A DNA stretch of 64,000 nucleotides from an uncultured Anaerolineales bacterium (GTDB lineage: Bacteria; Chloroflexota; Anaerolineae; CG2-30-64-16). The stretch is from positions 43,898 to 107,897 of the forward strand of contig CAYYTK010000002.1 in the NCBI GenBank assembly GCA_964474695.1. Direction: 5' to 3'. The notes beneath the pieces were generated by a model that was not told where the DNA came from, did no database searches, and saw only the letters and a list, made by a program, of their open reading frames with translations. Within the stretch, counting starts at the first letter, position 1, and each line of letters opens with the position of its first letter. The translations under genes were made by a program, and so were the position numbers. Shown piece after piece: positions 1 through 64,000 of this stretch.

Positions 1-308
1 GCTGCCTGCTGCTCGCTTCCCACTGGCACCGAGAGCAACGCCAACCCCAGGCGCGACGCCCAATGCTCGACGCGGCCGCCGCTGCGCAGCACCAACGCGT
101 TCAAAGCGGCCCGATCGAGATGGGCCGGCACGGCCAGAACTAGCTGACCTGGGACCGTTGCCACATCCAGGGCTTTCTCAGCGGATGAAGGAACGGGCGC
201 TACGGCTGCCACCGGCGCCGCGCGCAGCGCTGCCCAGCCCGTCACGCAAAGGAAGGTTGTCAGCGCCATACCTACGGTCAATCGGCGCCAGATTACCGGG
301 AATGTCAT
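1..308 (-). CDS. Partial CDS (N-terminal part only; the 3' end lies beyond the window start): secreted protein with signal peptide and a propeptide-like region
   Basis: Not in the ORF track because no stop falls in the window. Hand translation of the minus strand from ATG 308-306 gives MTFPVIWRRLTVGMALTTFLCVTGWAALRAAPVAAVAPVPSSAEKALDVATVPGQLVLAVPAHLDRAALNALVLRSGGRVEHWASRLGLALLSVPVGSEQQA, open to base 1. Codons are GC3-rich. GAGGTGG (complement of 315-321) lies 6 nt upstream of the ATG. The N-terminus is hydrophobic. Confidence 0.5.
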   Translation of the reverse strand, partial: MTFPVIWRRLTVGMALTTFLCVTGWAALRAAPVAAVAPVPSSAEKALDVATVPGQLVLAVPAHLDRAALNALVLRSGGRVEHWASRLGLALLSVPVGSEQQA

Positions 309-430
309 GTGATGCCACCTCAACACGGATTTGTTGATCGGCAGTATACCGCGACCCTCCACGCGCTGCAAGGGACATACAGTGCGCGTGTGCGGCGTGG
401 CGCGGCCAGAAGTCGGCCACATTGGGGGGT

Positions 431-468
431 TAAAAGCCGGGCCGGCACGTCTTTCGCCGTGCCGGCCC
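431..468 (-). terminator. Intrinsic terminator downstream of the S8 protease gene
   Basis: Perfect 11-bp stem GGGCCGGCACG (439-449) / CGTGCCGGCCC (458-468) with an 8-nt loop. Read on the minus strand, the hairpin is followed by GGCUUUUA (438-431). It lies about 60 nt after the protease stop at 528. Confidence 0.6.
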
Positions 469-527
469 CAGAAGATCATATTTCGGGCCCACGGGAACGG
501 TCAAAGACCGCTCCCGTGGCCTGGTCA

Positions 528-3500
528 TCAGGGCACGCCGTACTCAACAGTCAGCATCGGAGCCTTTTCTGGGGTCCAGTACTCACTGCTGGGCAAGCGA
601 TAGAAGGTCCAACTGTCCGGATTGATCAGCCGCAACACCACACCATTGTTGGCCGCCGGATTGGACACCCACTCTTGGACCCACGGCGTGATATCGAGCT
701 CTTTCCAGGCGCCGACATCGGTCTTCACGATGGGCGTGCTGACCGCAGTCGGAGCGAAGTCGCCGCCTTGGGTCGTCCATGGCATCTTCCAGGTCACCGT
801 GGCTTCGTTCCAGTGGGTCGTCAGCTTGTACGCGGCCAGGTCAGCCAACGTGCCGCCGCCACCGTAGGCGTCAACATACACCTTCAGCTTGGCGCTCACC
901 ACAGGGTTGACCGCCGGAATGCCGGACACGTCGAAGCCCAACACCGAACGATTGACATCGCCGCCGCCGACATAAAGGAACGGGTTGTCGCCGAAGTTGG
1001 TGGTCTTCATGCCGGAGTGAATTGTCGCATCACCCGCGGCCGCGAACTCCTCTATCACGGTGCCGGTCGTGATGTTGTGCAGGCGCACCGGGATGGACAG
1101 GGCGCCAGAAGCGCCGGGCGGGCCCGCCAGGATGAGGCCAAATGCCTCCTCACCGACGGCCAGCGGCGCATCCAGCATCCAGTCCACGTTGAAGTTGATC
1201 GGGGTGTTGGGCTGATACGGGCCAGCCGGCAGATCGACGACCGTCAGATCGGTGCCCTGGATGACGTTGATGGTGATGTCAAACACGTCACCGACCGCGG
1301 CGCCCCAGCCGTGCACGGCCGCCAGGTACTCCCCATCGGCCGGGAAGGTCAGCTTGACATACTCGTTGGCGGTGCTGGTCGTGGAGGAGCCAACTCTCTC
1401 AGTGTTGAAATCGAAGTTCCCATCGGCATTGGCATCGTAGAGCAAGAACAGATCGAGATCGCCATCGGCCGCGGACGTCGTGACCTCAAGCAGCGCGCCA
1501 TTCACGATGGAGATCGGGAACGTGTAGCTTGCCGTACTGGGATCATCCGGGTCATCCTGGACCTGCGGCAGCGTCTGCGTCTCAGGCACGCCCAAGCCGA
1601 AGGCGGCAGCATCCAGGCCGACCAGCGGCAGCGAAGATTGAACCAACATCGGGAAGCTGCCGGCTGTCGCGTTGCCCACGAAGATGTCGACCGGGTTCGG
1701 GTTGGCCATGATGGTGCCCGCCTGACCAACAAAGTCCTCCTCGGTCTCGGACCCGTCGAACATGACATTCTGCAGCGCCACCAGGTTGAGGCCTGGGGTC
1801 ACCGGCGCGGCCACGATTTCGCGCGGGCCGCCGGTGGCAGTCTGATAGGTCCAGATGCCGGCGCTCCGGTTCAGCCGAGCGCTGCCGCCCGTCCAATAGA
1901 GGCTGTACGGGCCGTAGTCATCTTCAGAGCCGGGGAAGATTGAGAAGGGATCCTCGCAGCCGACGCCGTTGCTGAAGCAGTCTTCGGTGGGCCCCATCAC
2001 GAGGGTATCGATGTCCGTATGTGCGCCGCTCCAGCGCGTGTCGATCAGCAGGGCGGTGCCTGCCGGCGTGCTGTCCGGCACATCCATGAAGTAGAAGCGC
2101 CAGTCGCCGTCCGCCTGGTTGCTGGTCCAGTCGAAGTAACCGTTGACCTTGCCGTTGTCGTAAGGTGTCTTGTTATCGGGCGGGCCGCCGAACACGAAGT
2201 CGGTGCTAAAGGCCGCCACATTGACAACCACCGGCACGTTGGTTACGTTGGCGCCATCGTCCAGGCGCAGCGACGCCTCGTACAGGCCGAGGTTGGCCAA
2301 CGCAGGCACGGCTACGGTCGCTTCAAAGGTGGCTGAGCCGCCCGCGGGCACCGTGACGGAAGCCGGCGCAGTCAGCCACGCGAAGTCCATATGCTTGTAG
2401 AAGTTAAGCCTGATCTTCAGGTGCGTGATGGGCACCGTGGCCGATCGCGTGCGGTGGCTGATGCCGACAAAGATACCGTCGTGCATGCGCTCCAACGGCA
2501 GCTTCACACGCGTCTCCATGGTTGTACCAGTGTCGTAACCGTAGCCAAACCGCAGGTACTCGTTAGCCTGGATCTCGCAGGCCGGATCATCGAAGTTGGG
2601 GACGCCGCCCACAATCGGGCAGTTGATCGCGCCATTGGCGTCGAGATCCGTGTAAAGCACGCCGTCACCGTTGAGGTCGGTCCAATCGGTGGGCACAACG
2701 CGCCAGCGCGAGTTGTACGCGTAGTTGCCGTCCGGGTCGAACTCAGCGAACGGATGCACCAGCTCGACTTCCATCAACGCCGTGCCGGCCGGGATGTAGG
2801 GTTCGATGTCAATCAGGTAATCCGGCATGTAGAAGCTGGCCGTTTCCTTGCTCCGATTGACGGTGGTGAAGTCGATCTCCTTCTGCCCGATCCGCACCAG
2901 TTGATCATCGCTGACTGCGACCGTTGCATCAACAGCGCCGGGGTTGAAGACCGTGAATTCCTCAGTTGCGGTCTGGCCCTGGTGCATGATGCTGGCAAAG
3001 GCCGGGTAATCGACGCCGCGGAAGTCACCGAAGGTAACGCTGTCAGGGGTGACATACACGCCGCCCAGGCCGGCCGCGATCTTCACGGTGCGCTCTGCAT
3101 TGACCGTGCCAGCGCCTTCGATGAAGCCGTCATTGTGCGCGCTGTCAGCGCCGGACATCAACAGAGCCCGCGCCTCGACGTTGGTGGGCCAGACGCCGTT
3201 CTTTTGTTTGAACGCCTGCATCGCCAGCGCGAGGTTACCCATGGCCACCGGCGTCGAGCGGCTCGTGCCGCCCCAGCTTTCCCAGGCGTACCAGCCGTCC
3301 ACGCCATATGACAGCAAGGCCTCGGTGAGCGGCATGTCGCCGGCACCCCAGGCGCCGTTGGCCATCACCGAGATGCCGTTCTCGCCCTGGGCCGTGGGGC
3401 CGTTAGAGGAGAAGCTCTGGGCATCGTTGTAGAGAATCTGATCCTGCGTCAAGGGATCTTCGAAGGTGCCAGTGGTGGAGCCGTAGAGGGTGGATGCACC

Positions 3501-5225
3501 CACCGAGATGGCCAGGTTGGAACCCGGAGACGTCACACTACCGTAGGCCGAACCATAGTTGCCACTGGAGTTGCCCTCGACCAGGTACGGATTCAGGTAG
3601 CGCTCGATCAAGTCGTAGAGGCGGGATTCGTAGTCCCAACCGTCGTTGACGATGCTGCCGCTGCCCCAGCTATTGCTGATGATCTGGATGTCGTCCTCGG
3701 TGCCGGGATAGCCATCATAGCCCATCGCGGCGAACAGGAAGCCGTCCGTAAAAGCCGCCGCGGTGGTGTAGCCATCGCCGTTGGAGGTGAGTTTGACGTT
3801 CTTGCCGCCACCCTGCACCATGCCGGTGCCCGGCGTGCCATCGCCTGCAGGCTTGTAAGGAGGCGAATCGCCGTCGATGACGCCCTGCGCTGCAACACCG
3901 GAGGCACACAGCGTACCATGGTTGCCGCCGCTGCCCTCATACCAGTCATTGATCGAGAAGGCGACCAGGTCGCCTGGCCCGGCCGCGTCTGGCCCGATGC
4001 CCCACATCCAGTCGGAGGCCGGCAGCGAGTTCACGCCATCGCTGATCCAGTAGATGATACCGCCGGACAGATCCGCAACGCCATCACCGTTGAGATCGCT
4101 GTAAACGTACTCGTCGCCCTTAACCGCCTTCTTGTCGTTGGTGAAGTTGTAATCGGCATCCAGGTCGACGTAGACGGTGTCATACACGCCCGCTTCGTTC
4201 TCGTCCACGACCAGCACGGCCACGCGCTCATCGAACGCAGCCTGGTAAACGGTGTCGGGATGCGAGCCGAAGTGATACACGCCGCTCAAGCTGGTGGCCG
4301 GGAACGTGTAGATATGTCCACCGGGATCGGTGCTGCCGATGGGTGCAAAGACGGCGCTGTAGGTGCCGTCACCGTTGTCGACCAAGTCACCGTCAGAGCG
4401 GGTCGCACTGGTGTCAGCGTAGTCCGGCGCAAGGCCGAAGATACCCACGCCGCTCGACAAGTAGTCCGTGCCCAAGAAATAGTCATAGGCCAGGTTCAAC
4501 ATCGAGAAGGAGTCGAACATCTCAGGCCAGCCCAAGTAGGGTGACTCAGGGTCGGTGACCCGTGCAATCGTGCCCTGCAAGTCCGGATGGGAGAAGTCCG
4601 TACCGGTGTCATTAACCATGACCTTGACGCCCTCGCCGGTGTAGCCCAGATCCCAGGCCGCTTTGGATTTGTGGACGTCAAGCACGTCGAACCAGTCTGT
4701 GATGCCAGCCGGATCGACCACTGGCCTGGCGACGACCTGCCCTGCCTGCGCCTTCAGCGCAGCAACGCGGTCGCGGGCTTGGGACAGATCGGCAACACCC
4801 GCCAGATGCTTTATCCCGAGATCCGGAATCGTCGGGGCATCACCGGTGTAGCGCAAGCTCTGGATCGCCGCTACTTCGGACAGCGAAGCCAACTTGCCCA
4901 TCTGGGCAGCTTTCACCTGGCCGAAATAGGTCTGAGTGCCGTTGGGAAGCACGAAGGGGCGAACCAAAACATTCGCCACGTAGCGGCTGAGGTCAGTGCC
5001 CTGCCTGGCATGCACGATGATGTCGAAAACATCGGTCGGCGCGGCGGCCGCAACAGCCGTCTGAAGTGTGGGATGGATCTTACTGGCGACGCTGTCGCCG
5101 GCAGTGACAACGCTACCTTGGGCAGCATTAGCAGTCGGTGCTGCGCCCGAGGGCGTCAAGAACAGAGGCACTGCCAGGATGAGGATCAACAGGAACGCCG
5201 TGAGCTTAGGTGTTTTTGCACTCAC
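528..5225 (-). CDS. Very large secreted subtilisin-like serine protease (peptidase S8) with a C-terminal DNRLRE-like domain
   Basis: S8 catalytic triad motifs are present: NDTGTDFSHPDL (Asp), GNHGTLCASGVAA (His) and GGTSRSTPVAMG (Ser). The C-terminal ~170 aa (TTNFGDNPFLYVGGGDVNRSVLGFDVSGIP...HWNEATVTWK) resembles the DNRLRE-type module. I prefer the GTG start at 5225 (VSAKTPKLTAFLLILILAVPLF..., a good signal peptide), preceded by AAGGAGAAGG with 5-nt spacing. The track start at 5279 adds 18 aa with no RBS. Confidence 0.9.
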   Translation of the reverse strand: MSAKTPKLTAFLLILILAVPLFLTPSGAAPTANAAQGSVVTAGDSVASKIHPTLQTAVAAAAPTDVFDIIVHARQGTDLSRYVANVLVRPFVLPNGTQTYFGQVKAAQMGKLASLSEVAAIQSLRYTGDAPTIPDLGIKHLAGVADLSQARDRVAALKAQAGQVVARPVVDPAGITDWFDVLDVHKSKAAWDLGYTGEGVKVMVNDTGTDFSHPDLQGTIARVTDPESPYLGWPEMFDSFSMLNLAYDYFLGTDYLSSGVGIFGLAPDYADTSATRSDGDLVDNGDGTYSAVFAPIGSTDPGGHIYTFPATSLSGVYHFGSHPDTVYQAAFDERVAVLVVDENEAGVYDTVYVDLDADYNFTNDKKAVKGDEYVYSDLNGDGVADLSGGIIYWISDGVNSLPASDWMWGIGPDAAGPGDLVAFSINDWYEGSGGNHGTLCASGVAAQGVIDGDSPPYKPAGDGTPGTGMVQGGGKNVKLTSNGDGYTTAAAFTDGFLFAAMGYDGYPGTEDDIQIISNSWGSGSIVNDGWDYESRLYDLIERYLNPYLVEGNSSGNYGSAYGSVTSPGSNLAISVGASTLYGSTTGTFEDPLTQDQILYNDAQSFSSNGPTAQGENGISVMANGAWGAGDMPLTEALLSYGVDGWYAWESWGGTSRSTPVAMGNLALAMQAFKQKNGVWPTNVEARALLMSGADSAHNDGFIEGAGTVNAERTVKIAAGLGGVYVTPDSVTFGDFRGVDYPAFASIMHQGQTATEEFTVFNPGAVDATVAVSDDQLVRIGQKEIDFTTVNRSKETASFYMPDYLIDIEPYIPAGTALMEVELVHPFAEFDPDGNYAYNSRWRVVPTDWTDLNGDGVLYTDLDANGAINCPIVGGVPNFDDPACEIQANEYLRFGYGYDTGTTMETRVKLPLERMHDGIFVGISHRTRSATVPITHLKIRLNFYKHMDFAWLTAPASVTVPAGGSATFEATVAVPALANLGLYEASLRLDDGANVTNVPVVVNVAAFSTDFVFGGPPDNKTPYDNGKVNGYFDWTSNQADGDWRFYFMDVPDSTPAGTALLIDTRWSGAHTDIDTLVMGPTEDCFSNGVGCEDPFSIFPGSEDDYGPYSLYWTGGSARLNRSAGIWTYQTATGGPREIVAAPVTPGLNLVALQNVMFDGSETEEDFVGQAGTIMANPNPVDIFVGNATAGSFPMLVQSSLPLVGLDAAAFGLGVPETQTLPQVQDDPDDPSTASYTFPISIVNGALLEVTTSAADGDLDLFLLYDANADGNFDFNTERVGSSTTSTANEYVKLTFPADGEYLAAVHGWGAAVGDVFDITINVIQGTDLTVVDLPAGPYQPNTPINFNVDWMLDAPLAVGEEAFGLILAGPPGASGALSIPVRLHNITTGTVIEEFAAAGDATIHSGMKTTNFGDNPFLYVGGGDVNRSVLGFDVSGIPAVNPVVSAKLKVYVDAYGGGGTLADLAAYKLTTHWNEATVTWKMPWTTQGGDFAPTAVSTPIVKTDVGAWKELDITPWVQEWVSNPAANNGVVLRLINPDSWTFYRLPSSEYWTPEKAPMLTVEYGVP

Positions 5226-5504
5226 AGTACCCTTCTCCTTTTCTGAAATGATAGATCGTACAACGGTGGATGCGCACAAACTGGACCAAGTGAGGAACTC
5301 GCTATATCCTTGCTACCTCCTTTCGCAGGTAGAAAACTGTCCTGCCTGGGTTCGAGAGTGCGTCCGGACGCCTTACGCACAAAGGTAGAGAAGCGTTCCC
5401 TGGCCTCAATCACCAACATCCGGCCAGGTGAGGAACTGGGCGCCGGCCTCAACTCCAAGCGTTGCGCGTAACTGCCGGCATGCGCGTCACGCCACGACTA
5501 TTCA

Positions 5505-5533
5505 ATTATAGACCGCAGAAGCGGAGTTGTCAA
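5505..5533 (-). promoter_or_regulatory. Consensus sigma-70-type promoter for the S8 protease gene
   Basis: The minus strand reads TTGACA (5533-5528), exactly 17 nt, then TATAAT (5510-5505). It lies 40 nt downstream of the preceding gene's stop and about 270 nt upstream of the protease start. Confidence 0.6.
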
Positions 5534-5573
5534 TCTTTTAAATGCAAAACCCTCGATATTGTTTTGGGGCGCT

Positions 5574-6278
5574 TCACTCGGTCCACACCAGCCGCCCACA
5601 GTTACCGCAGTAGACCAACTCATCACCCTCCAGCGCGGCGGCGAACTTGCTGGCGGGGATAGACACACGACATGCACTGCACATGTCGTCATCAAGCTCG
5701 GCCACAGCGCGGCCGCCCTTGCGCGGCCGCAGGTTGTCGTAGATCGGAAACAGATGGGGCGGGACGGCCTGGCGGGCCGCGGCCTGACGAGCCTGCAAGG
5801 CCGGCAGGCGAGCCTTGAGTTGAGCCTGGTCACGGCGCAGCACTGCCTGCGTCTCCTCCCACCCGGTTGACAGACGCGTCAGCTCGGCCAGGCGATCGGC
5901 ATGCAGCCGGGCCGCTGTTTCTGCGACAAGCAGCGCCTCCAGCAAGCGCTCCTCAAGGTGAGCCCGCTGATTACGCTGCTGCAGCAGGTCGCGTTCGGCG
6001 TCCTCCAACTCGCGCGAGTTGCGAATCTGCCCGCTGTACAGCTTCTGCTCGGTGCGCTTGATCTTCTCGTCGATGTCCGCCTCAGTCAACTCCAGATTAC
6101 GCTGGGCCTGACGGCAGCGAGCCAGCTCGGCTTCAGCTTCGACATGGGCTTGCCGCGCTGCAACCAGCGCAGCCGGCTCATGCAACGCCGCGGCGATTTC
6201 AACCAGGCGCGCCTTGACTGCATCGAGCGCCAAATCAGCCTCATTCAGTCGGGCAAGCAAAACAACAGGGCGGGTCAT
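5574..6278 (-). CDS. Coiled-coil protein with C-terminal C4 zinc ribbon (COG1579/DUF164-like)
   Basis: Long heptad-rich helical body, then CSACRVSIPASKF...YCGNCGRLV at the C-terminus. I chose the start at ATG 6278 (MTRPVVLLARLNEADL) because AGGAGG lies 7 nt upstream. The track start at 6344 lacks an RBS. Confidence 0.75.
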   Translation of the reverse strand: MTRPVVLLARLNEADLALDAVKARLVEIAAALHEPAALVAARQAHVEAEAELARCRQAQRNLELTEADIDEKIKRTEQKLYSGQIRNSRELEDAERDLLQQRNQRAHLEERLLEALLVAETAARLHADRLAELTRLSTGWEETQAVLRRDQAQLKARLPALQARQAAARQAVPPHLFPIYDNLRPRKGGRAVAELDDDMCSACRVSIPASKFAAALEGDELVYCGNCGRLVWTE

Positions 6279-6405
6279 GGGAACCTCCTGATATGAACGT
6301 GACAGATGGATTATACCCCAGATAGGCTCGCTGGACAACAGCAAAAGACCACGGAGATGAGATGCTGAGCGCAGCCTGCCTTGACTAGCGTCTGGCGCGG
6401 GGTTG

Positions 6406-6414
6406 TGCTAGAAT
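6406..6414 (+). promoter_or_regulatory. Extended -10 element (TGcTAGAAT) upstream of the pilin-like ORF
   Basis: TG at 6406-6407, one spacer base, then TAGAAT at 6409-6414, about 35 nt before the ATG at 6450. No properly spaced -35 is present: TTGACT at 6381 is 22 nt away. Confidence 0.3.
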
Positions 6415-6449
6415 AGCCGGGTAGATCTTTCAATGAGGAACGCTAGACA

Positions 6450-6605
6450 ATGCGCAATCAAGGCTCCAGCGCCAGCCTGATCGAGTTAGCCCTGATTATC
6501 GTGCTGATCGCCATTATCATCATGGCCATCCTGTTGATCGTGGGCGACGATCTGCGCCTGTGGGTCATCAACACCATCCAGAGACTCTTCGCCGGCGGCG
6601 CATAA
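6450..6605 (+). CDS. Small Flp/Fap-type (type IVb) pilin-like protein, 51 aa
   Basis: Below the track's size cut-off. It translates to MRNQGSSASLIELALIIVLIAIIIMAILLIVGDDLRLWVINTIQRLFAGGA: a short polar leader ending in Gly/Ser, an IE-containing hydrophobic helix and a short tail, as in Flp prepilins (G/xxxxEY-type). GAGGA lies 10 nt upstream. The gene ends 21 nt before comF. Confidence 0.5.
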   Translation: MRNQGSSASLIELALIIVLIAIIIMAILLIVGDDLRLWVINTIQRLFAGGA

Positions 6606-6626
6606 TCAGCTCAGGGATACGGGCGC

Positions 6627-7433
6627 ATGGCAAACACGGCTCCCCTGAATCGTGATCTGCGGCAGCACCTGGGGAACGCGCTGCGCGACTGCGGTCAGTG
6701 GTTGCTCGATCTGCTCTATCCGCCGCGCTGTGCGGGCTGCGGCCGGATGGGAGAGCTGCTCTGTGCTGCGTGTCAGGCGCGGATCGAAGCCCCCCCGGCC
6801 CTGGCTTGCCGCCGGTGCGGCCGGCCGGGAAGTGACGATCGTGCCTGCCCAAGCTGCCTGGCCACCCCATCGCATCTCGACCGCATTGCTGCCGCCGCGA
6901 TCTTCGCCTCCCCCCTGCGCGAAGCCATTCATCACTTGAAATACGATAACGGCCGCATTCTGGCCGGCCCCCTGGCCGTTCTCATGATCGCCGCCTGGCC
7001 GCGGGTCGGGTCGCCGGCGGATCTGATTGTGCCGGTCCCGCTGCATCGCTCGCGGCTGCGCGAACGCGGTTACAACCAATCCGCTTTGCTGGCCCGTGCG
7101 CTGGGCCAAGCCGTGGGCTTGCCAGTAGATGAGAGAGCGTTGGTGCGCTCACGCGCAACACGCCAACAAGTCGGGCTGGGGCGCGCAGAACGTGCCCAAA
7201 ACGTGGCCGGTGCATTCACCTGTCTCGGCGAATGCACCGGGCAACGGATCGTGCTGGTCGACGACGTCTGCACGACGGGAAGCACTTTGGAAGCCTGCGC
7301 CCACGCGTTACGCAGTGCAGGTGCGATTTCGGTATGGGCGTTCACGCTTGCTCGGGTGCGCTGGGATCCGACCTGCCCTCCTGAGCACGCGGACGCTCCC
7401 GCGCCTTTTCCGGGCGCTGCTGTTGACTTTTGA
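6627..7433 (+). CDS. comF: ComF family protein (double zinc ribbon plus phosphoribosyltransferase domain)
   Basis: N-terminal CAGCG...CAACQ / CRRCG...CPSC zinc ribbons, RGYNQSALLA, and the PRTase motif VLVDDVCTTGSTLEAC. Confidence 0.85.
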   Translation: MANTAPLNRDLRQHLGNALRDCGQWLLDLLYPPRCAGCGRMGELLCAACQARIEAPPALACRRCGRPGSDDRACPSCLATPSHLDRIAAAAIFASPLREAIHHLKYDNGRILAGPLAVLMIAAWPRVGSPADLIVPVPLHRSRLRERGYNQSALLARALGQAVGLPVDERALVRSRATRQQVGLGRAERAQNVAGAFTCLGECTGQRIVLVDDVCTTGSTLEACAHALRSAGAISVWAFTLARVRWDPTCPPEHADAPAPFPGAAVDF

Positions 7434-7451
7434 TATGACTGGCGCTACAAT
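7423..7451 (+). promoter_or_regulatory. Sigma-70-type promoter for hpf
   Basis: TTGACT (7423-7428), 17 nt, then TACAAT (7446-7451). It overlaps the 3' end of comF and leaves a leader of about 115 nt before the hpf ATG (7573), which has an AAGGAG RBS. Confidence 0.6.
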
Positions 7452-7572
7452 CAAGCCATCCACATCCGGCGGCCAATTCGGCCAGACAGTCAAGCTAGAC
7501 TTTTCGGCTACCCCGTAAGCTGACCGTCCGGCAATCTGGCGCCGCCACGATCACGGAAAGGAGCTCAGAACT

Positions 7573-8133
7573 ATGCAACTCAGCATCACCGGCAAAAACA
7601 TCGAGATCAATGACAACCTACGCAAGTACGTCGAGAAGAAAATCGGCCGGCTGGATCGCTTTCTGCCCAACATCATCGATGGCCGCGTCGAACTTTCGGT
7701 CGCTGAGGGAGCTCGCGCCGCGGAGGACCGCCAAATCGCGCAAGTGACCTTGCGCACGAAGAACGCTGTCCTCAGGGCTGAAGAGGCGTCATCCGACATA
7801 TTTGCATCAGTCGATGCTGTCTTTGAAAAGATGCAGCGCCAGGTGGACCGGCTGAAGGGTAAACGCTGGGCCAAGCGAACAGAAGGCAGCGAGCTGGAAG
7901 CCCCCCTGGCAGGGGAACCGGTCGAAGAGGAGGAAGCCGCCGAGGAACGAAAGGGCGTCAGCCGCGTGAAACAATTCCACATGGTGCCCATGGACGAGGA
8001 AGAAGCTATCGAACAGATGGAGCTCTTGGGACACAATTTCTACGTGTTCTTCAACGTCAACCAAAACCAGATCAACGTCCTTTACCGTCGCCGCGGCGGC
8101 GATTACGGGCTCATTCAACCTGAGCTGGCCTGA
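7573..8133 (+). CDS. hpf: Ribosome hibernation-promoting factor, long form
   Basis: MQLSITGKNIEINDNLRKYVEKKIGRLDRF is the typical S30AE/HPF N-terminus. An acidic linker is followed by the C-terminal dimerisation domain (HMVPMDEEEAIEQMELLGHNFYVFFN). Confidence 0.9.
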   Translation: MQLSITGKNIEINDNLRKYVEKKIGRLDRFLPNIIDGRVELSVAEGARAAEDRQIAQVTLRTKNAVLRAEEASSDIFASVDAVFEKMQRQVDRLKGKRWAKRTEGSELEAPLAGEPVEEEEAAEERKGVSRVKQFHMVPMDEEEAIEQMELLGHNFYVFFNVNQNQINVLYRRRGGDYGLIQPELA

Positions 8134-8142
8134 GCACCTTCG

Positions 8143-8179
8143 CTGGGCGATGGGCCATTTCCGATGGCCCATCGCCCAG
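8143..8179. repeat. Perfect 16-bp inverted repeat (hairpin) between hpf and the phosphatase gene
   Basis: CTGGGCGATGGGCCAT (8143-8158), 5-nt loop TTCCG, then ATGGCCCATCGCCCAG (8164-8179). It starts 10 nt after the hpf stop and ends 16 nt before the next ATG. No clear U-tract follows. Confidence 0.8.
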
Positions 8180-8195
8180 TCCTTCATCCGCTTCC

Positions 8196-8666
8196 ATGAA
8201 GACCATCCTCTTTGTCTGCACCGGGAACATCTGTCGCTCGCCCATGGCCGCGGGCATCATGCGCCAGCGCATCGCCGCCCTGGGATTGACCGACCAGATC
8301 CAGGTTCTATCGGCCGGGGTTTGGGCCGAAAACGGGCACGAAGCCAGTCAAAACGCCCGCATCGTCCTGGAGCAGCGCGGCATCAGCCTGAATGACCATC
8401 AATCACAGAACGTCACACCCACACTCCTGAGCCAGGCTTCGATCGTCCTGGTAATGGAAGAGGCGCATCGCCGGTCACTCTTCTATCTCGCACCGCAGCA
8501 CCTGAGCAAGGTGTTTCTGCTGACCGAAATGGCGGGGGGGCATGAGGATGTGGCCGATCCATTCGGCGGTCCCCTTCAGGGCTATGCCGAGACGGCCAAC
8601 TTGCTGGAGAACCTGATCGACGCGGGATTGCCCACTACCCTGCGGCATCTCCGGTTGAAGAGCTAG
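8196..8666 (+). CDS. Low-molecular-weight protein tyrosine phosphatase
   Basis: Active-site P-loop CTGNICRSPMA at the N-terminus and a DP motif (VADPFGG) near the C-terminus. Confidence 0.9.
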   Translation: MKTILFVCTGNICRSPMAAGIMRQRIAALGLTDQIQVLSAGVWAENGHEASQNARIVLEQRGISLNDHQSQNVTPTLLSQASIVLVMEEAHRRSLFYLAPQHLSKVFLLTEMAGGHEDVADPFGGPLQGYAETANLLENLIDAGLPTTLRHLRLKS

Positions 8667-8679
8667 AACCGCGTCGCGG

Positions 8680-9486
8680 TTACGCGCGTTTGAGCAGATA
8701 CCAGTGCGGCACGAACCCGTAGTAATAACCGAGCAGCGCTGCCAGTTTGAGACCAACCCATCCATCACGATACCCACGTAGCTGCACGAAGCGACGCCAG
8801 AACTCGCGCAAGGGATGACGGATGAACTTGTGAGGCCACGGTTTGATCCCGCGCTGGCGTAAGATCGCGCCCTCTAGCTTCGCATAACGCCGCTGTTTGG
8901 CATGAAATTGCGCCCAGTCGTCATAGTTGTAGTGAATCATGACGTTCTGCAAGTTGCCCGACGGACCATCGAGCAGAACAACTTCATGAACCAGCCGCTC
9001 CGGATCGTAGCGCGCCCGATCGCGGCGCATGAGCCGGAGCTGGTAATCCGGATAGAAGCCCCCGTGACGAACCTCATGGCCGGCAATGAAGTTACGCCGA
9101 GGCACCCACCATCCCACTTCCGGCCGCGCGGCAATTACCTCCCGCAGCTCAGAGGCAAGCTCGGCCGGAATCCGCTCATCAGCATCCACAAAGAGGATCC
9201 ACTCCGCATCCACCGCGGCCATGGCCGCATTGCGCTGGCCGGCAAAGTTATCAAAGGGGCGTTGGATCACGGTCGCACCCGCTGCAACCGCAAGCTCGAC
9301 CGTGCCATCAGTGCTGTAGGAGTCGGAAACGACGATCTGATCAGCGAAACCCAGCGTCGCCAGGCAATCGCTGATGTGCCTGGCCTCGTTGCGGGTCAGA
9401 ATCACCGCAGCAAGGCGCACCGGACGGGATGAGTCTATCATTTGAGTCATCGGGTCGTAAGTATCAAGCCCCATGTGAAGTGTCAT
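8680..9486 (-). CDS. Glycosyltransferase family 2
   Basis: AAVILTRNEARHI...VVSDSYSTDGT...FVDADE is a GT-A fold with a DxD. Its ATG overlaps the upstream gene's stop by 4 nt (ATGA), suggesting translational coupling. Confidence 0.8.
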   Translation of the reverse strand: MTLHMGLDTYDPMTQMIDSSRPVRLAAVILTRNEARHISDCLATLGFADQIVVSDSYSTDGTVELAVAAGATVIQRPFDNFAGQRNAAMAAVDAEWILFVDADERIPAELASELREVIAARPEVGWWVPRRNFIAGHEVRHGGFYPDYQLRLMRRDRARYDPERLVHEVVLLDGPSGNLQNVMIHYNYDDWAQFHAKQRRYAKLEGAILRQRGIKPWPHKFIRHPLREFWRRFVQLRGYRDGWVGLKLAALLGYYYGFVPHWYLLKRA

Positions 9487-10568
9487 CCTCTGAAAAGACG
9501 CCCTGTCGCTTGAGCCGCCTCAACTCGCGCGGCCGCTTCGTGGGCCGTCATCTCACCCCGACGCGCTGCATCCCGCACGCGCGCAATCTCCGCCCGCATC
9601 CCCAACCGCACAATCCATGCGGCCAGGCGCCGCCGAAGGGGGCCATAAAAACGCTCATAAAGCCGGCGCCGGCTCTGCCACAAGTTTTCGAACGATAGCG
9701 CTCGAAACTGCCGCGTGCTGGCGCCGCCATGATGGATCACACGCGCTGCCGGCACACACCACAACGGCCATCCCGCCTGCTTCATGCGCCAGCACCAATC
9801 CACCTCTTCGGCGTACATGAAGTAACCTTCATCCAACAAGCCGGCCGCTTGAATCGACTCACGGCGCACCATCAACGCCGCGCCCAGGGCAAAGCCGATG
9901 GGAAAGGGTTGCCCGGCCGCATATAGATGCAGTCCGTAGCGACCGTTGAGCCGTGAATCCAGCAATCGCCGCGGTCGGGGGGGAAACAGATCAAACCAAA
10001 GCTGAAGCAGCCCCGGAAACGCGAACGCGCCGTGCTGAAAACGCCCATCGGGATACTGAAGCTGCGCGCCCGCGCCACCGACCTCAGTGTGCGCCAACAA
10101 AAAGCGCGCCATCTGCCCGATCGCGTCTCCGATCGGTTCGGCATCCGGGTTTAGCAGCAGGACCAAGTCCGGAAGGGCAGAAGATTGCGTGGTGCGTGGT
10201 GCGTGATGCGTGGTGCGTGGTGCGTCAGTCGCTGATTCGTCAACCGCCGTCTCGCCCTTTCTCCCATTCTCCCCTTCTCTCGCTACTCCGCTCTCCTCAA
10301 ATCCCAGCTCGCGCAGCACGCGATTGTTTCCGCCGGCAAAGCCCAAATTTCCGGGGCTGGCGATCAGGCGCGCCTGGGGAAACTCGGCCGCCACCAATTC
10401 GGCGCTGCCATCAGCAGAGGCGTTGTCGACCACCCATACGGTCGCGTCCAACTCAGGGCTGTGCGCCAGGCTGGCATAAGTTGCGGTCAGGCAGGCGCGC
10501 AGCAACTCGGGCACCTTGTAACTCACCACGATAATCGCAACCGCCGGCCGGTCCGTTGACATCCCCAC
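9483..10568 (-). CDS. Glycosyltransferase family 2 (rhamnosyltransferase-like) carrying an in-frame repeat insertion
   Basis: VAIIVVSYKVPELL...VVDNASADGS...LLNPDAEP...DEGYFMYAEEVDWCWR. Between the conserved blocks sits the low-complexity segment EESGVAREGENGRKGETAVDESATDAPRTTHHAPRTTQSSA, encoded by the heptamer array at 10184-10225 plus a polypurine tract. Confidence 0.85.
   Translation of the reverse strand: MGMSTDRPAVAIIVVSYKVPELLRACLTATYASLAHSPELDATVWVVDNASADGSAELVAAEFPQARLIASPGNLGFAGGNNRVLRELGFEESGVAREGENGRKGETAVDESATDAPRTTHHAPRTTQSSALPDLVLLLNPDAEPIGDAIGQMARFLLAHTEVGGAGAQLQYPDGRFQHGAFAFPGLLQLWFDLFPPRPRRLLDSRLNGRYGLHLYAAGQPFPIGFALGAALMVRRESIQAAGLLDEGYFMYAEEVDWCWRMKQAGWPLWCVPAARVIHHGGASTRQFRALSFENLWQSRRRLYERFYGPLRRRLAAWIVRLGMRAEIARVRDAARRGEMTAHEAAARVEAAQATGRLFRG
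10184..10225. repeat. Tandem heptanucleotide array (NNTGCGT x6) inside the GT2 gene
   Basis: The plus strand reads ATTGCGT GGTGCGT GGTGCGT GATGCGT GGTGCGT GGTGCGT. That is 42 nt and in frame, translated on the minus strand as APRTTHHAPRTT. The 19-mer GGTGCGTGGTGCGTCAGTC (10212-10230) recurs identically at 55075-55093. Confidence 0.9.
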
Positions 10569-10636
10569 GCCCTATGACTCCTCTCGTCTGCCCTCTGCCT
10601 TACGGAGCGCGTTTCACGTTGGGGCAGAATCAAGCG

Positions 10637-10750
10637 GAGTATCCTGAGCGGAGGGCCGGAGCCCGTAGTCGAAGGATGCGGAGCGGTCGTGTAGGCCGCG
10701 TCCTTCGACTGCGCCGGTGATACCGCCCACCGGCTCCGCTCAGGATGCTC
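10637..10750. repeat. Nested palindromic element (~114 nt) in the intergenic gap between the lipoprotein gene and GT2
   Basis: The outer stem pairs 10637-10653 with 10734-10750; its core ATCCTGAGCGGAG / CTCCGCTCAGGAT is 13 perfect bp and extends to 17 bp with one G-U pair. The inner stem is GTCGAAGGATGCG (10668-10680) / CGCGTCCTTCGAC (10697-10709). Only one copy is present in this window. Confidence 0.75.
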
Positions 10751-10777
10751 GCTTGCCCCGAAATTGAACACCCTGCC

Positions 10778-12109
10778 TTACGGCGCGCCAACCACCACAC
10801 TGATGCGTTCGATGTAGTTGTTGGGAACGTCGACGAACTCATGGATCAAGCCGCCCCACCAGAACTGTGTGCCCACCGGCGGCGCCTCGTCGAACAAAAT
10901 ACAACCTGAAACCTGGCTGCGCTTGCCCGGCAACAAGTAGTACTGGAGCTTGCCGTCGATCATCCGCTCCTCCAACTCCTCGCGTGCGCCGATGGCCCAG
11001 CGGAAGGGGAAGTCCACGCCGGTGGTGTCGAAGTTTATGCCGAAGCGCCAGCCGCCGGCCTGTTGATACCACGACGGCTCGCCTTGGGCAGCCGCAAGCG
11101 CGTTGTAATTCTCACTGAATTTGAAAGTCTGGCCCGGCCACGGCCCCGCGGTGCGGATCGGGACCGGCCCGATGTTCGCTATGGTGGCGGTGAAACACAA
11201 CGTCTGGCCCAGGGGCATTGCCGCCGTCCGGTTGGTCACATCCTGCCAATGGATCTCGCCTCCCACCACCTCGGCGCGCGGCTTGCCCCCTTCCCGGATA
11301 GTCAACGTGGAGGAGACAACAACACGATTGCCCACCTTATCCTCGGCCACACCGTAGATCACGTAGTCGCCATCAGGCGGCGGCTCGGCGTTGAGGTCGA
11401 CGCCTCCATCATAGTCGTAACCGTGATAGCCGGCCTCGCCCACCACCGCGGTTGTGCTGGTCGGATCTTCGGCAATGGGATATTTCAACATCGGTTGGCC
11501 CGGTTCGGTGGTTGCCGGCTCCAGATACACCTGCACCCGTTCGGCCTTCTTAGTCAGATAGTAGGAAATGGACACCCGGTCATGGATCGAATCCTGGTTC
11601 GGGGTGAAGTCCTGGGGCACCACCGTAAAATTGTACATCTCGGGCAGGGCTGTGTCCGCGTCGTGCAGGGTGATCTGGCCTTCGGCTTTCTGGCTGCGCC
11701 CGCCGTCATCCACAGCCTCAACCACCCAGGTGTAAACGCCATCGGGCAGCACCTGACTCTCGACCAGCAACGCACCGCCATCGGTCTGGCGCACCTGGGG
11801 ATCGTTGATGACGCCACCCCAATAGACGTTGTAACTGCCGGGGGAGCGCCGCTCTGCCTGGCGGAAATAGAAGCGCTGCCCTGCCGCGTCGATCAAGTAG
11901 ATCGACACGTTCGCCGCACGACCGATACGGTAGCGGATCAATGTAACGTCGTCCTGACCATCGGCATTGGGGCTGATCACGTCCGGCGCCATGGTTACCT
12001 CGGTCAACAGCGGCCGCAAGGAACAACCGGTCAACCCAATTGATGCGATCAGCAGGATAGCTATGACAAGCCAAAGGGAGCTCAGTCGCACAAGAGACCT
12101 CCAAGACAA
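10778..12109 (-). CDS. Lipoprotein with two FlgD-Ig-like domains
   Basis: Signal peptide with lipobox (LLIASIGLTGCS). ISPNADGQDDVTLIRYRI...YNVYWGG...DGVYTWVVEAVDDGG and a second FTPNQDSIHDRVSISYYL segment match the FlgD-Ig-like pattern. Confidence 0.7.
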   Translation of the reverse strand: MSWRSLVRLSSLWLVIAILLIASIGLTGCSLRPLLTEVTMAPDVISPNADGQDDVTLIRYRIGRAANVSIYLIDAAGQRFYFRQAERRSPGSYNVYWGGVINDPQVRQTDGGALLVESQVLPDGVYTWVVEAVDDGGRSQKAEGQITLHDADTALPEMYNFTVVPQDFTPNQDSIHDRVSISYYLTKKAERVQVYLEPATTEPGQPMLKYPIAEDPTSTTAVVGEAGYHGYDYDGGVDLNAEPPPDGDYVIYGVAEDKVGNRVVVSSTLTIREGGKPRAEVVGGEIHWQDVTNRTAAMPLGQTLCFTATIANIGPVPIRTAGPWPGQTFKFSENYNALAAAQGEPSWYQQAGGWRFGINFDTTGVDFPFRWAIGAREELEERMIDGKLQYYLLPGKRSQVSGCILFDEAPPVGTQFWWGGLIHEFVDVPNNYIERISVVVGAP

Positions 12110-12174
12110 TCAAACGAACTTAGGACACAGTCTAATCGATGGGCAATCTGACGTCAAGGCCAACGCCCGGCCTG

Positions 12175-14274
12175 CTACTCAGGGCCTATCTTCGGCGCCA
12201 ACTTCACCGGTCCCAGGCGCGCCCGCTTGCCCGCCGGGTTATCGGCGATATCGCGGATGTCCAGGCCCGAGGGCTCGGCAACATCATAGACCGTCAGAGT
12301 CACGTAGTAATCACCTGCCGGCGCACCGGAGGGCAGCGACAACGGATAGCGCCCGAAAAGGCTTTGGCCGGGCTGCCAGCGGGTTGTGGGATACTTGTAG
12401 CTCGCCGGTCGGCCATCCCATCGACCGATCTCGCTGCCCGCTGCATCTTCGAGCACTACGGATACGTAATAATCGCGTTGCAGCGTGTTCAGCACGCGCC
12501 AATAGACCGTGATCAGGCCGCCAACCGGATCGTCCCAGCCCAACAGCGCCAGCTTATGGTCGAAGTTGACGCCTGCCGCGTGCTGGGGCTGCGGCACAGT
12601 CTGGTAGACTGCGTCGGGGATCAGTTGCCAGTGACGCAGGCCCACCTGCCAAAACTGCCGATCGACGGGCAGCTCACGTCCGCCGCGATCCAAAAAGTAG
12701 GGGACAAAGCCGATCGGATCGACCACTTCATCTTGCCAGGTCACCAGCCAAGCGCCGCGCTTGCCAGCCAACGCCTGGGCCAGATCGGCTCCGACACCGA
12801 AGTCGAGCACGGCGTTCACATCCAGGATTTCCGTCTGAGGCAGGCGCGTCGCGGGTATGTCTGCCGCGTAGTAGTCCCAGGCCGGATAGGCATGGCCGGA
12901 CACCAGCAGCACGGCTTCATCCGGCCCTCGCTTCTGGTGTACAAAAGCAGCCAACTCGCGCCATTGGGCCTTGGTGAAAGCGGCATCAGTGAACCAGTTG
13001 CAGATGCTAATCCAGCCCGTCACGATCAGAAAGCCCGCGAGAACCAGAGCCAGCGCGAGGCGTGCTGCGTACTGCGTATTGCGTATTACATGGTGCGTGG
13101 TGCGTGGTGCGTGGCCCGCCAGATCCTCTGCTCCACCGCTGATTCTGCTGCCCAATGCGGCGATCCCACCAGCCAATATCAGCAGATAGGCGGGAGAGGC
13201 CAGCATCAAGTAGCGCGAATTGAACTTCGGCGTGCGAAAAGCCAAAAACAGGACACACAACACAGGCGCCAGCAGGCAGGTCAGCAGGTAGGTCAGAGAA
13301 CAAAGGCCGTTGCCTGCACCGTGCCATTTGCTTGAAAGCACAAGGGCGACCACGGCTGAAATGAACACCAGGCCAAACCAGGGAAGCAGCCGGACCGCTT
13401 CAGCCTCCAGCATCATCTCAGGCGCGGCTGCCGCATAACTGACGGCCACATGCCGCAGCGCCTCGGCCAGCTTCAGGCGGCCCTGCCAATACGACACATC
13501 CACGCGGTAGCGGTTGAGCATCGAGGGCAGCCAGGGCAAGTAGCAGAGCACAATCGCCGCAGTGGACAAGGCGAACGCGGCCAACGACGTTACCCTCGCC
13601 AGAGAAGGCGGCCGCCTGCCCCAGACCAGCCATCCAACCCAACAGATGCCATATGCCAGCAGGAGAAAGACGCCAAAATAATGAGTGTAGAGCATCGCCA
13701 CGGCCGCGAGGACAAAGGCGATCCACCATCTTGCGGACCAAAGACGAAGGCGGAACGATGAAAGCCGGCCATCATGATCTGACCTGCGCACGTCGGCGGC
13801 GGCCGTTCGCAACAGCGCATACCCTGCCAGGGCGCTGAAAAACGTCAACTGCGTGTACATGCGTGCTTCTTGGGCGTAATACACGTACAGCGGGTAGACC
13901 GCAGACAGCAACGCAGCACACGCTGCCGCATGGCGCCCGAAGTAAGACTTACCGAACAACCGTCGGGCCGCCGCCCACAGGAGCGCCACCGTCAGGGCCC
14001 CAAAAAACACCGACGGAAAGCGCAAAGCCCACTCACCCCGGCCCACCAGCCGCGTCCATCCCCCAACGACATAATAGAACAGCGGCGGCTGGATATCCTC
14101 AGCGGTCCAGCGCGTCAGCTCGCTGATCCCCTGGCCGGCGACTTGTGCAGTAACTGCCTCGTCGTACCACAGGCTCTGAGTATCCAAATGATAGACGCGC
14201 AACCCCAGGGCCAGCAGCAGCACCGCTGCCAGTCCAACACGAGAGAGCGCGACCCCTCCAAATCCTGTCTTCAT
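12175..14274 (-). CDS. Glycosyltransferase family 39 (PMT/ArnT-like, GT-C) with C-terminal beta-sandwich module and an in-frame repeat insertion
   Basis: The N-terminal loop motif YHLDTQSLWYDEAVT (DE motif) is followed by more than 10 hydrophobic segments. The extracytoplasmic C-terminus (LLGWDD...ITVYWRVL...YPTTRWQPGQ...AGDYYVTLTVYD) resembles that of the neighbouring DUF2079-like protein. One loop contains GHAPRTTHHVIRNTQYAA, encoded by the heptamers at 13064-13112. Confidence 0.8.
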   Translation of the reverse strand: MKTGFGGVALSRVGLAAVLLLALGLRVYHLDTQSLWYDEAVTAQVAGQGISELTRWTAEDIQPPLFYYVVGGWTRLVGRGEWALRFPSVFFGALTVALLWAAARRLFGKSYFGRHAAACAALLSAVYPLYVYYAQEARMYTQLTFFSALAGYALLRTAAADVRRSDHDGRLSSFRLRLWSARWWIAFVLAAVAMLYTHYFGVFLLLAYGICWVGWLVWGRRPPSLARVTSLAAFALSTAAIVLCYLPWLPSMLNRYRVDVSYWQGRLKLAEALRHVAVSYAAAAPEMMLEAEAVRLLPWFGLVFISAVVALVLSSKWHGAGNGLCSLTYLLTCLLAPVLCVLFLAFRTPKFNSRYLMLASPAYLLILAGGIAALGSRISGGAEDLAGHAPRTTHHVIRNTQYAARLALALVLAGFLIVTGWISICNWFTDAAFTKAQWRELAAFVHQKRGPDEAVLLVSGHAYPAWDYYAADIPATRLPQTEILDVNAVLDFGVGADLAQALAGKRGAWLVTWQDEVVDPIGFVPYFLDRGGRELPVDRQFWQVGLRHWQLIPDAVYQTVPQPQHAAGVNFDHKLALLGWDDPVGGLITVYWRVLNTLQRDYYVSVVLEDAAGSEIGRWDGRPASYKYPTTRWQPGQSLFGRYPLSLPSGAPAGDYYVTLTVYDVAEPSGLDIRDIADNPAGKRARLGPVKLAPKIGPE
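13064..13112. repeat. Tandem heptanucleotide array (x7) inside the GT39 gene
   Basis: The plus strand reads GCTGCGT ACTGCGT ATTGCGT ATTACAT GGTGCGT GGTGCGT GGTGCGT. Confidence 0.9.
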
Positions 14275-14301
14275 GGTTGATTCACGACCGGAGATGCTTC
14301 C

Positions 14302-16866
14302 TCACTCCAGGGCTATGCAGCTCTCCGGCAGCGCCTTACACGCCAGATCGGGCTGCGGCGCAGCATCCGCAGCGATCGTTATCGATCCGAGGACGTACTC
14401 CTCTCCGCTCCGGTTCCCAAGGGCCAACCGTACACCGGTCTGCCAGTTGTACCAGCCCACAATCACGTCATAACGGCCGGCGGCCAGGTCGCCCGGGATC
14501 GCGACCACGTTTGCGGTCCAATGCCCGCCTGCCTCATCAGCGGTCGCCTGCCAACGCGAAACCGGTCGCGGCACAAACCACGTAGGCCCGGCATCCCCCA
14601 TCGCCACCGTACGGCCGGCGCCATCACGCAGATGCAGGAATACTGAGTAGTCCTGGCCCGCGGGGCCGGCCGTACGCCAGTGCAAAGCCACCGGCAGCGC
14701 ATGTCCGGGTGCAACCGCCGGCGGCGCAGCCCACTCGACTAATTGCACCGTCCACGCGCCATCGGTGAACTGCGCTTCGACCTCCCTGGCAGGGTCGGGC
14801 GCGCCGGTCAGCGGCGCGAGAGCGCCCTTGCGACGCACCCACGAGGGCAACCGCAGCCAACCATCAGGCGCGATCTCCACGTCCCGACCGGCCGCCCCAG
14901 ATCCGATCTCCGGCCACAAGACGCCATCCCCGGTCATCGCGTTGAGCACGGGAGCCCATGCTTTCGGCAAAAACCACGCCGTGCTCTCGGTCACCACGGT
15001 CTCGCCCGGCTGCCAACGCTCCGGCGGATACCAGAGCAGCGCCGGCATGGGTCGCAGGGCGGCATCGTCCGCCACTTCGCCTGTGGGCGTCAAAACCTGG
15101 AAGCCCAATGTCGTGCCCGGCGCCAATGGTTGGTCGGCCTGCCAATAGAACCTGAGGCTTGTCAATCGCCACTTTGGGTTGTCGACGATGTCATAGCCTA
15201 CCAGCCTGAGCTGGCTGCCGAACCTAACATCCAGCGGGTATTGTGGCGCCTGCTGAGCACGCGCGAAGCTGTAGAAAGCGTCCGGCAATTCTGTTGCGAA
15301 AGCAGCCGCCCCACGCGCCAGGAGTACGTAGCCATCCGCAGCATCCACCACACCAAACTCGCCGGACGCGAGAAGTCCCTCCAGACCGGCCTTGACATCA
15401 CTGGGGTGCATGTCCGTGGTGCCCGCTACATCCACCAAAACGTAGTCGGCGTGCGCGGTCACGGGGAACAGATAGATATACTGGCGGTGCGTAAAGTGCG
15501 GATAGAGGGCCGGCGTGGTGCTCAGCGGCGCCGCAGGCGGGATCTGCGCGCTGAAACGTGCCAGCAAACGCTCGTGTGCCGTCACCGGGGGCCATCCGTG
15601 CGTCGGACCGCGCCGGAACTCGCCACCCATCGGCGTGAAACCCTCGGCCACCTGGTAGAGGAGCGCACAGGCCAGCACCAGGCACAGCACCGATGCAGGC
15701 AGAATACGGCTCCGGGGGAGGGCCCAGCCCTGGCTGCGCCTCTTGGGCAGCAGACGGGCCGCGCCGATCGCCCCGGCTGCCACAAATAAGGGCACGAGCG
15801 GGGCGGAGTAATGGAGTTCTCCCGAATACTGCATCACGTACGAGCTGAGCAGATTGGCCAAGAGCAGAGGACTGGCAACCAACAACGGCTCAGGGCCGAG
15901 CAGGGCCAGCCCGGCGGTAGGGATCAGCAGGCCCAGGAGATAGCCGGCCCGCAACGGCTCCGCTGCGATACGCAACACCGTCACCGGCTTAGTCACCAGC
16001 GACACCAACACATCACCGAAAGAATCGCCCAAGGCGCCATAGCGCGCCGCGTAGGGCGTCTGGTCCAGCATGTAGGTTACTGCAGCAAAGTGAGGAATAA
16101 CAACGAACGTAGTTATGTAAAACCAAATCAGGCCGGCCAAGAAGATGCCGGCGCCGACTGCAACGCCGGGAGTGCGCGGAGAAACCCGATTACGTCGCGC
16201 ACCGGCATAACTCACGATCGCGGCATAAGCGCCCAGGCCCGCGCCCAGCAGCGCCGCGCCCTCTTGGACCGCCATCACCAGCAGGGACCACAGGATGAAC
16301 CAGCCCCAACGTTTTCGCTCACATGTCCACAGCGCGGCGGCGATCAGTGGCGCAGCGAATGGCATCGCATGGAACTCCGCGACGGCAGCCGCTTGCAGTT
16401 GTGGGGACAACAGGTAGGCGGCAGCGAACACCATCCCACCCCACTCTGCCATCTCACCCAGTCCCGCATCCGCCAGCTTCTTCCGGGCGAGGAGAAAAAT
16501 GGGCCACGCGCCGGCCGCAAGAGCGATCGCTTGCAGTATCAACAGCGCCCGCACGTCATCCCACAACCAGAAAACCGGTGAGATCACCGCGAAGATGGGT
16601 TCCACATGGTCGGTCAAACGCGTCAGGAGCTGATCCTTTCTGATCTCCTGGACAAAGCGACCGTGCGCCGTATTCCAGATGGCCTGGTCCATCTGTCCCA
16701 GGTCGGATTTGTGCGTCAGTTGGGCGTCGTGTTGGCGGATGCTGTAAGCCGAGAACCAAGCGGCGAACAGCACCATCAACCCAACCACGATCAAGCCCGC
16801 AGCGCGACGAGCAGGTAAATCCGATGTCCAACGGGAAGGGGCAACAGCAGTCACGATTCTTTTCAC
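14302..16866 (-). CDS. Large polytopic membrane protein, DUF2079-like, with two C-terminal beta-sandwich modules
   Basis: The N-terminus has SDLGQMDQAIWNTAHGRF (a DUF2079-type motif as I recall it) followed by many TM segments. The C-terminal ~380 aa contain two copies of the L.GY...YW......P..RWQPGE..... pattern. Confidence 0.7.
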   Translation of the reverse strand: MKRIVTAVAPSRWTSDLPARRAAGLIVVGLMVLFAAWFSAYSIRQHDAQLTHKSDLGQMDQAIWNTAHGRFVQEIRKDQLLTRLTDHVEPIFAVISPVFWLWDDVRALLILQAIALAAGAWPIFLLARKKLADAGLGEMAEWGGMVFAAAYLLSPQLQAAAVAEFHAMPFAAPLIAAALWTCERKRWGWFILWSLLVMAVQEGAALLGAGLGAYAAIVSYAGARRNRVSPRTPGVAVGAGIFLAGLIWFYITTFVVIPHFAAVTYMLDQTPYAARYGALGDSFGDVLVSLVTKPVTVLRIAAEPLRAGYLLGLLIPTAGLALLGPEPLLVASPLLLANLLSSYVMQYSGELHYSAPLVPLFVAAGAIGAARLLPKRRSQGWALPRSRILPASVLCLVLACALLYQVAEGFTPMGGEFRRGPTHGWPPVTAHERLLARFSAQIPPAAPLSTTPALYPHFTHRQYIYLFPVTAHADYVLVDVAGTTDMHPSDVKAGLEGLLASGEFGVVDAADGYVLLARGAAAFATELPDAFYSFARAQQAPQYPLDVRFGSQLRLVGYDIVDNPKWRLTSLRFYWQADQPLAPGTTLGFQVLTPTGEVADDAALRPMPALLWYPPERWQPGETVVTESTAWFLPKAWAPVLNAMTGDGVLWPEIGSGAAGRDVEIAPDGWLRLPSWVRRKGALAPLTGAPDPAREVEAQFTDGAWTVQLVEWAAPPAVAPGHALPVALHWRTAGPAGQDYSVFLHLRDGAGRTVAMGDAGPTWFVPRPVSRWQATADEAGGHWTANVVAIPGDLAAGRYDVIVGWYNWQTGVRLALGNRSGEEYVLGSITIAADAAPQPDLACKALPESCIALE

Positions 16867-16996
16867 TTGATGGATTTTGCGACCGATCCCAGATCGATCC
16901 GCCGCCTGATCTATTGTAAACCAAAAGACGGAATAAACGAATATCGGCGCGTGGCTGCGGGCGGGTGCAGTGATCCTGAATGATCGGTGAGTGGAA

Positions 16997-17025
16997 TTGT
17001 AGAGACGCGCAGGATCGACTATAAT
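16997..17025 (+). promoter_or_regulatory. Putative promoter for the sulfotransferase / AP-family operon
   Basis: TTGTAG (16997-17002), 17 nt, then TATAAT (17020-17025), in the divergent intergenic region. Confidence 0.45.
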
Positions 17026-17116
17026 CGTCTGTTGCCGCCGCTGGCTTTGTCAGCACAGGCGAGAGACCCCCTTGCAGGCGCCTCGACGGATGCGCAGGCC
17101 AGGATTTGAGGCAGAT

Positions 17117-17698
17117 ATGACCAGCGATTTCATTACGGTTGTCTCCGGGGTGCCGAGATCAGGGACCTCAATGATGATGCAGATGCTTGAAGCCGGCGGG
17201 ATGCAGATCCTGACCGACAGCATCCGTACGGCGAACCAGGATAACCCTCGCGGCTATTATGAGTTTGAGCCCGTCAAGGGATTGCCCAAGGGGAACTCCG
17301 ACTGGGCGCCGCTGGCCCAGGGAAAAGTCGTCAAGGTCATATCCGCCTTGCTGGAATATCTGCCCGCGAACTACGATTACAAGCTGGTGTTCATGCAGCG
17401 CAGGATCGATGAAGTGATCGCCTCGCAGCGCCGAATGCAATCACACCGGGGCGAACCGCAATCCGAAATCAGTGATGAGAAGCTGGCCGGGATGCTTGAG
17501 CGACATCTCACCAGGGTGAAAGCCTGGCTGTCTCTGCAACCTAACATCACGGCCGTTTCCATCGACTACAATCAGCTTATAACCGACCCACTCCCCCACG
17601 CATTGGCCGTCAACCACCTTGTGGGAGGGCGACTGGACGTGCAGCAGATGTGCGCTGTGGTGAACCCGACACTGTATCGAAACAGATCGCCGCAATGA
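17117..17698 (+). CDS. Sulfotransferase family protein
   Basis: The 5'-PSB (PAPS-binding) loop VSGVPRSGTSMMMQML lies at the N-terminus. I chose the start at ATG 17117; the track ORF begins 15 codons earlier. Confidence 0.75.
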   Translation: MTSDFITVVSGVPRSGTSMMMQMLEAGGMQILTDSIRTANQDNPRGYYEFEPVKGLPKGNSDWAPLAQGKVVKVISALLEYLPANYDYKLVFMQRRIDEVIASQRRMQSHRGEPQSEISDEKLAGMLERHLTRVKAWLSLQPNITAVSIDYNQLITDPLPHALAVNHLVGGRLDVQQMCAVVNPTLYRNRSPQ

Positions 17699-17716
17699 TC
17701 ATCTCCGAGGTATATC

Positions 17717-19462
17717 ATGTCTGACCATCCGTCGGCTCGCCGTGTCCTGGTCATCGGCCTGGACGGAGCCACCTTCAATGTCATTAAGCCGTTGATCGCC
17801 CAAGGGCGTCTGCCCACCCTGGCGCGCCTGATGCGTGAAGGAGCTCACGTCCCGTTGCGCTCCACCATCCAACCTTCTTCAGAGCAGGCCTGGGCCAGCT
17901 TCATGACCGGCGTGCAAAACGGCAAGCATGGCGTTTTCAGCTTCGTGCGACGACGGCCGGGGAGCTACGAATTCGAGTACATCAGCGGGCGGAACGTCCG
18001 CGCACCGGCGTTGTGGGATATCCTCTCAGACCGCGGCCGTCCGACGATCACCATCAACGTCCCCATGACTTATCCCCCGCATCCGGTGAAGGGTGTGCTC
18101 ATCGGTGGGCTGATGTCACCGGGGGAACACAGCCGCTTCACCTATCCGGATGGCATATACGAGGAGTTGTGCCAGGCCGTAGGCGGATACATTATCGATG
18201 TGGATATCGAGCGAGGCGACCTGACCCATGAGGAAGAGGTGCGGATGGTGGAGCAGGTGTTCGAGATGACACGTCTTCGGACGGCGGCCACGCTGCACCT
18301 GGCCCACACCCGCCCCTGGGACCTGCTCACGGTCGTCTACGGCTCGCCGGACCGGGTGTCGCACAAGTTCTGGAAATATATGGACCCGACGCATCCCCTC
18401 TACACTGCCGAAGGGGCCGCGGATTTCGGCGAGGTGATCCCTCGCGTGTACGAGGCGATGGACGCGGCCATCGCTGAGTTATTGGCGGACCTGGCCAATG
18501 AACAAACAACGGTCCTCATCTTGTCGGACCACGGTTTCGGGCCGATGCGCCACGCTGTCTACCTGAACAAGTGGTTGGCGCAGCATAGCTACCTGACCTA
18601 CAAGTCAACAAATGCCTCTCCGGCCCAGCAGGCGCGAGCGGCATTCGTCAAGACCATGCGGCGCGCCATGCGCTGGCTCGACAACCCGCTGCTGAGCTGG
18701 CTGAAAGCCCGCGCCTTCGAGCTGCGGCCGGCGCTGAAAAGCGCGCTCTTCTCATCGATGACCTTTGCCCAGGTGGACTGGTCCCGCACCCAGGCCTTTG
18801 CGGTTGGCACAATGGGCAATATCTACCTGAACGTGCGCGGGCGGGAGCCTGCCGGAATCATCGAGCCAGGGGCAGAATACGAGAAGCTTCGAGAGCGGCT
18901 GATGGCTGAGCTCGCGACCCTGACCGATGACACGACACAGGCGCCAGTGTTCAACGCGATCTATCGCCGGGAGGAGCTTTACCAGGGGCCGTATCTGGAA
19001 GAGGCTCCCGATATCGTCTGCCTGAAGGATGCCCGCTACCATGTTGCAGCAGTGGATTGGCGGACACGTCCCGATGATCGGGTGCTGGTGCCACTGCAAC
19101 AAGGGGAACTCCTTTTCGCCGCCGACGTCTCAGCGCAGCACGAGCTGGACGGCATCCTGATCGCCTGGGGGAACGAGGTGCGCGCGGGCAAATCGCTGGC
19201 CGGAGCCCGTATTGTGGACCTTGCCCCCACCATCCTGCAACTGCTCGAAGAACCGGCGCCAGAGGAGATGGATGGCGCTCCGCTGCTTGGAGAGTCCCTG
19301 AAAACTCTAACCAAGGACACGGAGATCAAGGCACAAGGATTTCCCGCGCCGGCTCCCACACCTGTCGTTGTAGACCGTGGGGAAAACCCGAGCGACGGCT
19401 ACACAGAGGCTGAGAAAGCGGAGCTAGAGGCCCATTTGCGCAGCCTGGGGTATCTGGACTAA
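17717..19462 (+). CDS. Alkaline-phosphatase-superfamily enzyme (type I phosphodiesterase / nucleotide pyrophosphatase family)
   Basis: VLVIGLDGATFNVIKPL (metal-ligand Asp region), ...GSPDRVSHKFW..., ...ILSDHGFGP. The gene follows the sulfotransferase after 18 nt. Confidence 0.8.
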   Translation: MSDHPSARRVLVIGLDGATFNVIKPLIAQGRLPTLARLMREGAHVPLRSTIQPSSEQAWASFMTGVQNGKHGVFSFVRRRPGSYEFEYISGRNVRAPALWDILSDRGRPTITINVPMTYPPHPVKGVLIGGLMSPGEHSRFTYPDGIYEELCQAVGGYIIDVDIERGDLTHEEEVRMVEQVFEMTRLRTAATLHLAHTRPWDLLTVVYGSPDRVSHKFWKYMDPTHPLYTAEGAADFGEVIPRVYEAMDAAIAELLADLANEQTTVLILSDHGFGPMRHAVYLNKWLAQHSYLTYKSTNASPAQQARAAFVKTMRRAMRWLDNPLLSWLKARAFELRPALKSALFSSMTFAQVDWSRTQAFAVGTMGNIYLNVRGREPAGIIEPGAEYEKLRERLMAELATLTDDTTQAPVFNAIYRREELYQGPYLEEAPDIVCLKDARYHVAAVDWRTRPDDRVLVPLQQGELLFAADVSAQHELDGILIAWGNEVRAGKSLAGARIVDLAPTILQLLEEPAPEEMDGAPLLGESLKTLTKDTEIKAQGFPAPAPTPVVVDRGENPSDGYTEAEKAELEAHLRSLGYLD

Positions 19463-19471
19463 CCCGCAGTT

Positions 19472-20500
19472 CTAGACGGATAAGTGGACCGGCTCACCGG
19501 TGCGTGCGGACTCGTACATGGCCAACACCAGCGCCAATGAGTTGCGCGCTTCGGGACCATTCGTTTTGGGTTCACGATCCTCGCGGACCGCTGCGATCAT
19601 GTCCGCAATCACTGCCCGGTGGCTGGTGCCGTAAACCGAAGGCGGGTCCACCTGTTCGCGCGTCAGCAATTCCCGTTCATGCTCCAGCTCCCCTGCCACC
19701 TTCCACAACACTTTTCGGTTCAGCGCGGTGCCGCCCACCTTGGCTGAACCGCGCTCGCCGAAAATGGCCACCGAACCTTCGAGGTTCTCCGGATAGGTGA
19801 CGGTCGAGCCTTCGACTGTGCCGAGCGCACCATTACGAAAACGGATCACAGCCACACCGACATCCTCAGCCTCCATACGATGCGCCAGCGTTCCGGTGTA
19901 GGCAAATACGCTCTCAGGCGCGCCGAGGAGCCATTGCAGCGCATCGATGTGATGGATCGACTGGTTCATCAGCGCGCCGCCATCCATAGCCCAGGTGCCG
20001 TGCCAGTCGTCCTCATAGTATTCCTGGGTGCGATACCAACGCACGGTCGCACTGCCGAGCAACAGCTTACCCAACGCGCCGGCATCCACCAGCCGCCGCA
20101 AATCTTGCATGGGTGGGTTGTAGCGGTTCTGCAACACCACGCACAGCTTGCGGTCTGCGGCCTTGGCCGCGGCAATCATCCGGTCGGCATCTGCCAGCGA
20201 CAGTGCGATCGGCTTCTCAACCAAGACGTGCTTGCCGGCAGCTAACGCGTCAACAGCCATCTGCGCGTGCAGGCCACTGGGCGCGCAGATATTCACGACA
20301 TCGATATCAGGGCGCGCCAATAGGGCATGGTAGTCGGTGTGCCCCTCGGCGCCTTGCCGCGCGGCGAACCGTTCCGCCCTGTCTTCGCGAATATCGGCCA
20401 CCGCGACAAGCCGGGCGCCCGGCAGGCTGGCGATCGATTCCGCATGGCGGGGCGCTACACGTCCGCAACCGATCAACCCGCATCTGAGTTCATCTGTCAT
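19472..20500 (-). CDS. Gfo/Idh/MocA family oxidoreductase
   Basis: Rossmann motif RCGLIGCGRVA close to the chosen ATG (20500), then EKPIALSLADADRM. The track start at 20536 would overlap the upstream GT4 gene by 29 nt. Confidence 0.85.
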   Translation of the reverse strand: MTDELRCGLIGCGRVAPRHAESIASLPGARLVAVADIREDRAERFAARQGAEGHTDYHALLARPDIDVVNICAPSGLHAQMAVDALAAGKHVLVEKPIALSLADADRMIAAAKAADRKLCVVLQNRYNPPMQDLRRLVDAGALGKLLLGSATVRWYRTQEYYEDDWHGTWAMDGGALMNQSIHHIDALQWLLGAPESVFAYTGTLAHRMEAEDVGVAVIRFRNGALGTVEGSTVTYPENLEGSVAIFGERGSAKVGGTALNRKVLWKVAGELEHERELLTREQVDPPSVYGTSHRAVIADMIAAVREDREPKTNGPEARNSLALVLAMYESARTGEPVHLSV

Positions 20501-20507
20501 TTCACAC

Positions 20508-21722
20508 TCATACGCAGCTTTCGTCAGGCGCACCATCGCACGCAGGCGCGTCCAAACCGTATAACGCCAGGGTCTGCCTCAAGACCGCCGGCCAGGCGAA
20601 GTGCTGGCGTGCAAACTCATAACCGTCTTGGCCGAGCCGCCTGGCCAGCGCCGGATCATCAAGCAGCCGCTCAAGCACATCTGCCAACGCCCGCGGATCG
20701 CGCTGCTCAACCAGCAAACCCGTCTCCTGATCAACGACAATATCCGAGATGCCCCCAACCCGGGTCGCCACGACAGGCTTGCGATAGCGCATCGCCTCCA
20801 ACGACACCATGCCCAACATCTCGGTGTCACCGCCGCTATCCACGATCGCGGGCAAAACAAATACCTGGCACCGCGCATAGAAGTCGTTCAGCACCTCATC
20901 GGAAACCCGACCCGCCAACGTCACCCGACCCGCCAGGTTGTAACGCTGGATGGCTGCCTCGAGCAGCGGCCGCTCATGGCCTTCGCCCACAATCACCAGG
21001 TGGGCCTCCGGGTGATGGGTCAGGAGTGACATCGCTTCTATCAGATACACCTGGCCCTTGCGTTCTACCAGACGGCCGACGTTCAAGATCAGCCCAGGCT
21101 CCGCGACTGCCTCGACTTCAGCGGGAGGCAGCTCGATGCCGTATGGAATAATGTACGGCTCCACACCGGCGATCTTGCGGGTCTCCTGAGCGGTGAAGGT
21201 CGAGATGGCGGCCACCGCGTCGCAATGCCGGGCGAAATACCGCACAAAAGAACGGAAAATACCGGACCGGCGGCTCAACACCAAGTCAGCTCCGTAAAAA
21301 GTGGCCACCAGCCGGCTACCCCCGGCACGCCGGGCGGCCAATCCCAACAGCCCCTGGGGCACCGGCCAATGCACATGGATCAGGTCGAACCGGCCTCGCC
21401 GCGCCAGGCGGTGCGCTGCCAGCAACCCAGCCAACAGGTAAAATGGCAGCAACAACAGGTAGAGGGGGTTGCGACGGATTTTGTTGGGAGCACCCTCATT
21501 GTGGGTCAAGGTCTCCCACCGCGCGGGCGCGTAGCGGAACCGATGCACCGGCATACCCTGGATCGTATGGGTCCGGCTGCCCGCATAGGCGGGTGCAAGC
21601 ACCTCGATCTCGAAGCCGCGCTCGCGCAGGAGCCCGAGCAGGTGAACCAGCCAAGGCGAGTGGGGGTCGCCTTCCCAGCGCGGGTAATTGGTGGTGACGA
21701 TCAGCAGCTTGGGCATAGTCAA
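20508..21722 (-). CDS. Glycosyltransferase family 4 (GT-B, group 1)
   Basis: LIVTTNYPRWEGDPHSPWL at the N-terminus and the C-terminal GT-B motif VFVLPAIVDSGGDTEMLGMVSLEAMRYRKPVVATRVGG. Confidence 0.85.
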   Translation of the reverse strand: MTMPKLLIVTTNYPRWEGDPHSPWLVHLLGLLRERGFEIEVLAPAYAGSRTHTIQGMPVHRFRYAPARWETLTHNEGAPNKIRRNPLYLLLLPFYLLAGLLAAHRLARRGRFDLIHVHWPVPQGLLGLAARRAGGSRLVATFYGADLVLSRRSGIFRSFVRYFARHCDAVAAISTFTAQETRKIAGVEPYIIPYGIELPPAEVEAVAEPGLILNVGRLVERKGQVYLIEAMSLLTHHPEAHLVIVGEGHERPLLEAAIQRYNLAGRVTLAGRVSDEVLNDFYARCQVFVLPAIVDSGGDTEMLGMVSLEAMRYRKPVVATRVGGISDIVVDQETGLLVEQRDPRALADVLERLLDDPALARRLGQDGYEFARQHFAWPAVLRQTLALYGLDAPACDGAPDESCV

Positions 21723-21755
21723 AGCCTGCCAGAAAGGGCTATCGGCGAATCCATC

Positions 21756-22712
21756 TCACCCGCCTTCATCCCGCCCAGCCCGAACCATCTGGTCCAGCTC
21801 TGTCAATTGGTCGGCCTGGCTGACGACCAACTCCGCAATGAAACCGACCAAGAACAGGAGGATGCCGACAATTGCCAGCCCGATCGCGGCCCAGAACACG
21901 GGACGGCGCTGCGTTTCGCGACTCAGCCACAACCACAGCAGCCAGGCAAAAGCCGATCCGCTGAGCAGCAACGAAGCCAGACCCAGGCCGCCGAAGAAAC
22001 GCATAGGCGCCCGGCTGAAGGTGAGCAGGAACCAGACCACCAACACGTCGAGCAACGAAATGGGGATGCGGCTGAAGCCGAACTTGGATCGGCCGGACCG
22101 GCGCTTGTGCCAGGGAGTTGCCACCTCACCGATGCGATAGCCCTGATGCGCGGCAATGTGCAGGATGAAACGATGCCAGTCAGATCGCAACGGGGGCAAC
22201 GATTCGATCACCTCACGGCGGAACCCCTTGATCCAGTTCATGTCGTGCAGACGGAGGCCAAACAGGCCGCGCGAAACGAGATTGTAGATGCCCGAGGCAA
22301 AGACCTTGCCCTCCTTGCGCCCTTGCCGCCAGCCGGCCACGACATCATAACCCTCCGCCAGCTTATCGAGCAACAAGGGGATGTCGGTCTCAGGATCGGA
22401 CTCCAGGTCAGCAGGCAAGAACAGGATCAGATCTCCGCGCACGGCACGGAACCCCGAACGCAAGGCGGCCGTCAGGCCCAGATTGCGGCGGTGGTGAATG
22501 ACGCGCAAGAAGGAATAGCCAACGCTTAGCTGATCGACCAACTCGCTGGTGCCGTCGGTGGATCCATCATCGATGAGCACAAGCTCCCCCTGGCCGGGAG
22601 CAAGCCCCCGTGCGGCAAAGGCCCGATCGACCCGAGCTACCAGTTCGGCCACGTTGCCGGCTTCATTGTGCGCGGGCACCAACACCGAAATCTCAGGATC
22701 CATTTGACTCAC
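21756..22712 (-). CDS. Glycosyltransferase family 2, polyprenol-phosphate sugar transferase-like (DPM1/GtrB/ArnC type)
   Basis: ISVLVPAHNEAGNV...LIDDGSTDGT...LPADLESDP, plus two C-terminal TM helices. Confidence 0.85.
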   Translation of the reverse strand: MSQMDPEISVLVPAHNEAGNVAELVARVDRAFAARGLAPGQGELVLIDDGSTDGTSELVDQLSVGYSFLRVIHHRRNLGLTAALRSGFRAVRGDLILFLPADLESDPETDIPLLLDKLAEGYDVVAGWRQGRKEGKVFASGIYNLVSRGLFGLRLHDMNWIKGFRREVIESLPPLRSDWHRFILHIAAHQGYRIGEVATPWHKRRSGRSKFGFSRIPISLLDVLVVWFLLTFSRAPMRFFGGLGLASLLLSGSAFAWLLWLWLSRETQRRPVFWAAIGLAIVGILLFLVGFIAELVVSQADQLTELDQMVRAGRDEGG

Positions 22713-22883
22713 TCATTGCGACAGGCCGTCCGAATCGAAGCGTTACGATGACGTCACACGGCGGGAGACACCGGCCACAGCCGGCTTACCTGCTCCGCTA
22801 TTATACGTGGGAAGTGGATGTTCACAAAGATGAGGGACGCGCTCATCCGGGGGCACAGGTATTGGACGGGGCGCTCACTGCGT

Positions 22884-24158
22884 CTACCGGCGATCAAGCA
22901 CGGAATGCAGCGCGGCAATCTCGCCTTGCACTAGATCAATCTCGGCCAGCACCTGCGGAGATACAAATGTCAGCTCCCGTGCGCGCATCAGCTCCAACTC
23001 CACCAGGCGCGTCCGCCGGGCGTTGAGTTGCGCAACCAACGAGCTGGTATCCTGCGGCTGTTGGCGCGCAAAGGCGCGGCGTAGGGCGGCATCAGACATA
23101 TCCAATGCAGGCATGACATCCAATTGCTCACCGGCTGCAGCGAGCCAATCGGCCAAAAAGGCATTGCCGATCTCGACGCGATCGTAGGCGCGACGCAGGT
23201 AACCCAGGGCCTCCAGATTATCCAGGCGTTGGCTTAGCTCGGCCGGACTGTCACCGGTCACTTTCAGCAGAAGAGTCTCATTGGCCAATGCCTCCCGATG
23301 AACGGCAAGCACTGCGCGACGATCAGCCTCAGTGAGTTGTAGAAAGTCGTGTTCGAAAAAGCCCGCCAGGATCGGCTCAACGCGCAGATCATCATCCTGC
23401 AAACCGCGCAGCGATCCATCCTCCAGGAAAAGCCTGGAGCAGAGCAACTGCAGCAACAGCGGATGATTGTTGGTGGCGTGCGAAATCGCCTCGACTGCCT
23501 CGGAAGTCACACGCACGCGTTCGGAAGCCTGCGCCTGTGTGATCAACGCCTCAGCGGCCGCGGGCGCCAGGCTGCCCAAGGCCCGAGACATGTCGAACCC
23601 GGACAGAAAAGGAGAAGTCGGCCAATCTCGGCACACATCGTGCATCCCATAGATGCGCCGGGTCGACGTCATCACCGCACGCAATCCCACCCCGGCAGTA
23701 AGCTGGCGGTGCAAACGCTGCATGGCTTCAGGCTCGGATCTGGCGATATTGATGAGCACCTCGGTCTCATCGCACAACAACAGGAGCTCACGACCGGCCC
23801 GCATGGCCAACCGGCGCAGGTTGACCAGCAAGGCGAGCGCATCTTCCTCATCCGCCAGGGCAGACAACATTCCGAGCGACTCAAGCAACTCCGCACGCTC
23901 CTGGAGTGCATCCGCCAGGTAGCGGCCCAGGCAGAGGAATGAACCGCACCCTTGCAGATCCCAAAAAATCGGCACGAACCGCTCCTCCGCCAGGGCCAGC
24001 ACCTCAAGCTGGCGCAGCAGCGACGTCTTGCCGATGCGCCGATTGCCTACCACCCAACAGGCACGACTTTCGCCATGCAACAAGTAGTCAAGCAGAGCCT
24101 CTCGGCCATAGTGCCTGCTTCCGGTCACATAGGAACCCGTCACATAAGGATTTCGCAC
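22884..24158 (-). CDS. Soluble STAND/AAA-type P-loop NTPase with C-terminal winged-helix-like and coiled-coil regions
   Basis: NPYVTGS..YGREALL pre-motif, Walker A GNRRIGKTS, Walker B LLLCDETE, then TSPFLSGF and HPLLLQLLC motifs. GTG start with GAGGAA 5 nt upstream, 26 nt after the stop of the upstream paralogue. Confidence 0.7.
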   Translation of the reverse strand: MRNPYVTGSYVTGSRHYGREALLDYLLHGESRACWVVGNRRIGKTSLLRQLEVLALAEERFVPIFWDLQGCGSFLCLGRYLADALQERAELLESLGMLSALADEEDALALLVNLRRLAMRAGRELLLLCDETEVLINIARSEPEAMQRLHRQLTAGVGLRAVMTSTRRIYGMHDVCRDWPTSPFLSGFDMSRALGSLAPAAAEALITQAQASERVRVTSEAVEAISHATNNHPLLLQLLCSRLFLEDGSLRGLQDDDLRVEPILAGFFEHDFLQLTEADRRAVLAVHREALANETLLLKVTGDSPAELSQRLDNLEALGYLRRAYDRVEIGNAFLADWLAAAGEQLDVMPALDMSDAALRRAFARQQPQDTSSLVAQLNARRTRLVELELMRARELTFVSPQVLAEIDLVQGEIAALHSVLDRR

Positions 24159-24184
24159 AGCATTCCTCGTAAGTTCAGCCCGTC

Positions 24185-27100
24185 CTAGCTGCCATAGCTG
24201 CGTTGAATGGCTTCATGCGCGGCCATCACATCCGCGAGAGTGATACGCAAGCGCTTAGCCGCTAACATCAAGTTCACCGCTTCGAGCGCATATTGTTGAA
24301 GGCGATGCGGCCGGCCCGCAGATTGATCGATCACGAAATCCAGCGCCTCCTGATCCCACTCATAGACGCCACGCACCGGCTCGGCCAACAACTTACGGGC
24401 TTGATCAGGGGGAAAAGGCTCCAGCTCGATTTCATTGAACAGATTGTACCAGGGACTCTCCAGGCGGTCCCATTCCTTGCTGATCTGGATACCCGCCACA
24501 ACTGCCCCCAGATTGGTTGCGAGAGCGCTCATAAAGACCCGGCGGAGCTGTTGTTGCACGAGCGTATTGTAACTGCTCAGCACATCCATCTCATCCATCA
24601 ACAAGATCACACGAAACTTGCGCGGCTCGACCACATCCTTAAGGCGATCCAGCAGGCCTCGAAGATCGGCCACGAAGTCGCGATCGTCGTATTCAACAGG
24701 TGCGACAGTCTGATAGTGGGGGACAAAGGTATCGTCGGTGAGATAGCCCTGCAGCGCGCCCCAGATAGCATCCATCAAATGATGAAAGAACTGCTCCTCC
24801 GGCGTGCCTTCCAGGTCGACGTAGACCGGCACGAAAACCCACTCGGGATCTTCCGCCTGACGCAGTTGATCGGCCAGTTGATAGAGCAACGTGGTTTTCC
24901 CCATCCGCCGCTCGCCATGAATCATGATGCTGTTCTGATGCAAGGCGTTAAAAATGCGCCGCAGCAACTCGTCACGCCCGAAGAACATGTCCGCCTGGCG
25001 AATGGGCTCGCCGGAGATGTACGGATTGAACGCACGCGCCAGCGCTTCGCGCTGCCGCTCAGCCGTTTCTGCTGCCATCTTTCGAGCGCGGGCCCGGGCA
25101 CGCAGGCCAATGCCGCTGCTGGCGCCCATGCCCGCCACGGCCAGGACCCCCAGCGCTACGAACGGATAGAACACATCGGCCCGCACGCGCTGACCGCCGG
25201 GCAGCCTCACCAATTGCGGTATCACAATGTTAACCTCCGCCGATTGGGAGTAGTTGAACGCAGCATCACGCGCAGTCACGCGCAGAACGTAGGTGCCCGC
25301 TGACAATGTCCGGCTATTATAGGAGGTGATTTGCGCATCGGTGTGAATCTGGGGGACCACATCAACGCCCGATAGTTGCGTCAGGTAGATCAGATCCTTC
25401 GCGCGAGTCGCCAAGTCGCCGCCTTGCACTCGCACGATCTGAATAAGATCGCTATCGAATGTCACACTGCCATCGTGAGGCGTTTGAAGGTTGACCGACT
25501 CGATCTCAACCCAGGGCAGGGATCGCTCCGGCCTGTGGCGCACCAGTCCACTGGTGGTGCCGATCCAAGCCGATCCCTCCGACCCGGCAGCAACGGCTGT
25601 CACCCAGCCGTCAGGCAGGACATCTCCGGCATAGCTCTGCCAGGTCGTGCCATCAAATCGCGTCACCCCCTGGCGGGTGCCCACCCACAGGCCATCCGCC
25701 GCATCGAGCGACAGCACCTTGGGACTGGCCAGATTCATATCCATCCGTTCCCAACGCTCGTCGCGATAGCGCCACAGTCCATCATTGTAGGTGCCCACCC
25801 ACAGGCTGCCGTCCTCAGTCTCCCCAACGCCATCGACGACCACATCGTTCACACTCGCGCCGCTTGAGCCTGCAAACGTTTGCCATTGGCCCTCGACTCG
25901 CCGCAGCATGCCATCCGACCGGGTTCCGAACCACAAAACGCCGTCAGCAGCCTGATACACGGCATTGACGCGTTTGCCTTCCAGTTCGACCACGCGCTCG
26001 AATCCGCCGGACTCAGTCCACCGCACGGCGCCCTGCCCAGATGCCAGCCACACGCCATCCTGCGCATCCTCGGCAAAGGCAAACACCGGGGGGCCAATCA
26101 AATCCGATCCTGCCAATGGTTCGAACTGCCACGATTGCGCCGATTGTGTCAAGAACCCCACAGTTGTGCCCGTCGAAACCCAGATACGGCCGGCCTTATC
26201 CTCAAACAGCGCCACGATCCGATCGTCGAGCAGATCCTCGCCAGCAGATAGCCTCTGCCAGCTTTCCCCGTCCCATAGGGCCAGGCCCTTGGACTCAGTC
26301 GCCGCCCACACGCGCTGCTCCCGATCGACCAACACGGCGTTGATGCGCTGCCCACTCACAGGCTCGTCCGTCACAACCTGCCAGATAATGCCGGCATAGC
26401 GATTCACGCCGCCGATGGTGCCCAGCCATAGCGCACGATCGCGATCGATAGCCATTGCGCGCACATAGTCATTGACAAGACCACCCGACTTTGCACGCAG
26501 ATGCGTTACGGGCAGGCCGTCCTGCCGGCCATCGGGATCATGGATTACCCCTCGATCAGTGCCCACCCACAGGCCGCCCTGCGGATCACGGACAATGGAC
26601 AACACCGGCAAACGGCTGTCATCTTCAGTCAGCGGAAACTGCACCCAGCTTCCGCTCGCTCGATGCACAAGTCCATGCGACGTGCCCACCCACACGTCGT
26701 CGGCTCCTTCAGGCCAGAGCACATAAAGATCCCCCTGGAGCAGGGCATCTTCGTCCGCAACCCACCGCCCATCGCCGTCACCGCGCCATATCCCGCGCCC
26801 CTGCACTCCTACCAACAAGTGATCATCGAACGTAAGCGCCAGGGCCTGGATGTTGCCCTGCGGAATGCCGCTCGCAGCTTCCACCCTCTCGGGGTCCACG
26901 TAGACAAGCCCTTGAGAAGTGCCGGCCCAGACACCTTGCCTGTCATGATCGACGGCAGGCGCCAGGCTGAGAATATCATCCGATGGAAGCCCATCATTCT
27001 GAGTCCAGACAGTGCAACGTTCGCTCCCGGGCGCAAGCCGCGCCAGGCCCGAGCTTGTGGCAAACCAGAGCGCGCCATCGTCAGTCTGGGCGATTGCGTG

Positions 27101-27373
27101 CACTTTGCCTGGCGGCAGACCATCCGCCTCAGAGTACCAACGCCATTCGCCGGTGTAGCGGGCTGCCCCGGTGTCGGCGCCGAACCAGAGCGCACCATCC
27201 TGTGCTACCAGAACGGACAGGATATTGCCGGAACGAAGGCCATCCGCAACGGTAAAAGTTGACCAAAGCGAAGCCGGGCCTTCGGCAGCTTGTGCCGGCG
27301 GCAATCCCAAAAACAAAAGGAATACCAACAACCAGAAACTGATCCGCCTCGGCACCTTAATATTACTAAGCAT
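24185..27373 (-). CDS. Membrane protein: signal peptide, extracytoplasmic two-component-regulator-propeller (Reg_prop-like) repeats, Y_Y_Y-like Ig domain, one TM helix, and a cytoplasmic STAND/AAA-type P-loop NTPase
   Basis: At least 10 repeats of the DG.LW.GT..GL.R type span aa ~40-620. An Ig-like segment (AGTYVLRVTARDAAFNYS) follows, then a TM helix VFYPFVALGVLAVAGMGASSGIGL (nt ~25106-25174). The cytoplasmic part carries NPYISGEP...FFGRDEL, Walker A GERRMGKTT (nt 24890-24916), Walker B ILLMDEMD and SPWYNLF. I prefer ATG 27373; the track uses TTG 27379. Confidence 0.75.
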   Translation of the reverse strand: MLSNIKVPRRISFWLLVFLLFLGLPPAQAAEGPASLWSTFTVADGLRSGNILSVLVAQDGALWFGADTGAARYTGEWRWYSEADGLPPGKVHAIAQTDDGALWFATSSGLARLAPGSERCTVWTQNDGLPSDDILSLAPAVDHDRQGVWAGTSQGLVYVDPERVEAASGIPQGNIQALALTFDDHLLVGVQGRGIWRGDGDGRWVADEDALLQGDLYVLWPEGADDVWVGTSHGLVHRASGSWVQFPLTEDDSRLPVLSIVRDPQGGLWVGTDRGVIHDPDGRQDGLPVTHLRAKSGGLVNDYVRAMAIDRDRALWLGTIGGVNRYAGIIWQVVTDEPVSGQRINAVLVDREQRVWAATESKGLALWDGESWQRLSAGEDLLDDRIVALFEDKAGRIWVSTGTTVGFLTQSAQSWQFEPLAGSDLIGPPVFAFAEDAQDGVWLASGQGAVRWTESGGFERVVELEGKRVNAVYQAADGVLWFGTRSDGMLRRVEGQWQTFAGSSGASVNDVVVDGVGETEDGSLWVGTYNDGLWRYRDERWERMDMNLASPKVLSLDAADGLWVGTRQGVTRFDGTTWQSYAGDVLPDGWVTAVAAGSEGSAWIGTTSGLVRHRPERSLPWVEIESVNLQTPHDGSVTFDSDLIQIVRVQGGDLATRAKDLIYLTQLSGVDVVPQIHTDAQITSYNSRTLSAGTYVLRVTARDAAFNYSQSAEVNIVIPQLVRLPGGQRVRADVFYPFVALGVLAVAGMGASSGIGLRARARARKMAAETAERQREALARAFNPYISGEPIRQADMFFGRDELLRRIFNALHQNSIMIHGERRMGKTTLLYQLADQLRQAEDPEWVFVPVYVDLEGTPEEQFFHHLMDAIWGALQGYLTDDTFVPHYQTVAPVEYDDRDFVADLRGLLDRLKDVVEPRKFRVILLMDEMDVLSSYNTLVQQQLRRVFMSALATNLGAVVAGIQISKEWDRLESPWYNLFNEIELEPFPPDQARKLLAEPVRGVYEWDQEALDFVIDQSAGRPHRLQQYALEAVNLMLAAKRLRITLADVMAAHEAIQRSYGS

Positions 27374-27397
27374 AGACAATCACCCGCACGGGAGATA

Positions 27398-27426
27398 TTG
27401 CAGTGGATACCAGAATATGATATAAT
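27398..27426 (+). promoter_or_regulatory. Putative promoter with extended -10 for the LysM gene
   Basis: TTGCAG (27398-27403), 17 nt including TG at 27418-27419, then TATAAT (27421-27426). Confidence 0.5.
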
Positions 27427-27521
27427 CTTTCCTGGACGCGCGCGAACCAACGATGTCACTGAACAAAGTGCAGTGCTGCATGGCGGCCCGATCATGACGA
27501 TCGGAGCCAAGGGGATGTGCT

Positions 27522-28097
27522 ATGAATAACCATCTGGCCGGCATCAATCTGCTGATCATAGTCATTCTCTTAGGGCTATCCTCCACCCTGGCGCCGAGTC
27601 GCGCCTCCGCTCATAGCGCAGTGCAAAGCGCCGCATCAGCAAGCTGCGGCCCTTCCTATGTGGTCCGTTCAGGCGACACCCTTTCGGGGATTGCGCGGCG
27701 CTGCGGCGTTTCAGCCTCCACCCTGGCGCAAGCCAACGGACTGAGCCTCAGCTCAGTGATCTATCCCGGTCAACGGTTGGCAGTGCCCGGCACTTCGAGC
27801 TATTCATCCGGCGCCACAAGCTCATCGAGCTCGACAGGTTGTCCAGCAAGCTACACAGTGCGCTCTGGCGACACTCTCGGCAGCATTGCCAGACGTTGCG
27901 GCGTTTCCGTGGCCAGCCTAAAGCAGTGGAACGGCCTCCAATCAAGCACGATTCGTCCCGGCCAGGTCCTCATTACCCGTGCAACACGATCATCAGCCAG
28001 AACCACAAGCCCGTCCTACTCGGCCACGCCGATAGCCGATCAGGCAACGGCGCCTACGCCCACGCCTTCCATCGAGTCACCTGTCTATCCGTGGTAG
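27522..28097 (+). CDS. Secreted protein with two LysM peptidoglycan-binding domains
   Basis: Signal peptide, then YVVRSGDTLSGIARRCGVSASTLAQANGL and YTVRSGDTLGSIARRCGVSVASLKQWNGL. Confidence 0.85.
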   Translation: MNNHLAGINLLIIVILLGLSSTLAPSRASAHSAVQSAASASCGPSYVVRSGDTLSGIARRCGVSASTLAQANGLSLSSVIYPGQRLAVPGTSSYSSGATSSSSSTGCPASYTVRSGDTLGSIARRCGVSVASLKQWNGLQSSTIRPGQVLITRATRSSARTTSPSYSATPIADQATAPTPTPSIESPVYPW

Positions 28098-28133
28098 ATT
28101 ATAGCGCACAATCGCCAGAAATGCAAGCACCAA

Positions 28134-30863
28134 TTATTGGACAATTTCGACGCGCTCCAATGCCAGCGCAGCCTCCGGCGCGCTCACCGGAAGTCCGGCT
28201 GACACCTGAACGGCGACAACGCCGCCGACCGCCTCAGCAGCAGCGCCTGGCGTCCCACCCACCTGGCCGATGAAAGCATGCCCCCAACGGAATCGGCCGC
28301 GCAGGTCGACGGCCACGCCTAAGCGAGCCAGGGCGGCAACACCCTCCTCCGTCAATTGGGCGGTCCCCTCATCTCGCACTGCACCGGCAACCGCTGCGCC
28401 AGCAGGTAACGCGGCCACCCAACGCGCCAACCCGGCGCTGGCCGCCGGATCGCCATGCGTATCGAAACTGGCCGCGGCCAACACCGTGCCGGTGACCGAA
28501 TCAAAAGCTACCAGGTTATAGCCGCGTTGGTTGAGCGAACGATCAACCCCATCGATGTAGATATGAGCGAAGTCGCCGGTCTCTTGTCCCGCGCTGCGCA
28601 CCAACACTCCGGCCACACCCACCCGACCGAGTTGCCGGGCTAACTCGGTCACAGATGTCGTCAACGTAAAACGCAAGCGCACATCACTGAGAGGTGGCCG
28701 CGCCGGATCGGCCGGGATGGCGAATTCAAGCTGCCGCGCCCCCTGGGGCCAGGGCTGCTCGCCGATCGCTCGGCCATCGACAAGCAATGTCACGCGCTGA
28801 CCGGCCGCAAGCGATTGCCCATCGAAGCGTACTGTCGTCGCGCCCGACGGCAAAGGCAACAGAAGCCGGGCCTCGCGACGCTGCGCATACACAGTTGTTG
28901 GGTGCGCGCCGCCGGCCGGGGGACTCCATCCTTCGCCCAGGATAGCGCGCCCCTGATCCGTGCCAGGAAAGAAAACGCTCGACGGCGCCAGCGGCTCAGC
29001 AACACGATAGAGGACCAGGTCGCCTTCTTCGGCCACCGTCGTCACCGGCAGAAGCTGGCGCAGCAGCGTCTCGGCCTGAGCCGGCAGCTTATCCCGGTGC
29101 ACCATGACATAGCGAATATCAAAGAAAGCGGCCCATGCACGGGCCGCGGCCGCGTCGTCGTCGGTCACCGGCAAGGCCGCCAATGCGGCACGTAAGGCAT
29201 CGTGCTGGGGCAGGTCGGCGGCGTTTGTCAGGGCGATCAGGCGCGCCAGCGTAGGATTTTCGCTGAAGTACTGGAATTTAACCTCCGGATTACGTGAGGT
29301 ATTACCTCCCAAAAGGCGTTTGCCGTGGCGGGCCTGGTACCAAAGCTGCTGCATAATCAGGATATCCTGCTTGCCGGCCACGCGCGCGCCGTTGCGCCAG
29401 CCTAAGGGCAACTCCAGCAGGGCAAAATCTTCCGGCTCTGCTGCAACAATGTCATAGAGCGCCGGGACCTTTCCCAGGTTCGATGTCGGCAGAGGCAGCG
29501 ATAGATGTTCAAACGTCAACAAGGCAAGCGTGAACGCGAAGCAACCCAAGGCGTAGCCCGACAACTGGAAGCCGTCCCCGCTTTTGCGAGGCCGGCCCAC
29601 GCTGCCCAGCAGCCGCTGCATCCCCAATGCCACCAACGGCGCCAGGCTGGCCAAAAGCATGACGCTGTAACGGCTGGGGTAGCGGTTGCCCTTAAAGAAC
29701 GGCAACTGCTCCATCAGCCGAAACGGCAAGGGAAAGCCGGTGTCGACGCCGGCAATACGCAGGCTGGGGCCCAAGGTCAGCAAAAGGAAGAGCAATGCTG
29801 CCGTCGCCCAAAACCAACTTCCCCCCCAACGTCGTCCGTGCCACATGCCGACAACGGCCAGTAGCACTGCCACGTAGCCAAGGTAAATATGCTGTCCTTT
29901 GTTCACCGCGAATTCCCGACCGGCCGCCTGCGGGGATGCATCGCCGGCCCACCCGCGAATCACATCTCCCAGGAGCGGATGAAGCTGTGTCGGCACGGCA
30001 TAGCCGGCCAGATCGGCCGAGAACACATCGGCAAACCCGCCGCCAGACGTGAAAAAGTCCCCTTCAGCCCGCAAATCGGGGAGCATGTTGGCCAGGACCG
30101 GTGCGATCCCGACGGCAAAAAGCACCCCCAACAGCACAAAACGAACAATCCATGGAAGCGCCTTGGCCCCAGAAAACAATCTCCAAAGCACTACCAATCC
30201 GATGAAGACCAGCAGAAAAGACGCATAGGTCAACTCCGCGTAAGCCTGAAGAAGCAGAAACAGCGCCGCCAGCACAGCATCACGCGGCCGGCCTTCCGTG
30301 CGCGCGGCGCGAAGCACATAGAGCATCGCGAAGGGGATCCACTGCGAGCTGGCGATATTCCCTTGCCCCAGCGCCGCGTAAAACATCTTGGCCGAAGCAA
30401 ACGCATAAAGCGCACCGCCGAGAAAGGCCGGCAAAAAGACAAGCAAGTCAGGAGGCCTGGCAGGCCCCCGCCCCCCCTTACTTCCCGGTTTCCAGGCGCC
30501 CAGGACCTCCACACACAGCAGGTAGGCCCCAAAACCGCTGAGGACAAAGGATGAGAGGAGCAGAGTATTGTAGGCTGGAATAATGCCAAAGATGGCCTGG
30601 AGCGGCACGCTCAGCAAGCCGTTGAGGATGGTGAGGGTGTAGAACGCAAGGTTGATGCCGATGGGCCAAAACTGCCAGTTGCATGCAAAAGGATTCTGCA
30701 ACTGATCCACCAGGGAATGCTTGACCCACCACAAGTTCCACGCCAGCGCTGGATCGTCGATGCCGTCGCCGGGAACGTGTGTGGCAAACTGCGCTGCCAG
30801 CGGCCATGTAAGCACAAGGCTCAGGAATAGATAGGCCAACAAGACCCAGATATGTCTGCGCAC
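28134..30863 (-). CDS. Large polytopic membrane protein (GT-C/YfhO-like N-terminal half) with a C-terminal ILEI/PANDER-like domain
   Basis: N-terminus WPLAAQFATHVPGDGIDDPALAWNLWWVKH, followed by more than 10 TM segments. The C-terminus (HIYIDGVDRSLNQRGYNLVAFDSVTGTVLAAASFDTHGD...AVRDEGTAQLTEEGVAALARLG) fits the ILEI pattern (FDT...DE...L...LG). GTG start with a GAGG RBS. Confidence 0.7.
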   Translation of the reverse strand: MRRHIWVLLAYLFLSLVLTWPLAAQFATHVPGDGIDDPALAWNLWWVKHSLVDQLQNPFACNWQFWPIGINLAFYTLTILNGLLSVPLQAIFGIIPAYNTLLLSSFVLSGFGAYLLCVEVLGAWKPGSKGGRGPARPPDLLVFLPAFLGGALYAFASAKMFYAALGQGNIASSQWIPFAMLYVLRAARTEGRPRDAVLAALFLLLQAYAELTYASFLLVFIGLVVLWRLFSGAKALPWIVRFVLLGVLFAVGIAPVLANMLPDLRAEGDFFTSGGGFADVFSADLAGYAVPTQLHPLLGDVIRGWAGDASPQAAGREFAVNKGQHIYLGYVAVLLAVVGMWHGRRWGGSWFWATAALLFLLLTLGPSLRIAGVDTGFPLPFRLMEQLPFFKGNRYPSRYSVMLLASLAPLVALGMQRLLGSVGRPRKSGDGFQLSGYALGCFAFTLALLTFEHLSLPLPTSNLGKVPALYDIVAAEPEDFALLELPLGWRNGARVAGKQDILIMQQLWYQARHGKRLLGGNTSRNPEVKFQYFSENPTLARLIALTNAADLPQHDALRAALAALPVTDDDAAAARAWAAFFDIRYVMVHRDKLPAQAETLLRQLLPVTTVAEEGDLVLYRVAEPLAPSSVFFPGTDQGRAILGEGWSPPAGGAHPTTVYAQRREARLLLPLPSGATTVRFDGQSLAAGQRVTLLVDGRAIGEQPWPQGARQLEFAIPADPARPPLSDVRLRFTLTTSVTELARQLGRVGVAGVLVRSAGQETGDFAHIYIDGVDRSLNQRGYNLVAFDSVTGTVLAAASFDTHGDPAASAGLARWVAALPAGAAVAGAVRDEGTAQLTEEGVAALARLGVAVDLRGRFRWGHAFIGQVGGTPGAAAEAVGGVVAVQVSAGLPVSAPEAALALERVEIVQ

Positions 30864-30938
30864 CCTAACCTCAGCAAGTTGGTGTGGCCGATATCATCCG
30901 CTGGATTATGCCACCGCCGGCACGAATCAGCAAGCCGT

Positions 30939-30967
30939 TTGTGTTTTGCCTCTCGTTGCGCTAAAAT
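30939..30967 (+). promoter_or_regulatory. Putative promoter for folC
   Basis: TTGTGT (30939-30944), 17 nt, then TAAAAT (30962-30967). Confidence 0.45.
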
Positions 30968-31017
30968 GACGACTCTGGATAAACTAAACCGATCATCCAG
31001 CCGCATGGAGCGTTGAT

Positions 31018-32472
31018 ATGGGTCGTTACCAGGATGCCCTGGAGTACATTTTCAATTACGTAAATTACGAGAAAAAGGCGCGCTATCCTTACGATGCAGT
31101 GACTTTCGACCTCAGCCGGATGGAGCACTTGCTCGAGAAGCTGGGACGCCCCCATGAGCGTTTTCGCTGTGTCCATATCGCCGGCACCAAAGGTAAAGGC
31201 TCGACCTCGGCAATGGTTGAGTCAGTGCTGCAGGCGGCCGGCTACAAGACGGGCCTTTACACCTCGCCGCACCTGCACACCTTCAGGGAACGAATTCGCC
31301 TGAACGGCGGCCTGATGAGCAAAGCCGAGTTGGTCGATCTGCTGGAATACTGCAAACCAGCCATCGAAGCAACCCCCGACATTACGGCTTTCGAGATCAT
31401 GACAGCGCTGGCATTTGAGTTCTTCGCTCAAAACGGGGTCGATTGGGCGGTGTTGGAGGTCGGTCTCGGCGGTCGCCTGGATGCCACCAACGTGGTGCAC
31501 CCCACTGTCTGTGCCATCACCAGCCTGAGCTATGATCATGTGGAGCTGCTGGGTCACACCTTATCCCTCATCGCGTTCGAAAAGGCCGGCATTATCAAGC
31601 CGGGTGTGCCGGTCGTCAGCGCACCGCAAGAGCCGGAAGCGATGGCCGTCATTCAGCGGGTCTGTGCCGACACGAAAGCGCGGTTAGTTGTCGTGGGACA
31701 GGATTGGACATACGAACAAGGCGATGCGCCTGGCTTGCCATACGATCTGACAGGCCAAACCCTGACCGTGCGCGGGCCTGGGGATGAGCCGCTGCTGAGA
31801 AACCTGCATCTGTCGCTCTTGGGCCGGCACCAACGCGATAATGCGACCACAGCGATCGCCATCCTGCAGGAATTGCGCAACCAGGGCATCCACATCCCCG
31901 ATGAAGCGCTGCGAACCGGCCTGGCGGCTGCACGTTGGCCGGGACGCTTTGAGATATTGCAGTGCGATGCCAGGTCGCAGCATTGCCCGACCTTGGTGGT
32001 CGATAGCGCCCACAACGAGAATTCCGCGCAAAAACTGCGCGCGGCGCTGGCTGACTATTTTCCGCGTCCGCCCAGGCGACAGTTGGCCGTGATTTTCGGC
32101 GCGTCATCCGACAAAGATATCATCGGCATGCTGAAGACGTTCCTGGAGCCTGTAGCCAGCACCGGCTACCGGCCGGCTGACAAGGTCATCGTCACCAAGA
32201 GCGGTCACCCGCGCTCAGCCGAGCCGGCGCAGCTTGCCGACCTGGTGCGCAGCGTCAACGCGACCTGCCCCATCAGTGTCCACACCAATCTCAACGCGGC
32301 GTTTACCGAGGCGCTGGCCTGGGCCGGACCGGATGATCTCATCTGCGTGACAGGATCGATCTTTGTGGTGGCCCAAGCGCGGCGCGCCTGGGCTGCGCGC
32401 CACCCTGATGCATTTGCCCCAGACGACTGGGTTTTCGAAGATGAGACGGCGGGAACGCCGGTACCGGACTGA
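31018..32472 (+). CDS. folC: Bifunctional folylpolyglutamate synthase / dihydrofolate synthase
   Basis: Mur-ligase P-loop HIAGTKGKGST, plus YTSPHL, EVGLGGRLDATN and DSAHN. Confidence 0.9.
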   Translation: MGRYQDALEYIFNYVNYEKKARYPYDAVTFDLSRMEHLLEKLGRPHERFRCVHIAGTKGKGSTSAMVESVLQAAGYKTGLYTSPHLHTFRERIRLNGGLMSKAELVDLLEYCKPAIEATPDITAFEIMTALAFEFFAQNGVDWAVLEVGLGGRLDATNVVHPTVCAITSLSYDHVELLGHTLSLIAFEKAGIIKPGVPVVSAPQEPEAMAVIQRVCADTKARLVVVGQDWTYEQGDAPGLPYDLTGQTLTVRGPGDEPLLRNLHLSLLGRHQRDNATTAIAILQELRNQGIHIPDEALRTGLAAARWPGRFEILQCDARSQHCPTLVVDSAHNENSAQKLRAALADYFPRPPRRQLAVIFGASSDKDIIGMLKTFLEPVASTGYRPADKVIVTKSGHPRSAEPAQLADLVRSVNATCPISVHTNLNAAFTEALAWAGPDDLICVTGSIFVVAQARRAWAARHPDAFAPDDWVFEDETAGTPVPD

Positions 32473-32500
32473 GACGACACCGGATTGTGGTGGAGGAATC

Positions 32501-35065
32501 TTGAGCGAGTTGGATGGTGGACCAGGACCACGCATCGGGCCTGAGTGGCCCCTGGTGAATATGCTGGCGCGACGCCGGACGGGCCGCACCTACGGTGAAG
32601 TGCGCCGTCCCCACGGCCATGACCTGGAAGGGCTAGAAGGCAACGAGTATCCCGTCTTGCCTCTGCCTGATACGGTGGTCTTTCCAAACCTGGTTACGCC
32701 CCTGTTCTTGGGACGCGATCGGTCCTCGCGCGCGGTTGAAGCCGCCGAGGCGATGGAGGTGCCGCTGCTGGTGGTCGCGCAACGGGACACCGAGCTGATC
32801 GACCCCGGCCTGACTGACCTCTACACCATCGGCACCGCGGTAGAGGTGGGCCGGGTATTGCGGATGCCCGATGGCAGCACAACGGTGTTGGTGCAGGGCC
32901 TGGAGCGCGTGCGCATCATCGAACTGGTGGATTCCGAGCCATACCTGCGCGTGCGTGGGGTGCCGCTCTACGAGGACGAACGCCATGATATGGCCAGCGA
33001 AGCGCTGATGCGCGCGGTGCTGGCACTCTTCGAGAAAGTGGTCGGCCTCAATCCTAACTTGCCCGATGACGCGTACGTGGCGGCCATGAACGAGCATGAA
33101 CCTGGCAGCCTGGCCGACCTGCTGGCTCACATCCTGGATCTGGAAGTCGCACAACGCCAGGAACTCCTGGAGACGCTGGACGCCAACCAGCGGCTGCAAC
33201 GTCTGAGCATTATCCTGGGGCAAGAGCTGGATGTGCTGGAGCTGGAGGATCGCATCCAAACCCAGGTGCAGCAGGAGGTCGACAAATCTCAGCGCGAGTA
33301 TTACCTGCGTGAGCAGATGCGCGCCATCCAGACCGAGCTAGGCGAGGGGGACGAGGCTCAACACGAGATCGCAGAGCTGCGACAAAAGCTGGCCAAGGCG
33401 CAGCCGTCTGAAGCGGTATACGCCAAGGTCGAGAAGGAGATCGGGAAACTGGCAGCCATGCCGCCGGCCTCGCCCGAAACGACCGTCATCCGCAACTATG
33501 TGGACTGGCTGCTGGAACTGCCGTGGCACACAGCCACTGAGGACAATCTGGACGTGCCCCGCGCAGCCAAAGTCCTGGAAGACAACCATTACGGGTTGCC
33601 TAAGGTAAAAGAACGGATCCTGGAACACATCGCCGTGCGCAAGCTGGCCCAAGAGAAGATGAAAAGCCCGATCCTGTGCTTCGTGGGCCCACCCGGCACC
33701 GGAAAAACCAGCCTGGGCAAATCGATTGCCGAGGCGCTGGGGCGGAAGTTCGTCCGATTGAGCCTGGGCGGTGTGCGCGATGAGGCCGAAATCCGAGGTC
33801 ACCGCCGCACCTACATCGGTTCCTTGCCGGGCCGCATTGTCCAAACCATGCACACGGCCGGGACGATCAATCCGCTCTTCATGTTGGACGAAATCGATAA
33901 GCTGGGCATGGATTTCCGGGGCGATCCGTCATCCGCGCTGTTGGAGGTGCTGGATCCGGAACAGAACCACGCGTTCAGCGATCACTACCTCGAGGTGCCG
34001 TACGACCTGAGCAAGGTCATGTTCATCACCACCGCCAACTACCTTGACCCTGTGCCGCCGGCATTGCGCGACCGCCTTGAGGTGATCGAATTCCCGGGTT
34101 ACATCGAAGAAGAGAAACTGGCCATCGCACGCCAGTTCCTGGTGCCGCGCCAACTCGAGGCACACGGCCTGATCCCCAGGCAGATTCAATTCAGCACGGC
34201 CGCCCTGCGCTCGATGATTCGGGAGTACACCTATGAGGCAGGAGTGCGCAATCTGGAGCGCGCGATCGCCAACATCTGCCGCAAGGTGGCCCGCCGCATC
34301 GCTGAGGGCAAGCGAGCGCCGCACAGCATCACGCCTGCCCTCGTCAACAAATTCCTGGGGCCGCCGGAGTTCAGCGAATGGCTGGGCAACGAACAGGATG
34401 AGATCGGCGTGGCGAACGGCCTGGCATGGAGCGAAGCGGGCGGCGACGTGATGCAGGTTGAGGTTTCGGCGATGGAAGGCAAGGGTGCGCTGACCTTGAC
34501 CGGACAGATCGGTGAGGTGATGCAGGAATCGGCGCAGGCAGCCCTGACGTATGCCCGCTCGCATGCGCCTGAATTCGGCCTGGGCCAGATTGACTTCGAC
34601 AAGATCGACCTGCACATCCATGTGCCCGAGGGCGCCATCCCCAAGGACGGGCCCAGCGCAGGCGTCACCATGGCCACGGCGCTGATTTCAGCGTTGAGCG
34701 AACGGCCCATCCGCCACGATGTCGCCATGACGGGTGAAATCACTTTGCGCGGCCGCGTGCTGCCCATCGGTGGACTCAAGGAAAAGCTGATGGCCGCACA
34801 CCGCATGCACTTGAAGGTGGTGCTGATCCCTAAGCGCAATCAGAAGGACTTGATTGATGTGCCGCGCCAGGTGCAGCGCGAATTGGATGTCGTCCTGGTA
34901 GAGCGAATGGATGAGATCTTGCCGCGCGCATTGTTGGCGCCGCAACCTGGCCAGCCCAAGCCCCGCGTCACCCGGAAGGGGCGCACGCGCGCCAAGACCG
35001 AGGTCAAGCCTGAGGCTGAGGTTGTAGCATCCGCCTCTGCTGCACCGGCTCCGGCAGCCGACTGA
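32501..35065 (+). CDS. lon: ATP-dependent Lon protease (LonA)
   Basis: LON N-domain ([13 protein letters not shown]), Walker [14 protein letters not shown], and catalytic Ser motif [15 protein letters not shown]. Start chosen at TTG 32501, which has GGAGG 4 nt upstream. The ATG at 32561 is an alternative. The track start at 32363 would overlap folC by 110 nt. Confidence 0.9.
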
Positions 35066-35138
35066 GAGGCAGGTCAGGCATGTGGCCTGAGGTGTCGTGC
35101 CAGGTTAGCAACTTGCACCGCGTATCGGAGCATCGCTG

Positions 35139-36353
35139 ATGATCAAGAATCGTGGCTTCCTGATCGCCGTTATCCTGCTGGCTGCTTTGGCGATCCTTCT
35201 GCTTTTGGGCCGTGATGGAACATCGTTCAAACTGTTCCGGCCGAAAGTAGCGGAGCTGCCGCAGTACCTGGCCGACGTCGTCCCGGATGATTGGGACCCC
35301 ATCCTGGGCAAACAACAGGAATGCAACTTCGACGATGATGGTGACCTGGAATGGCTCGTTGTCTATCGCTACGACAACACCTTGGTGCAGGCGCCCTACC
35401 GGGCGGATGGGGCGACTATCAAGCGCGGCCCGATCGGCGCGGCTGTGTTCGACAGACAGACAAACGTCGTGCCTGAAGGGCAGGGCAACGAGAGCCCCTA
35501 TCGCCCCACGATGCTGATCCCGTACCGGCTGTTGCCCGACTTCTATTCAGGCAAAGGCCTTGGCTACCTGAGCGAAACCGGCGCCTCCGACGTCGAGATC
35601 ATCTATCATCCGCCCATTTCTACCAAGGGCGTCTGCAAGGTTGCCGAAATCAGCATCCTCGGCTATGCCGACAGCCAACTCCCTACGCGGCTATCCATCT
35701 TCCGCTGGGAAAGCCGTGCGACAGGCTTCCGAGCCAAGCACTTCGTCGGCAACGCACGTATCGCCGCTCCGATCAAGACGGACGGTTCGCAGACGATCGA
35801 GACGGTAACAACCTACAATCGGTTGGAGAACCACCGCAGCCTGTTATGCGAGTCACGCACCTATCGCCGCACAGGGGAAGCAGCAGCCCTGAACTTCGAC
35901 GAGGATCCGTCGGCCTACACCATCGACTTCTGCTACAACGCGCCGCCTGACCCCACCTATCCGGAAGGGGTTGTCGTTGCATTGCTGCGAAACAGCAAGC
36001 CCACCGCCCGCCAGGGAACGGCTCCGACACCGCCAACGAACGGATTCCTGATCGCCAAAGCAGATACGTCTGCGGTCGGCAGCAAGGCGGCCGAAGGCAT
36101 CCGGATACTCTCGGTCACTCATCCCGCCAGCGTCAGCACCGATCCGGCCGGAGGGCGGCCCTGCACACCGGATCAGGTGACAGCGACTGAGCAGGTTTGG
36201 ATCTGCGGTCGCGAAAGCGCGGTGGTCGAGACGGAGATTATGCTCGATGGAGAAATCCGCCGAGCCGTCTGGCAGCTCATCAGCCTGGTGCCGGATCAAA
36301 TCGATGCAGATGTTCACTGGCGCGTGCAAAGCGTGACCTTACCTGAAGGATAG
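35139..36353 (+). CDS. Hypothetical membrane-anchored protein
   Basis: N-terminal TM anchor (FLIAVILLAALAILLLL). GC3-rich codon usage runs through the ORF. I recognised no motif. Confidence 0.6.
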   Translation: MIKNRGFLIAVILLAALAILLLLGRDGTSFKLFRPKVAELPQYLADVVPDDWDPILGKQQECNFDDDGDLEWLVVYRYDNTLVQAPYRADGATIKRGPIGAAVFDRQTNVVPEGQGNESPYRPTMLIPYRLLPDFYSGKGLGYLSETGASDVEIIYHPPISTKGVCKVAEISILGYADSQLPTRLSIFRWESRATGFRAKHFVGNARIAAPIKTDGSQTIETVTTYNRLENHRSLLCESRTYRRTGEAAALNFDEDPSAYTIDFCYNAPPDPTYPEGVVVALLRNSKPTARQGTAPTPPTNGFLIAKADTSAVGSKAAEGIRILSVTHPASVSTDPAGGRPCTPDQVTATEQVWICGRESAVVETEIMLDGEIRRAVWQLISLVPDQIDADVHWRVQSVTLPEG

Positions 36354-36364
36354 GACGCAGATCG

Positions 36365-37798
36365 ATGGTTATGGCGCCACCGTCTTGGACACCTGATAGT
36401 GTTCGCCAACTCTTGGCCAACAACTCCGGCGAGCGTGTTGCCTACGCGCCGGGCAGCGTCACCCCGTCCCGGCTGGCCGAAACGTTGGTGGCGCTGGCAA
36501 ACGCGCACGGCGGGATTGTCATACTGGGTGTCGGTCCAAACGGCAAGCTGCAGGGTGTGGCCGATCACGATGCAGCGATGGCCACCGTGCAAGCGGCCGG
36601 CCTGCTGTCCACCCCGCCGCTCATCTTGCCTCGTCCTCATCGCGTCGCCCTCGACGACAAGATTGTCTGCATTACGGAAGTTCCTCCGGGCCTGCCGCAT
36701 GCGTACAGCCTCAACGGCCGCTATCTCTCGCGGACGGGCGCACACAACCGTCTTTTGAGCAGTGCTGAACTGGCCGCTCTGCTGCTGGCCAGGGATGAAG
36801 CAGGGTTCGAATCACGCCCTGCGGCCGATGCCACCCTGGCCGATCTCGATGCGGCCCAGGTGGCGTCCTATCTGGCTGCTCTCGGTGTCCCGGCCGGCGA
36901 GGAATGGCAGCGCACCCTGTTGGCCCGTGGGGGCCTGGTGGGGGTGGCGGGGGTGGCACGGTCGGAGACCGGCCACAGCACCGAGGATGGCCTGTTGCCC
37001 ACCTACGCAGGGGTGCTCCTATTTGGCCGCCAGCCCCAACGCTTCCTGCGCAATGCCCAGTTGAGCTTAGTGCGCTATGCCGGGGCGACCATGGGGGATG
37101 AGTTTCTGCGCCAGGATGCCACCGGCGCCCTGCCTGAACAGATCCGCCAAGCCGAAGCGTTCGTTGCCGCTAATATGCGGCGCGGCATGCGGCTCAGCGG
37201 CTTTACCCGCCAGGAAACGACCGAATACCCATTGCCCGTGGTGCGCGAGGCCATCGTCAATGCCGTGGCGCACCGTGACTACGCGATCCGCGGCGACAAC
37301 ATCCGAGTGCTGATGTTCAGCGATCGGTTAGAAGTTTACAGCCCCGGCCGCCTGCCGGGACACGTGACCCTGGAAAACCTGCTGGTGGAACGATTTTCGC
37401 GCAACGAAGCGATCGTGCAAGCCCTGTCTGACCTGGGCTTCGTGGAGCGGCTGGGGTACGGTATTGATCGCATGGTGGCGGCAATGGCCGAGGCAGGGTT
37501 GCCCGCACCAACCTTCGAGGAGACAGTCGCCGGGTTCAAGGTGACACTGCGCGGCCGGGGAGACGACCTGGTGAGCGCGGAGCCGGCCCCGCGCTGGGGC
37601 AACCGCCGGCTGAATCCCCGTCAGGAACGCGCCCTGGCCCACCTGGCTGAGCACGGCGCCATCACCAACCGTGAGTTCCGCGAGCTCTTTCCTGACCTCA
37701 GCGATGAAACGATCCGCCGCGAGCTGGCCGATATGGTGGATCAGGGGCTGATCATTAAGGTGGGAGATCGCAAGGCCACCTACTATATCTTGAAGTAA
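36365..37798 (+). CDS. COG2865-type putative regulator: AlbA_2/Schlafen-like DNA-binding domain, HATPase_c_4-like domain and C-terminal winged helix
   Basis: LAETLVALANAHGGIVILGV (AlbA_2-type), REAIVNAVAHRDY (HATPase_c_4-type), and a C-terminal wHTH (ITNREFRELFPDLSDETIRRELADMVDQGLI). Confidence 0.8.
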   Translation: MVMAPPSWTPDSVRQLLANNSGERVAYAPGSVTPSRLAETLVALANAHGGIVILGVGPNGKLQGVADHDAAMATVQAAGLLSTPPLILPRPHRVALDDKIVCITEVPPGLPHAYSLNGRYLSRTGAHNRLLSSAELAALLLARDEAGFESRPAADATLADLDAAQVASYLAALGVPAGEEWQRTLLARGGLVGVAGVARSETGHSTEDGLLPTYAGVLLFGRQPQRFLRNAQLSLVRYAGATMGDEFLRQDATGALPEQIRQAEAFVAANMRRGMRLSGFTRQETTEYPLPVVREAIVNAVAHRDYAIRGDNIRVLMFSDRLEVYSPGRLPGHVTLENLLVERFSRNEAIVQALSDLGFVERLGYGIDRMVAAMAEAGLPAPTFEETVAGFKVTLRGRGDDLVSAEPAPRWGNRRLNPRQERALAHLAEHGAITNREFRELFPDLSDETIRRELADMVDQGLIIKVGDRKATYYILK

Positions 37799-37845
37799 GC
37801 GCGTTCCGACGCGCGCCAAAGCTGGATTATCTGGCAGTTGTCACC

Positions 37846-38670
37846 ATGATTACGCTGCGGTTTTCGCCGCCTGATGACCGATACCGGCGGTGGACCGGTC
37901 TCGTTCTGGGTGGTTTGTTGGGGCTGACTTACGGAATCGTCTCACAGTTTATCAATCGCGTGGCGATGCCGGCAGTGCCTCTATATCAACCACCCTATGG
38001 CGCGGTTGGCAATATCGCGTTGTACGCGTTAGGGGGCGGGACATTAGGTGCGATCTGCGCGTGGCCCTTGGGCAGTGTGCAAGGCGCCTTCCTGGCCAGC
38101 GCGGTCAGCGCGGTCATCATCGTGATAGGCAGCTTCATCGAGGCAAGGTTGTCCGAAACAGTCCTGGTGGCGGTCGCGGTCACAGGCATCCTCCTGGCTC
38201 TGCCATTCTGGGGCATGCTGATACCGCTACTCGGCGCCCTGCGGTGGGGAGTCAATAGCCTGGAGGAGACCCATCGCGATCGGCTGCCCTGGTCGGCCCG
38301 CCTCTTGAAACCGGCGCTGTTGATTGTCGGCGTAGGTCTCGTCGGAGCGCTCAACTTGTATCGCTCGGATGCCCGAATCTTGCTTGTCAAGACCAACGCG
38401 CTCTTACAGCAGGCACAGGCCAGTGGGGAGTTACCAAAGCCTCTGCGTGATATGGCAGATAATGCCTTCCAGGCGCGCGGCGCCGGGCAATTCCAACTAG
38501 CTTGGGAGCACCGTGACATCGAACGCTACCGCATCGCCCGGCCAGGGCGCAACTTCGACAATCACTCCGTGGTTGTCGCACGTTTTGCCAATGGCTGGAA
38601 CCTGGTATGCCTTTACGTCACCTTGGATGAGCCGCCTTTATGCCGGGGCTTCGATCAACTGCCGTCTTGA
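37846..38670 (+). CDS. Uncharacterised multi-pass membrane protein (paralogue 1)
   Basis: LGLTYGIVSQFINRVAMPAVPLYQPPYGAVGNIALYAL..., with a C-terminal soluble region ending VVARFANGWNLVCLYVTLDEPPLCRGF. It is collinear with the next gene's product. Confidence 0.6.
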   Translation: MITLRFSPPDDRYRRWTGLVLGGLLGLTYGIVSQFINRVAMPAVPLYQPPYGAVGNIALYALGGGTLGAICAWPLGSVQGAFLASAVSAVIIVIGSFIEARLSETVLVAVAVTGILLALPFWGMLIPLLGALRWGVNSLEETHRDRLPWSARLLKPALLIVGVGLVGALNLYRSDARILLVKTNALLQQAQASGELPKPLRDMADNAFQARGAGQFQLAWEHRDIERYRIARPGRNFDNHSVVVARFANGWNLVCLYVTLDEPPLCRGFDQLPS

Positions 38671-38699
38671 AATCATCATCCCCTGCGAGGAGCTATCGC

Positions 38700-39575
38700 G
38701 TGACCATCAGTAATCCTAAGACGCCGCCTTCGGCATGGGAGCGTGCAGCCGGGTCGACTCCCGAGATGCAGCAAACGCTTGAAACGCGGCGGCGCGTCCT
38801 CGGCAGCCTCCTGGGCGCGGGGCTGGGCCTGAGCTATGGGCTTGTGTCTCAGCTCGTCAACCGTGTTGTTTTGCCAGGGGTGCCCCTTTATCAACCGCCC
38901 CTGGGGCCGCTGGGTAACATCGTGCTGCATAGCCTGGTGGGCGCGGGCCTGGGCTTCCTCACCTCGCGGCCGTCCAGCGCGATGGTGGGGGTTCTATTGG
39001 GCAGCCTGGCCGCCGCGATCGCGGTGTTTGTCAGCACCTTGCTGCGCATAGGTTCGCTGACGAATGTCGGGGGAGCCGTACTCACCAGCATGATTTTCGC
39101 GATCCCGATCGCCTGGCTGACCGTACCGATAGTGGCGTTGCTGCGTTGGACTGCCGGCAGAACGGTGGAATTCAGCCGTGAAAACGCGCCCCTATGGGTG
39201 CGTTTGCGCACGCCGCTGATATTAGCCCTGATCATGGCCGTCCTGGCAGGTTTTGAGCTGCTGCCGGAGAACGCTCGCAGCCAACTGAAACATGCAAACG
39301 CCCTGGTTCAAACCGGATTGCAGGCGTCCGGCGCAGAGGCGCTGCCCGCCCCGCTCCGCGGCCCGCTGGTCAGAGGTTTTCCGCTCAACTCAGATCGAGA
39401 TTACACGCTCGAGTGGACCACCTACGATTTGGATCGCTTCATCGAACTGCGGCCCTCATCGACCTATGACCAACATGCCGCTGTGATCGCCCGGTTCGCG
39501 GGCGACTATGAGCTGGTCTGCCTTTACCCGACGTCCAAAGGCCAACCGACTTGCGGCGCCTACCAGACGCCGTAA
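38700..39575 (+). CDS. Uncharacterised multi-pass membrane protein (paralogue 2)
   Basis: LGLSYGLVSQLVNRVVLPGVPLYQPPLGPLGNIVLHSL..., ending VIARFAGDYELVCLYPTSKGQPTCGAY. GTG start at 38700 with GAGGAG 7 nt upstream. Confidence 0.6.
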   Translation: MTISNPKTPPSAWERAAGSTPEMQQTLETRRRVLGSLLGAGLGLSYGLVSQLVNRVVLPGVPLYQPPLGPLGNIVLHSLVGAGLGFLTSRPSSAMVGVLLGSLAAAIAVFVSTLLRIGSLTNVGGAVLTSMIFAIPIAWLTVPIVALLRWTAGRTVEFSRENAPLWVRLRTPLILALIMAVLAGFELLPENARSQLKHANALVQTGLQASGAEALPAPLRGPLVRGFPLNSDRDYTLEWTTYDLDRFIELRPSSTYDQHAAVIARFAGDYELVCLYPTSKGQPTCGAYQTP

Positions 39576-39633
39576 CCGGCACTCACCGGGGCTGTAATGT
39601 TATGTAATCCAATCGCAATCAAAGGGGCGCCCG

Positions 39634-40647
<1,014 letters not shown>

Positions 40648-40738
40648 TCTATCGATGCCTACAGTGCGAAGCGCAGGACCAGAAGAACTCAGCCAGGGGA
40701 CGGTTGGTTTGGGAACTCGAACGGCTGCAGGACTCACC

Positions 40739-41380
40739 ATGACACTTGCCGAACATCAGATGTCGCTAACCGCCTGCCGCCGCTGTGCGGATGCGGGCTA
40801 CTTCATCGGCTCCTCGCCAATCTCCACCCTGAACGCGGGCGCGATCTTTATGACCGTGGGCCAGGCGCCGGGCCGGCACGAGGCGGATGTAACGCACAAG
40901 CCGTTTTCAGGCCCCGCGGGCAAGCGGCTGTTCCGCTGGCTGGCGCAGGCCGGCTTCGACGAGGCCGAGTTCCGCGCCACGCAGGCGATGGTCGCGATCA
41001 CGCGCTGCTACCCCGGCCCACATCCGGCCGGCCGCGGCGATCGCGTGCCCTCGCGTGCGGAACAGGCGCTGTGTGCACCGTGGCTGGAGGCCGAGCTGGC
41101 GCTCATTCAGCCGCAGGTGATCGTTCCGATTGGCGGGCTGGCAATCGATCGATTCTTAGGCAACGCGAGAAACCTGGTTTCTGGCAGAAACCAGGTTTCT
41201 AGGACCTCCACCATGACCGGGCTGATCGGCGAGCGCTTCGAGCGCGTTGGGCGCATCGTGGTGCCGCTGCCCCACCCCTCCGGCGCCAGCCAATGGTTCA
41301 ATGTGCCAGAGAACAAAGAACGGCTTGCGCGCGCGCTGGAGATCCTGGCAAGCCTGCGCGCAGGGCTGTTAATCAAATAA
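40739..41380 (+). CDS. Uracil-DNA glycosylase superfamily protein (family 4/5-like) with an in-frame repeat insertion
   Basis: CRRC, the motif-A-like FMTVGQAPGRHE, and the C-terminal HPSGASQWFN. The start is uncertain (ATG at 40655, 40739 or 40760). It contains NARNLVSGRNQVSR, encoded by the repeat at 41168-41200. Confidence 0.8.
   Translation: MTLAEHQMSLTACRRCADAGYFIGSSPISTLNAGAIFMTVGQAPGRHEADVTHKPFSGPAGKRLFRWLAQAGFDEAEFRATQAMVAITRCYPGPHPAGRGDRVPSRAEQALCAPWLEAELALIQPQVIVPIGGLAIDRFLGNARNLVSGRNQVSRTSTMTGLIGERFERVGRIVVPLPHPSGASQWFNVPENKERLARALEILASLRAGLLIK
41168..41200. repeat. Two 15-nt near-palindromes in tandem (inverted-repeat pair) inside the UDG gene
   Basis: AGAAACCTGGTTTCT (41168-41182), GGC, then AGAAACCAGGTTTCT (41186-41200). 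The second unit is the exact reverse complement of the first. The 18-nt period is in frame (RNLVSG / RNQVSR). Confidence 0.9.
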
Positions 41381-41414
41381 CGGATACTACACAACACACA
41401 ACCCGGAGATCACA

Positions 41415-42923
41415 ATGAACATCATCACCAAACAAACCAACATCACCGAAATCGCGGCTGACCTCATCATCGTCAACCTGTTCCAGGGCGTGATGGCGCC
41501 GGGCGGCGCAACGGGCGCGGTGGACAAGGCGCTAGGCGGCGCGATCAGCGACGTGATTGCGGCCGGAGACTTCGCGGGCAAAAGTGGCGAAACGCTGGTG
41601 CTGTACACGCGGGGAGCGCTGCCGGCAGGCCGCGTGCTCGTCGTGGGACTGGGTGAAAGCGCCAAGTTCGATCTGGCCGCGGCCCGCGGGGCGGCAGCGA
41701 CGGCCATCCGCAGGGCGCGCGAGCTGAGCGCGAAGAGCGCCGCCACCATCGTACACGGCGCTGGCGTTGGCGGACTTGATCCGGCAGCCGCGGCCGGCGC
41801 GTTGACGGAAGGTTCGCTGCTGGGCCTCTACCGTTACGCAGGCTACCGCTCGAAGCCGCCAAAGGATTGGAAGCCTGACCCGGAAACGCTAACCATCGTC
41901 GGGCTGGATGCCGCCGATCTGGCTGCCTTCCAGGCCGGCATCGACCGGGCGCTGGCCATCGTCCAGGGCGTAACGTTGGCGCGCGATCTGGTGAATGCCC
42001 CGGCGAACCGCATGACGCCGTCGATCATGGCTGCGAAAGCCGAAGCATTGGCCGCCGAAACCGGGCTGAAGCTGGATGTGCTGGGCCGCGCCAAGTGCAA
42101 GGCGCTGGGCATGGGCATCTTCATGGCTGTGGCCGAGGCCTCAGAAGAGGAGCCCAAGCTCATCGTGCTGGAGCACAACGCAGATAGACCTGATCTGACC
42201 ACCGTGGTGCTGGTGGGTAAGGGCGTGACTTTCGACTCCGGCGGCATCTCGATCAAGCCGGCCGAAGACATGTGGAAGATGAAGGACGACATGGCCGGCG
42301 CGGCTGCGGTGATCTCGACGCTGGGCGTGGCTGCTCGGCTGAACCTGCCGCTGCACGTGGTGGGCATCGCGCCATGCGCGGAGAACCTGCCCGGCGGACG
42401 CGCTCAGAAGCCGAGCGACGTCTTCACCGGTATGACCGGCAAAACCATGGAGGTAATCAGCACGGATGCGGAGGGCCGCATGCTGCTAGCCGACGCATTG
42501 GCCTACGCTGCGAAGTTCAACCCGGCCGCGGTGGTGGACATCGCCACCCTCACCGGCGCGCAGGCCATCGCATTGGGTCCACAGGCTGCAGCGGTGTTCT
42601 GCAATGACGAGACGCTGGTCGCCGGGTTGCTGGCCGCGGCCGGGGCATCGGGCGATCGCCTGTGGCGCATGCCCCTGTACGATGAGTATGCCGAAGCGAT
42701 CAAGAGCCAGGTGGCCGACGTCAAGAACAGCAGCGGCCGCTTCGCGGGGGTCGGCGCCAGCGCCAAGTTCCTGGAGCATTTCACTGAAGGCTATCCCTGG
42801 GCGCACGTGGACATGGCTTCGATGGCATGGGGTGAGGAAGACAAGCCGGCCCAGCCGAAAGGCGCCACGGGCTACGGTGTGCGGCTGTTCACTGCGTTCC
42901 TGGAACGGTTCACCAACGATTAG
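41415..42923 (+). CDS. pepA: Leucyl aminopeptidase (M17)
   Basis: [25 protein letters not shown] and [14 protein letters not shown]. Confidence 0.9.
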
Positions 42924-42939
42924 AAGGAGAATACTACCT

Positions 42940-44760
42940 GTGACCGATATCGCCACCCTACCCCTCCGCAGCGACGTCCCGATCGAGCAGACCTGGGACC
43001 TGCAGAGCATCTACGCCACACCGGCCGATTGGGAAGCCGCGTGCGGCGAGCTGACCGCGCGGCTGCCGGAGCTGGCCGGCTACCGCGGCCGCCTGGCCGA
43101 GGGGCCTGCGACGCTGCTGGCGTTCCTGGAACCGTTCCAGGCGGCCGGCGTGCTGATGGGCAAGATCAACGTCTATGCATCGAACGGCGCCTCGGTGGAT
43201 ACGGGCGACCAGGCCGCAGCCGGCCGCGCCGGTCAGGCACGCACCCTGATGGCGAACCTTGCAGCCGCCGTCAGCTTTTTCGACCCTGAGCTGATGGCGA
43301 TTGGTTTCGACCGGCTGGAGGCCTGGATCGCGGAAACGCGCGATCTGGCCTTCTTCAGCCACTATGTCGACCGTCTGCGCCGGCGCCAGGCCCACGTCCG
43401 CTCCGGCGAAGTGGAAGAGGTGCTGGCCCTGACCTCTGATCCGTTCACGGGCACGTTCAGCATCTACAACGCGCTGAACAGCGCGGATATGACCTTCCGG
43501 CCTGCGGTGGCCTCCGATGGCACACAACTGGAAGTAGGCCAGGCCAGCATCGGCGGCCTGGTCACCCATCCCGACCGCGCAGTACGCCGCAGCGCGTGGG
43601 AAAGCTACGCGGACGGCTACCTCGCGTTCAAGAATAGCCATGCGGCCACCCTGACAACCGCCATCAAACAAGACGTCTTCCTGGCGCGGGTGCGTGGGTA
43701 CGCCTCGGCGTTGCATGGGTCGTTGGAACCCAACTTCATCCCGGTGGAGGTATTCCATAACCTGCTCGCAGTTTCCCGCAAGCACCTGCCCACCTGGCAC
43801 CGCTACTGGCGCCTGCGCAAAAAGACGTTGGGAGTCGAAGAGCTCGGCGTCTACGATATCAAAGCGCCGTTGACCGCCTCCAAGCCGGTCGTGCCGTTCG
43901 AGCAGGCCGTCGAATGGATCACCGAGGGAATGGCGCCGCTCGGCCAGGAGTATGTCGAAATCCTGCGCCGCGGCTGCCTGGAGGAACGTTGGGTGGACCG
44001 GGCGCGCAACCGCGGCAAACGTGAAGGCGCGTTCTCAAGCGGCTCGCATGGCACGCGGCCGTTCATCATGATGTCATACCAGGATGACGTGTTCAGTTTG
44101 AGCACGCTGGCGCACGAGTTGGGCCACTCGCTGCATTCGTATTACTCGCGCGCAACGCAGCCGTTCATCTACGGCCGCTACGGCCTCTTCCTGGCCGAGA
44201 CGGCGTCCAACTTCAACCAGGCTATGGTGCGCGACTACCTGTTCCGAACACAGACCGATCGCGACCTCCAGATCGCGCTGATCGAAGAGGCGATGTCGAA
44301 CTACCACCGTTACTTCTTCATCATGCCCACGCTGGCCCGTTTCGAGCTGGAAGCACATACTCGAGCCGAGCGGGGAGCTCCGCTGAATGCCGACATCCTC
44401 AACGGGCTGACCGCGGACCTGTTTGCTGAGGGATACGGGGGGGAGGTCGCGCTCGATCGGGAGCGCATCGGGGTCACCTGGGCGCAATTCCTGCACATGT
44501 ACATGAATTTCTATGTCTATCAGTATGCCACGGGCATCTCGGCCGCGCATGCGCTTTCCCGGCCGATCCTGACCGGCGACGCCGCCGCGGCGGCGGACGC
44601 GGTCGAACGCTACCTGGACTTTCTCAAGAGCGGCGGCTCGCGCTACCCGCTGGACGCACTGAAAACGGCTGGGGTGGACATGACCAGCCCGGAGCCGGTG
44701 GAGGCCGCGTTCGAGGTGCTGGCGGGATTAGTGGAACGGCTGGAAGGATTGGTGGGGTAG
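42940..44760 (+). CDS. pepF: Oligoendopeptidase F (M3B)
   Basis: Zinc motif HELGHSLH, and a typical PepF N-terminus ([16 protein letters not shown]). GTG start at 42940 with AAGGAGA 9 nt upstream. The track ORF start at 42604 overlaps pepA. Confidence 0.9.
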
Positions 44761-44799
44761 GAGCGAAGGTCAGAAGATCACAGGTGCGACGCATTCAGG

Positions 44800-44837
44800 A
44801 AAAAGGACCGGAGTGGAAGATTTCCCTCCGGCCTTTT
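44800..44837. terminator. Bidirectional intrinsic terminator between convergent pepF and the HAD gene
   Basis: AAAAA-GGACCGGAG-TGGAAGATTTCC-CTCCGGCC-TTTT. The stem is about 12 bp with one bulge, flanked by an A-tract on the left and a T-tract on the right. The T-tract overlaps the HAD stop codon. Confidence 0.65.
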
Positions 44838-45522
44838 ATAACAGAACGATCAGCTCGTCCAGCCGGGTGATTTCGTAGGCGATGAGCAGCCCAGCGGGCC
44901 GCGGGAGGCGCGCCGGATTGAACCAGCAGGCGTCGATACCATAATCGCACGCGCCGCGAATATCCGACGTCAGGCTGTCGCCGATCATTAACACCTCGGC
45001 TTTGGCCGGGTCTCCCATCGCGGCAAACGCGGCGTCGAAGATGCCGGCCGCGGGCTTGGCCGAGCCAACTTCCTCCGAGATGATGAGCGCGGCGATATCG
45101 TCGCGGATGGCCGAACGGGCGATCCGGCCGCGCTGCACGGTTTGCAGACCGTTCGTGATGATCGCAAAGCGATAGCACTCTCGCAGCGCGGCCAGAATCT
45201 CGGCCGCGCCGTCCATCAACTCAGCGGCTTCCGCCAGGTTTTCGAGGTAAGTCAGGCTGAAACGCGCGACGTCGGTTTGAAGTCCTACAGCATCGAAAAG
45301 CATCTCGAAGCGCCGCACCTTGAGCGCTTCCGGCTTGATCTCCCCGCGCTCCAGCGCCAGCCAGCACTGGTGGTTGATCGAGCGGTAGGCATCGGCCGTA
45401 CCCGGCGCCAAAGAGAGACCGAATTGGTTGAAGGTGGCTGCGAGCGCACTCGCCTCCGCCCGATCATAGTCGAACAGCGTGCCGTCCGCATCGAACAGGA
45501 GCCAGCGATAACGCGGTTTCAT
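44836..45522 (-). CDS. HAD-superfamily hydrolase (YjjG-like nucleotidase)
   Basis: Motif [13 protein letters not shown] near the chosen ATG (45522) and motif [14 protein letters not shown]. Its ATG overlaps the OsmC stop (ATGA). The track start at 45837 would run through the OsmC gene. Confidence 0.85.
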
Positions 45523-45959
45523 GCAGCCGGTTGAACCTCGAAGTCGTGTGTGATCTCGGTGACGCCACGGATCGTTGCGGCCACCGAACAATACTTCTCT
45601 TCGGACAGCTTGATGGCCCGCTCCACCTTCCTGGGGTCGAGATCGTGGCCTGCAGCAATGTAATGGAGATGGATATGCACGAAAGGCCAGGGAGGATCGG
45701 ACGCTTGCTCGGCATCGGCAATGACCGTCAGGCCGGTTAACTCCACCTTCTGCTTCTGCAGGATGTCTACAACGTCGTAAGCCGAGCACGAGCAGAGTGC
45801 GATCACCAGCAGATCCGATGCCTTGGCCCCGCGCCACTCGGTCCAGCCTTCTTCGGCAGGCTTCTGCCAGTATCCGGCCACAACCGTACGCCCCAGGCTG
45901 TCGCGGCCCAGAAACATCCGACTATCGTCACCCGCCCACTTGATCGAAACTTGCCCCAT
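45519..45959 (-). CDS. OsmC family protein
   Basis: Paired Cys motifs (LCSCSAYDV ... [13 protein letters not shown]). ATG at 45959 with AGGGAG upstream. Confidence 0.85.
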
Positions 45960-45995
45960 AGTGCACGCTCCCTTCATTCGCTCAAGAGTATTCGA

Positions 45996-47516
45996 TTAAG
46001 GCATCGGGATATAGTCTACCATACGCCCGTCAGAAGTAAACCAGCCGCACCCACCGTTGGTGCTGCAGCCGGACGTATCATCGGGCTCCACGGGGCAGGA
46101 GGCCCTTGTCATATGCGGCAAGTAGAACCGATATGGTAAAGGGGAGGGTGTGGCAAGGGGCGCTGCAGGGGCAGCAGAGTCTTGCGGCTGCATTATTCCT
46201 GATCCGTTTTCCGAGTCAGCAGGTGCACTGGCAGCAGTCCACGCGGGCCCGGGCATTTGCAGCGGAATGCGGCTCAGACCTGATTGGACCCGCTCAACGC
46301 GCAGATAAATGATGTGCGCAGGCACCGCAGTGCTGCAGATCTGTGCCAGCAGGGCGGCCGAGCAGTTGCCGTACACCATGCACGAGTCATAGGCGATGCC
46401 GGCCGGCAGAAGCGACTCCAGCCCTTCAAAGGAACCAAGATGGCTCGTGTAGGGGAGATAGTTGGTGTTCGGCGCCTGATCCATATCAATCCAGATCGAG
46501 TACAGCGGCATCCCCAGGCTCACTATGGTATCAACAGACAAACCGCGAGCTGTGCGAAGCCGATAGGTGGCGCCAGTGGGCCGATCCACGTTGCCCAGTG
46601 GATTGTAGGGAAATGCCGTGTAGGGATCGATCGGTGTCGGCGGAAAGTTGAACAGAAAATAGTCAGCGCCGGACGGGATAACCATGTTCGCCACCTGTTG
46701 TGGCGTAGTTGTGCAAGCCGAGGCCAACTGACTGCGCAAGGCATCGAGGTGCCCGACATACCCGGGGCCAAAGTACACAGGGAACTGAAAATCCTGCCGT
46801 CCCAGCACCGTGACCGAAACCACCGGAGCGACCTCCACCTCGAAGACCAGGGTCAGCTCCCGATAGTCGCGATACGAGATCAGCAGCTCACAGCCCATGT
46901 TAGGCGGCAGCAACAAACTATCGTCGGCGGTGAATTCGGCTGCAAGCCAATCGCTCTCCCAATAACGATACAGATTCGCTGACTCGGACTCACTTGGGTT
47001 ACGGATCGGCTTAATCAGGCCGCTCGGCACGTAGTAGTAGCCGTCCACCTGCCGCGTAATTTCCTGGCCATTCGGGGCATAGACGTGCAGCCTGGCTGCC
47101 GGAGTCACCGAACCCAGCTCATCGATGCGCGCGCCCTGCCCAAGGCACCCAAACAAGGACCCGCTCCAATTGGAGCTTGAGAAAAAACGAGGATAGGCCG
47201 TCGCGGTGATGGTCACCGTGTTGCCGACCCGGCTCCCGGAAACATAGCGCATGATACCGTAGCCAGGCGTACTCTGGATGATAGCGCCAACCAGGTCGCT
47301 CTCAGGCACCCAGCCCACCAGATCCACGATGTTCAAAGCACGCGGTTCCAGCCAATCGGGCGGCTCGACTGTCGTTTCTGGGGAATAGGATGAAGAGATA
47401 GAGGATGCCGACACCTCCGCTGCGTGTGACGTGCCAAACGGCCATGCGGGTACGGCCGCGCCCATGACCGCGAGGCACAGCAGAATGCCCATGAGCAAAT
47501 ACGCCGCTTTATACAC
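45996..47516 (-). CDS. Hypothetical secreted protein
   Basis: GTG start with GGAGG 7 nt upstream and a signal peptide (LLMGILLCLAVMGAAVPAWPFGTSHAAE). The C-terminus is Cys-rich (CPVEPDDTSGCSTNGGCGWF). I recognised no family. Confidence 0.6.
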   Translation of the reverse strand: MYKAAYLLMGILLCLAVMGAAVPAWPFGTSHAAEVSASSISSSYSPETTVEPPDWLEPRALNIVDLVGWVPESDLVGAIIQSTPGYGIMRYVSGSRVGNTVTITATAYPRFFSSSNWSGSLFGCLGQGARIDELGSVTPAARLHVYAPNGQEITRQVDGYYYVPSGLIKPIRNPSESESANLYRYWESDWLAAEFTADDSLLLPPNMGCELLISYRDYRELTLVFEVEVAPVVSVTVLGRQDFQFPVYFGPGYVGHLDALRSQLASACTTTPQQVANMVIPSGADYFLFNFPPTPIDPYTAFPYNPLGNVDRPTGATYRLRTARGLSVDTIVSLGMPLYSIWIDMDQAPNTNYLPYTSHLGSFEGLESLLPAGIAYDSCMVYGNCSAALLAQICSTAVPAHIIYLRVERVQSGLSRIPLQMPGPAWTAASAPADSENGSGIMQPQDSAAPAAPLATPSPLPYRFYLPHMTRASCPVEPDDTSGCSTNGGCGWFTSDGRMVDYIPMP

Positions 47517-47610
47517 TCCAGGACCTCCGTAGATGCAAAATACTCAAGCGATGGAGAGCTCAGAGCGAAGGGAGTATCGTAAATCCATGATAATACCCGG
47601 GAGTATCAGG

Positions 47611-48459
47611 TCAAGGGTTATAGCCGACAATGCCCACCGTGCCGGGCCCGAAATGTACGGCGATGCCGATAGACAGCTCACGTACGATCACCTGTGCATT
47701 TTGCAGCCTGGCCAGCACAGCCTGGCGGACCGACTCGGCTGCATCCGGGGCTTGCGCGTGGATGACGGCGACCAGGGCGGGCCGTTGCTCGGCGAGCGCC
47801 TCGACCAGCGAATCCACCAACGCCCGCAACGCCTGGGGGCGACCGCGCAGGCGCTTGAACAGCACGACCTTGCCCTCTTCCACTGTCAGCATGAGCTTGA
47901 TATTCATCGCCGAGACCAGCAAGACGCGCGCCAGGCCCACCCGGCCGCTCATGCGCGCGAAGCGCAAGTCCTCGACGCTGAAGTAGATGTGCATCTGCCG
48001 GCGCAATGCCTCCAACCGCGCGACGATTTCACCCAGCGGCGCACCTCTTTCAGCCAGTTGAGCGGCTTCCAAAACCATGAAACCGAGCCCCATCGAGCCG
48101 CTGAGGCTGTCGTAGACGACGATCATCGGCTTGGGCGGCATCTGCCGTGCCGAAGTCACCGCGCTGTCGTAAGTGCCGCTCAGGTGGCTGGTGATATGGA
48201 TTGACAGGATAGCCTCGGTGTCGGGTTCGGCCGCCAGAGCGCCGTAGGCCGTGAGATACTGGCCCAGGGATGGCTGCGATGTCATGGGAAGCTTATGATG
48301 AGCATCCACCATGCGATAGAAGGCCGCCTCGTCCAGGTTCACACGTTCCTGGTACGTCTCCTGCCCGAACTGGATATTGATCGGGACCACGGTAATGCGA
48401 TGCTGAGCCAGGACTTCAGCGGGCAGATCGCAGGTGGAATCGGTGACGATACGAATCAT
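47611..48459 (-). CDS. DegV family fatty-acid-binding protein
   Basis: MIRIVTDSTCDLP...TSQPS... is the typical DegV N-terminus. GAGGATGG RBS. Confidence 0.9.
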   Translation of the reverse strand: MIRIVTDSTCDLPAEVLAQHRITVVPINIQFGQETYQERVNLDEAAFYRMVDAHHKLPMTSQPSLGQYLTAYGALAAEPDTEAILSIHITSHLSGTYDSAVTSARQMPPKPMIVVYDSLSGSMGLGFMVLEAAQLAERGAPLGEIVARLEALRRQMHIYFSVEDLRFARMSGRVGLARVLLVSAMNIKLMLTVEEGKVVLFKRLRGRPQALRALVDSLVEALAEQRPALVAVIHAQAPDAAESVRQAVLARLQNAQVIVRELSIGIAVHFGPGTVGIVGYNP

Positions 48460-48494
48460 GCGACACCATCCTCGTGCTTCAAGATCGGCTCTCT

Positions 48495-49340
48495 TTATGC
48501 TCCGGGGTAGACCGCAACACCGATGGTGGCTGGCCCCACGTGTACACCCAGCGCCGGCCCCAGGTCGGCTATGAAGCCGTCAGACGCGCCGAACTGCGCG
48601 GCAAGCTCCTTCAGGATCTGCTGCGCCTCAGTTGCAGCCAACGCGTGGGTGACACCAATACGCACCTTTGGCCCCCGCGCAGGAATTTGCGCCAGCAACT
48701 GCTTTTGCGCCGTCTCCAGCGCCTTGGCCCGGCTGCGCACCCGCATCAACGGCACAACCTCGCCGTCCACGATGCCCAGCAGCGGCTTGAACTTCAGCAG
48801 CGTTCCGACGAACGCCTGCGCCTTGCCGATACGGCCGCCCTTCTCCAGGTACTCCAGGGTTTCCACGATAAACGTAATGCGAACCTCATCGCGCATCTTC
48901 ATCAATCGCGCAACGATCTCGGCCCGGGAAGCGCCGGCATCCGCCAGGGCCACCGCCTCCTGCACCATGAGACCTAACCCGATCGAGGTGCTCTTGGAAT
49001 CAACGACATCGATGGGCCGGCCTGCGAAACTATCCACGGCAATCAGCGCGGAATTGTAGGTCTGGCTGAGTTTGGCCGAGATCACGATGGCGATGATCTC
49101 ATCTCCAGCCTCAGTGATGGCCCGGAATGGCGCCTCGAACTGAGCAGGGGACGCCTGGGACGTCGTCGGCAGCTTGTCGCTCTTGGGGAGCCGCTCCCAG
49201 AACTGCTCACGGGTGATATCGACGCCATCCTGCAGCTCCTGTCGTCCGAAGATAACCGTCAGGGGCACTACGGTGACGCGAGGATGCGCCAACACAGCAG
49301 CCGGCGCTTCACAAGTCGAATCAGTCACAATACGAATCAT
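48495..49340 (-). CDS. DegV family fatty-acid-binding protein (tandem paralogue)
   Basis: MIRIVTDSTCEAP...TSQAS.... ATG at 49340 is preceded by AGGAGAGG. The track start at 49415 (TTG) adds 25 aa. Confidence 0.9.
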   Translation of the reverse strand: MIRIVTDSTCEAPAAVLAHPRVTVVPLTVIFGRQELQDGVDITREQFWERLPKSDKLPTTSQASPAQFEAPFRAITEAGDEIIAIVISAKLSQTYNSALIAVDSFAGRPIDVVDSKSTSIGLGLMVQEAVALADAGASRAEIVARLMKMRDEVRITFIVETLEYLEKGGRIGKAQAFVGTLLKFKPLLGIVDGEVVPLMRVRSRAKALETAQKQLLAQIPARGPKVRIGVTHALAATEAQQILKELAAQFGASDGFIADLGPALGVHVGPATIGVAVYPGA

Positions 49341-49562
49341 GATACCTCTCCTGTAGAATGAATCATCTGAGATGACCGCGAGGCCTGCCAAAAAGCAAGG
49401 GCGCTGGAACCCCAACTATCGGCTTCAGCGCCCGGGATAAACAAATATGCCCAAATGATCTCAATTTCGATCATCCAGATGTTAATTATTCTAGCGCAGA
49501 TGCTTCACCTTGTCAATTAACGTCAACCCTCGATGGGCCACGAATTTCGTTGTCCGGCATGT

Positions 49563-49591
49563 TTGGCGGAGACGCGACTCTGTGTTAGACT
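49563..49591 (+). promoter_or_regulatory. Putative promoter with extended -10 (TGTGTTAGACT)
   Basis: TTGGCG (49563-49568), 17 nt including TG at 49583-49584, then TAGACT (49586-49591). The 15-mer TGTGTTAGACTAAGA (49581-49595) is repeated at 60768-60782. Confidence 0.45.
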
Positions 49592-49666
49592 AAGAGATTG
49601 CTAACAGGCGCCCTGCACGTGTGTAGGCGCCAGGCGCCTAGAAAACGAAGCCAGGATAGGAAGCCT

Positions 49667-50422
49667 ATGAAGCGGCTACTCTCAACCATGATGATTGTTC
49701 TACTGACGGCGCTGGTCGTGCTGCCGTTGGCGACTGCGGTGGCTGGGCCTGCGCAGCAGGAGGCGCGACCAGTCATTGTCCAGCCCGCACAGGATGACGC
49801 GGTGCGTGGGGTGGTGCAGGTCGTCGGCACTGCTACGCATCCGCAGTTCCTGCGCTACGAGTTCTATTACGCGCCCTGGCCGGTGCCTTCTGACCAATCT
49901 TGGGTCTTTGTCGGCGACGCGCATTCCAATCAGCAGCCGCTGGGCTTGCTTGCCACATGGGACTCACGTTCTGTGCCGGACGGCGCCTATGCATTGCGCG
50001 TCCGAGTGGTAAAAGTGGATGGCAATTACCTGGATAGCGATCCACGCCGCGTACTGGTGGCGAATACGCGACCTATCGCTTCGCCCACATCAGCAGCGAC
50101 CGACACCCCGGAACCAGCTCCAACACCGGCGCCGCCCACCGCGACCGTCGTCGTCGTTGCGCCGGCCGAGACGCCGACGCTCGAGCCAACCCCCACTCTG
50201 GAGCCAGAAATTACGCCCATCCTGCCTGCGGGGCAGGAGACAGGGACAAGCCAGCCGGCGACAACGAGCGACGGGTTGACCGACCAACTTTTCAGCGGCA
50301 ATCGCCTGCTGAGTATTGCCAAAAAGGCGGCGCTCTACACCGCCGGTGCATTCGCGGCCATCGGCGCGTTCTTCGGGATCAAGGCGCTGCTGGCGTGGTT
50401 GTGGCTCAAGATCCGGCCGTAG
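49667..50422 (+). CDS. Secreted Ig-like-domain protein with Pro/Thr-rich linker and C-terminal TM anchor
   Basis: Signal peptide MKRLLSTMMIVLLTALVVLPLATAVAG, then VRGVVQVVGTATHPQFLRYEFYY...WDSRSVPDGAYALRVRVV, a PT-rich stretch and a terminal hydrophobic helix. Confidence 0.65.
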   Translation: MKRLLSTMMIVLLTALVVLPLATAVAGPAQQEARPVIVQPAQDDAVRGVVQVVGTATHPQFLRYEFYYAPWPVPSDQSWVFVGDAHSNQQPLGLLATWDSRSVPDGAYALRVRVVKVDGNYLDSDPRRVLVANTRPIASPTSAATDTPEPAPTPAPPTATVVVVAPAETPTLEPTPTLEPEITPILPAGQETGTSQPATTSDGLTDQLFSGNRLLSIAKKAALYTAGAFAAIGAFFGIKALLAWLWLKIRP

Positions 50423-50499
50423 GCAGGGGTCAGTGGGCAGGGGTCAGTGGGCAGGGGACAGGGGACAGGGGTCAGTGGACAGGTGTCAATGATCAGGGG
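50423..50499. repeat. Tandem heptanucleotide array (NCAGNGG x11) starting immediately after a stop codon
   Basis: GCAGGGG TCAGTGG GCAGGGG TCAGTGG GCAGGGG ACAGGGG ACAGGGG TCAGTGG ACAGGTG TCAATGA TCAGGGG. Confidence 0.9.
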
Positions 50500-50592
50500 A
50501 CGGACTGAGTCCTCCGTTGCTGGCAGGGTATGAACTTCGATTTCTTGCGATCACATCCATCAACACCCACTCCGACAGCCGGTCCGGCGAAA

Positions 50593-51210
50593 ATGATCGT
50601 CGGGCTGGGCAACCCTGGTCCGGAGTATGCGCGGCACCGGCACAACATCGGCTTCCAGGTAGTGGATCGCTTCGCGGATCAGCACGGCCTGACGTTCGAC
50701 AAATTCCAGAAACGGGCGCGCCTGGCTATCGGACAGGTGACGTTGCGAGAAAGCTGGAGCGGTCGCGTAGTGCTGGCCAAACCGATGACCTACATGAACC
50801 TCAGCGGCGAAGCAATCGGCGCACTGGCGGTCTATTATAAGATCCCGCCGGCCGATATCCTGGTGGTCCATGATGACCTGGACCTGCCGATCGGGCGCAT
50901 TCGCCTGCGTCCCGGAGGCAGCGCAGGCGGCCAGAAAGGGGTGGCCTCAACCATCCAACGCCTGGGCACCGAAGGGTTCCATCGCCTGCGCATCGGCATC
51001 AGCCGGCCCGGCGGGACCGGCAGCGATGCGCCGCCAGCCATGAATCCAGCCGACTACGTGCTGCAGCCCTTCACCACCGCACAGGAGAAAGAAATGATGT
51101 TCGTTCGCCTGCGCGCAGTGGAAGCGATCGAGATCTGGTTGGCGCAAGGGATGGAGGCAGCGATGAACCTTTTCAATGCAGACGAAAGACGACAGACCAA
51201 GGACGAATAA
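50593..51210 (+). CDS. pth: Peptidyl-tRNA hydrolase
   Basis: MIVGLGNPGPEYARHRHNIGF and VVHDDLDLPIGRIRLRPGGSAGG. The ATG at 50530 is an in-frame alternative that adds 21 atypical residues. The last 10 codons (ADERRQTKDE) are encoded by the repeat at 51181-51210. Confidence 0.85.
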   Translation: MIVGLGNPGPEYARHRHNIGFQVVDRFADQHGLTFDKFQKRARLAIGQVTLRESWSGRVVLAKPMTYMNLSGEAIGALAVYYKIPPADILVVHDDLDLPIGRIRLRPGGSAGGQKGVASTIQRLGTEGFHRLRIGISRPGGTGSDAPPAMNPADYVLQPFTTAQEKEMMFVRLRAVEAIEIWLAQGMEAAMNLFNADERRQTKDE

Positions 51211-51243
51211 CGTCTTCTGTCGTTCGTTGTTCGTCGTTCGTCA
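51181..51243. repeat. Inverted pair of heptamer arrays (GACGAAN x4 / complement x4) spanning the pth stop and ending 8 nt before mfd
   Basis: GACGAAA GACGACA GACCAAG GACGAAT AACGTCT TCTGTCG TTCGTTG TTCGTCG TTCGTCA. It can fold as an imperfect hairpin, 51195-51212 pairing with 51225-51242 (16 pairs, 2 mismatches by hand). Confidence 0.8.
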
Positions 51244-51250
51244 GGCATAC

Positions 51251-54200
51251 ATGAAACTTAACGGACTTCTCTCCTTGGGCCGGGAGCTTCCGGCCCTGCA
51301 AGATCTGATGGCCGCCCTGCGAGCAGGCCAGCCGCCGGACGCGGCCATCGAAATCTATCACGCGGCCCGACCTTACGTAGTTGCTACACTGGCGCTGTGC
51401 CTCAACCAGCCTCTCGTCATCGTTACCCCGCGCACCATGCGCGCCCGGCAATGGGTTGATGAGCTGCGCACCTGGCTCCCTGATGATGTGCCGGTTCACA
51501 ACTTCGCAGACCCCGACGCCCTGCCCTATGAGCGCATCCCCTGGGCGCCCGAGACAAGGCAGCGGCGACTGGAGGCCTTGGTCAGCCTGCTGACGTGGGA
51601 AGGCAGCAGCGAAGCAGCCAATCAGCGAATCGGCGAATCAGCGAACGACGCAGTACGCAAGCGATCTGCGGATCGCCCGCAATACGCAAGCGGTCCGCAA
51701 ATCGCCTGCAGCACGCGTCACGCCCCCATCGTCGTCGCCTCCGCGCGCGCCCTGATCCAGACAACGCTGCCCGTGCGCGAGTTGCGCGCAGCGCTGCGCC
51801 CGATCCGCCAGGGCCAGCCATTCGATCTGCAACGGACTCTCGCCGGCTGGGTGGGCCTTGGCTATGAGGCGGCGACTGTGGTGGACTTGCCCGGCCAGTT
51901 CAGTCGTCGCGGCGGCATCATTGACATCTGGCCGCCGAATCAGCGCAAACCGCTGCGCATCGAACTGTTTGGGGACGAAATCGACAGCCTGCGCCTCTTC
52001 GATCCTTCCACCCAACGCACCTTGACGCGCGTCGACCAGGTATGGATCGGACCGGCCAGCGAAGCGCTGCCGAAACTGGGAGAGCGCCTGGCGGACAAGC
52101 TGCGCGGCCTGGACTTCTCCCAGTGTCACCCGCCTGCGCGCAGCGAATATGCACAGGAAATCGAGCAGCTTACCGCGGGCACAGGGCACCGCCACCTGGA
52201 GTGGTACATCCCTTATCTATACAGCCAGCCTGGCTGCCTGACAGAGTATCTGCCGGCCCAGGGCGCCTGGCTGATCATTGAAGATGCGGCTGATCTGCTG
52301 GCCGCCTTCGCCGACCTGGCAGGGCAAGCTGAGCAGTTGTCCAAAGACCTGCGGAGCGCCGGCGATGTACCGGCCATCTTGAAGGCTCCCTACTTCACCG
52401 CTGAAGCCTTGCGCGAGCGCCTGCTATCTCGACCGATCCTCCACCTGGGCTATAGCACGCTGAACGGACTGGCCCGGCCGGAAACCGGCCAGAGCGCGAG
52501 GCAGCAACCTGTGGGCGCCCTGGGTGAGCAGTTTGCAGCCGGCCCGCGCTTCGGCGGTCAGATCCGGGCCCTCCAGGTTGAGATGGAACGCGCCTTGAGC
52601 AGCGGCGATCGCGTCATCCTCGTCAGCCGCCAGGCGCCGCGCCTGGCCGATCTGCTGGGCCGAAACGGCCACAGTGTGACCCCTTCCGACAACATCTCCG
52701 TTCCACCACCGCCCGGCCTCTCGCTGGTCCAGGGAGTGATGGAAGAGGGCTGGAAGCTACAGACGGATTTTAGATTGCCGATTTCCGATCTTGAATCGGA
52801 TCATCGATCCGAATCAGACGCTAAAGACAGCCAATCGGAAATCAAAAATCAAAAACCGACAACCCTCTGGTTTCTCACCGATGCCGAGCTCTTCGGCTGG
52901 GGCAAACCGAAGCCCCGGCGGCCGCAGCGGCCGCGCGCGCTGGCTCCTGAAGTCTTCTTCGCCGACGTACAACCGGGCGACCTGGTCGTGCACATCGAGC
53001 ATGGCATCGGACGATTTCTTGGCCTGGCCAAGATGCCCGTGGACGGTGTAGAACGGGAATACCTGCAAATCGAGTACGCTCAAGGCGATCAGCTATACGT
53101 GCCGGTGCACCAGGCCGACCGGCTGGCGCGTTACGTGGGCGCCGGAGAGACCGCACCAACGCTGCACCGGCTGGGCACCACCGAATGGGAACAGGTGAAA
53201 GCGCGGGCCAAGCGCGCGGTGGCCGAGATCGCCGACGATCTTTTGGAGCTATATGCCGCGCGCGAGGTGGTGCAGGGCCACGCGTTCAGCCCGGACGCGG
53301 CATGGCAGCACGATCTGGAATCGAGCTTCCCCTACATCGAAACCGAAGATCAGCTTGTGGCGATCGAAGCAGTGAAGCACGATATGGAACAGCTGCGGCC
53401 CATGGATCGGCTGATCTGTGGCGATGTTGGCTACGGCAAGACCGAAGTTGCGCTGCGAGCCGCGTTCAAGGCCATCATGGACGGCAAGCAGGTTGCGGTG
53501 TTGGTGCCCACCACCGTCCTGGCCCAACAACACTACACCAACTTCAGCCGCCGCCTGGCCGCCTTCCCGGTCACAGTCGCCATGCTCTCCCGCTTCCAGA
53601 CCCCCGCGCAACAGGATCGCACTATCACCGGCCTGATCAACGGCAGCATCGACCTGGTAATCGGCACCCATCGCCTGTTGAGCAACGATGTTGCACTCAA
53701 GGACCTGGGGCTGCTGATCGTGGATGAGGAACAGCGGTTCGGCGTGGCGCACAAGGAGCGCATCAAGCAGTTGCGCACCGAAGTCGACGTGCTGACGCTG
53801 ACCGCCACGCCCATCCCCCGCACCCTCCACATGAGCCTGACGGGCGTGCGCGACCTTAGCACCATCGACACGCCGCCCGAAGACCGCTTGCCGGTCAAGA
53901 CCTTTGTCGGCGACTTCGATGAAACGCTGGTTCGCCAGGCGATCCTGCGCGAGCTCGACCGCAACGGCCAGGTCTATTTTGTGCACAACCGCGTGCAGGG
54001 CATCGACCAGATGGCGGCTCGAGTGCGCAAAATCGTGCCTGAGGCGCGCATCGCGATCGCCCACGGCCAAATGCCCGAGCGCGAGCTCTCCGCGGTGATG
54101 CTTGCGTTTGCCGAGGGGGAGTACGACATCCTCGTGTGCACCAGCATCATCGAAAGCGGCCTGGACATTCCTAACACGAACACCATCATCATCAACCGCG

Positions 54201-55021
54201 CGGACATGTTCGGCCTCGCGCAGCTCTACCAGTTGCGCGGCCGCGTCGGGCGCTCGGCCGTGCGCGCGTATGCCTACCTGTTGGTGGACAAATACAAGAC
54301 CCTCACCGAGGATGCGCGGCGGCGGTTGGAGGCGATCCAGGAGGCGAGTGAGTTGGGCGCAGGCTTCCGCATCGCCATGCGCGACCTTGAAATCCGCGGC
54401 GCGGGCGAACTGCTGGGGGCGCGGCAGCACGGCCACATCGTGGCCGTAGGGTTTGACCTGTACACGCGGCTGCTCGCCCAGGCCGTGCAGGAAGCACGCG
54501 AACGCAACAAGCTCCCGCACACGGGCGGCGTTGGATCGTCCGACCACAAGCAGCAAGAGGAACGCGGCAGCGCCCTGGACGAACCGTTGGCGCCTACGGT
54601 GCAGCTCGACCTGAACCTGCCCGCGCGCATCCCCGAGGAATACGTGCCCGAGGGTGCACTGCGGCTCCAGCTCTACCGCCGCCTGGCCGGGCTGACAACG
54701 CTGGCGGCGGTGGACGAAATCGCGCAGGAGTTCGCCGACCGTTTTGGGCCGGTGCCGGAGGAGGTCAGCAACCTGTTGTACGTCGTGCGGGTCAAGGTGC
54801 TGGCGATCACTGCCGGGGTCGAAGCGATCGGCCTGGAAGAAGGGCAGCTACTGATCAAATGCGCGTGCCTGGAAACGCTGGATCGGATCGCGCTCCAAAA
54901 CACGCTTCAGGCGCAGGGCGTCCCCGCCCGCGTTGCGCGCCGCGCCATCTGGCTAGAGCTGCGCGAGGCCGGAGGCTGGCGCCGCGACCTGATGAAGACG
55001 CTGGAAGTGCTGCGCGCCTGA
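51251..55021 (+). CDS. mfd: Transcription-repair coupling factor
   Basis: UvrB-homology N-terminus, CarD-like RID (LVVHIEHGIGRFLG), helicase motifs GDVGYGKTEVA, LIVDEEQRFG and TLTATPIPRT, plus a TRG region. Start chosen at ATG 51251. It carries two repeat-encoded in-frame insertions. Confidence 0.95.
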   Translation: MKLNGLLSLGRELPALQDLMAALRAGQPPDAAIEIYHAARPYVVATLALCLNQPLVIVTPRTMRARQWVDELRTWLPDDVPVHNFADPDALPYERIPWAPETRQRRLEALVSLLTWEGSSEAANQRIGESANDAVRKRSADRPQYASGPQIACSTRHAPIVVASARALIQTTLPVRELRAALRPIRQGQPFDLQRTLAGWVGLGYEAATVVDLPGQFSRRGGIIDIWPPNQRKPLRIELFGDEIDSLRLFDPSTQRTLTRVDQVWIGPASEALPKLGERLADKLRGLDFSQCHPPARSEYAQEIEQLTAGTGHRHLEWYIPYLYSQPGCLTEYLPAQGAWLIIEDAADLLAAFADLAGQAEQLSKDLRSAGDVPAILKAPYFTAEALRERLLSRPILHLGYSTLNGLARPETGQSARQQPVGALGEQFAAGPRFGGQIRALQVEMERALSSGDRVILVSRQAPRLADLLGRNGHSVTPSDNISVPPPPGLSLVQGVMEEGWKLQTDFRLPISDLESDHRSESDAKDSQSEIKNQKPTTLWFLTDAELFGWGKPKPRRPQRPRALAPEVFFADVQPGDLVVHIEHGIGRFLGLAKMPVDGVEREYLQIEYAQGDQLYVPVHQADRLARYVGAGETAPTLHRLGTTEWEQVKARAKRAVAEIADDLLELYAAREVVQGHAFSPDAAWQHDLESSFPYIETEDQLVAIEAVKHDMEQLRPMDRLICGDVGYGKTEVALRAAFKAIMDGKQVAVLVPTTVLAQQHYTNFSRRLAAFPVTVAMLSRFQTPAQQDRTITGLINGSIDLVIGTHRLLSNDVALKDLGLLIVDEEQRFGVAHKERIKQLRTEVDVLTLTATPIPRTLHMSLTGVRDLSTIDTPPEDRLPVKTFVGDFDETLVRQAILRELDRNGQVYFVHNRVQGIDQMAARVRKIVPEARIAIAHGQMPERELSAVMLAFAEGEYDILVCTSIIESGLDIPNTNTIIINRADMFGLAQLYQLRGRVGRSAVRAYAYLLVDKYKTLTEDARRRLEAIQEASELGAGFRIAMRDLEIRGAGELLGARQHGHIVAVGFDLYTRLLAQAVQEARERNKLPHTGGVGSSDHKQQEERGSALDEPLAPTVQLDLNLPARIPEEYVPEGALRLQLYRRLAGLTTLAAVDEIAQEFADRFGPVPEEVSNLLYVVRVKVLAITAGVEAIGLEEGQLLIKCACLETLDRIALQNTLQAQGVPARVARRAIWLELREAGGWRRDLMKTLEVLRA
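51596..51727. repeat. Low-complexity repeat segment inserted in frame in mfd (insertion 1)
   Basis: AATCAGCG AATCGGCG AATCAGCG (51620-51643, 8-nt period). TACGCAAGCG occurs twice (51654-51663 and 51683-51692). GCGATC-TGCG-GATCGC is a palindrome. The segment encodes WEGSSEAANQRIGESANDAVRKRSADRPQYASGPQIACSTRHAP between conserved Mfd blocks. Confidence 0.6.
52760..52864. repeat. AT-rich nested palindromic element inserted in frame in mfd (insertion 2)
   Basis: The outer stem pairs GATTTCCGAT (52780-52789) with ATCGGAAATC (52834-52843). The inner stem pairs TGAATCGGATC (52792-52802) with GATCCGAATCA (52806-52816), with one mismatch and a 3-nt loop. My hand count gives about 40% G+C over 52766-52857. 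It encodes QTDFRLPISDLESDHRSESDAKDSQSEIKNQKPTT. Confidence 0.75.
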
Positions 55022-55027
55022 CGAGGA

Positions 55028-55118
55028 AACGTGAGGCGTGAAACGTAATGCGTGGTGCGTCGTTCGTCCTTCGTGGTGCGTGGTGCGTCAGTCCCCGTTC
55101 GTCATTCATCCTTCGGCG
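55028..55118. repeat. Tandem heptanucleotide array (NNCGTNN x13) in the convergent gap after mfd
   Basis: AACGTGA GGCGTGA AACGTAA TGCGTGG TGCGTCG TTCGTCC TTCGTGG TGCGTGG TGCGTCA GTCCCCG TTCGTCA TTCATCC TTCGGCG. CGT holds a fixed phase in 10 of the 13 units. Confidence 0.85.
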
Positions 55119-55155
55119 GAGCGTTTGCACGGAGGGCAGCCTGTACGCAGAGGCT

Positions 55156-55569
55156 TCACTGCGATAGACGCGCGCCTCGATTCCACGATCCGATCTCGAT
55201 GAGATTGCCTTCCGGGTCGGCGATCATGGATGAGTGCATCCCCCACGGCTCATCGCGCGGCGCATAGACCGGCTGCCCGCCCGCTGCCACCACCTGCTGA
55301 TACATGCGATCGGCATCCGCGGAGGTGGGCAGATCGACGGCCAGCTCGAACGTGCCATTCAGCCCGGCCGGATAGGACGGCGCCTGGCCCAGCAGCCCCG
55401 GCAACTGCGCGCGCTCATACATCGAGAAACGCACGCCATCATTCACGAACTCCGCATACGGGCCACGGCCATCCCAGGTGATCTCGAAGCCCAGCGCGTC
55501 CCGGTAGAATGCCACCATCCGGGTGAGATCCGTCACGAAAACGCCGATCATGTCGATGCGTGTGCCCAT
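55156..55569 (-). CDS. VOC family protein (glyoxalase / bleomycin-resistance fold)
   Basis: IDMIGVFVTDLTRMVAFYRDALGFE...DPEGNLIEI. GGAGGG RBS. Confidence 0.85.
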   Translation of the reverse strand: MGTRIDMIGVFVTDLTRMVAFYRDALGFEITWDGRGPYAEFVNDGVRFSMYERAQLPGLLGQAPSYPAGLNGTFELAVDLPTSADADRMYQQVVAAGGQPVYAPRDEPWGMHSSMIADPEGNLIEIGSWNRGARLSQ

Positions 55570-55598
55570 GGGAAGCCCTCCTCTCTTGTTCCCAGAGA

Positions 55599-56501
55599 CT
55601 ATTCCTGCCGGGTGGTTCTGTTCAGAAAATCAGCCAACAGAATAAAGCTCATCGATATTAGCAGAATGCATAACGATGGAATAACCAGCATCAGCGGGTT
55701 GTACCTCAACGCCGAGCGGCCAGAAAAAAACAGCCCCCCCCAACTGACGACTGTGAATTCACCACCCTCAACTGCACCGGTTACGCCGACGCCGATGTAA
55801 CCGAGCACGGCTTCGAGCAAGATAACCGCAGGGATGTTATTGATGATCCAAACCAGGATCACGTGCAGCACGTTGGGCAAAAGATGCCGGGTGATGATCC
55901 GGCGCGGCGAGGCGCCGGTGCTGATCGCCGCTTCAACGAACAGCCGAGATTTGATCTGCAGCACACTGATGCGGGTCAGGCGGGCCAGGCTGACCCAACT
56001 GACCGCCGCGAAGCCGATGACCAGCGTAATCAAACCGTGCAGCCAGGTGGGAGACAGCCTGTTGCGGAAAATCAATACGATGATCACCATGAACATGATG
56101 CCGGGCAGGGAATGGATTATGTCGGCAAAGAGCATGACCGCGGCATCGAGCCGGCCACCCACATAGCCTGCGACAAGACCGGTCGATGCGCCGATCAGCG
56201 CCGCCAGGGAAACAGCCATCAGCGCCAGCAAGAAGTCGGTGCGCGTTCCATAAACCAGCCGGCTGAGAATGTCACGGCCATACCAATCGGTGCCAAGCGG
56301 ATATTCAGCCCTACCCGGATTGGACGTATCCTGCACCCACATAGGCGGCAAGCCGCGCTGAGTTGGGCCCAAGCTATATGGATCATATGGGGCGATCCAG
56401 GGAGCCAGCACAGCCACCAGCCCGAAGGTCAGCATCACAAGCAAGCTGAACCAGACCGCTTTTGCGCGCAAAGCTCGTTTCGAGGGAAAAAACGGAATCA
56501 T
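55599..56501 (-). CDS. ABC transporter permease (DppC/OppC type)
   Basis: N-terminal TM helix and periplasmic loop, then the EAA-like region (VEAAISTGASPRRIITRHLLPN). Its ATG overlaps the upstream stop (ATGA). Confidence 0.85.
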   Translation of the reverse strand: MIPFFPSKRALRAKAVWFSLLVMLTFGLVAVLAPWIAPYDPYSLGPTQRGLPPMWVQDTSNPGRAEYPLGTDWYGRDILSRLVYGTRTDFLLALMAVSLAALIGASTGLVAGYVGGRLDAAVMLFADIIHSLPGIMFMVIIVLIFRNRLSPTWLHGLITLVIGFAAVSWVSLARLTRISVLQIKSRLFVEAAISTGASPRRIITRHLLPNVLHVILVWIINNIPAVILLEAVLGYIGVGVTGAVEGGEFTVVSWGGLFFSGRSALRYNPLMLVIPSLCILLISMSFILLADFLNRTTRQE

Positions 56502-57526
56502 GGGACACCTGAATGCTGGACCGAACGTATGCGGGGATCCAGGAACTCACACAGGACTTCAACGAGAAGATTAGCGAGCAGGATGCCGATCGCATAGACC
56601 AAGGTGAGGCCCATAATCATCGGGTAATCCAACGCCAGAACCGCGTTCCAGTATTCTCGCCCAAACCCTGGAAACGCGTACAGGCTCTCCACAATCAACA
56701 ATCCGGCGAACATTTCCATCAAAGTCGGCCCAAGGAAGGTGGTGATCGGAACGAGCGCGTTGCGCATCACGTGAACCAGCATCACATGGGTTTGCGTCAG
56801 GCCTTTCGCGCGAGCAGTGCGGATGTAATCCTCGTTCAAGATGTTCATCAAGGAGGCGCGCGTCACCCGGGCGATGCTGGCCATTGGCATGACTGCCAGC
56901 ACGATCGCCGGAACAATCCAATGGCTGGGAATGTCCCAATCGGGCAAAACTCTGGTGATCTTCAGCCAGGATGCCAGGACGATTATCGCCAGCAAGCCGA
57001 GGACGAAATTTGGGATCGAGATCAACGCGGCCAGGCCCACCGAGATGCCGCGGCTCAACGCGGAGTTTGGCTTCGGCGCACTTAGAATCCCCAGCGGAAT
57101 CCCCAACCCAACGGCAATCAGAGACCCCAACAGAACCAGTCGGATGGAATACCCGAACCGGCTCTCCCGGAAGGTCTTGCCCTCCGGAGCGCTGAAAAGG
57201 GCATCTTGCACGCTGCGGCCGCGCTGCTGCATTGATGGCCCAAGGTTGCCGCATATCGCGCCGCAGAAGAAGCTGCCATCTCGATCGAAGTCACCGATGA
57301 CATAGCGGACGAATTGGCGCCACAGAGGCAGATCCAGCCCAAAACGGCGCTCAAGCTGCCGCTGCGTAGCCTTATCGATAGTCAGTCCGGACAGCGCGCG
57401 CGGCGAATTCTCGTAGTTGCTCCATGGATTGCCTGGGATGGCGTGCATCAACAAGAACGTGATCAGCATCACGCCGACCAAGACAACAATCACCCGCAGG
57501 AGCTTCCTAAACAGAAAACCGAACAT
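56498..57526 (-). CDS. ABC transporter permease (DppB/OppB type)
   Basis: MFGFLFRKLLRVIVVLVGVMLITFLLMHAIPGNP is a typical OppB N-terminus, with EAA motif YIRTARAKGLTQTHVMLVHVMRNAL. Start chosen at ATG 57526. Confidence 0.85.
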   Translation of the reverse strand: MFGFLFRKLLRVIVVLVGVMLITFLLMHAIPGNPWSNYENSPRALSGLTIDKATQRQLERRFGLDLPLWRQFVRYVIGDFDRDGSFFCGAICGNLGPSMQQRGRSVQDALFSAPEGKTFRESRFGYSIRLVLLGSLIAVGLGIPLGILSAPKPNSALSRGISVGLAALISIPNFVLGLLAIIVLASWLKITRVLPDWDIPSHWIVPAIVLAVMPMASIARVTRASLMNILNEDYIRTARAKGLTQTHVMLVHVMRNALVPITTFLGPTLMEMFAGLLIVESLYAFPGFGREYWNAVLALDYPMIMGLTLVYAIGILLANLLVEVLCEFLDPRIRSVQHSGVP

Positions 57527-57560
57527 CGCTACACCGGCGCATCTCGACAATGGGCCCTGA

Positions 57561-58736
57561 TCAGGGTGTGGCCAACGCGTGCTTGTCTCGAATCGTATCT
57601 GCGAGAACATCGAGCGCCGCGAAGGTGGCCTCGCGCGGCAACCCCTTGCACGACACCGGATCGAGGATCTCCAGCTTAAGGCCGGCTAACATTTCCGTGA
57701 GCTGCTCCAGGGCTTTCGTGCCCCAGCCATAGGAGCCGATGAGCGCAGCGTATTTCAGCTTAGGGCGCAGCGCGGTGGCAAGATAGACAGCCGAGAACAC
57801 ACTCGGATGAGGGCCGATGTTGAAGGTGGGAGTGCCGATCACAATGGTCTGTGCATCCACGAGCGCCATAGCGAACTTGCCGATGTCGGTGGTTGATAAC
57901 TCGAACGGCTGAACCTTGATGCCGCGCTGTGCCAGCGCGGCAACCAGATGCTTGACCATCATCTCGGTGCTGCCGTGCATCGAAATATAGGGCAGAACGA
58001 CCGAATTCGACACCCGGTCAGAAACCCACTCTGCATACGCTTTCAGGATCGTTTGAGGCTGATCCCAGATTGGCCCGTGACTTGGCGCGATCATGTTGAT
58101 CTCAAGCGCGCCGATTCGCTTGAGGTGTTTTTGAATCTTCTTGTGATAGGGCATCATGATCTCAGCATAGTAGTGCTTCGCCGCTTCCATGATGTACGGC
58201 TCCCCGCTGGCAAAGAGATCGCTCGTCGCCATGTGCGAACCGAAGAGATCGCACGAAAACAGGATGCGATCCTCTTCAAGATAGGTGAGCATCGTCTCCG
58301 GCCAATGGACCCAGGGCGCGTGGATGAACCGCAGCGTCTTGCCGCCGAGCGAGACAGTCTCCTCATCTTCAACGGCCTTCATGCGTTCGGGCGCGATGCC
58401 GAGATGGTCAACCAGCATCGGTTTCGCTTTGGGACTGCACAAGACCATCGCCTCGGGGTATTTCCTCAAAACAGTGGGAATGGTCCCCGAATGGTCTTGC
58501 TCGACGTGCTGGCAGATCACATAGTCCAGGCGCTCCGTATTGTCCAGTTGATCCATCAGAACGTTTTCGAACGCGGGATCCACGGCATCCAGAAGGGCTG
58601 TCCGCTTCGAACCGCGAACCAGATACGCGTTGTAACTGGTGCCATTGGGTGTTGGCGTCAATGCCTCGAATAATCGCCGATTCCAGTCGATGGCGCCCAT
58701 CCAACGGACGCCACTGCAAATTCGCCTCCGTTTCAT
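57561..58736 (-). CDS. fprA: FprA-family flavodiiron protein (metallo-beta-lactamase plus flavodoxin domains)
   Basis: Di-iron motif CQHVEQDHSG, NAYLV, and a C-terminal flavodoxin-like (I)VIGTPTFN. Confidence 0.85.
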   Translation of the reverse strand: MKRRRICSGVRWMGAIDWNRRLFEALTPTPNGTSYNAYLVRGSKRTALLDAVDPAFENVLMDQLDNTERLDYVICQHVEQDHSGTIPTVLRKYPEAMVLCSPKAKPMLVDHLGIAPERMKAVEDEETVSLGGKTLRFIHAPWVHWPETMLTYLEEDRILFSCDLFGSHMATSDLFASGEPYIMEAAKHYYAEIMMPYHKKIQKHLKRIGALEINMIAPSHGPIWDQPQTILKAYAEWVSDRVSNSVVLPYISMHGSTEMMVKHLVAALAQRGIKVQPFELSTTDIGKFAMALVDAQTIVIGTPTFNIGPHPSVFSAVYLATALRPKLKYAALIGSYGWGTKALEQLTEMLAGLKLEILDPVSCKGLPREATFAALDVLADTIRDKHALATP

Positions 58737-58752
58737 CGGTATCTCCCTTAAT

Positions 58753-59139
58753 TCAGTCGTTATTGCGCCGAGCGATCATCTCGATCTCGATCTGCGCGTT
58801 CCGCGGCAAGCCCGCCACAGCTACTGTGGTGCGCGCGGGATATGGCGCCTCAAACTGAGTCGCGTAGACTGAGTTCATGGCTGCAAAGTCAGCCATGTCC
58901 GTCAGATAGACGTTCACCTTTACCACATCGCCGGGCGTCAACCCGGCCGCCGCCAGCACCCCGAAGAGGTTACGAAAGCACTGCGCGGCCTGCGCGGCGA
59001 CGTCACCTGTCACCAGCTTGCCGGTGGTTGCGTCAAGCGGCGTCTGTCCAGACAGATAAAGCAGGCCGCCGGCCCAGACTGCATGCGAATAAGGGCCAAT
59101 GGCACTGGCGTTAGGAGCGGTTACGGCTTTGCGAGACAT
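58753..59139 (-). CDS. ridA: RidA family protein (YjgF/endoribonuclease L-PSP fold)
   Basis: IGPYSHAV...LYLSGQ...PARTTVAVAGLPRNAQIEIEMIA. ATG 59139 lies 9 nt from GAGGAGG. The track start at 59253 adds 38 aa. Confidence 0.9.
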   Translation of the reverse strand: MSRKAVTAPNASAIGPYSHAVWAGGLLYLSGQTPLDATTGKLVTGDVAAQAAQCFRNLFGVLAAAGLTPGDVVKVNVYLTDMADFAAMNSVYATQFEAPYPARTTVAVAGLPRNAQIEIEMIARRNND

Positions 59140-59156
59140 AGATAGCATCCTCCTCT

Positions 59157-59196
59157 GTGGGAATGATGTGGGATAAAGTGGGATATGTGTGGGATA
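59157..59196. repeat. Four helically phased copies of GTGGGA(A/T)(A/T), i.e. (A/T)(A/T)TCCCAC on the coding strand, just upstream of the ridA RBS
   Basis: GTGGGAAT starts at 59157 and GTGGGATA at 59168, 59178 and 59189, giving spacings of 11, 10 and 11 nt. Confidence 0.8.
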
Positions 59197-59253
59197 CCCC
59201 CTTGCGCACGGCTGCCCCGTGATAGGGACTGCCTTGCGCTGCTGATCGCTCAC

Positions 59254-59724
59254 TTATGTCGGCGCGTGAGGCGCGGGCCACATCGGAGACTTGTGGCAAT
59301 GAACCAACTGCCAACCGTGTTTTCGCCGGTGGAAGACGCGGGTCTCATTGTGCTCAGTGTGGCGTACGCCGTCGTCACCGGTATAGCGCATGAGCAGCGT
59401 ATAGGTAACGATGGCGACATCGCCGTAAAGCTGGACTTTGGGCTGCAACACCTCATGCTCGATCTCGCACCGCTGGCCCTGCAGCCGGCGCGCCTCAGCA
59501 GCACGGTAGTTCGCAGCAGTCTCCCGCAAATGAAAATCCAAACCGTCGATGCGCTGCGTGCTGATGTACCACTCAAAGAAGGTCACATCTCGGCCGGTGG
59601 TGGCGGCATAGGTAGCCAAATCACCCGCCCAGATGCTCTTCAAATGGCCATCCAGAACCGCCAGCACCTCTTGCTCGACGGCAAACGTATCTTCTTCGCT
59701 CACGACCCCCTCCAGGTGACGCAC
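59254..59724 (-). CDS. NTF2-fold protein (SnoaL/DUF4440-like)
   Basis: About 155 aa showing the alpha+beta cone pattern (LDGHLKSIWAGDLATYAA...ETRVFHRRKHGWQLVHCH). The family assignment is by resemblance only. Confidence 0.6.
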   Translation of the reverse strand: MRHLEGVVSEEDTFAVEQEVLAVLDGHLKSIWAGDLATYAATTGRDVTFFEWYISTQRIDGLDFHLRETAANYRAAEARRLQGQRCEIEHEVLQPKVQLYGDVAIVTYTLLMRYTGDDGVRHTEHNETRVFHRRKHGWQLVHCHKSPMWPAPHAPT

Positions 59725-59730
59725 CGTGCA

Positions 59731-60195
59731 TCATCCCCCATGCACCACCGGCTTATCCGGCGCGATGTGCTGAGCGATGACGTTCGCCTCGGCAGCCAGG
59801 ATAATTCCGATAGCATAGTTGCGCCGAATCTCGGGCACGTCGTCCCATCCTCCGTTGTCCTTCAGCAGGCGCAACACATTGCCGATGCCCCAATTGTAAG
59901 CGACAAGCATCCAATAGGGCTCGGTGCGGCCGATCTTGGCTAACTGCTCCTTGATCCATGCCAGATAAGCGCCGGCTACGGTGATATTGCTCTCCGGGTC
60001 GAACGGATCAAAAACGCCGACCTTGGCCGACCACTCGTCCCAGGTGGCCGGCACGATCTGCATCAACCCCATGTCAGTCGCCTCGCCCACCGCCAACGGA
60101 TCAAATCGGCTTTCACGGAAGCACTGCTCCACCATCAACCGCCAATCCAGGCCGTATTTTTCCGCAACCCGTTGAAAAATATCCTCGTACGCCAT
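59731..60195 (-). CDS. Lytic transglycosylase (SLT) domain protein
   Basis: Catalytic-Glu motif CFRESRFDPLAVGEATDMGLMQIVPATW and AYNWG. No signal peptide is evident. GGGGAGAA RBS. Confidence 0.8.
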   Translation of the reverse strand: MAYEDIFQRVAEKYGLDWRLMVEQCFRESRFDPLAVGEATDMGLMQIVPATWDEWSAKVGVFDPFDPESNITVAGAYLAWIKEQLAKIGRTEPYWMLVAYNWGIGNVLRLLKDNGGWDDVPEIRRNYAIGIILAAEANVIAQHIAPDKPVVHGG

Positions 60196-60313
60196 AGATC
60201 ATTCTCCCCGTCGTTGCCACGGGCGCCCACTCGTGTGGCGCGTCCCGGGTCGCAGACAATTCATTTTATCACGAATCTGGCCCCTTCGGCAATCGGCGGG
60301 CGGTCAGAATCGC

Positions 60314-60342
60314 TTGGGGAAATCGACTATCCCGACTATACT
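60314..60342 (+). promoter_or_regulatory. Putative promoter placing the transcription start at or next to the hypA ATG (leaderless)
   Basis: TTGGGG (60314-60319), 17 nt, then TATACT (60337-60342). Only 6 nt separate the -10 element from ATG 60349, and there is no Shine-Dalgarno sequence. Confidence 0.4.
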
Positions 60343-60348
60343 GGGCAC

Positions 60349-60711
60349 ATGCACGAACTACCCATTGTCCAAGGAATCTTGAGTATCGCGCTGGAGGCGG
60401 CGCAGGGAGCGCAGGCGACACGTATCGCGGCGATCGATCTATTAGTCGGCGAACTGACGAGCTTTGTGGATGACTCGATCCAGTTCTATTTTGATCTCTT
60501 GAGCAAGAACACCGCGGCGGAAGGCGCCGTACTGCGCATCCGCCGCGAGCCAGGCCGCGGGATGTGCGACCAATGCGGCCATGTCTTTCAGGCCGTAGCC
60601 CCGCTGCTCCCAACGTGTCCTGCCTGTGGCAGCAGCCGGATGCGCGTTACGGGGGGCAGGGAGTTACGCGTCGAAAGCATCGAGATTGACGCTGGAGGTT
60701 CCGGCTGCTAA
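60349..60711 (+). CDS. hypA: Hydrogenase nickel-insertion protein HypA
   Basis: N-terminal MHE nickel-binding motif (MHELPIVQGIL) and zinc site CDQCGH...CPACGS. The track ORF's 59 extra N-terminal residues are not HypA-like. Confidence 0.85.
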   Translation: MHELPIVQGILSIALEAAQGAQATRIAAIDLLVGELTSFVDDSIQFYFDLLSKNTAAEGAVLRIRREPGRGMCDQCGHVFQAVAPLLPTCPACGSSRMRVTGGRELRVESIEIDAGGSGC

Positions 60712-60749
60712 GATGCAGCAGCAGTGTCGCGCCCGCCATTGTTGCGGGT

Positions 60750-60778
60750 TTGTGACGTTCGCGATTATGTGTTAGACT
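60750..60778 (+). promoter_or_regulatory. Putative promoter with extended -10 (TGTGTTAGACT) for the first response regulator
   Basis: TTGTGA (60750-60755), 17 nt including TG at 60770-60771, then TAGACT (60773-60778). It shares the 15-mer found at 49581-49595. Confidence 0.45.
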
Positions 60779-60838
60779 AAGATATGAACCCGATGAAGGG
60801 TCCGATTATCTCGCGTTGCTGCAAGGAGATCCCTGTTC

Positions 60839-61219
60839 ATGCCATCTGCCAAAATCCTCGTTGTGGACGATGACCCCGATTTCGTCGAAATCATGCGCAC
60901 TATCCTAGAAGCCAATGACTATGAGGTGATCACCGCAGCCAATGGCAACCAGGCTCTGACCCAGGTAAAAGCTGAGCACCCCGACCTCATGCTGTTGGAT
61001 ATCATGATGTCTACCGTGCTCGATGGGTTGGATGTGAGCGAGCAACTCGCCCAGGACCCCGATGCCAAGTACATGCCGGTGATCATGGTTTCGTCAATCG
61101 CCGAAACTCCATATGCACATGTGTTCCCGATGGAAGAGCAGCCACATATGGACGCCTGGTTGTCCAAACCGGTAGATCCGAAAGTGCTGCTGGGCAAGGT
61201 AGCCGAACTGCTAAGCTGA
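60839..61219 (+). CDS. Single-domain response regulator (receiver only), paralogue 1
   Basis: KILVVDDDPDF, LMLLDIMM (phospho-acceptor Asp), MVSS and LSKP. AAGGAG RBS. Confidence 0.9.
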   Translation: MPSAKILVVDDDPDFVEIMRTILEANDYEVITAANGNQALTQVKAEHPDLMLLDIMMSTVLDGLDVSEQLAQDPDAKYMPVIMVSSIAETPYAHVFPMEEQPHMDAWLSKPVDPKVLLGKVAELLS

Positions 61220-61224
61220 AAGCC

Positions 61225-61272
61225 GCAGATCGCTCGATCCGCAGATCGCTCGATCCGCAGATCGCTCGATCC
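61225..61272. repeat. Three perfect tandem 16-nt units between two response-regulator genes
   Basis: GCAGATCGCTCGATCC x3. Each unit contains the short palindrome GATCG-CT-CGATC. The array starts 6 nt after the upstream stop and ends 23 nt before the GTG start at 61296. Confidence 0.9.
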
Positions 61273-61295
61273 GCCACCAAACAGGGAGTGAAACC

Positions 61296-61772
61296 GTGTC
61301 ACTGCCGACCGTATCATCACCCCGTCGACAACCGATACTGATCGTAGATGACGACCCGGATTTCCGGGAATATGTGAGCATCGTCCTGGAAAGTCACGGT
61401 TACCGCGTTTTCGAGGCTCCGAATGCGCCCGCAGGATTAGGCCTGATGCGTGACATACATCCGGGCCTGATCCTGCTGGATGCCATGATGTCTTACGAAC
61501 TGGCAGGCGTCGGAATCATCCGCACGATCCGCAGCGACCCTGAACTGGCAGCGATCCCCCTGATCCTGATTTCGGCTGTGCTCAGCGACGACGAAGATCG
61601 TTTTCTCCCCGCTGATGAGCGCAGCATGGTCGACCGTTTCCTATCGAAACCCATTAGCCCCGATGAGTTGCTGGCTGAGGTCGCGGCCTTACTGCCGGCG
61701 GCAGGTGGCGATGACAGTGCTCAGCACACATCAGCGCAGCAAGACCCGGATACTTCAAGCTTGCCCACCTGA
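61296..61772 (+). CDS. Single-domain response regulator, paralogue 2, with a C-terminal acidic/polar tail
   Basis: ILIVDDDPDF, LILLDAMM, LISA and LSKP. GTG start with AGGGAG 8 nt upstream. Confidence 0.85.
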   Translation: MSLPTVSSPRRQPILIVDDDPDFREYVSIVLESHGYRVFEAPNAPAGLGLMRDIHPGLILLDAMMSYELAGVGIIRTIRSDPELAAIPLILISAVLSDDEDRFLPADERSMVDRFLSKPISPDELLAEVAALLPAAGGDDSAQHTSAQQDPDTSSLPT

Positions 61773-61821
61773 TTCGAACTCGCTAACGTAACATGAAAGG
61801 ATTGCGCATTAAGGAGCCAGC

Positions 61822-62298
61822 ATGACACCCCAAGAAACCGTGGTTGAGCCAGTCACCGCAGGAGCCATCGATCCGGCCAAACAGGCCATGCTGCTGGCCG
61901 CGCTGTACATCGCGCAAGAACAGAAAGGCTATCTGACTCCTGAAACGATCAAGCGCGTGGCCAAGCGCCTGGGACTAAACGCCGGCCAGATTTACAGCAT
62001 TGCAAGTTTCTACACCTTGTTCCGCACGGCGCCGGTCGGCCGCTACGTCATCCAGGTCTGCGACGGCCTGTCGTGCTACCTCTGCGATGGCGCGAACCGG
62101 ATTGCCGACTACATCAGCGCCAAACTGGGCATCCGGCCGGGTGAAACCTCAATCGATGGCCGGTTCACATTGGAAATGGTGCAGTGCCTGGCCTCATGCG
62201 GCACTGCCCCCGCGATGCGCGTCAACGACCAACTCTATGAAAATCTGACGCCTGCCGGGATCGATGCGATCCTTGAACGACTGATGGGGGAGGTGTGA
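61822..62298 (+). CDS. nuoE: NuoE/HoxE-type [2Fe-2S] thioredoxin-like subunit of an NAD(H) diaphorase module
   Basis: Cys pattern CDGLSCYLCDG ... CLASCGTAP. Confidence 0.85.
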   Translation: MTPQETVVEPVTAGAIDPAKQAMLLAALYIAQEQKGYLTPETIKRVAKRLGLNAGQIYSIASFYTLFRTAPVGRYVIQVCDGLSCYLCDGANRIADYISAKLGIRPGETSIDGRFTLEMVQCLASCGTAPAMRVNDQLYENLTPAGIDAILERLMGEV

Positions 62299-62299
62299 G

Positions 62300-63556
62300 A
62301 TGAGCACCTGGAAGCCGGTCTTGCTGGCCAACGTCAACCGCCCAAACTCAGAGCGCATCACCACCTATCTGAACCACGGCGGCTACGAAGCGCTGCGCAA
62401 AGCCTTGAACATGACTCCCGATGCCCTCATTGCTGAGGTCAAAGCATCAGGGTTACGCGGCCGCGGCGGCGCAGGCTTTCCCACGGGCATGAAATGGTCC
62501 TTCATGCCCAAGGATGCCCCAGTGAAATACCTGGCGGTTAACACCGACGAGGGAGAACCTGGCACATTCAAGGACCGTCTGATTGTGGAGCGCGATCCCC
62601 ACAGCATCCTCGAGGGCGTCATTATTGCAGCCTATGCCATCGGCGCCCACCGAGCCTTCGTCTACATCCGCGGCGAGTTCTTTCTGGGCGTTAAGCGTTG
62701 GATCAAGGCGATCGCCGACGCCTATCAACACGGTTTCCTGGGCAAGAATATCCTGAACAGCGGATTCGACCTGGATGTCTCGGTGCATCGCGGTGCGGGC
62801 GCGTATATTTGCGGCGAAGAAACAGCGATGATCGAATCCCTGGAGGGCAAGCGCGGCGAGCCCCGGCTCAAACCACCCTACCCTGCACAGGTGGGACTCT
62901 GGGGCCAGCCAACCCTGGTGCAGAACGTGGAGACTCTGGCCAACATCCCGCATATCGTTCAGCGCGGGGCCGCCTGGTTTGCCAGCGTCGGCACAGAGCA
63001 AAGCAAGGGCCCCAAGGTATTCTGCATCAGCGGACACGTCAACCGGCCCGGCAACTACGAGCTACCGTTGGGCACGTCGCTGCGCGAGATCATCTACGAG
63101 CATGCCGGCGGAGTGCGCTTTGGCCGCAACATCAAAGCCGTGATCCCCGGCGGCGCCTCCACCCCACTGCTGACCCCGGACAAGCTGGATGTGCCGATGG
63201 CGTTTGAGACGTTGGTCGCAGCGGGTTCAGCCCTGGGCACCGGCGCCGTTATGGTGATGGACGAGGAGACCGACATGGTCGAGGTTGTCCGGCGCATCAC
63301 CAGCTTCTTCGTCCATGAGTCGTGCGGCGGGTGCGTGCCTTGCCGCGTCGGCGGCAAACGCATGTTGGAGCGGCTTGACCGTCTGTCATTCGGCAAAGGC
63401 ACCGCGACCGACCTGCAGGAGTTGGAAGCCCTGTCTCAGGGCATCAACGGCATCACCTTCTGCCCCATGGGCACCGGCATGACCGAACCGGTGACTTCAG
63501 GCCTCCGCCTGTTCCCCGATGAGTTTGAACGGAGAGTAGCTCATGCCAAAGGCTAA
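62300..63556 (+). CDS. nuoF: NuoF/HoxF-type NAD(H)- and FMN-binding [4Fe-4S] subunit
   Basis: GRGGAGFPTGMKW (FMN), GAGAYICGEETA (NADH) and ESCGGCVPCR (4Fe-4S). It starts 1 nt after the nuoE stop. Confidence 0.9.
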   Translation: MSTWKPVLLANVNRPNSERITTYLNHGGYEALRKALNMTPDALIAEVKASGLRGRGGAGFPTGMKWSFMPKDAPVKYLAVNTDEGEPGTFKDRLIVERDPHSILEGVIIAAYAIGAHRAFVYIRGEFFLGVKRWIKAIADAYQHGFLGKNILNSGFDLDVSVHRGAGAYICGEETAMIESLEGKRGEPRLKPPYPAQVGLWGQPTLVQNVETLANIPHIVQRGAAWFASVGTEQSKGPKVFCISGHVNRPGNYELPLGTSLREIIYEHAGGVRFGRNIKAVIPGGASTPLLTPDKLDVPMAFETLVAAGSALGTGAVMVMDEETDMVEVVRRITSFFVHESCGGCVPCRVGGKRMLERLDRLSFGKGTATDLQELEALSQGINGITFCPMGTGMTEPVTSGLRLFPDEFERRVAHAKG

Positions 63557-63929
63557 GATACTTATCGTCGACGATGATCCCGATTTTGTGGAGTACTTAC
63601 GCATCGTGCTGGAAAGCGCCGAATACAAGGTAGTCAGCGCCGGCAACAGCGACCAGGGCATGCGTACGGTGATCCGCGAGAAGCCAGACCTGGTCATACT
63701 TGATGTGATTATGTCGAGTATCCTGGATGGACTCAACATGAGCCAACAAATGGCTGACAACCCGGATCTCAAACACGTGCCGATCGTCATGGTGACATCC
63801 ATCGCCAACACGGACTACCTGGCGCTCTTCCCCACGGATGAAAGCATCCATATCGATGCGTTTCTGACCAAACCCATCGCGCCGGCCGAATTGTTGCGCC
63901 AGATCACGCGGCTTGTTGACAGCAACTGA
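63543..63929 (+). CDS. Single-domain response regulator, paralogue 3
   Basis: KILIVDDDPDF, LVILDVIM, MVTS and LTKP. Its ATG lies 14 nt inside the 3' end of nuoF, so the two genes overlap. Confidence 0.9.
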   Translation: MPKAKILIVDDDPDFVEYLRIVLESAEYKVVSAGNSDQGMRTVIREKPDLVILDVIMSSILDGLNMSQQMADNPDLKHVPIVMVTSIANTDYLALFPTDESIHIDAFLTKPIAPAELLRQITRLVDSN

Positions 63930-63971
63930 CGGGAAAGCGTCCACCCACACAGGTACTGCACGGAGACAACT

Positions 63972-64000
63972 ATGACTGATAAAATCAAGGTCGGCGGCGT
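63972..64000 (+). CDS. Start of a further ORF (MTDKIKVGGV...), truncated by the window end; function unknown
   Basis: ATG at 63972 with GGAGA 6 nt upstream. Only 9 codons are visible. It occupies the position where a HoxU/NuoG-like gene would be expected, which is positional inference only. Confidence 0.3.

What the first reader, a model, noticed from the sequence alone, without database searches (positions are those of the whole stretch)
10184..61272. Window-wide family of micro-repeats (7-nt CGT/ACG-cored arrays and small palindromes) that invade coding sequences in frame
Seen in sequence: related short repeats occur at 10 or more places.
- Intragenic: 10184-10225 (GT2), 13064-13112 (GT39), 41168-41200 (UDG), 51181-51210 (last 10 codons of pth), and 51596-51727 and 52760-52864 (mfd).
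- Intergenic: 8143-8179, 50423-50499, 51211-51243, 55028-55118 and 61225-61272.

Three loci share GGTGCGT units, and two share an identical 19-mer (10212-10230 = 55075-55093). That argues for copies of a common element rather than independent slippage. All intragenic copies keep the reading frame and fall between conserved protein blocks.

Established knowledge: heptanucleotide STRR arrays are known in heterocystous cyanobacteria, and Rickettsia palindromic elements insert in frame into ORFs. These are analogies, not identities.

Inference: a mobile or recombinogenic micro-repeat system is tolerated in surface loops of housekeeping enzymes, and may be a source of phase or length variation.
Basis: partly seen in the sequence, partly recalled or inferred. 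Interest (0 to 1): 0.65.

Follow-up and report, generated by a model that had tools for sequence, protein, structure and literature searches.

The report
Heptamer repeat arrays inside bacterial genes
An uncultured Anaerolineae (Chloroflexota) genome carries short 7- and 8-base tandem repeats and small hairpins in gene spacers and, read in frame, in floppy loops of ordinary enzymes; this is a lineage-specific form of a known kind of bacterial microsatellite, with some regularities that have no explanation yet.

Summary
The repeats are real at all eleven coordinates. Period-7 tandem runs number 7, against 0.2 expected by chance. They recur in independent metagenome assemblies, so they are not artefacts.

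They are not one family. I see three kinds:
- heptamer/octamer arrays (ACGCAnn, GACGAAN, CAGGGGW, GGGGAGCR, GCGAATCR);
- one 16-mer array;
- small perfect hairpins, including a dispersed 33-nt double palindrome.

Intergenic arrays differ between ~99.5%-identical strains by exactly 7, 14 or 16 nt.

All the coding arrays lie in variable loops: GT2, GT39, two Mfd sites, UDG and the Pth tail. The GT2 loop has AlphaFold pLDDT below 50.

Most arrays occupy the same sites in relatives down to 55-65% protein identity. They are long-term residents, not recent invaders. One inverted-heptamer hairpin at the pth-mfd junction is a gain in this lineage. The 33-nt palindrome sits in different genes in different genomes.

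Best reading: slippage-prone LSSR/STRR-like microsatellites plus a REP/RPE-like palindrome, filtered by selection, with occasional copying to new sites. I found no transposon hallmarks.

Two things remain unexplained: a strict G-rich-then-C-rich polarity of adjacent arrays (39:1), and (GGTGCGT)n arrays in many phyla.

The parts
10184..10225 (-). Heptamer array in the GT2 linker. The coding strand reads (ACGCACC/ACGCATC/ACGCAAT)x6 and encodes APRTTHHAPRTTQS.
   Evidence: It lies in the hypervariable linker between LRELGF and DLVLLLNPDAEP. AlphaFold pLDDT is below 50 for aa 94-129.
10226..10298 (-). G-rich part of the GT2 composite: decayed GGGAGARN octamers followed by GACGAATCAGCGACTG, which forms the junction to the heptamer array.
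   Evidence: Orthologues L142-L144 carry (GGGGAGCR)n at the same place, up to about 18 units.
13060..13112 (-). Heptamer array in a GT39 (PMT_2) loop between transmembrane helices. It reads (ACGCACC)3 then ACGCAAT, ACGCAGT, ACGCAGC, and encodes HAPRTTHHVIRNTQYAA.
   Evidence: The unit order is the same in L142 and L143.
13122..13152 (-). G-rich / AATCAGCG-containing remnant lying upstream (in coding sense) of the GT39 heptamer array.
13736..13794 (-). Decayed inverted heptamer hairpin, (GACGnnn)...(nTTCGTC), in a second GT39 loop.
   Evidence: It is best preserved in L143, where it reads DEGRRTKDE...SFVVRLSS.
16180..16194 (-). Decayed half copy of the AGAAACCNGGTTTCT palindrome in a loop of DUF2079.
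   Evidence: The L142 orthologue carries the full 33-nt double palindrome there and is 5 aa longer.
41168..41200 (+). 33-nt double palindrome, AGAAACCTGGTTTCT-GGC-AGAAACCAGGTTTCT, in frame in UDG. It encodes RNLVSGRNQVS.
   Evidence: (z = -6.5). It is a 13-aa excess over the syntenic L151 orthologue.
50423..50499 (+). Intergenic heptamer array (CAGGGGW/CAGTGGG)x11, starting directly after a stop codon and lying upstream of pth.
   Evidence: Near-identical strains show 7- and 14-nt deletions. L150 has about 4 units at the same site, and L151 has related heptamers there.
51181..51243 (+). Hairpin made of inverted heptamer arrays, (GACGAAN)4 / (NTTCGTC)4. The 5' arm encodes the last 9 codons of Pth and the stop codon lies at the loop.
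   Evidence: z = -3.3. It is absent at the pth-mfd junction of L150 and L151.
51597..51723 (+). Mfd insert 1, a composite of a GGGAAGGCAGCAG remnant, (CAGCGAAT)x4-5 octamers, and then ACGCAGT/ACGCAAG-type units with GCGATC-rich inverted pieces.
52760..52864 (+). Mfd insert 2, an A+T-richer decayed repeat region that includes (AAATCAA)2.4.
   Evidence: It has 6 substitutions per 105 nt against sister strains. Orthologues there carry GNWKLET- and PASSNQQ-type 7-aa repeats.
55028..55118 (+). Degenerate intergenic heptamer array of about 13 units, (K)CGTnnn including (GGTGCGT)x4 and TTCGTCC, lying just after the mfd stop.
   Evidence: L150 has (GGTGCGT/ACTGCGT)x9 at the same site.
61223..61274 (+). 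16-nt tandem array (CCGCAGATCGCTCGAT)x3.2 between two response-regulator genes.
   Evidence: Other strains carry 3, 2 or 1 copies. Its 11-mer occurs reverse-complemented in Mfd insert 1.
8143..8179 (.). Perfect hairpin with 16-nt arms, (GGGCGAT GGGCCAT / reverse complement), between hpf and the LMW phosphatase gene.
   Evidence: z = -8.5. Its position is conserved in L142 with one compensatory pair, and L144 has a different hairpin there. It has no T-run.

Best explanation
**What it is.** The window comes from an uncultured Anaerolineae (Chloroflexota) genome. Its non-essential sequence space holds short-unit tandem arrays, mainly 7 nt but also 8 and 16 nt, together with small perfect hairpins.

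**The arrays.**
- They are long simple-sequence repeats of the 5-11-nt class, like cyanobacterial STRR and the Chloroflexus heptamer satellites.
- They reside for long periods at permissive sites: directly after stop codons and in disordered or variable protein loops.
- They change mainly in place, by replication slippage (gain or loss of whole units) and by unit substitution.
- Now and then a copy appears at a new site, most likely by template switching or ectopic copying from an existing array or hairpin.

**What selection then allows.** Inside genes only certain arrays survive:
- those that keep the frame;
- those that are stop-free in all three frames;
- in this lineage, those that read as hydrophilic peptide. 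ACGCACC gives THHAPRT, whereas GGTGCGT gives GAWCVVR.

**The palindrome.** The 33-nt AGAAACCNGGTTTCT double palindrome is a separate, REP/RPE-like dispersed hairpin that can also be read in frame.

**Shown.** The arrays and their excess; unit-sized polymorphism; persistence at orthologous sites; location in loops; one gain at a new site.

**Inferred.** Slippage and template switching as the mechanisms, and the selective filter.
For: **Excess of period 7.**
- 7 runs against 0.2 expected.
- period 7 dominates in Chloroflexota, Gemmatimonadota and PVC loci.

**Unit-sized length differences.** Strains about 99.5% identical differ by -7 and -14 nt at 50423-50499, and carry 3, 2 or 1 copies of the 16-mer. 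Differences per base are ten times denser in the arrays than outside, 4.7% against 0.46%.

**Same sites in relatives.**
- GT2 linker.
- GT39 loop.
- Mfd inserts.
- Spacer upstream of pth and the site downstream of mfd.
- Distant Mfd orthologues have only about 5 aa at insert 1, and M. smegmatis Mfd has 17 aa where the window has 50.

**DNA-level origin.** The 7-aa and 8-aa peptide repeats equal three heptamers or three octamers read in all frames: (APRTTHH)x7 in P0019, PISNLQSx4 in P0242, and GNWKLET repeats.

**Loops.** GT2 aa 94-129 have pLDDT below 50, while the rest of the model scores 80-98.

**Sense-strand peptides.** These are the more hydrophilic reading for every motif.

**New-site events.**
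- The pth-mfd hairpin is absent in L150 and L151.
- The palindrome is present in the DUF2079 gene of L142 and the UDG gene of the window.

**Literature.**
- Heptanucleotides are the commonest LSSR(5-11) class, and polymerase slippage was proposed for them (Mrazek 2007 as summarised in PMC4679880).
- A dispersed (GATAGRA)n family is known in Chloroflexus (PMC6749651).
Against: - No slippage rate was measured.
- The coding arrays show no length polymorphism among the 1-5 near-identical strains available.
- Pure in-place slippage does not explain several features:
  - the same motifs, junctions (GACTG|ACGCACC) and order (G-rich octamers, then AATCAGCG, then ACGCAnn) recur in three unrelated genes;
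  - (GGTGCGT)n recurs in many phyla;
  - adjacent arrays obey a G-rich-then-C-rich polarity of 39:1.
- The hydrophilic-sense rule is only a tendency across phyla: 26 against 17 under a crude ORF heuristic.
Confidence: 0.6

Rival explanations
1. The arrays and hairpins are copies of a small non-autonomous mobile element (MITE, REP/REPIN or RPE-like). An enzyme encoded elsewhere in the genome would insert it, sometimes in frame, into genes and spacers.
For: - Two loci share an identical 19-mer that includes 5 non-repeat bases.
- Three unrelated genes carry the same composite order.
- The pth-mfd hairpin was gained in this lineage, and the same hairpin type sits in GT39.
- The 33-nt palindrome occurs in UDG, in DUF2079 (L142) and in intergenic spacers of Caldilinea and Thermoflexales MAGs, against about 0.005 expected by chance.
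- Contigs L012 and L013 end inside arrays.
Against: - Most arrays sit at orthologous sites across deep divergence.
- No terminal inverted repeats or target duplications are visible at the pth-mfd gain.
- The 19-mer junction is absent from the 120 (GGTGCGT)3 loci and gives only 5 unrelated hits in metagenome contigs.
- No transposase is seen in the gene content of the window.
- The composite is absent among the top 150 hits of the peptide search.
Confidence: 0.2
2. The intergenic arrays and hairpins are functional cis-elements. They could be binding sites for an RNA- or DNA-binding protein, or mRNA-stability or insulating stem-loops, and would be kept by selection. The coding copies would be by-products.
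For: - The arrays start within a few bases of stop codons in co-directional operons (ORFs).
- A hairpin is kept downstream of hpf with a compensatory change.
- The palindrome in Caldilinea lies between the substrate-binding and permease genes of an ABC operon.
- The strict G-rich-then-C-rich polarity suggests a constraint at the transcript level.
- There is a precedent in the TAACTGA repeats (PMC4679880).
Against: - There is no Rfam match.
- None is a canonical terminator.
- The single arrays at 55028-55118, 50423-50499 and 61223-61274 do not clearly fold better than shuffles (z = +1.3, -2.5 and -2.0, with 185, 3 and 10 of 200 shuffles folding at least as well).
- Copy number varies freely between strains.
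- Gene contexts of the hairpin pairs are mixed.
Confidence: 0.12
3. The coding arrays are contingency (phase-variation) switches. Gain or loss of a 7-nt unit would shift the frame and switch GT2 or GT39, and hence surface glycosylation, on and off.
For: - The unit length is not a multiple of 3, and the arrays lie inside two glycosyltransferase genes.
- Intergenic arrays do change by single units.
- Several orthologous ORFs in relatives are split near arrays.
Against: - No frame-shifted allele appears in the available strains.
- The same arrays occur in the housekeeping genes mfd and pth.
- The arrays are short (3-6 perfect units) and interrupted.
- GT39 unit order is unchanged across three species.
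- The split ORFs come from long-read assemblies in which other, repeat-free genes are also split (hpf, the LMW phosphatase gene and DUF2079 in L144; mfd split at about residue 700, away from the arrays, in L150), so sequencing error explains them equally well.
Confidence: 0.06
4. The repeats are assembly or sequencing artefacts.
For: Two short-read contigs end inside arrays.
Against: Identical arrays are assembled independently from at least six samples. Homologous arrays are present in relatives.
Confidence: 0.01

Closest known systems
Long simple sequence repeats with 5-11-nt units (LSSR5-11; Mrazek, Guo & Shah 2007, as summarised in PMC4679880)
   Same: - Tandem heptanucleotide units are the dominant class.
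- They occur in free-living bacteria with large genomes.
- They are longer than chance allows and variable in copy number.
- Slippage was proposed as the mechanism.
   Different: - Many arrays here lie inside genes although 7 is not a multiple of 3.
- They are read in all three frames as 7-aa repeats.
- They are kept at orthologous loop positions across a whole clade.
- They occur as ordered composites (G-rich octamers, then C-rich heptamers).
Cyanobacterial STRR heptamers (STRR1 CCCCAGT and others; from my own knowledge, Mazel et al. 1990)
   Same: - Dispersed tandem heptamers built from a few motif families.
- Found in a filamentous bacterium.
- Function unknown.
   Different: - The taxon and the unit sequences differ. 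(GGGGACA)n at 50452-50471 is one base away from the complement of STRR1, which may be coincidence.
- STRR arrays are described mainly from intergenic DNA.
(GATAGRA)n heptamer satellite family of Chloroflexus aurantiacus and the 6-8-nt GC-rich microsatellites of Burkholderia (PMC6749651)
   Same: - Same phylum (Chloroflexus).
- One heptamer family is scattered over many loci.
- The authors also suspected some form of transposition.
   Different: - Different class (Anaerolineae) and different motifs.
- In-frame coding arrays, orthologous persistence and polarity were not described there.
TAACTGA heptamer direct repeats of Beggiatoaceae, cyanobacteria and Bacteroidetes (PMC4679880)
   Same: - One exact heptamer is repeated at many loci and is shared by distant phyla, with no known transfer mechanism.
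- A few copies lie in ORFs.
   Different: - TAACTGA repeats sit just upstream of start codons and were proposed as translational regulators.
- The arrays here follow stop codons or lie in coding loops.
- The motif differs.
Rickettsia palindromic elements (RPE; from my own knowledge, Ogata et al. 2000) and REP/REPIN hairpins
   Same: The small palindromic element is dispersed in intergenic DNA and is also found in frame in unrelated protein genes, where it adds a loop peptide. This applies to the 33-nt AGAAACCNGGTTTCT double palindrome and to the heptamer hairpins.
   Different: - It is 33-65 nt long, against 100-150 nt for RPE.
- There is no sequence relation to RPE or REP.
- Copy number per genome is unknown.
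- No RAYT-type gene was seen.
Phase-variable SSR contingency loci (for example Haemophilus tetranucleotides; PMC2651432, PMC11868660)
   Same: - Tandem units that are not a multiple of 3 lie inside glycosyltransferase genes.
- Slippage changes the copy number.
   Different: - No frame-shifting alleles were seen.
- The arrays also lie in housekeeping genes.
- The organism is environmental, not host-adapted.

Membership tests
LSSR(5-11) / heptanucleotide microsatellites | Head-to-tail tandem iteration of a 5-11-nt unit | tested here: met
   TRF and my own periodicity scan both find it.
LSSR(5-11) / heptanucleotide microsatellites | Arrays longer and more frequent than expected from composition | tested here: met
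   7 period-7 runs against 0.2 expected in Markov-3 shuffles.
LSSR(5-11) / heptanucleotide microsatellites | Copy-number change by whole units between closely related genomes | tested here: met
   -7, -14 and -16/-32 nt in strains 96-99.5% identical. This was seen only for intergenic arrays.
Cyanobacterial STRR | Unit sequence is STRR1/2/3 (CCCCAGT, TTGGTCA, CAACAGT) | tested here: not met
   The units are ACGCAnn, GACGAAN and CAGGGGW. The nearest is one mismatch from the complement of STRR1.
Cyanobacterial STRR | Host is a (heterocystous) cyanobacterium | tested here: not met
   The best homologues are named Chloroflexi / Anaerolineae MAGs.
Rickettsia palindromic elements | Palindromic element of about 100-150 nt belonging to a sequence family | tested here: not met
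   The palindrome is 33 nt and the heptamer hairpin about 65 nt. The tandem arrays are not palindromic.
Rickettsia palindromic elements | In-frame presence in unrelated ORFs, with presence/absence between orthologues | tested here: met
   - UDG is +13 aa against L151.
- DUF2079 is +5 aa in L142.
- Pth is +9 aa against L150 and L151.
REP/REPIN | Many copies per genome, mostly intergenic | not testable with these tools
   Only 64 kb of the genome is held. The element was seen in 4 independent contexts across about 1.2 Mb of mixed loci.
REP/REPIN | Associated RAYT (Y1 transposase) gene | not tested
   No such domain appears among the Pfam labels of the called genes that were seen. The window was not scanned exhaustively and the rest of the genome is not available.
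Phase-variable contingency locus | Strain-to-strain unit changes that switch the reading frame | tested here: inconclusive
   No such allele appears among 1-5 strains per locus. Split ORFs in relatives are confounded by long-read errors.
Intrinsic terminator | G+C-rich stem followed by a T-run | tested here: not met
   None of the arrays or hairpins is among the terminator-like sites.
Known RNA families (Rfam 15) | A match at the gathering score | tested here: not met
   0 matches in the window.

The most novel reading that the evidence does not exclude
The arrays may not be passive microsatellites. They could be the footprint of a still unknown, sequence-aware process that seeds and orients short repeats. 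It might be a template-switching or recombination system, or a transcript-level constraint such as avoidance of exposed C-rich, Rho-loading RNA.

Three observations point that way:
- The same ordered composite (G-rich octamers, then AATCAGCG, then ACGCAnn heptamers) occurs in three unrelated genes.
- (GGTGCGT)n/(ACGCACC)n arrays and hairpins occur in Chloroflexota, Gemmatimonadota, PVC bacteria and Actinomycetota.
- Adjacent arrays of opposite skew are almost always arranged G-rich 5' and C-rich 3' on both strands (39:1).
Probability: 0.12. Interest if true: 0.8.

Novelty: new variant of a known kind. Interest (0 to 1): 0.5.

Why it matters
- **Protein evolution.** A bacterial lineage can keep non-triplet microsatellites inside housekeeping enzymes for long evolutionary times. 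It does so by confining them to disordered loops. This gives a ready source of loop-length variation, and it creates a recurring annotation and assembly hazard in Chloroflexota MAGs: split ORFs, contig breaks and odd low-complexity peptides.
- **Open questions made testable.** The polarity rule and the cross-phylum recurrence of one heptamer bear on why heptamers dominate bacterial long SSRs and whether they have a function. Both can be tested by genome-wide counting and with simple orientation reporters.

Tried and rejected
- **Known RNA families.** An Rfam scan of the window found none.
- **Canonical terminators.** No array or hairpin qualifies.
- **Assembly artefact.** Rejected by replicate assemblies.
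- **A dispersed element edge at GACTG|ACGCACC.**
  - It is absent from the 120 (GGTGCGT)3 loci.
  - It gives only 5 unrelated hits in metagenome contigs.
  - The longer junction AATCAGCGACTGACGCACC is unique in the window.
- **Peptide census with the P0019 linker.**
  - It returned 337 representative proteins carrying APRTTHH- or GAGEQGSR-type repeats.
  - None of the top 150 has both parts, and several look eukaryotic.
  - The composite is therefore not general.
- **UDG palindrome.** I first judged it 'not an insertion' because it aligns gap-free with UDGX. I revised this after comparing it with a syntenic orthologue.
- **Sense-strand rule across phyla.** It is only a weak bias, 26:17, under a crude ORF heuristic.
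- **Contig ends as evidence of multi-copy repeats.** Two ends fall in arrays, but four others coincide at 46030-46038, where there is no repeat. This is weak evidence.
- **The 16-nt 'repeat' at 49309-49339.** It is the conserved DegV N-terminus, not a member of the family.
- **Organism name.** The listing of cluster members gave none.

Full report
**1. Check of the observation**

- Tandem Repeats Finder recovers them.
- The 19-mer GGTGCGTGGTGCGTCAGTC is identical at 10212-10230 and 55075-55093.
- A periodicity scan finds 7 period-7 runs against 0.2 expected in Markov-3 shuffles. Periods 3-24 otherwise sit at background, except 14 (2x7) and 16.
- Motif sharing between loci exceeds chance:
  - GACTGACGCA occurs at 10221 and 55084 (expected 0.1).
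  - CCGCAGATCGC occurs three times at 61223 onwards, and reverse-complemented at 51661 inside mfd (expected 0.2).
  - AATCAGCG flanks the GT2, GT39 and Mfd arrays.
- The same arrays appear in Logan and ENA assemblies from several samples at 96-100% identity, so they are not artefacts.

**2. Host genes and organism**

- Pfam confirms the following:
  - GT2, 9483-10568, minus strand;
  - a PMT_2/GT39-like protein, 12175-14274, minus strand;
  - UDG, 40655-41380;
  - Pth, ending at 51210;
  - Mfd, 51251-55021, 1256 aa.
- The nearest homologues are unnamed or labelled Chloroflexi / Anaerolineae MAGs.

**3. Population variation**

I compared the window with contigs about 99.5% identical.

- The array at 50423-50499 lacks 7 nt in L007 and L009 and 14 nt in L008.
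- The 16-mer array has three copies in the window and two in L001, L003, L004 and L007. The 96-97%-identical L002, L005 and L006 carry one.
- No other indel longer than 1 nt occurs in about 150 kb of aligned sequence.
- Differences per base are ten times denser inside the arrays than outside, 4.7% against 0.46%. This includes six substitutions in the 105 nt of Mfd insert 2.
- The coding arrays in GT2, GT39, Mfd insert 1 and the Pth tail showed no change in the one to five strains available.

**4. Insertion test against orthologues**

*GT2*
- The array lies between the conserved LRELGF and DLVLLLNPDAEP blocks.
- Among 60 orthologues (60-99% identity) this linker ranges from about 0 to about 100 aa.
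- It is filled with 7-aa and 8-aa repeats: APRTTHH, APRSTPHA, AIRNPQS, IPNPQSP and GAGEQGSR. P0019 carries (APRTTHH)x7.
- At DNA level these are tandem heptamers and octamers read in all three frames. ACGCACC x3 gives T-H-H-A-P-R-T.
- AlphaFold gives mean pLDDT 80 and pTM 0.80. Residues 94-129, the array-encoded linker, are below 50 and have no secondary structure.

*GT39*
- The array lies in a loop between hydrophobic segments that is variable in the same way.
- The unit order (ACGCACC)3-ACGCAAT-ACGCAGT-ACGCAGC is identical in the window, L142 and L143.

*Mfd*
- Insert 1 lies between LEALVSLLT and PIVVASARAL. It is about 5 aa long in Caldilineaceae-type orthologues and 10-80 aa in the close clade. 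Examples are PISNLQSx4, ASRITHHA and GSRGAGEQGSGG...APRTTQAA.
- M. smegmatis Mfd has 17 aa where the window has 50.
- Insert 2 lies between GVMEEGWKL and LWFLTDAELFGWGKPKPR. In relatives it holds GNWKLET, PASSNQQ and similar 7-aa repeats.

*UDG*
- It aligns gap-free with UDGX.
- It is nevertheless 13 aa longer than the syntenic orthologue in L151, exactly at the palindrome: AIDRFL-21 aa-GERFE against AIDRFL-8 aa-GERFE.

*Pth*
- It extends 10 aa beyond the Pfam domain.
- L150 and L151 lack that tail.

**5. Residents or invaders?**

Most arrays are residents.

- Besides the coding sites, the spacer upstream of pth holds about 4 degenerate CAGGnGT units in L150. In L151 it holds related heptamers arranged as a hairpin.
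- The site just after the mfd stop holds (GGTGCGT/ACTGCGT)x9 in L150.

Gains at new sites do exist.

- The hairpin of about 65 nt made of (GACGAAN)4 and (NTTCGTC)4 at the pth-mfd junction is absent in both L150 and L151.
- The same hairpin type sits, decayed, in a second GT39 loop of the window and of L142. It is well preserved in L143, where it reads DEGRRTKDE...SFVVRLSS. The Pth tail of the window reads DERRQTKDE.
- I saw no target duplication or terminal repeats at the gain.

**6. Composite order**

- On the coding strand, GT2, GT39 and Mfd insert 1 all read in the same order: G-rich octamers (GGGGAGCR or remnants), then AATCAGCG/GCGAATCR, then ACGCAnn heptamers.
- The orthologues L142-L144 and L150 keep this order, but a different sub-array is expanded in each.
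- This argues for a common seed sequence, or for copying between loci, rather than three independent births.
- The evidence is limited to three loci. The composite is not seen among the top 150 hits of a peptide search with the P0019 linker.

**7. The small palindromes are different things**

- *8143-8179.* This is a very stable hairpin (z = -8.5). Its position downstream of hpf is conserved in L142, with one compensatory pair. L144 has a different hairpin there. I read it as an ordinary stem-loop.
- *41168-41200.* This is a 33-nt double palindrome, AGAAACCNGGTTTCT twice with 18-nt spacing. The same structure occurs in three other places:
  - inside the DUF2079 gene of L142, where it reads RNQVSTRNLVS and where the window orthologue keeps only a decayed half copy and is 5 aa shorter;
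  - between an ABC substrate-binding gene and its permease gene in a Caldilinea MAG;
  - in an intergenic region of a Thermoflexales MAG.
- About 0.005 such matches are expected by chance in the sequence held, so this is a small dispersed REP/RPE-like element.

**8. Wider distribution**

The hosts include Chloroflexota, Gemmatimonadota, Verrucomicrobiota/Planctomycetota and Actinomycetota.
- Within these loci period 7 outnumbers all other short periods, for example 50 against 1-8 in the Chloroflexota loci.
- Literature:
  - Heptanucleotides are the commonest long SSR class with 5-11-nt units, and polymerase slippage was proposed for them (Mrazek 2007, summarised in PMC4679880).
  - Chloroflexus aurantiacus has 22 satellites derived from one heptamer, and Burkholderia has 6-8-nt GC-rich microsatellites (PMC6749651).
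  - TAACTGA heptamers are shared by distant phyla without a known mechanism (PMC4679880).
  - A search for the four terms 'heptamer', 'tandem repeats', 'Anaerolineae' and 'genome' together returned no paper.

**9. An unexpected regularity**

- In 25 of the 120 loci an inverted partner array is present. The arrangement is always 5'-(GGTGCGT)n-spacer-(ACGCACC)n-3' and never the reverse.
- Other heptamer families give 9:0 with one tie.
- I then took all pairs of period-7/8 arrays of opposite GC skew lying within 80 nt. The G-rich array is 5' in 22 of 23 complementary pairs and in 17 of 17 non-complementary pairs.
- The coding composites and the window hairpins obey the same rule.
- The property is strand-symmetric. 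The gene contexts are mixed: co-directional, convergent and divergent.
- I have no tested explanation. One possibility is avoidance of exposed C-rich, Rho-loading RNA, because an upstream G-rich arm can sequester it as it is transcribed.

**10. Conclusion**

  - The repeats are related between loci.
  - They are tolerated in loops.
  - They vary in length.
  - A few have reached new sites.
- Most, however, are old residents evolving in place, and nothing seen marks a transposon.
- I file them as a lineage-specific variant of heptanucleotide LSSR/STRR-type microsatellites, together with a small REP/RPE-like palindrome.
- Two features remain unexplained and deserve a genome-scale test: the conserved composite order and the G-then-C polarity.

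Noticed in passing
window 10184-10298, 51181-51243; loci L022-L151 (e.g. L035 2141-2212, L068 7072-7118, L094 5117-5186, L150 13762-13894): Polarity rule. When two period-7/8 arrays of opposite GC skew lie within 80 nt, the G-rich one is 5' and the C-rich one 3' on both strands. The count is 39 to 1. Gene contexts are mixed.
   Followed up: partly
L022-L141 (genome-contig scan): (GGTGCGT)3 is present in at least 120 stretches from many phyla: Chloroflexota, Gemmatimonadota, PVC and Actinomycetota including Streptomyces. Some MAGs labelled Klebsiella, Enterobacteriaceae or Bifidobacterium also carry it, which looks like mis-binning or mislabelling.
   Followed up: partly
window 59157-59196; L151 about 9660-9700: Another repeat family, (GTGGGATAnn)n with a period of about 10-11. 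It occurs between two minus-strand genes in the window and just downstream of mfd in the outgroup L151.
   Followed up: no
P0241, P0244-P0257; L144 genes; L150 10001-13758: In relatives many Mfd ORFs are split or end near insert 2. L144 has split GT39, DUF2079, HPF and LMWPc genes. This could be long-read frameshift error or real frameshifts at arrays, and I did not resolve it.
   Followed up: no
window 46030-46038: Four Logan contigs from different samples (L007, L008, L017, L019) end at the same point inside an ORF where there is no visible repeat. This suggests a strain-variable junction or a graph branch.
   Followed up: no
P0362, P0384, P0412: Long APRTTHH repeats also occur in proteins that look eukaryotic, such as an LRR protein and large low-complexity proteins. 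So (ACGCACC)n arrays also arise outside bacteria.
   Followed up: no
window 55024-55025: Most sister-strain contigs carry one extra G just after the mfd stop codon.
   Followed up: no
window 51655-51700 and 61223-61274: Mfd insert 1 and the 16-mer array share an 11-mer in opposite orientation. Both are rich in GATC/GCGATC-containing inverted pieces, which might reflect a methylation or restriction-related motif.
   Followed up: no
L150 14186-17075: In the close relative the region downstream of mfd carries a NACHT-domain gene and an HsdM_N fragment that are absent from the window. The heptamer array therefore marks a break in synteny.
   Followed up: no

Follow-up and report, generated by a model that had tools for sequence, protein, structure and literature searches.

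Within the window analysed here, a 64,000-nt stretch of an uncultured Anaerolineales bacterium, two adjacent genes encode a 1064-aa protein with a large extracytoplasmic part (A) and a 424-aa partner (B). Their features are collected in Table 1. A opens with a KD hydropathy peak at aa 13-31, a basic n-region and an AQA-A site, i.e. a signal peptide, and many of its homologues also carry an N-terminal hydrophobic segment. The Reg_prop region (Pfam, E=3.8e-44) has 13 clear blades and one degenerate blade, spaced ~40 aa apart, which makes two seven-bladed propellers. Searched against PDB with phmmer, this ectodomain finds periplasmic sensors of the Bacteroides HTCS type (4A2L, E=1.5e-29; 3V9F, 5e-26), and the propeller gives a weak partial match to PorZ, annotated as a glycan (A-LPS) delivery protein. 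The membrane-proximal region (aa 660-720) matches Big_13 (E=0.013) and Y_Y_Y (E=0.074) weakly in A, and Y_Y_Y is above threshold at the equivalent position in the homologues P0329 and P0288. Positive-inside residues follow the TM helix, and a helix occupies residues 2-23 of the cytoplasmic part in an AF2 model. The initial annotation had described a signal peptide, at least ten blades, an Ig-like module and a TM helix in a 1063-aa protein of outside-in topology; these elements are confirmed, hydropathy supporting the helix and topology, with the length and blade count now as given above. It had also stated that A lacks a histidine kinase or cyclase output, and Pfam and NCBIfam indeed return no HisKA/HATPase_c, receiver or AraC domain in A at E<=0.1.

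The short spacer between the genes holds an AGGA-type RBS, as noted at the outset, and a consensus scan found no terminator-like site between A and B. Upstream of A, a TATA[AGT]CAT-type motif recurs, by eye, at a similar offset in most of 20 orthologous loci. A consensus promoter scan missed the copy at this locus; the simplest reading of the recurring element is a -10 box. By eye, 20 orthologous loci showed no palindrome 5' of A that could serve as an operator. The hairpin and promoter reported earlier on the far side of B do exist as consensus matches, but such matches are as frequent in shuffled as in real sequence of the region (real vs shuffled, 2 vs 1.6 and 5 vs 5.5 in the promoter/terminator scan), so we give them no weight.

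Table 1. Position and basis of the features of genes A and B and their flanks (window coordinates)
Feature	Position	Strand	Basis
Gene A, start TTG, ATG two codons further in	24185-27379	-	ORF list
Candidate -10 element TATATCAT, ~40-45 nt 5' of A start, in divergent region shared with LysM gene	27417..27424	-	recurs in orthologues
Signal peptide and start of gene A (MSMLSNIKVPRRISFWLLVFLLFLGLPPAQA|AEG)	27287..27379	-	ORF; hydropathy
Tandem seven-bladed Reg_prop beta-propellers, extracytoplasmic, aa ~35-640	25460..27277	-	Pfam, blade count, PDB phmmer
Ig-like (Y_Y_Y/Big_13-like) domain, membrane-proximal, aa ~645-725	25205..25447	-	weak Pfam matches
One TM helix, aa ~736-760, then RARARARK	25100..25174	-	KD hydropathy 1.66-1.80
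Juxtamembrane helix and N-terminal NTPase motif NPYISGEP..FFGRDEL	24980..25099	-	AF2 model, alignment
AAA+/STAND-like NTPase of A, NBD and helical lid, cytoplasmic	24188..25027	-	Pfam, AF2, Foldseek
Walker A of A (GERRMGKT)	24890-24916	-	invariant in homologues
Walker B of A (LLMDE)	24584-24607	-	invariant in homologues
A-B spacer, 26 nt, RBS-like AGGA	24159..24184	-	sequence
Gene B, start GTG	22884-24158	-	ORF list
NTPase of B, NBD and helical lid, aa 1-274	23337..24158	-	alignment, AF2, Foldseek
Walker A of B (GNRRIGKTS)	24021-24047	-	invariant in 21 orthologues
Walker B of B (LLLCDETE)	23760-23783	-	invariant in 21 orthologues
Winged helix-turn-helix of B, MarR/Lrp-like, aa ~275-335	23154..23336	-	AF2: three helices and beta-hairpin
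Coiled-coil tail of B, aa ~356-424, and stop codon	22884..23093	-	AF2, alignment
Hairpin 22835-22848 and sigma-70-like match TTGTGA-16-TATAAT 22800-22827, between B and GT2 gene	22800..22848	-	weak

The NTPase modules of A and B

Pfam, AF2 and Foldseek all place the C-terminal region of A among P-loop NTPases of AAA+/STAND type, as the initial annotation had read from the motifs. On aa 794-1034, Pfam places AAA_16 (2.9e-8), AAA_22, nSTAND1 and ATPase_2. The nSTAND1 match (PF20703) scores 27.7 bits for a gathering threshold of 27.1 and covers profile positions 11-235 of 379; that to ATPase_2 (PF01637) scores 26.5 bits and falls below the gathering threshold of 33.2, which some members of the A family do pass (P0110 with 53.1, P0060 with 51.4). 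The AF2 model of the cytoplasmic part (pLDDT 91.6) stops after the lid, with no winged helix. Its top Foldseek matches are PAB2304 (2qen, 4.9e-11), Orc1/Cdc6 (2qby) and 2fna, and RFC is found too; an A-module profile run against PDB sequences gave only marginal matches to Orc4 and Rpt. Across 29 homologues there is no variation at six residues of the module (N26, P27, G31, P33, F40 and R43).

Pfam has weak AAA matches at most for B, and none to nSTAND1 or ATPase_2. The AF2 model of B (pLDDT 82.7) shows an NBD-lid-winged-helix fold and then a helical tail, and Foldseek matches its NTPase to 2qen, Cdc6/Orc, 2fna, plant NLR NB-ARC modules and MalT. In this NTPase, a TSTR motif resembles sensor 1 and a TNNHP motif is GxP-like. 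The winged-helix-like domain and coiled-coil tail that had been suggested for B are supported by the model, with long tail helices at aa 370-394 and 401-423, by matches of the B-family profile to the MarR-family protein HosA (8aga, E=1.5e-4), further MarR proteins and Lrp, and by tail residues invariant in 21 orthologues (L374, R382, E387, L388 and R392). The putative recognition helix is neither notably basic nor conserved in the 21 orthologues, and a winged helix that follows NBD and lid may serve regulation only, as those of Apaf-1 and NLRs do; DNA binding by B is therefore uncertain. Alignment points to R187/R188 and a WDR loop in A, and to TSTRR and CRDW in B, as candidate arginine finger or sensor 2 residues.

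A and B had been called paralogues, which holds at the level of profiles and motifs. Their profiles cross-match; they share a P-loop of unusual type, G-x-R-R-x-G-K-T, together with an N-terminal NPY..G motif and an SP(W/F)..F loop; and the best Foldseek match for both is to PAB2304/ATPase_2 and Orc1-Cdc6. BLASTP similarity, in contrast, is confined to the first 75 residues (36% identity, E=3e-9). The conserved motif ahead of the P-loop in the two proteins is presumably of the type known from nSTAND1 proteins.

A family with exchangeable inputs and outputs

The A-module family comprises at least 353 clusters (50% identity) at E<=1e-30, from which 150 representatives were examined. The module is C-terminal in almost all of these, and 112 of 125 representative clusters have a TM helix 10-24 residues ahead of NPY (median linker 14 aa). 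Inputs differ among members: Reg_prop/Y_Y_Y propellers, TPR repeats, unknown domains, or a Response_reg receiver. The family occurs in Chloroflexota, and the one taxon-labelled member from elsewhere is an Acidobacteriota MAG. Six-frame HMM searches of metagenome loci found a B-type gene adjoining A at 61 of 80, and detected no B at 11 of the 80 despite room downstream.

The winged helix is the last constant domain of the B-type proteins (HMM positions to ~347). They either end there or add a coiled coil, a Ser/Thr kinase, a TIR-like domain or a 2-TM anchor, and common types of output are the winged helix only and Ser/Thr kinases. Kinase tails match Pkinase at 1e-45 with HRD and DFG present, a TIR-like tail matches CAP12-PCTIR_TIR (27.2 bits, cut-off 24.7), and one B-type relative (L084) scores 34.8 bits with nSTAND1. 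That inputs and partner outputs are swappable in this way strengthens the idea of the NTPase as a signalling output. The receiver variant of A, which sits among GFO, LbH-acetyltransferase and DegT genes, points in the same direction: with a receiver replacing ectodomain and TM helix at a comparable sugar-gene locus, the NTPase would lie downstream of signal input. The initial reading of the pair as an outside-in device is partly supported, with NTPase assembly as its putative output.

Conservation, genomic context and competing readings

The pair was expected to recur in relatives, and it does. Genome comparison used 80 retrieved loci (167 relatives were confirmed), all but one titled Chloroflexota, and 75 loci were informative; at 73 of these Anaerolineae loci the two genes share a strand with A upstream of B, and 65 of the 75 have less than 400 nt between them. 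Overlaps of 4 nt between stop and start codons are common in related loci, sequence identity of A tracks that of B (r=0.58), and adjacency is kept from ~90% down to 36% B identity, and across phyla. Exceptions are a gap of 0.6-1.7 kb in 7 further loci, B without A at two loci (L030 and L037), and a Ca. Amarolinea locus (L042) with an opposite-strand PLP-enzyme gene between A and B, so that co-transcription of the two is not universal.

In Anaerolineae, the pair usually lies inside a block of cell-envelope glycan genes, its neighbours being ILEI-domain membrane protein, LysM, GT2, GT4, GFO/IDH/MocA, DUF2079 and PMT_2 genes; further conserved neighbours are of housekeeping kind (Lon, a Mur-ligase-like gene, glycosyltransferases). 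This glycan context is limited to Anaerolineae. It is shrunk in Caldilineaceae to the pair and a GFO-family gene, a weak match (23-26% identity), and the Acidobacteriota have other neighbours, namely a FadL-like OMP and kinases. The link to envelope glycans first drawn from gene position accordingly stands within Anaerolineae, the receiver variant included, and does not extend to the other lineages.

The pair could instead be a membrane scaffold or ATP-driven organiser of envelope-glycan assembly, with no signalling: in function it would be akin to BY-kinase or polysaccharide co-polymerase pairs (Wzc, CapA-CapB), it would position or regulate the GT-C glycosyltransferases, and its propeller would hold nascent polymer. 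Such a role would suit several observations. In Anaerolineae the pair persistently keeps company with GT2 and GT4 genes, with genes for three membrane proteins of GT-C-like type and for sugar-modifying enzymes, and with a LysM gene; sugar genes also surround the receiver variant; the propeller matches PorZ weakly and in part; and a TM protein whose P-loop domain is cytoplasmic, next to a soluble partner of P-loop type, recalls split BY-kinases in its general layout. The fold, however, is that of AAA+/Orc-Cdc6/ATPase_2 proteins and not the MinD/SIMIBI fold of BY-kinases, and no C-terminal tyrosine cluster is present in the sequences. Outside Anaerolineae, moreover, no glycan genes accompany the cassette, its outputs are of kinase, TIR-like or winged-helix type and its inputs are TPR or receiver domains; signalling accounts for this better than polymer handling, and we regard the scaffold as unlikely. 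Membership of the BY-kinases was also considered, and rejected on account of the wrong P-loop fold.

An anti-phage or other conflict system of STAND type, in which A senses a cue outside the cell or in its envelope, such as phage adsorption or wall damage, and B kills or arrests the cell on oligomerisation, is improbable for this locus. It would be in keeping with the weak nSTAND1 matches, with a TIR-like tail in some B relatives that is related to the CBASS/Pycsar effector Cap12, with the fusion of one family member (P0283) to SIR2+nSTAND1 and with a phage integrase adjoining one receiver-variant locus (L083); the TIR-like tails and the fusion hint that some relatives are perhaps conflict systems. 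There is also a precedent in the predicted two-gene operons of paired STAND NTPases (nSTAND2; PMC8195603), as described in the available text of that paper. PADLOC-DB 2.0, on the other hand, gave no significant match (the best, PDC-S01 at E=4.4e-5, spans ~55 residues around the P-loop; Avs5 has E=0.066), Pfam found no nuclease, NADase, protease or pore domain in A or B, and common partner outputs are those with a winged helix only or with Ser/Thr kinases. Across the 80 retrieved loci the locus is syntenic and has housekeeping neighbours, the opposite of a variable defence island. PADLOC and NCBIfam matches are at P-loop level only, and we rejected assignment of this locus to a defence system on the same synteny.

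Just as doubtful is that A and B are independent, B a cytosolic NTPase-winged-helix regulator of ATPase_2/DUF234 type and A a separate membrane ATPase, adjacent through tandem duplication: the short reach of their pairwise similarity (75 residues), their separation in some lineages (L042) and the loci with one gene alone (L030 and L037 for B, the 11 metagenome loci for A) are compatible with this, but stop/start overlaps are common and adjacency outlasts divergence to 36% B identity, and persists across phyla, while inputs and tails are exchanged, which is hard to explain without functional coupling.

A receptor-partner model and its relation to known systems

We consider it somewhat better than an even bet (about 0.55) that A and B form a two-protein transmembrane cassette, in which a ligand-gated receptor NTPase (A) nucleates a partner NTPase (B) and which has, in this genome, an envelope-glycan input and output. 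The model builds on the domain anatomy, the intact Walker motifs, the conservation of the pair and its modular inputs and outputs; from these we infer A-B contact, oligomerisation, a ligand and target genes. A would be the receptor, with its double propeller and Ig-like stalk outside the cell, and the single TM helix and short rigid juxtamembrane helix would couple this ectodomain to the cytoplasmic NTPase. On ligand binding, the NTPase of A may change in nucleotide state or in exposure; it would then engage that of B and nucleate nucleotide-dependent oligomerisation of B, much as a sensor NLR acts on a helper NLR. The winged helix of B and its lineage-specific tail, here the coiled coil, would deliver the output; kinase and TIR outputs are classically activated by induced proximity. 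In the Anaerolineae genome studied, a glycan of the cell envelope or a fragment of the cell wall is the likeliest input. The likeliest output is control over the adjacent envelope-glycan genes, and this control would probably be transcriptional, by way of B's MarR-like winged helix.

Known transmembrane outputs of bacteria are histidine kinases, chemoreceptors, cyclases and c-di-GMP enzymes, anti-sigma factors, Ser/Thr kinases and ToxR-like one-component proteins, and STAND/AAA+ switch NTPases are usually taken to sense within the cytosol. The present findings point to receptors with a switch NTPase as their direct cytoplasmic output, nearly always paired with a second NTPase of exchangeable outputs. 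No curated family in Pfam, NCBIfam or PADLOC matches the architecture or the pair, and a literature search found no paper describing them. We tentatively propose, rating it at rather less than an even chance, that these proteins are the first example of a widespread undescribed signalling class, 'receptor NTPases', of single-pass receptors with swappable sensors (propeller, TPR and others) or a receiver, whose AAA+/STAND-like module next to the membrane would nucleate a cognate soluble NTPase-winged-helix partner with plug-in outputs, which may be DNA binding, a coiled coil, a Ser/Thr kinase, a TIR-like NADase or a membrane anchor. As part of the same proposal, and by analogy, such a class would be a prokaryotic outside-in counterpart of paired NLRs, alongside two-component, ECF-sigma and Hanks-kinase pathways. 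If true, this would be a new wiring principle in bacterial signalling, and it would provide both a bacterial model of how sensor and helper NTPases pair and a handle on how the envelope is monitored or controlled in uncultured filamentous Anaerolineae, among them Ca. Amarolinea, an organism of wastewater bulking. Simple biochemical read-outs for the mechanism would come from the versions with kinase or TIR tails.

On its outer side A resembles the Bacteroides HTCS sensors (BT4663, 4A2L/4A2M; 3V9F): both have two seven-bladed Reg_prop propellers, a Y_Y_Y/Ig-like stalk and a TM helix. The periplasmic module of HTCS binds oligosaccharide and relays a conformational change across the membrane. Inside, HTCS have HisKA/HATPase_c, receiver and AraC domains, whereas A has an AAA+/STAND-like NTPase.

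The 2004 definition of the STAND class by Leipe and colleagues is said to call for a P-loop NTPase with NBD, helical and winged-helix domains, fused to a repeat sensor and/or an effector. Both A and B have intact Walker A and B motifs (hhhhDE), and B fits the tripartite NOD (AF2 model, fold matches to NB-ARC and Cdc6); A has no winged helix, and neither protein has a cytosolic repeat sensor (TPR/WD40/LRR) or N-terminal effector. Also STAND-like are the GxP-like lid motif, the NBD-helical-winged-helix order of B and the kinase and TIR-like outputs of B relatives. Unlike MalT, Apaf-1/NLRs and Avs, the pair has an N-terminal, extracytoplasmic sensor and a module split over two proteins. The STAND label first applied to the pair is only marginal for A, given its missing winged helix, an nSTAND1 score barely over threshold and best fold matches to ATPase_2/PAB2304 and Orc1/Cdc6. 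PAB2304 (2qen), SSO1545 (2fna) and Orc1/Cdc6 share AAA+ NBD, lid and winged helix with B, but are soluble, have no receptor partner and are 13-18% identical to A and B.

In Wzc and CapA-CapB, both from glycan clusters, a TM protein with a domain outside the cell is combined with a P-loop domain in the cytoplasm, on the same chain or as a split partner; these BY-kinases have a MinD-like P-loop and a required tyrosine cluster, and neither is found in A or B. In NAIP-NLRC4 and the sensor-helper NLR pairs of plants, a ligand-bound sensor NTPase nucleates a related executor NTPase. The logic proposed for A and B is alike by analogy; NLRs are eukaryotic and cytosolic, with intracellular ligands, and we claim homology only for the AAA+/STAND fold. 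A further candidate precedent, 'System 4' of Kaur et al. 2020, was set aside as unrelated, since it consists of EACC1 plus caspase. The nearest published concept to the A-B pair, going by the available text, is the nSTAND2 operon (Kaur et al. 2021, PMC8195603), a predicted hetero-multimer of two adjacent STAND-type NTPases, one of them with variable effectors. As described there, nSTAND2 is mobile, has one eroded NTPase and GT4/HEPN effectors, and that portion of the text mentions no TM receptor. The A-B pair, in contrast, has intact Walker motifs in both proteins and A as a membrane receptor, and its locus shows synteny and vertical conservation.

Anatomy of the two genes

Gene A encodes a membrane protein and gene B, downstream of it, a soluble NTPase partner; both reading frames lie on the minus strand, at the positions given in the initial annotation. 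The Reg_prop repeats of A (Pfam, E=3.8e-44), earlier counted as at least ten blades, comprise 13 clear blades and one degenerate blade and thus two seven-bladed propellers, followed at aa 660-720 by weak Ig-like matches (Big_13 and Y_Y_Y in Pfam). This ectodomain is homologous to the periplasmic sensors from Bacteroides hybrid two-component systems whose crystal structures are 4A2L (E=1.5e-29) and 3V9F. Hydropathy agrees with the proposed signal peptide and single transmembrane (TM) helix, i.e. a signal-like N-terminal segment ending at AQA/A and one TM helix at ~aa 736-760 with RARARARK after it, and so predicts extracytoplasmic propellers and a cytoplasmic NTPase. In most orthologous loci (window and L002-L032, judged by eye) a TATA[AGT]CAT element precedes the A start by ~40-60 nt and is probably the -10 box from which A-B is transcribed; the promoter and terminator calls were no better than chance.

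Residues 794-1034 of A match the P-loop families AAA_16, AAA_22, nSTAND1 (27.7 bits, cut-off 27.1) and, under its cut-off, ATPase_2 in Pfam, while B gave only weak AAA matches in Pfam and none in NCBIfam. AlphaFold2 models built from family alignments support both the P-loop NTPase at the end of A and the winged-helix and coiled-coil tail of B. For the cytoplasmic part of A the model (pLDDT 91.6) shows a juxtamembrane helix, then the AAA+ nucleotide-binding domain with its helical lid, and nothing beyond; its top PDB matches are PAB2304 (2qen, ATPase_2 family), archaeal Orc1/Cdc6, SSO1545 (2fna), ORC and RFC subunits. In the B model (pLDDT 82.7) the nucleotide-binding domain and lid are followed by a winged helix and a pair of long C-terminal helices. 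It matches the proteins listed for A and, in addition, plant NLR NB-ARC modules, Avs3 and MalT. At the winged helix, the B family profile matches MarR-family regulators (HosA, E=1.5e-4) and also Lrp proteins. The family is of fixed length (>825 matches, mostly 425-435 aa) and lacks Pfam annotation.

Walker A and Walker B residues are invariant in the homologue alignments of A and of B, and the two proteins have in common an N-terminal NPY..G followed by (F/Y)GR(D/E), an unusual P-loop G-x-R-R-x-G-K-T and an SP(W/F)..F loop. The family profiles cross-hit each other, but in pairwise BLAST the relatedness of A and B covers just residues 1-75 (36% identity, E=3e-9). Folds, common motifs and profile cross-hits justify the label 'AAA+/STAND-like', whereas strict 'STAND' is marginal for A.

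Features of the A-B pair, its surroundings and its relatives (positions without a locus handle are those of the window; L handles denote homologous loci)
Feature	Location	Strand	Remarks
Gene A	24185-27379	minus	1064 aa from TTG; ATG two codons in
A-B spacer		minus	26 nt; AGGA-type ribosome-binding site inside
Gene B	22884-24158	minus	424 aa; GTG start
Candidate -10 box	27417-27424	minus	TATA[AGT]CAT; in the divergent region that A and the LysM gene share
Envelope-glycan block	12175-22712 and 27522-30863		conserved in Anaerolineae around A-B; L001-L032
PMT_2-like protein	12175-14274
DUF2079 protein	14302-16866
GT2	21756-22712		C-terminal TM helices
LysM protein	27522-28097		secreted; two LysM
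ILEI-domain protein	28134-30863		909 aa; polytopic; ILEI domain C-terminal
Mur-ligase-like gene and Lon protease	31018-35065	plus	Mur-ligase-like 484 aa; divergent from ILEI-domain gene
Shorter A, complete genes	L022:7700-9979, L023:7644-9983, L027:3793-6249		759-818 aa
PLP-enzyme gene between A and B	L042:8581-10035	minus	Cys/Met-metabolism type; strand opposite to the pair
Receiver variant	L082:3020-5922, L083, L084:206-3189, L085, L108		CheY-like receiver in place of A ectodomain and TM; TIR-like domain (CAP12/Pycsar-type) in place of B coiled coil
A-B pair with FadL/Toluene_X-type outer-membrane channel gene directly beside it	L086:5515-11358, L087:5640-10728, L088
B with 2-TM anchor	L125:709-2586, L130:2122-3957, L142:741-2570	minus
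B with 2-TM anchor	L148:4338-5828

The pair and its neighbourhood in Chloroflexota

Scanning one genome per species led to 167 confirmed relatives, and 80 of these loci were retrieved. By genome title, 79 belong to Chloroflexota or one of its lineages (Anaerolineae, Anaerolineales, Caldilineales/Caldilineaceae, 'Chloroflexia', Litorilinea, Ca. Amarolinea aalborgensis) and one to Bacteroidales. The latter, L031 (CAVPGA010000009.1), carries an Anaerolineae-type A-B-GT2-GT4-GFO block, and its label 'uncultured Bacteroidales bacterium' is likely the result of mis-binning or mislabelling. When the window proteins were compared with the loci by tblastn, counting those with at least 1 kb of upstream sequence (n=75), A with propeller and NTPase preceded B in the same orientation in 73, the exceptions being L030 and L037; the pairing seen in the window is thus conserved. 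The distance is at most 400 nt in 65 of these loci and 0.6-1.7 kb in eight. In L042 (Ca. Amarolinea aalborgensis) an opposite-strand PLP-enzyme gene fills this space, so the pair is not always one transcript; gaps of similar size occur in L039, L041, L048, L056, L067 and L072.

Identity to the window in Caldilineaceae is 52-60% for the A NTPase, the best-conserved part of the pair, 36-40% for B and 27-30% for the propellers, a gradient that would be expected of a fast-evolving sensor on a constrained transducer. An Anaerolineales subgroup (L013, L022, L023, L026, L027) has a shorter A with roughly one propeller and a far more divergent NTPase (29-33% identity to that of the window), while B still reaches 54-57%.

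Many loci share the order Lon, Mur-ligase-like, ILEI-domain protein, divergent LysM, A, B and an optional DegT aminotransferase, continuing with GT2, GT4, a GFO/IDH/MocA oxidoreductase and two GT-C-like membrane proteins (DUF2079, PMT_2). The surroundings of A-B are a core, vertically inherited envelope-glycan neighbourhood and not a variable island. The window's glycan block, to which GT4 and a GFO/IDH/MocA oxidoreductase also belong, has three GT-C-like membrane proteins in one locus. Upstream of the block, the window's Mur-ligase-like and Lon genes keep their synteny with the cassette in most Anaerolineales loci. As listed, the Lon reading frame (TTG at 32363) shares ~110 nt with the gene before it; the actual start codon therefore probably lies farther downstream.

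Exchange of inputs and tails beyond Anaerolineae

The cytoplasmic module of A was searched against 1.84 billion representative proteins, yielding 4892 matches with E<=1e-3, of which 353 have E<=1e-30. It is C-terminal in nearly all of the best 150, whose lengths fall at ~700, 810-835 and 1050-1400 aa. In 112 of the 125 representatives with enough N-terminal sequence, the NPY motif comes after a hydrophobic TM segment; the linker between them measures 10-24 residues in 109 of the 112 (median 14). The N-termini differ: Reg_prop with Y_Y_Y, TPR repeats between signal peptide and TM, unknown domains or, in a variant without TM, a Response_reg receiver. In one metagenome protein, P0283 (1173 aa), SIR2_2 and a full nSTAND1 module (213.9 bits) are combined with a further, A-type NTPase module at the C-terminus; it is a soluble, conflict-system-like relative of the A module.

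A B-type gene lies immediately downstream in all neighbourhoods of four non-propeller A members. (i) At the receiver-NTPase loci L082-L085 the genes overlap by 4 nt (stop/start), and the partner follows the B profile through the winged helix (E=1e-112) before a TIR-like tail (CAP12-PCTIR_TIR, 27.2 bits, cut-off 24.7); GFO, LbH-acetyltransferase and DegT genes are neighbours. A phage-type integrase adjoins one receiver-variant locus. (ii) In L086, from an Acidobacteriota MAG, a TPR-TM-NTPase protein comes before a B-type protein that carries a fused Ser/Thr kinase domain (Pkinase, E=1e-45), in which HRD and DFG are present. (iii) L087 and L088, of an untyped metagenome lineage, have the order FadL-like outer-membrane protein, A, and B-type protein with a degenerate kinase-like tail; in L087 the channel gene overlaps the A start by 4 nt. 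Perhaps this channel is a third component in bacteria with an outer membrane.

Scanning metagenome contigs with the A-module profile gave 80 loci, 61 with a B-type gene beside A (55 downstream on the same strand, 6 divergent) and 19 without, 8 of which have <750 nt of downstream sequence. Together with L082-L088 these loci supplied 70 B-type matches. Sixty are free of truncation by contig ends; of these, 21 stop at the winged helix (~346 aa), 20 have the window-type coiled coil, and 19 bear other tails, namely Ser/Thr kinases (HRD and DFG present), TIR-like domains, a 2-TM anchor or short helical stretches. The anchor has the conserved sequence RRxVFRVGIAYxVxAWLLLQ...GLPxALILAWAFELTPEG, and in three of its four loci (L125, L130, L142) B is divergent from A and not downstream.

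A proposed receptor and its partner

What stays constant is the TM helix, short linker and NTPase in A and, in B, the NTPase with lid and winged helix; the A input and the B tail vary. Constant NTPase cores with variable ends are the signature of a signal-transduction cassette. A phospho-receiver can stand in for ectodomain and TM at a comparable sugar-gene locus, and this puts the A NTPase downstream of a signal input. Kinase and TIR-like domains are normally activated by induced proximity, which oligomerising switch NTPases deliver in STAND/NLR systems. We therefore favour signalling by a receptor and its partner, with a probability of about 0.55. In the most economical mechanism, of which we infer every step past the anatomy, a ligand would be bound by the propellers and the signal passed through the Ig-like stalk, TM and rigid juxtamembrane helix, by analogy with the Bacteroides hybrid two-component sensor BT4663. 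It would alter the nucleotide state or accessibility of the A NTPase, which may then recruit and nucleate B, in the manner of sensor/helper NLR pairs. For this genome, the winged helix and coiled coil of B would serve as the output and plausibly control the adjacent envelope-glycan genes; this specific version, glycan in and transcription out, is tentative.

The Anaerolineae gene context would also fit a non-signalling part of glycan assembly, analogous to BY-kinase/co-polymerase pairs, but neither the fold nor the cross-phylum modularity does, which makes this unlikely. A conflict or defence system is more doubtful still: despite the STAND kinship of the pair, the TIR-like tails and one SIR2 fusion among relatives, and the precedent of nSTAND2, in its description a predicted two-gene operon (Kaur et al. 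2021, PMC8195603), effectors are absent from the window proteins, PADLOC was negative and the housekeeping synteny is conserved. Independent function of A and B is similarly improbable, being hard to reconcile with an adjacency that persists while A input and B tail are exchanged.

Searches of the accessible literature and of curated family libraries found no description of the A-B architecture, and no NCBIfam model covers A-type or B-type proteins. There is a substantial chance that the pair represents a distinct, general signalling paradigm. Its domains are all known; new are the direct coupling of an extracytoplasmic sensor to a switch NTPase and that protein's obligate partnership with a second NTPase bearing plug-in outputs.

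Follow-up and report, generated by a model that had tools for sequence, protein, structure and literature searches.

Heptanucleotide repeats have been known for decades in cyanobacteria and Xanthomonas and still lack an accepted origin or function. The small dispersed repeats (SDRs) of Nostoc are reportedly tiny hairpin modules that are tied to heptamer arrays and also occur inside genes. The short tandemly repeated repetitive (STRR) heptanucleotides belong to filamentous cyanobacteria, with three in Calothrix PCC 7601 (cited in PMC4692102), and Rehm et al. 2015 (PMC4692102) described heptameric repeats, GGGAATC in Xanthomonas and GGGGA(C/T)T in Nostoc, for which slippage was proposed as the cause. 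The Rickettsia palindromic elements (RPEs; Ogata et al. 2000, reviewed in PMC10969869) are insertions of ~100-150 bp that lie in frame in housekeeping genes.

The window analyzed here, a 64,000-nucleotide stretch from an uncultured Anaerolineales bacterium, contains an mfd gene that carries a nested, AT-rich hairpin in frame. We put the probability at roughly 80% that this insert is a translated, probably function-neutral member of a genome-wide, STRR-like population of heptamer hairpins in Anaerolineae. As with the STRRs, its phase-locked 7-nt tandem units go together with a period-7 excess in the genome and rapid change between close relatives. A literature search found no paper linking heptanucleotide tandem repeats with Chloroflexi.

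An AT-rich insert at a turn of Mfd

The host gene (Table 1) encodes a transcription-repair coupling factor with the UvrB-homology module, RID, superfamily-2 translocase and TRCF C-terminal domain in that order (Pfam PF17757, PF02559, PF00270, PF00271 and PF03461). Among solved Mfd structures its product finds matches with E values from 9e-224 to 7e-201, the PDB matches covering residues 4-1246, and the gene caller's product from a strain variant (P0002) starts at the same Met as the mfd ORF. Translation of the ORF confirms the placement given by the sequence-only reading, with the insert in frame between EEGWKL and LWFLTDAELFG, where it encodes QTDFRLPISDLESDHRSESDAKDSQSEIKNQKPTT. The insert is stop-free, and the sole frame open across it is that of mfd. 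The predicted junction peptides read LQTDFR... at one end and ...NQKPTTLWFLTDAELFGWGK at the other. Measured G+C content, which that reading had put at ~40%, is 42.9% in the insert, compared with 68.7% and 65.0% in the 300-nt flanks and 65.3% in the rest of mfd. An assembly artefact is excluded, as the same insert with six substitutions is present in two independent Logan assemblies (SRR26159228 and SRR26159224).

Table 1 Features of mfd and of the hairpin insert, in window coordinates
Feature	Position	Strand	Details
mfd (transcription-repair coupling factor), host gene	51251..55021	+	1256 aa; ORF and translation
Flank segment AGAGGGCTG (codons of EEGW)	52744..52752	+	Pairs with 52860-52868; stem reaches conserved coding sequence
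In-frame insert, nested hairpin	52760..52864	+	105 nt = 35 codons = 15 heptamer lengths
5' arm	52766..52793	+	4 phase-locked heptamers, GATTTTA GATTGCC GATTTCC GATCTTG; keto/G-richer arm; GATT-core chain scan
Inner palindrome	52792..52816	+	TGAATCGGATC-ATC-GATCCGAATCA; AATC unit and its inverse
3' arm	52830..52857	+	4 heptamers, GCCAATC GGAAATC AAAAATC AAAAACC; C/A-richer arm; pairs with 5' arm
Flank segment CAACCCTCT	52860..52868	+	Partner of 52744-52752; pair 9 nt, 89%
RID (RNA-polymerase interacting domain) of Mfd	52961..53176	+	P0001 residues 571-642; 6yhz_A aligns with query 571-642, 3mlq_E with 574-639; PF02559

The insert lies between two beta-strands in place of a turn of ~3 residues. 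Canonical Mfd has ~3-4 residues at this position (A1 consensus GFELPxxxLxVxTE; the baseline in our comparison of relatives is 9 residues), and relative to it the insert is indeed a palindromic, AT-rich insertion. An AlphaFold2 model (mean pLDDT 83.6) matches the solved Mfd structures, assigns pLDDT values of 61-69 to the insert and >90 to the adjoining strands, and contains a short predicted helix over residues 218-228 of the segment. The RID starts 33 residues past the insert. The expectation of a surface linker ahead of the RID holds for the surface site and its position, but the site is a beta-hairpin turn within the domain preceding the RID and not the linker. The 35 encoded residues are probably tolerated as a surface loop that is largely disordered and has no function. 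Calling the host an essential repair protein was too strong, as to our knowledge Mfd is dispensable in the model bacteria studied.

Both stems named in the sequence-only reading were recovered. The outer one, 52780-52789 with 52834-52843, sits within a longer 22-nt pair (52768-52789 with 52834-52855; 82% complementary), and the inner one joins 52792-52802 to 52806-52816 (11 nt, 91%). As RNA, the 105-mer is predicted to fold at -33.7 kcal/mol compared with -17.2 +/- 3.5 in dinucleotide shuffles (z = -4.8; 1/200 shuffles as good), and the insert with its flanks at -39.5 kcal/mol (z = -4.9; 0/200 as good). TRF reports AAATCAA x2.4 at 52839-52855 in the 3' arm, the units being degenerate.

Heptamer arrays in the genome and in related mfd genes

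The whole 4.76-Mb assembly holds no second match to the 105-mer (116-nt region searched by BLAST), the 43-nt centre (<=10 mismatches) or the 25-nt inner palindrome (<=5 mismatches). Only the arms match elsewhere, and the shared part is a degenerate heptamer class, (GATTNNN)x4 ... (NNNAATC)x4. Arrays at other loci have this 7-nt unit class in common with the insert and nothing further; they differ from it in unit number, and their centres are unrelated. Further genomic copies, a prediction of the sequence-only reading, are thus absent as full copies and plentiful as related arrays of the arm's heptamer class. AATC-core arrays number 47, compared with 2 in a reversed-genome control; 22 lie in likely coding ORFs, and for 17 of these the reading sense is the hydrophilic AATC one, which yields peptides such as KSQIANQKSKIKN. 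Pfam-confirmed hosts of coding AATC arrays are RsmA, a Cu P-type ATPase, HsdM and aconitase.

More broadly, this genome has 229 period-7 and 193 period-8 arrays, and ~20 at periods 4, 5, 10 and 11. An inverted partner lies within 150 nt of 17/203 period-7 and 15/170 period-8 arrays (0-2 in reverse and complement controls), and 54/203 and 44/170, respectively, fall in open, coding-like frames as called by our own codon-usage score. The strict period-7 detector misses the mfd arms, whose units are too degenerate, and their membership in the array class rests on the phase-locked GATT/AATC core scan. The G-richer arm comes first in 26 of 28 array pairs, and intergenic pairs mostly follow directly after stop codons.

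The same turn is expanded in many relatives, the nearest named records being Anaerolineales, Anaerolineae and Caldilineales MAGs. Among 116 related Mfd proteins, 79 have 20-88 residues at the turn, corresponding to 11-79 extra, and 19 are at the 9-residue baseline. At least five unrelated heptamer units were found there (GATTNNN, CTGGAAG, NNACGAT, GAATGAT and GGAGACC), each of which is also dispersed through its own genome. Matches to the AATCx4 pattern range from 0 to 501 per genome (controls 0-5); CTGGAAG has 270, 110, 38 and 12 matches in genomes that carry it in mfd and 3 in G000; NNACGAT is confined to G010 and G022, and GAATGAT/GAGTGAT-type arrays to G004. Array load varies >20-fold within one family. 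For example, G008 (0 period-7 arrays/120 kb) and G021 (1/60 kb) have no mfd insert, and G011 (21/120 kb) has a site of 195 nt. In mfd-site inserts of >=57 nt, the G-richer half is first in 18/19. The flanking motifs share one open frame in all 29 readable relatives, whatever the insert length, which argues for translation through the insert. Judged from this frame conservation, the insert is probably translated, as the sequence-only reading supposed.

Unit types are scattered over the Mfd tree. Orthologous, alignable inserts are present at this site in five relatives that represent four genera (G001 of the same genus, G013, G014, G015 and G024). The sisters G019 and G005 have sites of 204 nt and 27 nt, the G005 insert having been deleted between CTGG microhomologies with a remnant left behind. 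At shorter distances, 4 of 1256 residues separate the Mfd of the strain variant from this one, every one inside the insert. The DNA of the 105-nt insert has 6 differences, compared with 9 at the 938 synonymous sites (ratio 6.0; Poisson p = 6e-4). One of them, 52813 A>T, completes the inner palindrome; the fourth 5'-arm unit of the variant is GATTTTG; and the predicted fold is kept and improved (-37.8 vs -33.7 kcal/mol). An intergenic array at 50435-50442 differs between the strains by one unit (7 nt). In four alleles from the genus the insert keeps a length of exactly 35 residues. Identity to the allele P0003 is ~49% within the insert (own count) and 84% over the surrounding region. The insert evolves fast, and other lineages show decay or deletion of the hairpin.

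Origin of the hairpin and competing readings

The arms of these hairpins consist of 7-nt (sometimes 8-nt) units in short tandem arrays, and we propose that such arrays grow by replication slippage; 7-nt loops are poorly recognised by MutS. The mirror arm would then be gained by fold-back (intramolecular template-switch) copying of the G/T-rich nascent strand. Within genes, the survivors would be those with a length that is a multiple of 3 nt, no stop codon and a location in a structurally permissive loop, and this filter would account for the same Mfd turn being struck repeatedly. Quasipalindrome template-switch mutagenesis and slipped-strand mispairing are established replication-error mechanisms, and they would be expected to alter unit numbers, create mirror arms and introduce palindrome-perfecting substitutions like that at 52813. 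We know of no case in which either process gives genome-wide unit sharing or fixed arm polarity. Slippage alone leaves the occurrence of few unit classes at many loci, and their use in mfd, unaccounted for, and the strict order of the arms demands an extra assumption under a slippage model. Two other accounts were set aside. A purely flank-seeded origin fails, as CTGGAAG matches native GWKL codons but is also dispersed genome-wide and the GATT type has no flank seed, so that local seeding alone is insufficient. Loss of hairpin/loop repair as the driver of array load showed no association across 41 genomes, array-rich and array-poor alike, with SbcD (TIGR00619) present in 40/41 and MutS1 (TIGR01070) in 41/41.

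The hairpins might instead be written by a lineage-specific, trans-acting process rather than by independent local slippage, a proposal that we regard as tentative and rather unlikely. Arrays of the unit classes current in a genome would be added, by copying or synthesis, to 3' ends at breaks or stalled forks and then mirrored; a ready seed for the CTGGAAG type would be at hand in the native G-W-K-L codons CTGGAAGCT. If true, such a process would explain why the G-rich arm comes first, why few units serve hundreds of loci and why each genome has its own 'dialect' at the Mfd turn. Given the range of array load within one family, comparative genomics should be able to identify the factor responsible.

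It is improbable that the structure itself is useful, either as RNA (by pausing translation between Mfd domains, providing an RNase site or stabilising the mRNA) or as DNA (a cruciform or protein-binding array). Strong hairpins do recur at the same site in many genera despite sequence replacement, with z ranging from -4.6 to -5.9 among NNACGAT- and GAATGAT-type inserts, similar to the value here; the strain variant improves its fold; and intergenic pairs cluster just past stop codons. Nevertheless, the closest orthologue, G001 (z = -0.85), and G015 (z = -0.84) fold no better than shuffles, and a conserved functional hairpin was dropped as the main reading on these grounds. In other lineages the site holds GC-rich remnants that lack structure (z from -1.6 to +1.6 in G006, G020, G017 and G016) or nothing, same-family genomes with almost no arrays manage without a hairpin, and template-switch mutation gives palindrome-perfecting changes without selection. 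Rfam searches of 52500-53100 (E <= 1) returned two chance-level hits, both outside the insert, and nothing matching it, and no relevant terminator- or promoter-like sites were found in that interval. Some selection for structure is possible, given the kept and improved fold of the strain variant. Separately, an intron or intein is unlikely, as the Rfam search of the same interval gave no recognisable ribozyme and no intein motif was recognisable; 35 residues is also far below intein size.

Still less probable is an RPE- or MITE-like mobile palindromic element that transposed into mfd and was then translated through, the origin favored by the sequence-only reading. The insert does resemble such elements: it is palindromic, AT-rich within GC-rich flanks and, as expected of RPEs and MITEs, in frame and stop-free at a structurally tolerant surface site (35 codons in a beta-turn); related arm sequences lie in frame in other conserved genes, and a large insert is present in one sister genome and absent from another at the mfd site. 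However, neither the element nor its centre has a second copy in the assembly, and the supposed copies share the 7-nt unit class only. Direct repeats sought flanking 52760 and 52864 were not found, so there is no target-site duplication, and the inverted arms are internal heptamer arrays with variable units rather than defined termini. The insert is orthologous across four genera, and hence not recent, and the insert-free sister is accounted for by its microhomology deletion. A discrete element that 'landed' in mfd is therefore already largely refuted.

Least probable of all is that the 35 residues are adaptive, for example as a flexible acidic/polar loop modulating the autoinhibition of Mfd or its contact with a partner near the RID, since the constant length in the genus, the proximity to the RID and the predicted helix are outweighed by the low pLDDT, the confinement of all strain differences to the insert, its low identity in P0003 and, family-wide, unrelated low-complexity peptides of 3-79 extra residues or absence.

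Implications and comparison with described systems

If the insert belongs to a heptamer hairpin population, as we prefer, the mfd turn constitutes a clean natural experiment in which one conserved beta-turn has been rewritten many times with different 7-nt units within one bacterial family. The 6x synonymous rate, the one-unit indel, the microhomology deletion, the arm polarity and the array-poor sisters allow the mechanism to be tested. The locus is also an example of how much low-complexity sequence of repeat origin can be tolerated in a conserved enzyme, and it carries a warning for annotation: AT-rich palindromic 'insertions' in Anaerolineae genes should not be equated with mobile elements or foreign DNA.

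Among described systems, the SDRs of Nostoc are said to be dispersed modules, whereas the mfd inner palindrome is unique in its genome. RPEs are likewise palindromic in-frame inserts at fold-compatible positions of housekeeping genes, but their families are alignable full-length and encode a conserved peptide, in contrast to an insert with no second copy and a shared 7-nt class only. The heptamers of Xanthomonas and Nostoc (PMC4692102) share other traits: they are genome-dispersed, some are inverted pairs able to form stem-loops, they vary extensively between close relatives at conserved positions, and the Xanthomonas unit GGGAATC contains AATC, as the mfd arm units do. Those arrays, however, are G4-forming and mainly intergenic, whereas the mfd element is AT-rich, non-G4 and probably translated in a conserved enzyme. 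The STRRs share tandem 7-nt units, a few classes per genome, hundreds of dispersed and mostly intergenic arrays, and rapid change of length and sequence. The differences are the host, a member of the Anaerolineae (Chloroflexota) and not of the cyanobacteria in which STRRs were originally defined, the units themselves, and the organization of the Anaerolineae arrays, which are often paired as fixed-polarity hairpins and lie, for a quarter of them, in coding-like frames.

An inverted heptamer array at a turn of Mfd

The insert in mfd, 15 x 7 and 35 x 3 nt long, has 42.9% G+C, as compared with 65-69% in its flanks, which confirms the AT-rich character noticed in the sequence-only reading; the encoded peptide and conserved flanking blocks are also as reported there. 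Both nested stems named in that reading were found, the outer one extending to a 22-nt pair, and the coding flanks supply an additional 9-nt pair. The predicted fold has an energy of -33.7 kcal/mol for the 105-mer alone (z = -4.8 against shuffles) and -39.5 kcal/mol with flanks (z = -4.9). Divided into 7-nt steps, the 5' arm consists of four degenerate GATTNNN heptamers (GATTTTA GATTGCC GATTTCC GATCTTG) and the 3' arm of four complements of this unit (GCCAATC GGAAATC AAAAATC AAAAACC), with an AATC unit and its inverse forming the inner palindrome of the centre. We conclude, with a probability of roughly 0.8, that this hairpin of heptamer arrays is translated, probably neutral with respect to function, and situated in a turn of Mfd that is permissive.

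The Mfd of the window matches solved Mfd structures strongly and over its full length; an AlphaFold2 model made for residues 304-648 (mean pLDDT 83.6) also matches such structures. The site maps, much as the earlier reading had anticipated, ahead of the RNA-polymerase interacting domain (RID), which begins 33 residues downstream. In the model, the insert itself (pLDDT only 61-69) lies between two adjacent strands predicted with confidence, where canonical Mfd has a turn of about 3-4 residues. HMMER aligns residue 542 of this Mfd with E. coli Mfd residue 444, and by extrapolation the insertion point would fall near E. coli residue 440, presumably the end of domain D3 (2EYQ structure). Elsewhere in Mfd is a further variable spot (see table), where two alleles from the same genus, P0003 and P0004, have the repeat-derived stretches REVGDRPEREVRDRPEREVGDRP and QSKQESSQSKEESSQSE; these stretches are missing from the Mfd of the window.

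Coordinates of mfd, its insert and other repeat features (window positions unless a contig of the window's genome, G000, is named)
Feature	Position	Strand	Description
mfd	51251-55021	+	1256 aa; ORF and translation
Insert in mfd	52760-52864	+	105 nt between ...EEGWKL and LWFLTDAELFG; encodes QTDFRLPISDLESDHRSESDAKDSQSEIKNQKPTT
Heptamer array	50422-50501		CAGGGGA x8.6, upstream of pth
Strain-variant deletion	50435-50442		Exactly one 7-nt unit of the intergenic heptamer array
Inverted arrays	51180-51242		AGACGAA x4 then GTCGTTC x3.4 across pth stop codon, ending just before mfd start
Second in-frame repeat insertion in Mfd	51607-51716		N-terminal UvrB-homology module; CAGCGAAT octamers x4.9, then 29-nt repeat x2.3; encodes ...SSEAANQRIGESANDAVRKRSADRPQYASGPQIACSTRHAP...
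Variable Mfd spot	about 52480-52510		Window Mfd residues about 410-420
Heptamer array	55026-55102		Directly after mfd stop
Strain-variant changes near mfd stop	55024, 55040, 55101		1-nt insertion at 55024; substitutions at 55040 and 55101
Cu P-type ATPase hairpin	G000:C8:147486-147568		In-frame GATT x4 // AATC x4, peptide DFRSSIADLRSEGSNIPDRKSQIANQKS, directly before GDGxNDxP motif; of all G000 loci, most similar to the mfd element
Aconitase	G000:C38:11163-14054		Two separate repeat inserts: GATT//AATC pair and longer tract encoding QASGIRGQASGVRGQASGVRDHESCTTHHAPRSTHHESD; Pfam Aconitase_C match split in two

A unique insert in an array-rich genome

The sequence-only reading took the insert for a mobile palindrome resembling Rickettsia palindromic elements (RPEs). 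This view has only partial support. The insert is a palindrome that keeps the reading frame and is probably translated, yet it is no discrete copy of a mobile element. In the whole 4.76-Mb assembly the element occurs once, the other 33 matches being restricted to the arms. Neither the 43-nt centre nor the 25-nt inner palindrome has a second copy there, even with many mismatches permitted, and no direct repeat was found at the insert boundaries. The search for further copies returned none of the 105-mer, and the loci matched by the arms are heptamer arrays that share the core but have different unit numbers and unrelated centres. Because only the arms recur, the centre is unique and a flanking direct repeat is absent, the insert lacks the features that define RPEs and MITEs (PMC10969869). 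An assembly artefact is excluded by the presence of the same insert in two independent public assemblies.

The genome as a whole (63.6% G+C) contains 229 period-7 and 193 period-8 tandem arrays, as compared with about 20 for periods 4, 5, 10 and 11, and a few unit classes predominate. Phase-locked AATC/GATT-core arrays of at least three units number 47, versus 2 in a reversed-genome control, and five of them, counting the one in mfd, are GATT...AATC inverted pairs. An inverted partner lies within 150 nt of 17/203 period-7 and 15/170 period-8 strict arrays (0-2 in reverse/complement controls), and inverted pairs are mostly intergenic or directly after stop codons. According to a codon-usage score for which the longest ORFs served as the training set, 54/203 period-7 and 44/170 period-8 arrays fall in open, coding-like frames, versus 48% of random positions; genes therefore contain fewer arrays than expected by chance, but by no means none. 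Among the AATC-class arrays, 22 of 47 lie inside ORFs, and 17 of these 22 are read in the AATC sense, giving hydrophilic peptides of the type KSQIANQKSKIKN. Pfam identifies four array hosts as ordinary enzymes with a stretched or split domain (RsmA, a Cu P-type ATPase, HsdM and aconitase), and the ATPase carries a GATT//AATC hairpin much like that of mfd.

Variation of the site among relatives

An mfd gene was found in each of the 40 relatives searched. Among named genomes, the nearest are MAGs of Anaerolineales, Anaerolineae and Caldilineales. Family-wide, the site between EGW and TDAELFG holds highly variable in-frame inserts, mostly inverted-heptamer-array hairpins. The unit is GATTNNN//NNNAATC in G000, G001, G013, G014, G015 and G024; CTGGAAG//CTTCCAG in G002 (of the window's genus), G011, G012, G019 and G023; NNACGAT//ATCGTNN in G010 and G022; GAATGAT//ATCATTC in G004; and GGAGACC//GGTCTCC in L066, a more distant Anaerolineales MAG. 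In certain lineages the insert is GC-rich, free of repeats and 15-20 residues long, and in most genomes of other families of the class the turn is short and without insert. Among 116 Mfd proteins from a large collection, 19 have a 9-residue baseline and 79 have 20-88 residues at the site, with peptides visibly derived from repeats. The flanking motifs share one open frame in every case; with 7-nt units, this implies that an intact, translated Mfd is selected for.

The unit in mfd follows the repertoire of each genome. AATCx4 patterns range from 0 to 501 per genome (controls 0-5); CTGGAAG arrays give 270, 110, 38 and 12 matches in four searched genomes with that mfd unit and 3 in G000; only G010 and G022 have NNACGAT arrays, and only G004 has arrays of the GAATGAT/GAGTGAT type. 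In sampled DNA, genomes without the mfd insert had 0 arrays in 120 kb (G008) and 1 in 60 kb (G021), and G011 had 21 in 120 kb. The hairpin in mfd is therefore one local outcome of a process that acts genome-wide and varies between lineages. The native left-flank codons for G-W-K-L, CTGGAAGCT, may seed CTGGAAG-type inserts, but such seeding alone is insufficient because the unit is dispersed genome-wide.

GATT-type inserts can be aligned with one another, centre included, which makes them orthologous and old. In an Mfd tree from which the insert was left out, unit types are scattered, and the sister genomes G019 and G005 have sites of 204 and 27 nt, respectively; the short site looks like a deletion between CTGG microhomologies. 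Over shorter times, the Mfd of a strain variant differs at 4/1256 residues, all within the insert. The 15 differences in mfd DNA comprise 6 in the 105-nt insert and 9 synonymous changes elsewhere, or 5.7% versus 0.96% per synonymous site (ratio 6.0; Poisson p = 6e-4; Fisher p = 0.002). With one change a GATT core is regained, with another the inner palindrome becomes complete, and the variant insert folds at -37.8 kcal/mol. Fold z values are about -0.85 for the orthologous inserts of G001 and G015, between -1.6 and +1.6 for GC-rich inserts, and from -4.6 to -5.9 for NNACGAT and GAATGAT hairpins. Judged from these predicted folds, the structure is not maintained over longer times, and the pattern of creation, fast change, decay and loss agrees better with a mutational by-product than with a conserved structure.

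Arm polarity, mechanism and published parallels

The keto-rich arm (G>C) is the 5' arm in 26/28 inverted pairs of G000, and at the mfd site the G-richer half comes first in 18 of 19 inserts of at least 57 nt, although these cases are not independent. Because the rule is identical on both strands, it cannot reflect gene or replication direction. The rule would fit fold-back copying of a G/T-rich nascent array or the addition of such an array at 3' ends. The favoured reading accounts for neither the arm polarity nor the genome-wide sharing of unit classes; an alternative, judged unlikely, is a trans-acting mechanism. Loss of hairpin cleavage or mismatch repair can be rejected as the cause of array load, as practically all of the 41 genomes encode SbcD and MutS1. 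In the array-rich G002, G011, G012, G014, G015, G016 and G022, the MutS1 reading frame is open throughout, but its match to the family model is split into pieces; the break, near model position 130 in most, is probably another in-frame insertion hot spot.

We found no paper on heptamer repeats of this kind in Chloroflexi. RPEs (PMC10969869) share with the mfd insert only the in-frame palindromic outcome. Also among the closest published parallels of this insert are the cyanobacterial STRR heptamers and two further repeats, GGGAATC of Xanthomonas and GGGGA(C/T)T of Nostoc; work on the latter two describes inverted pairs and rapid change and puts forward slippage as a hypothesis (PMC4692102).
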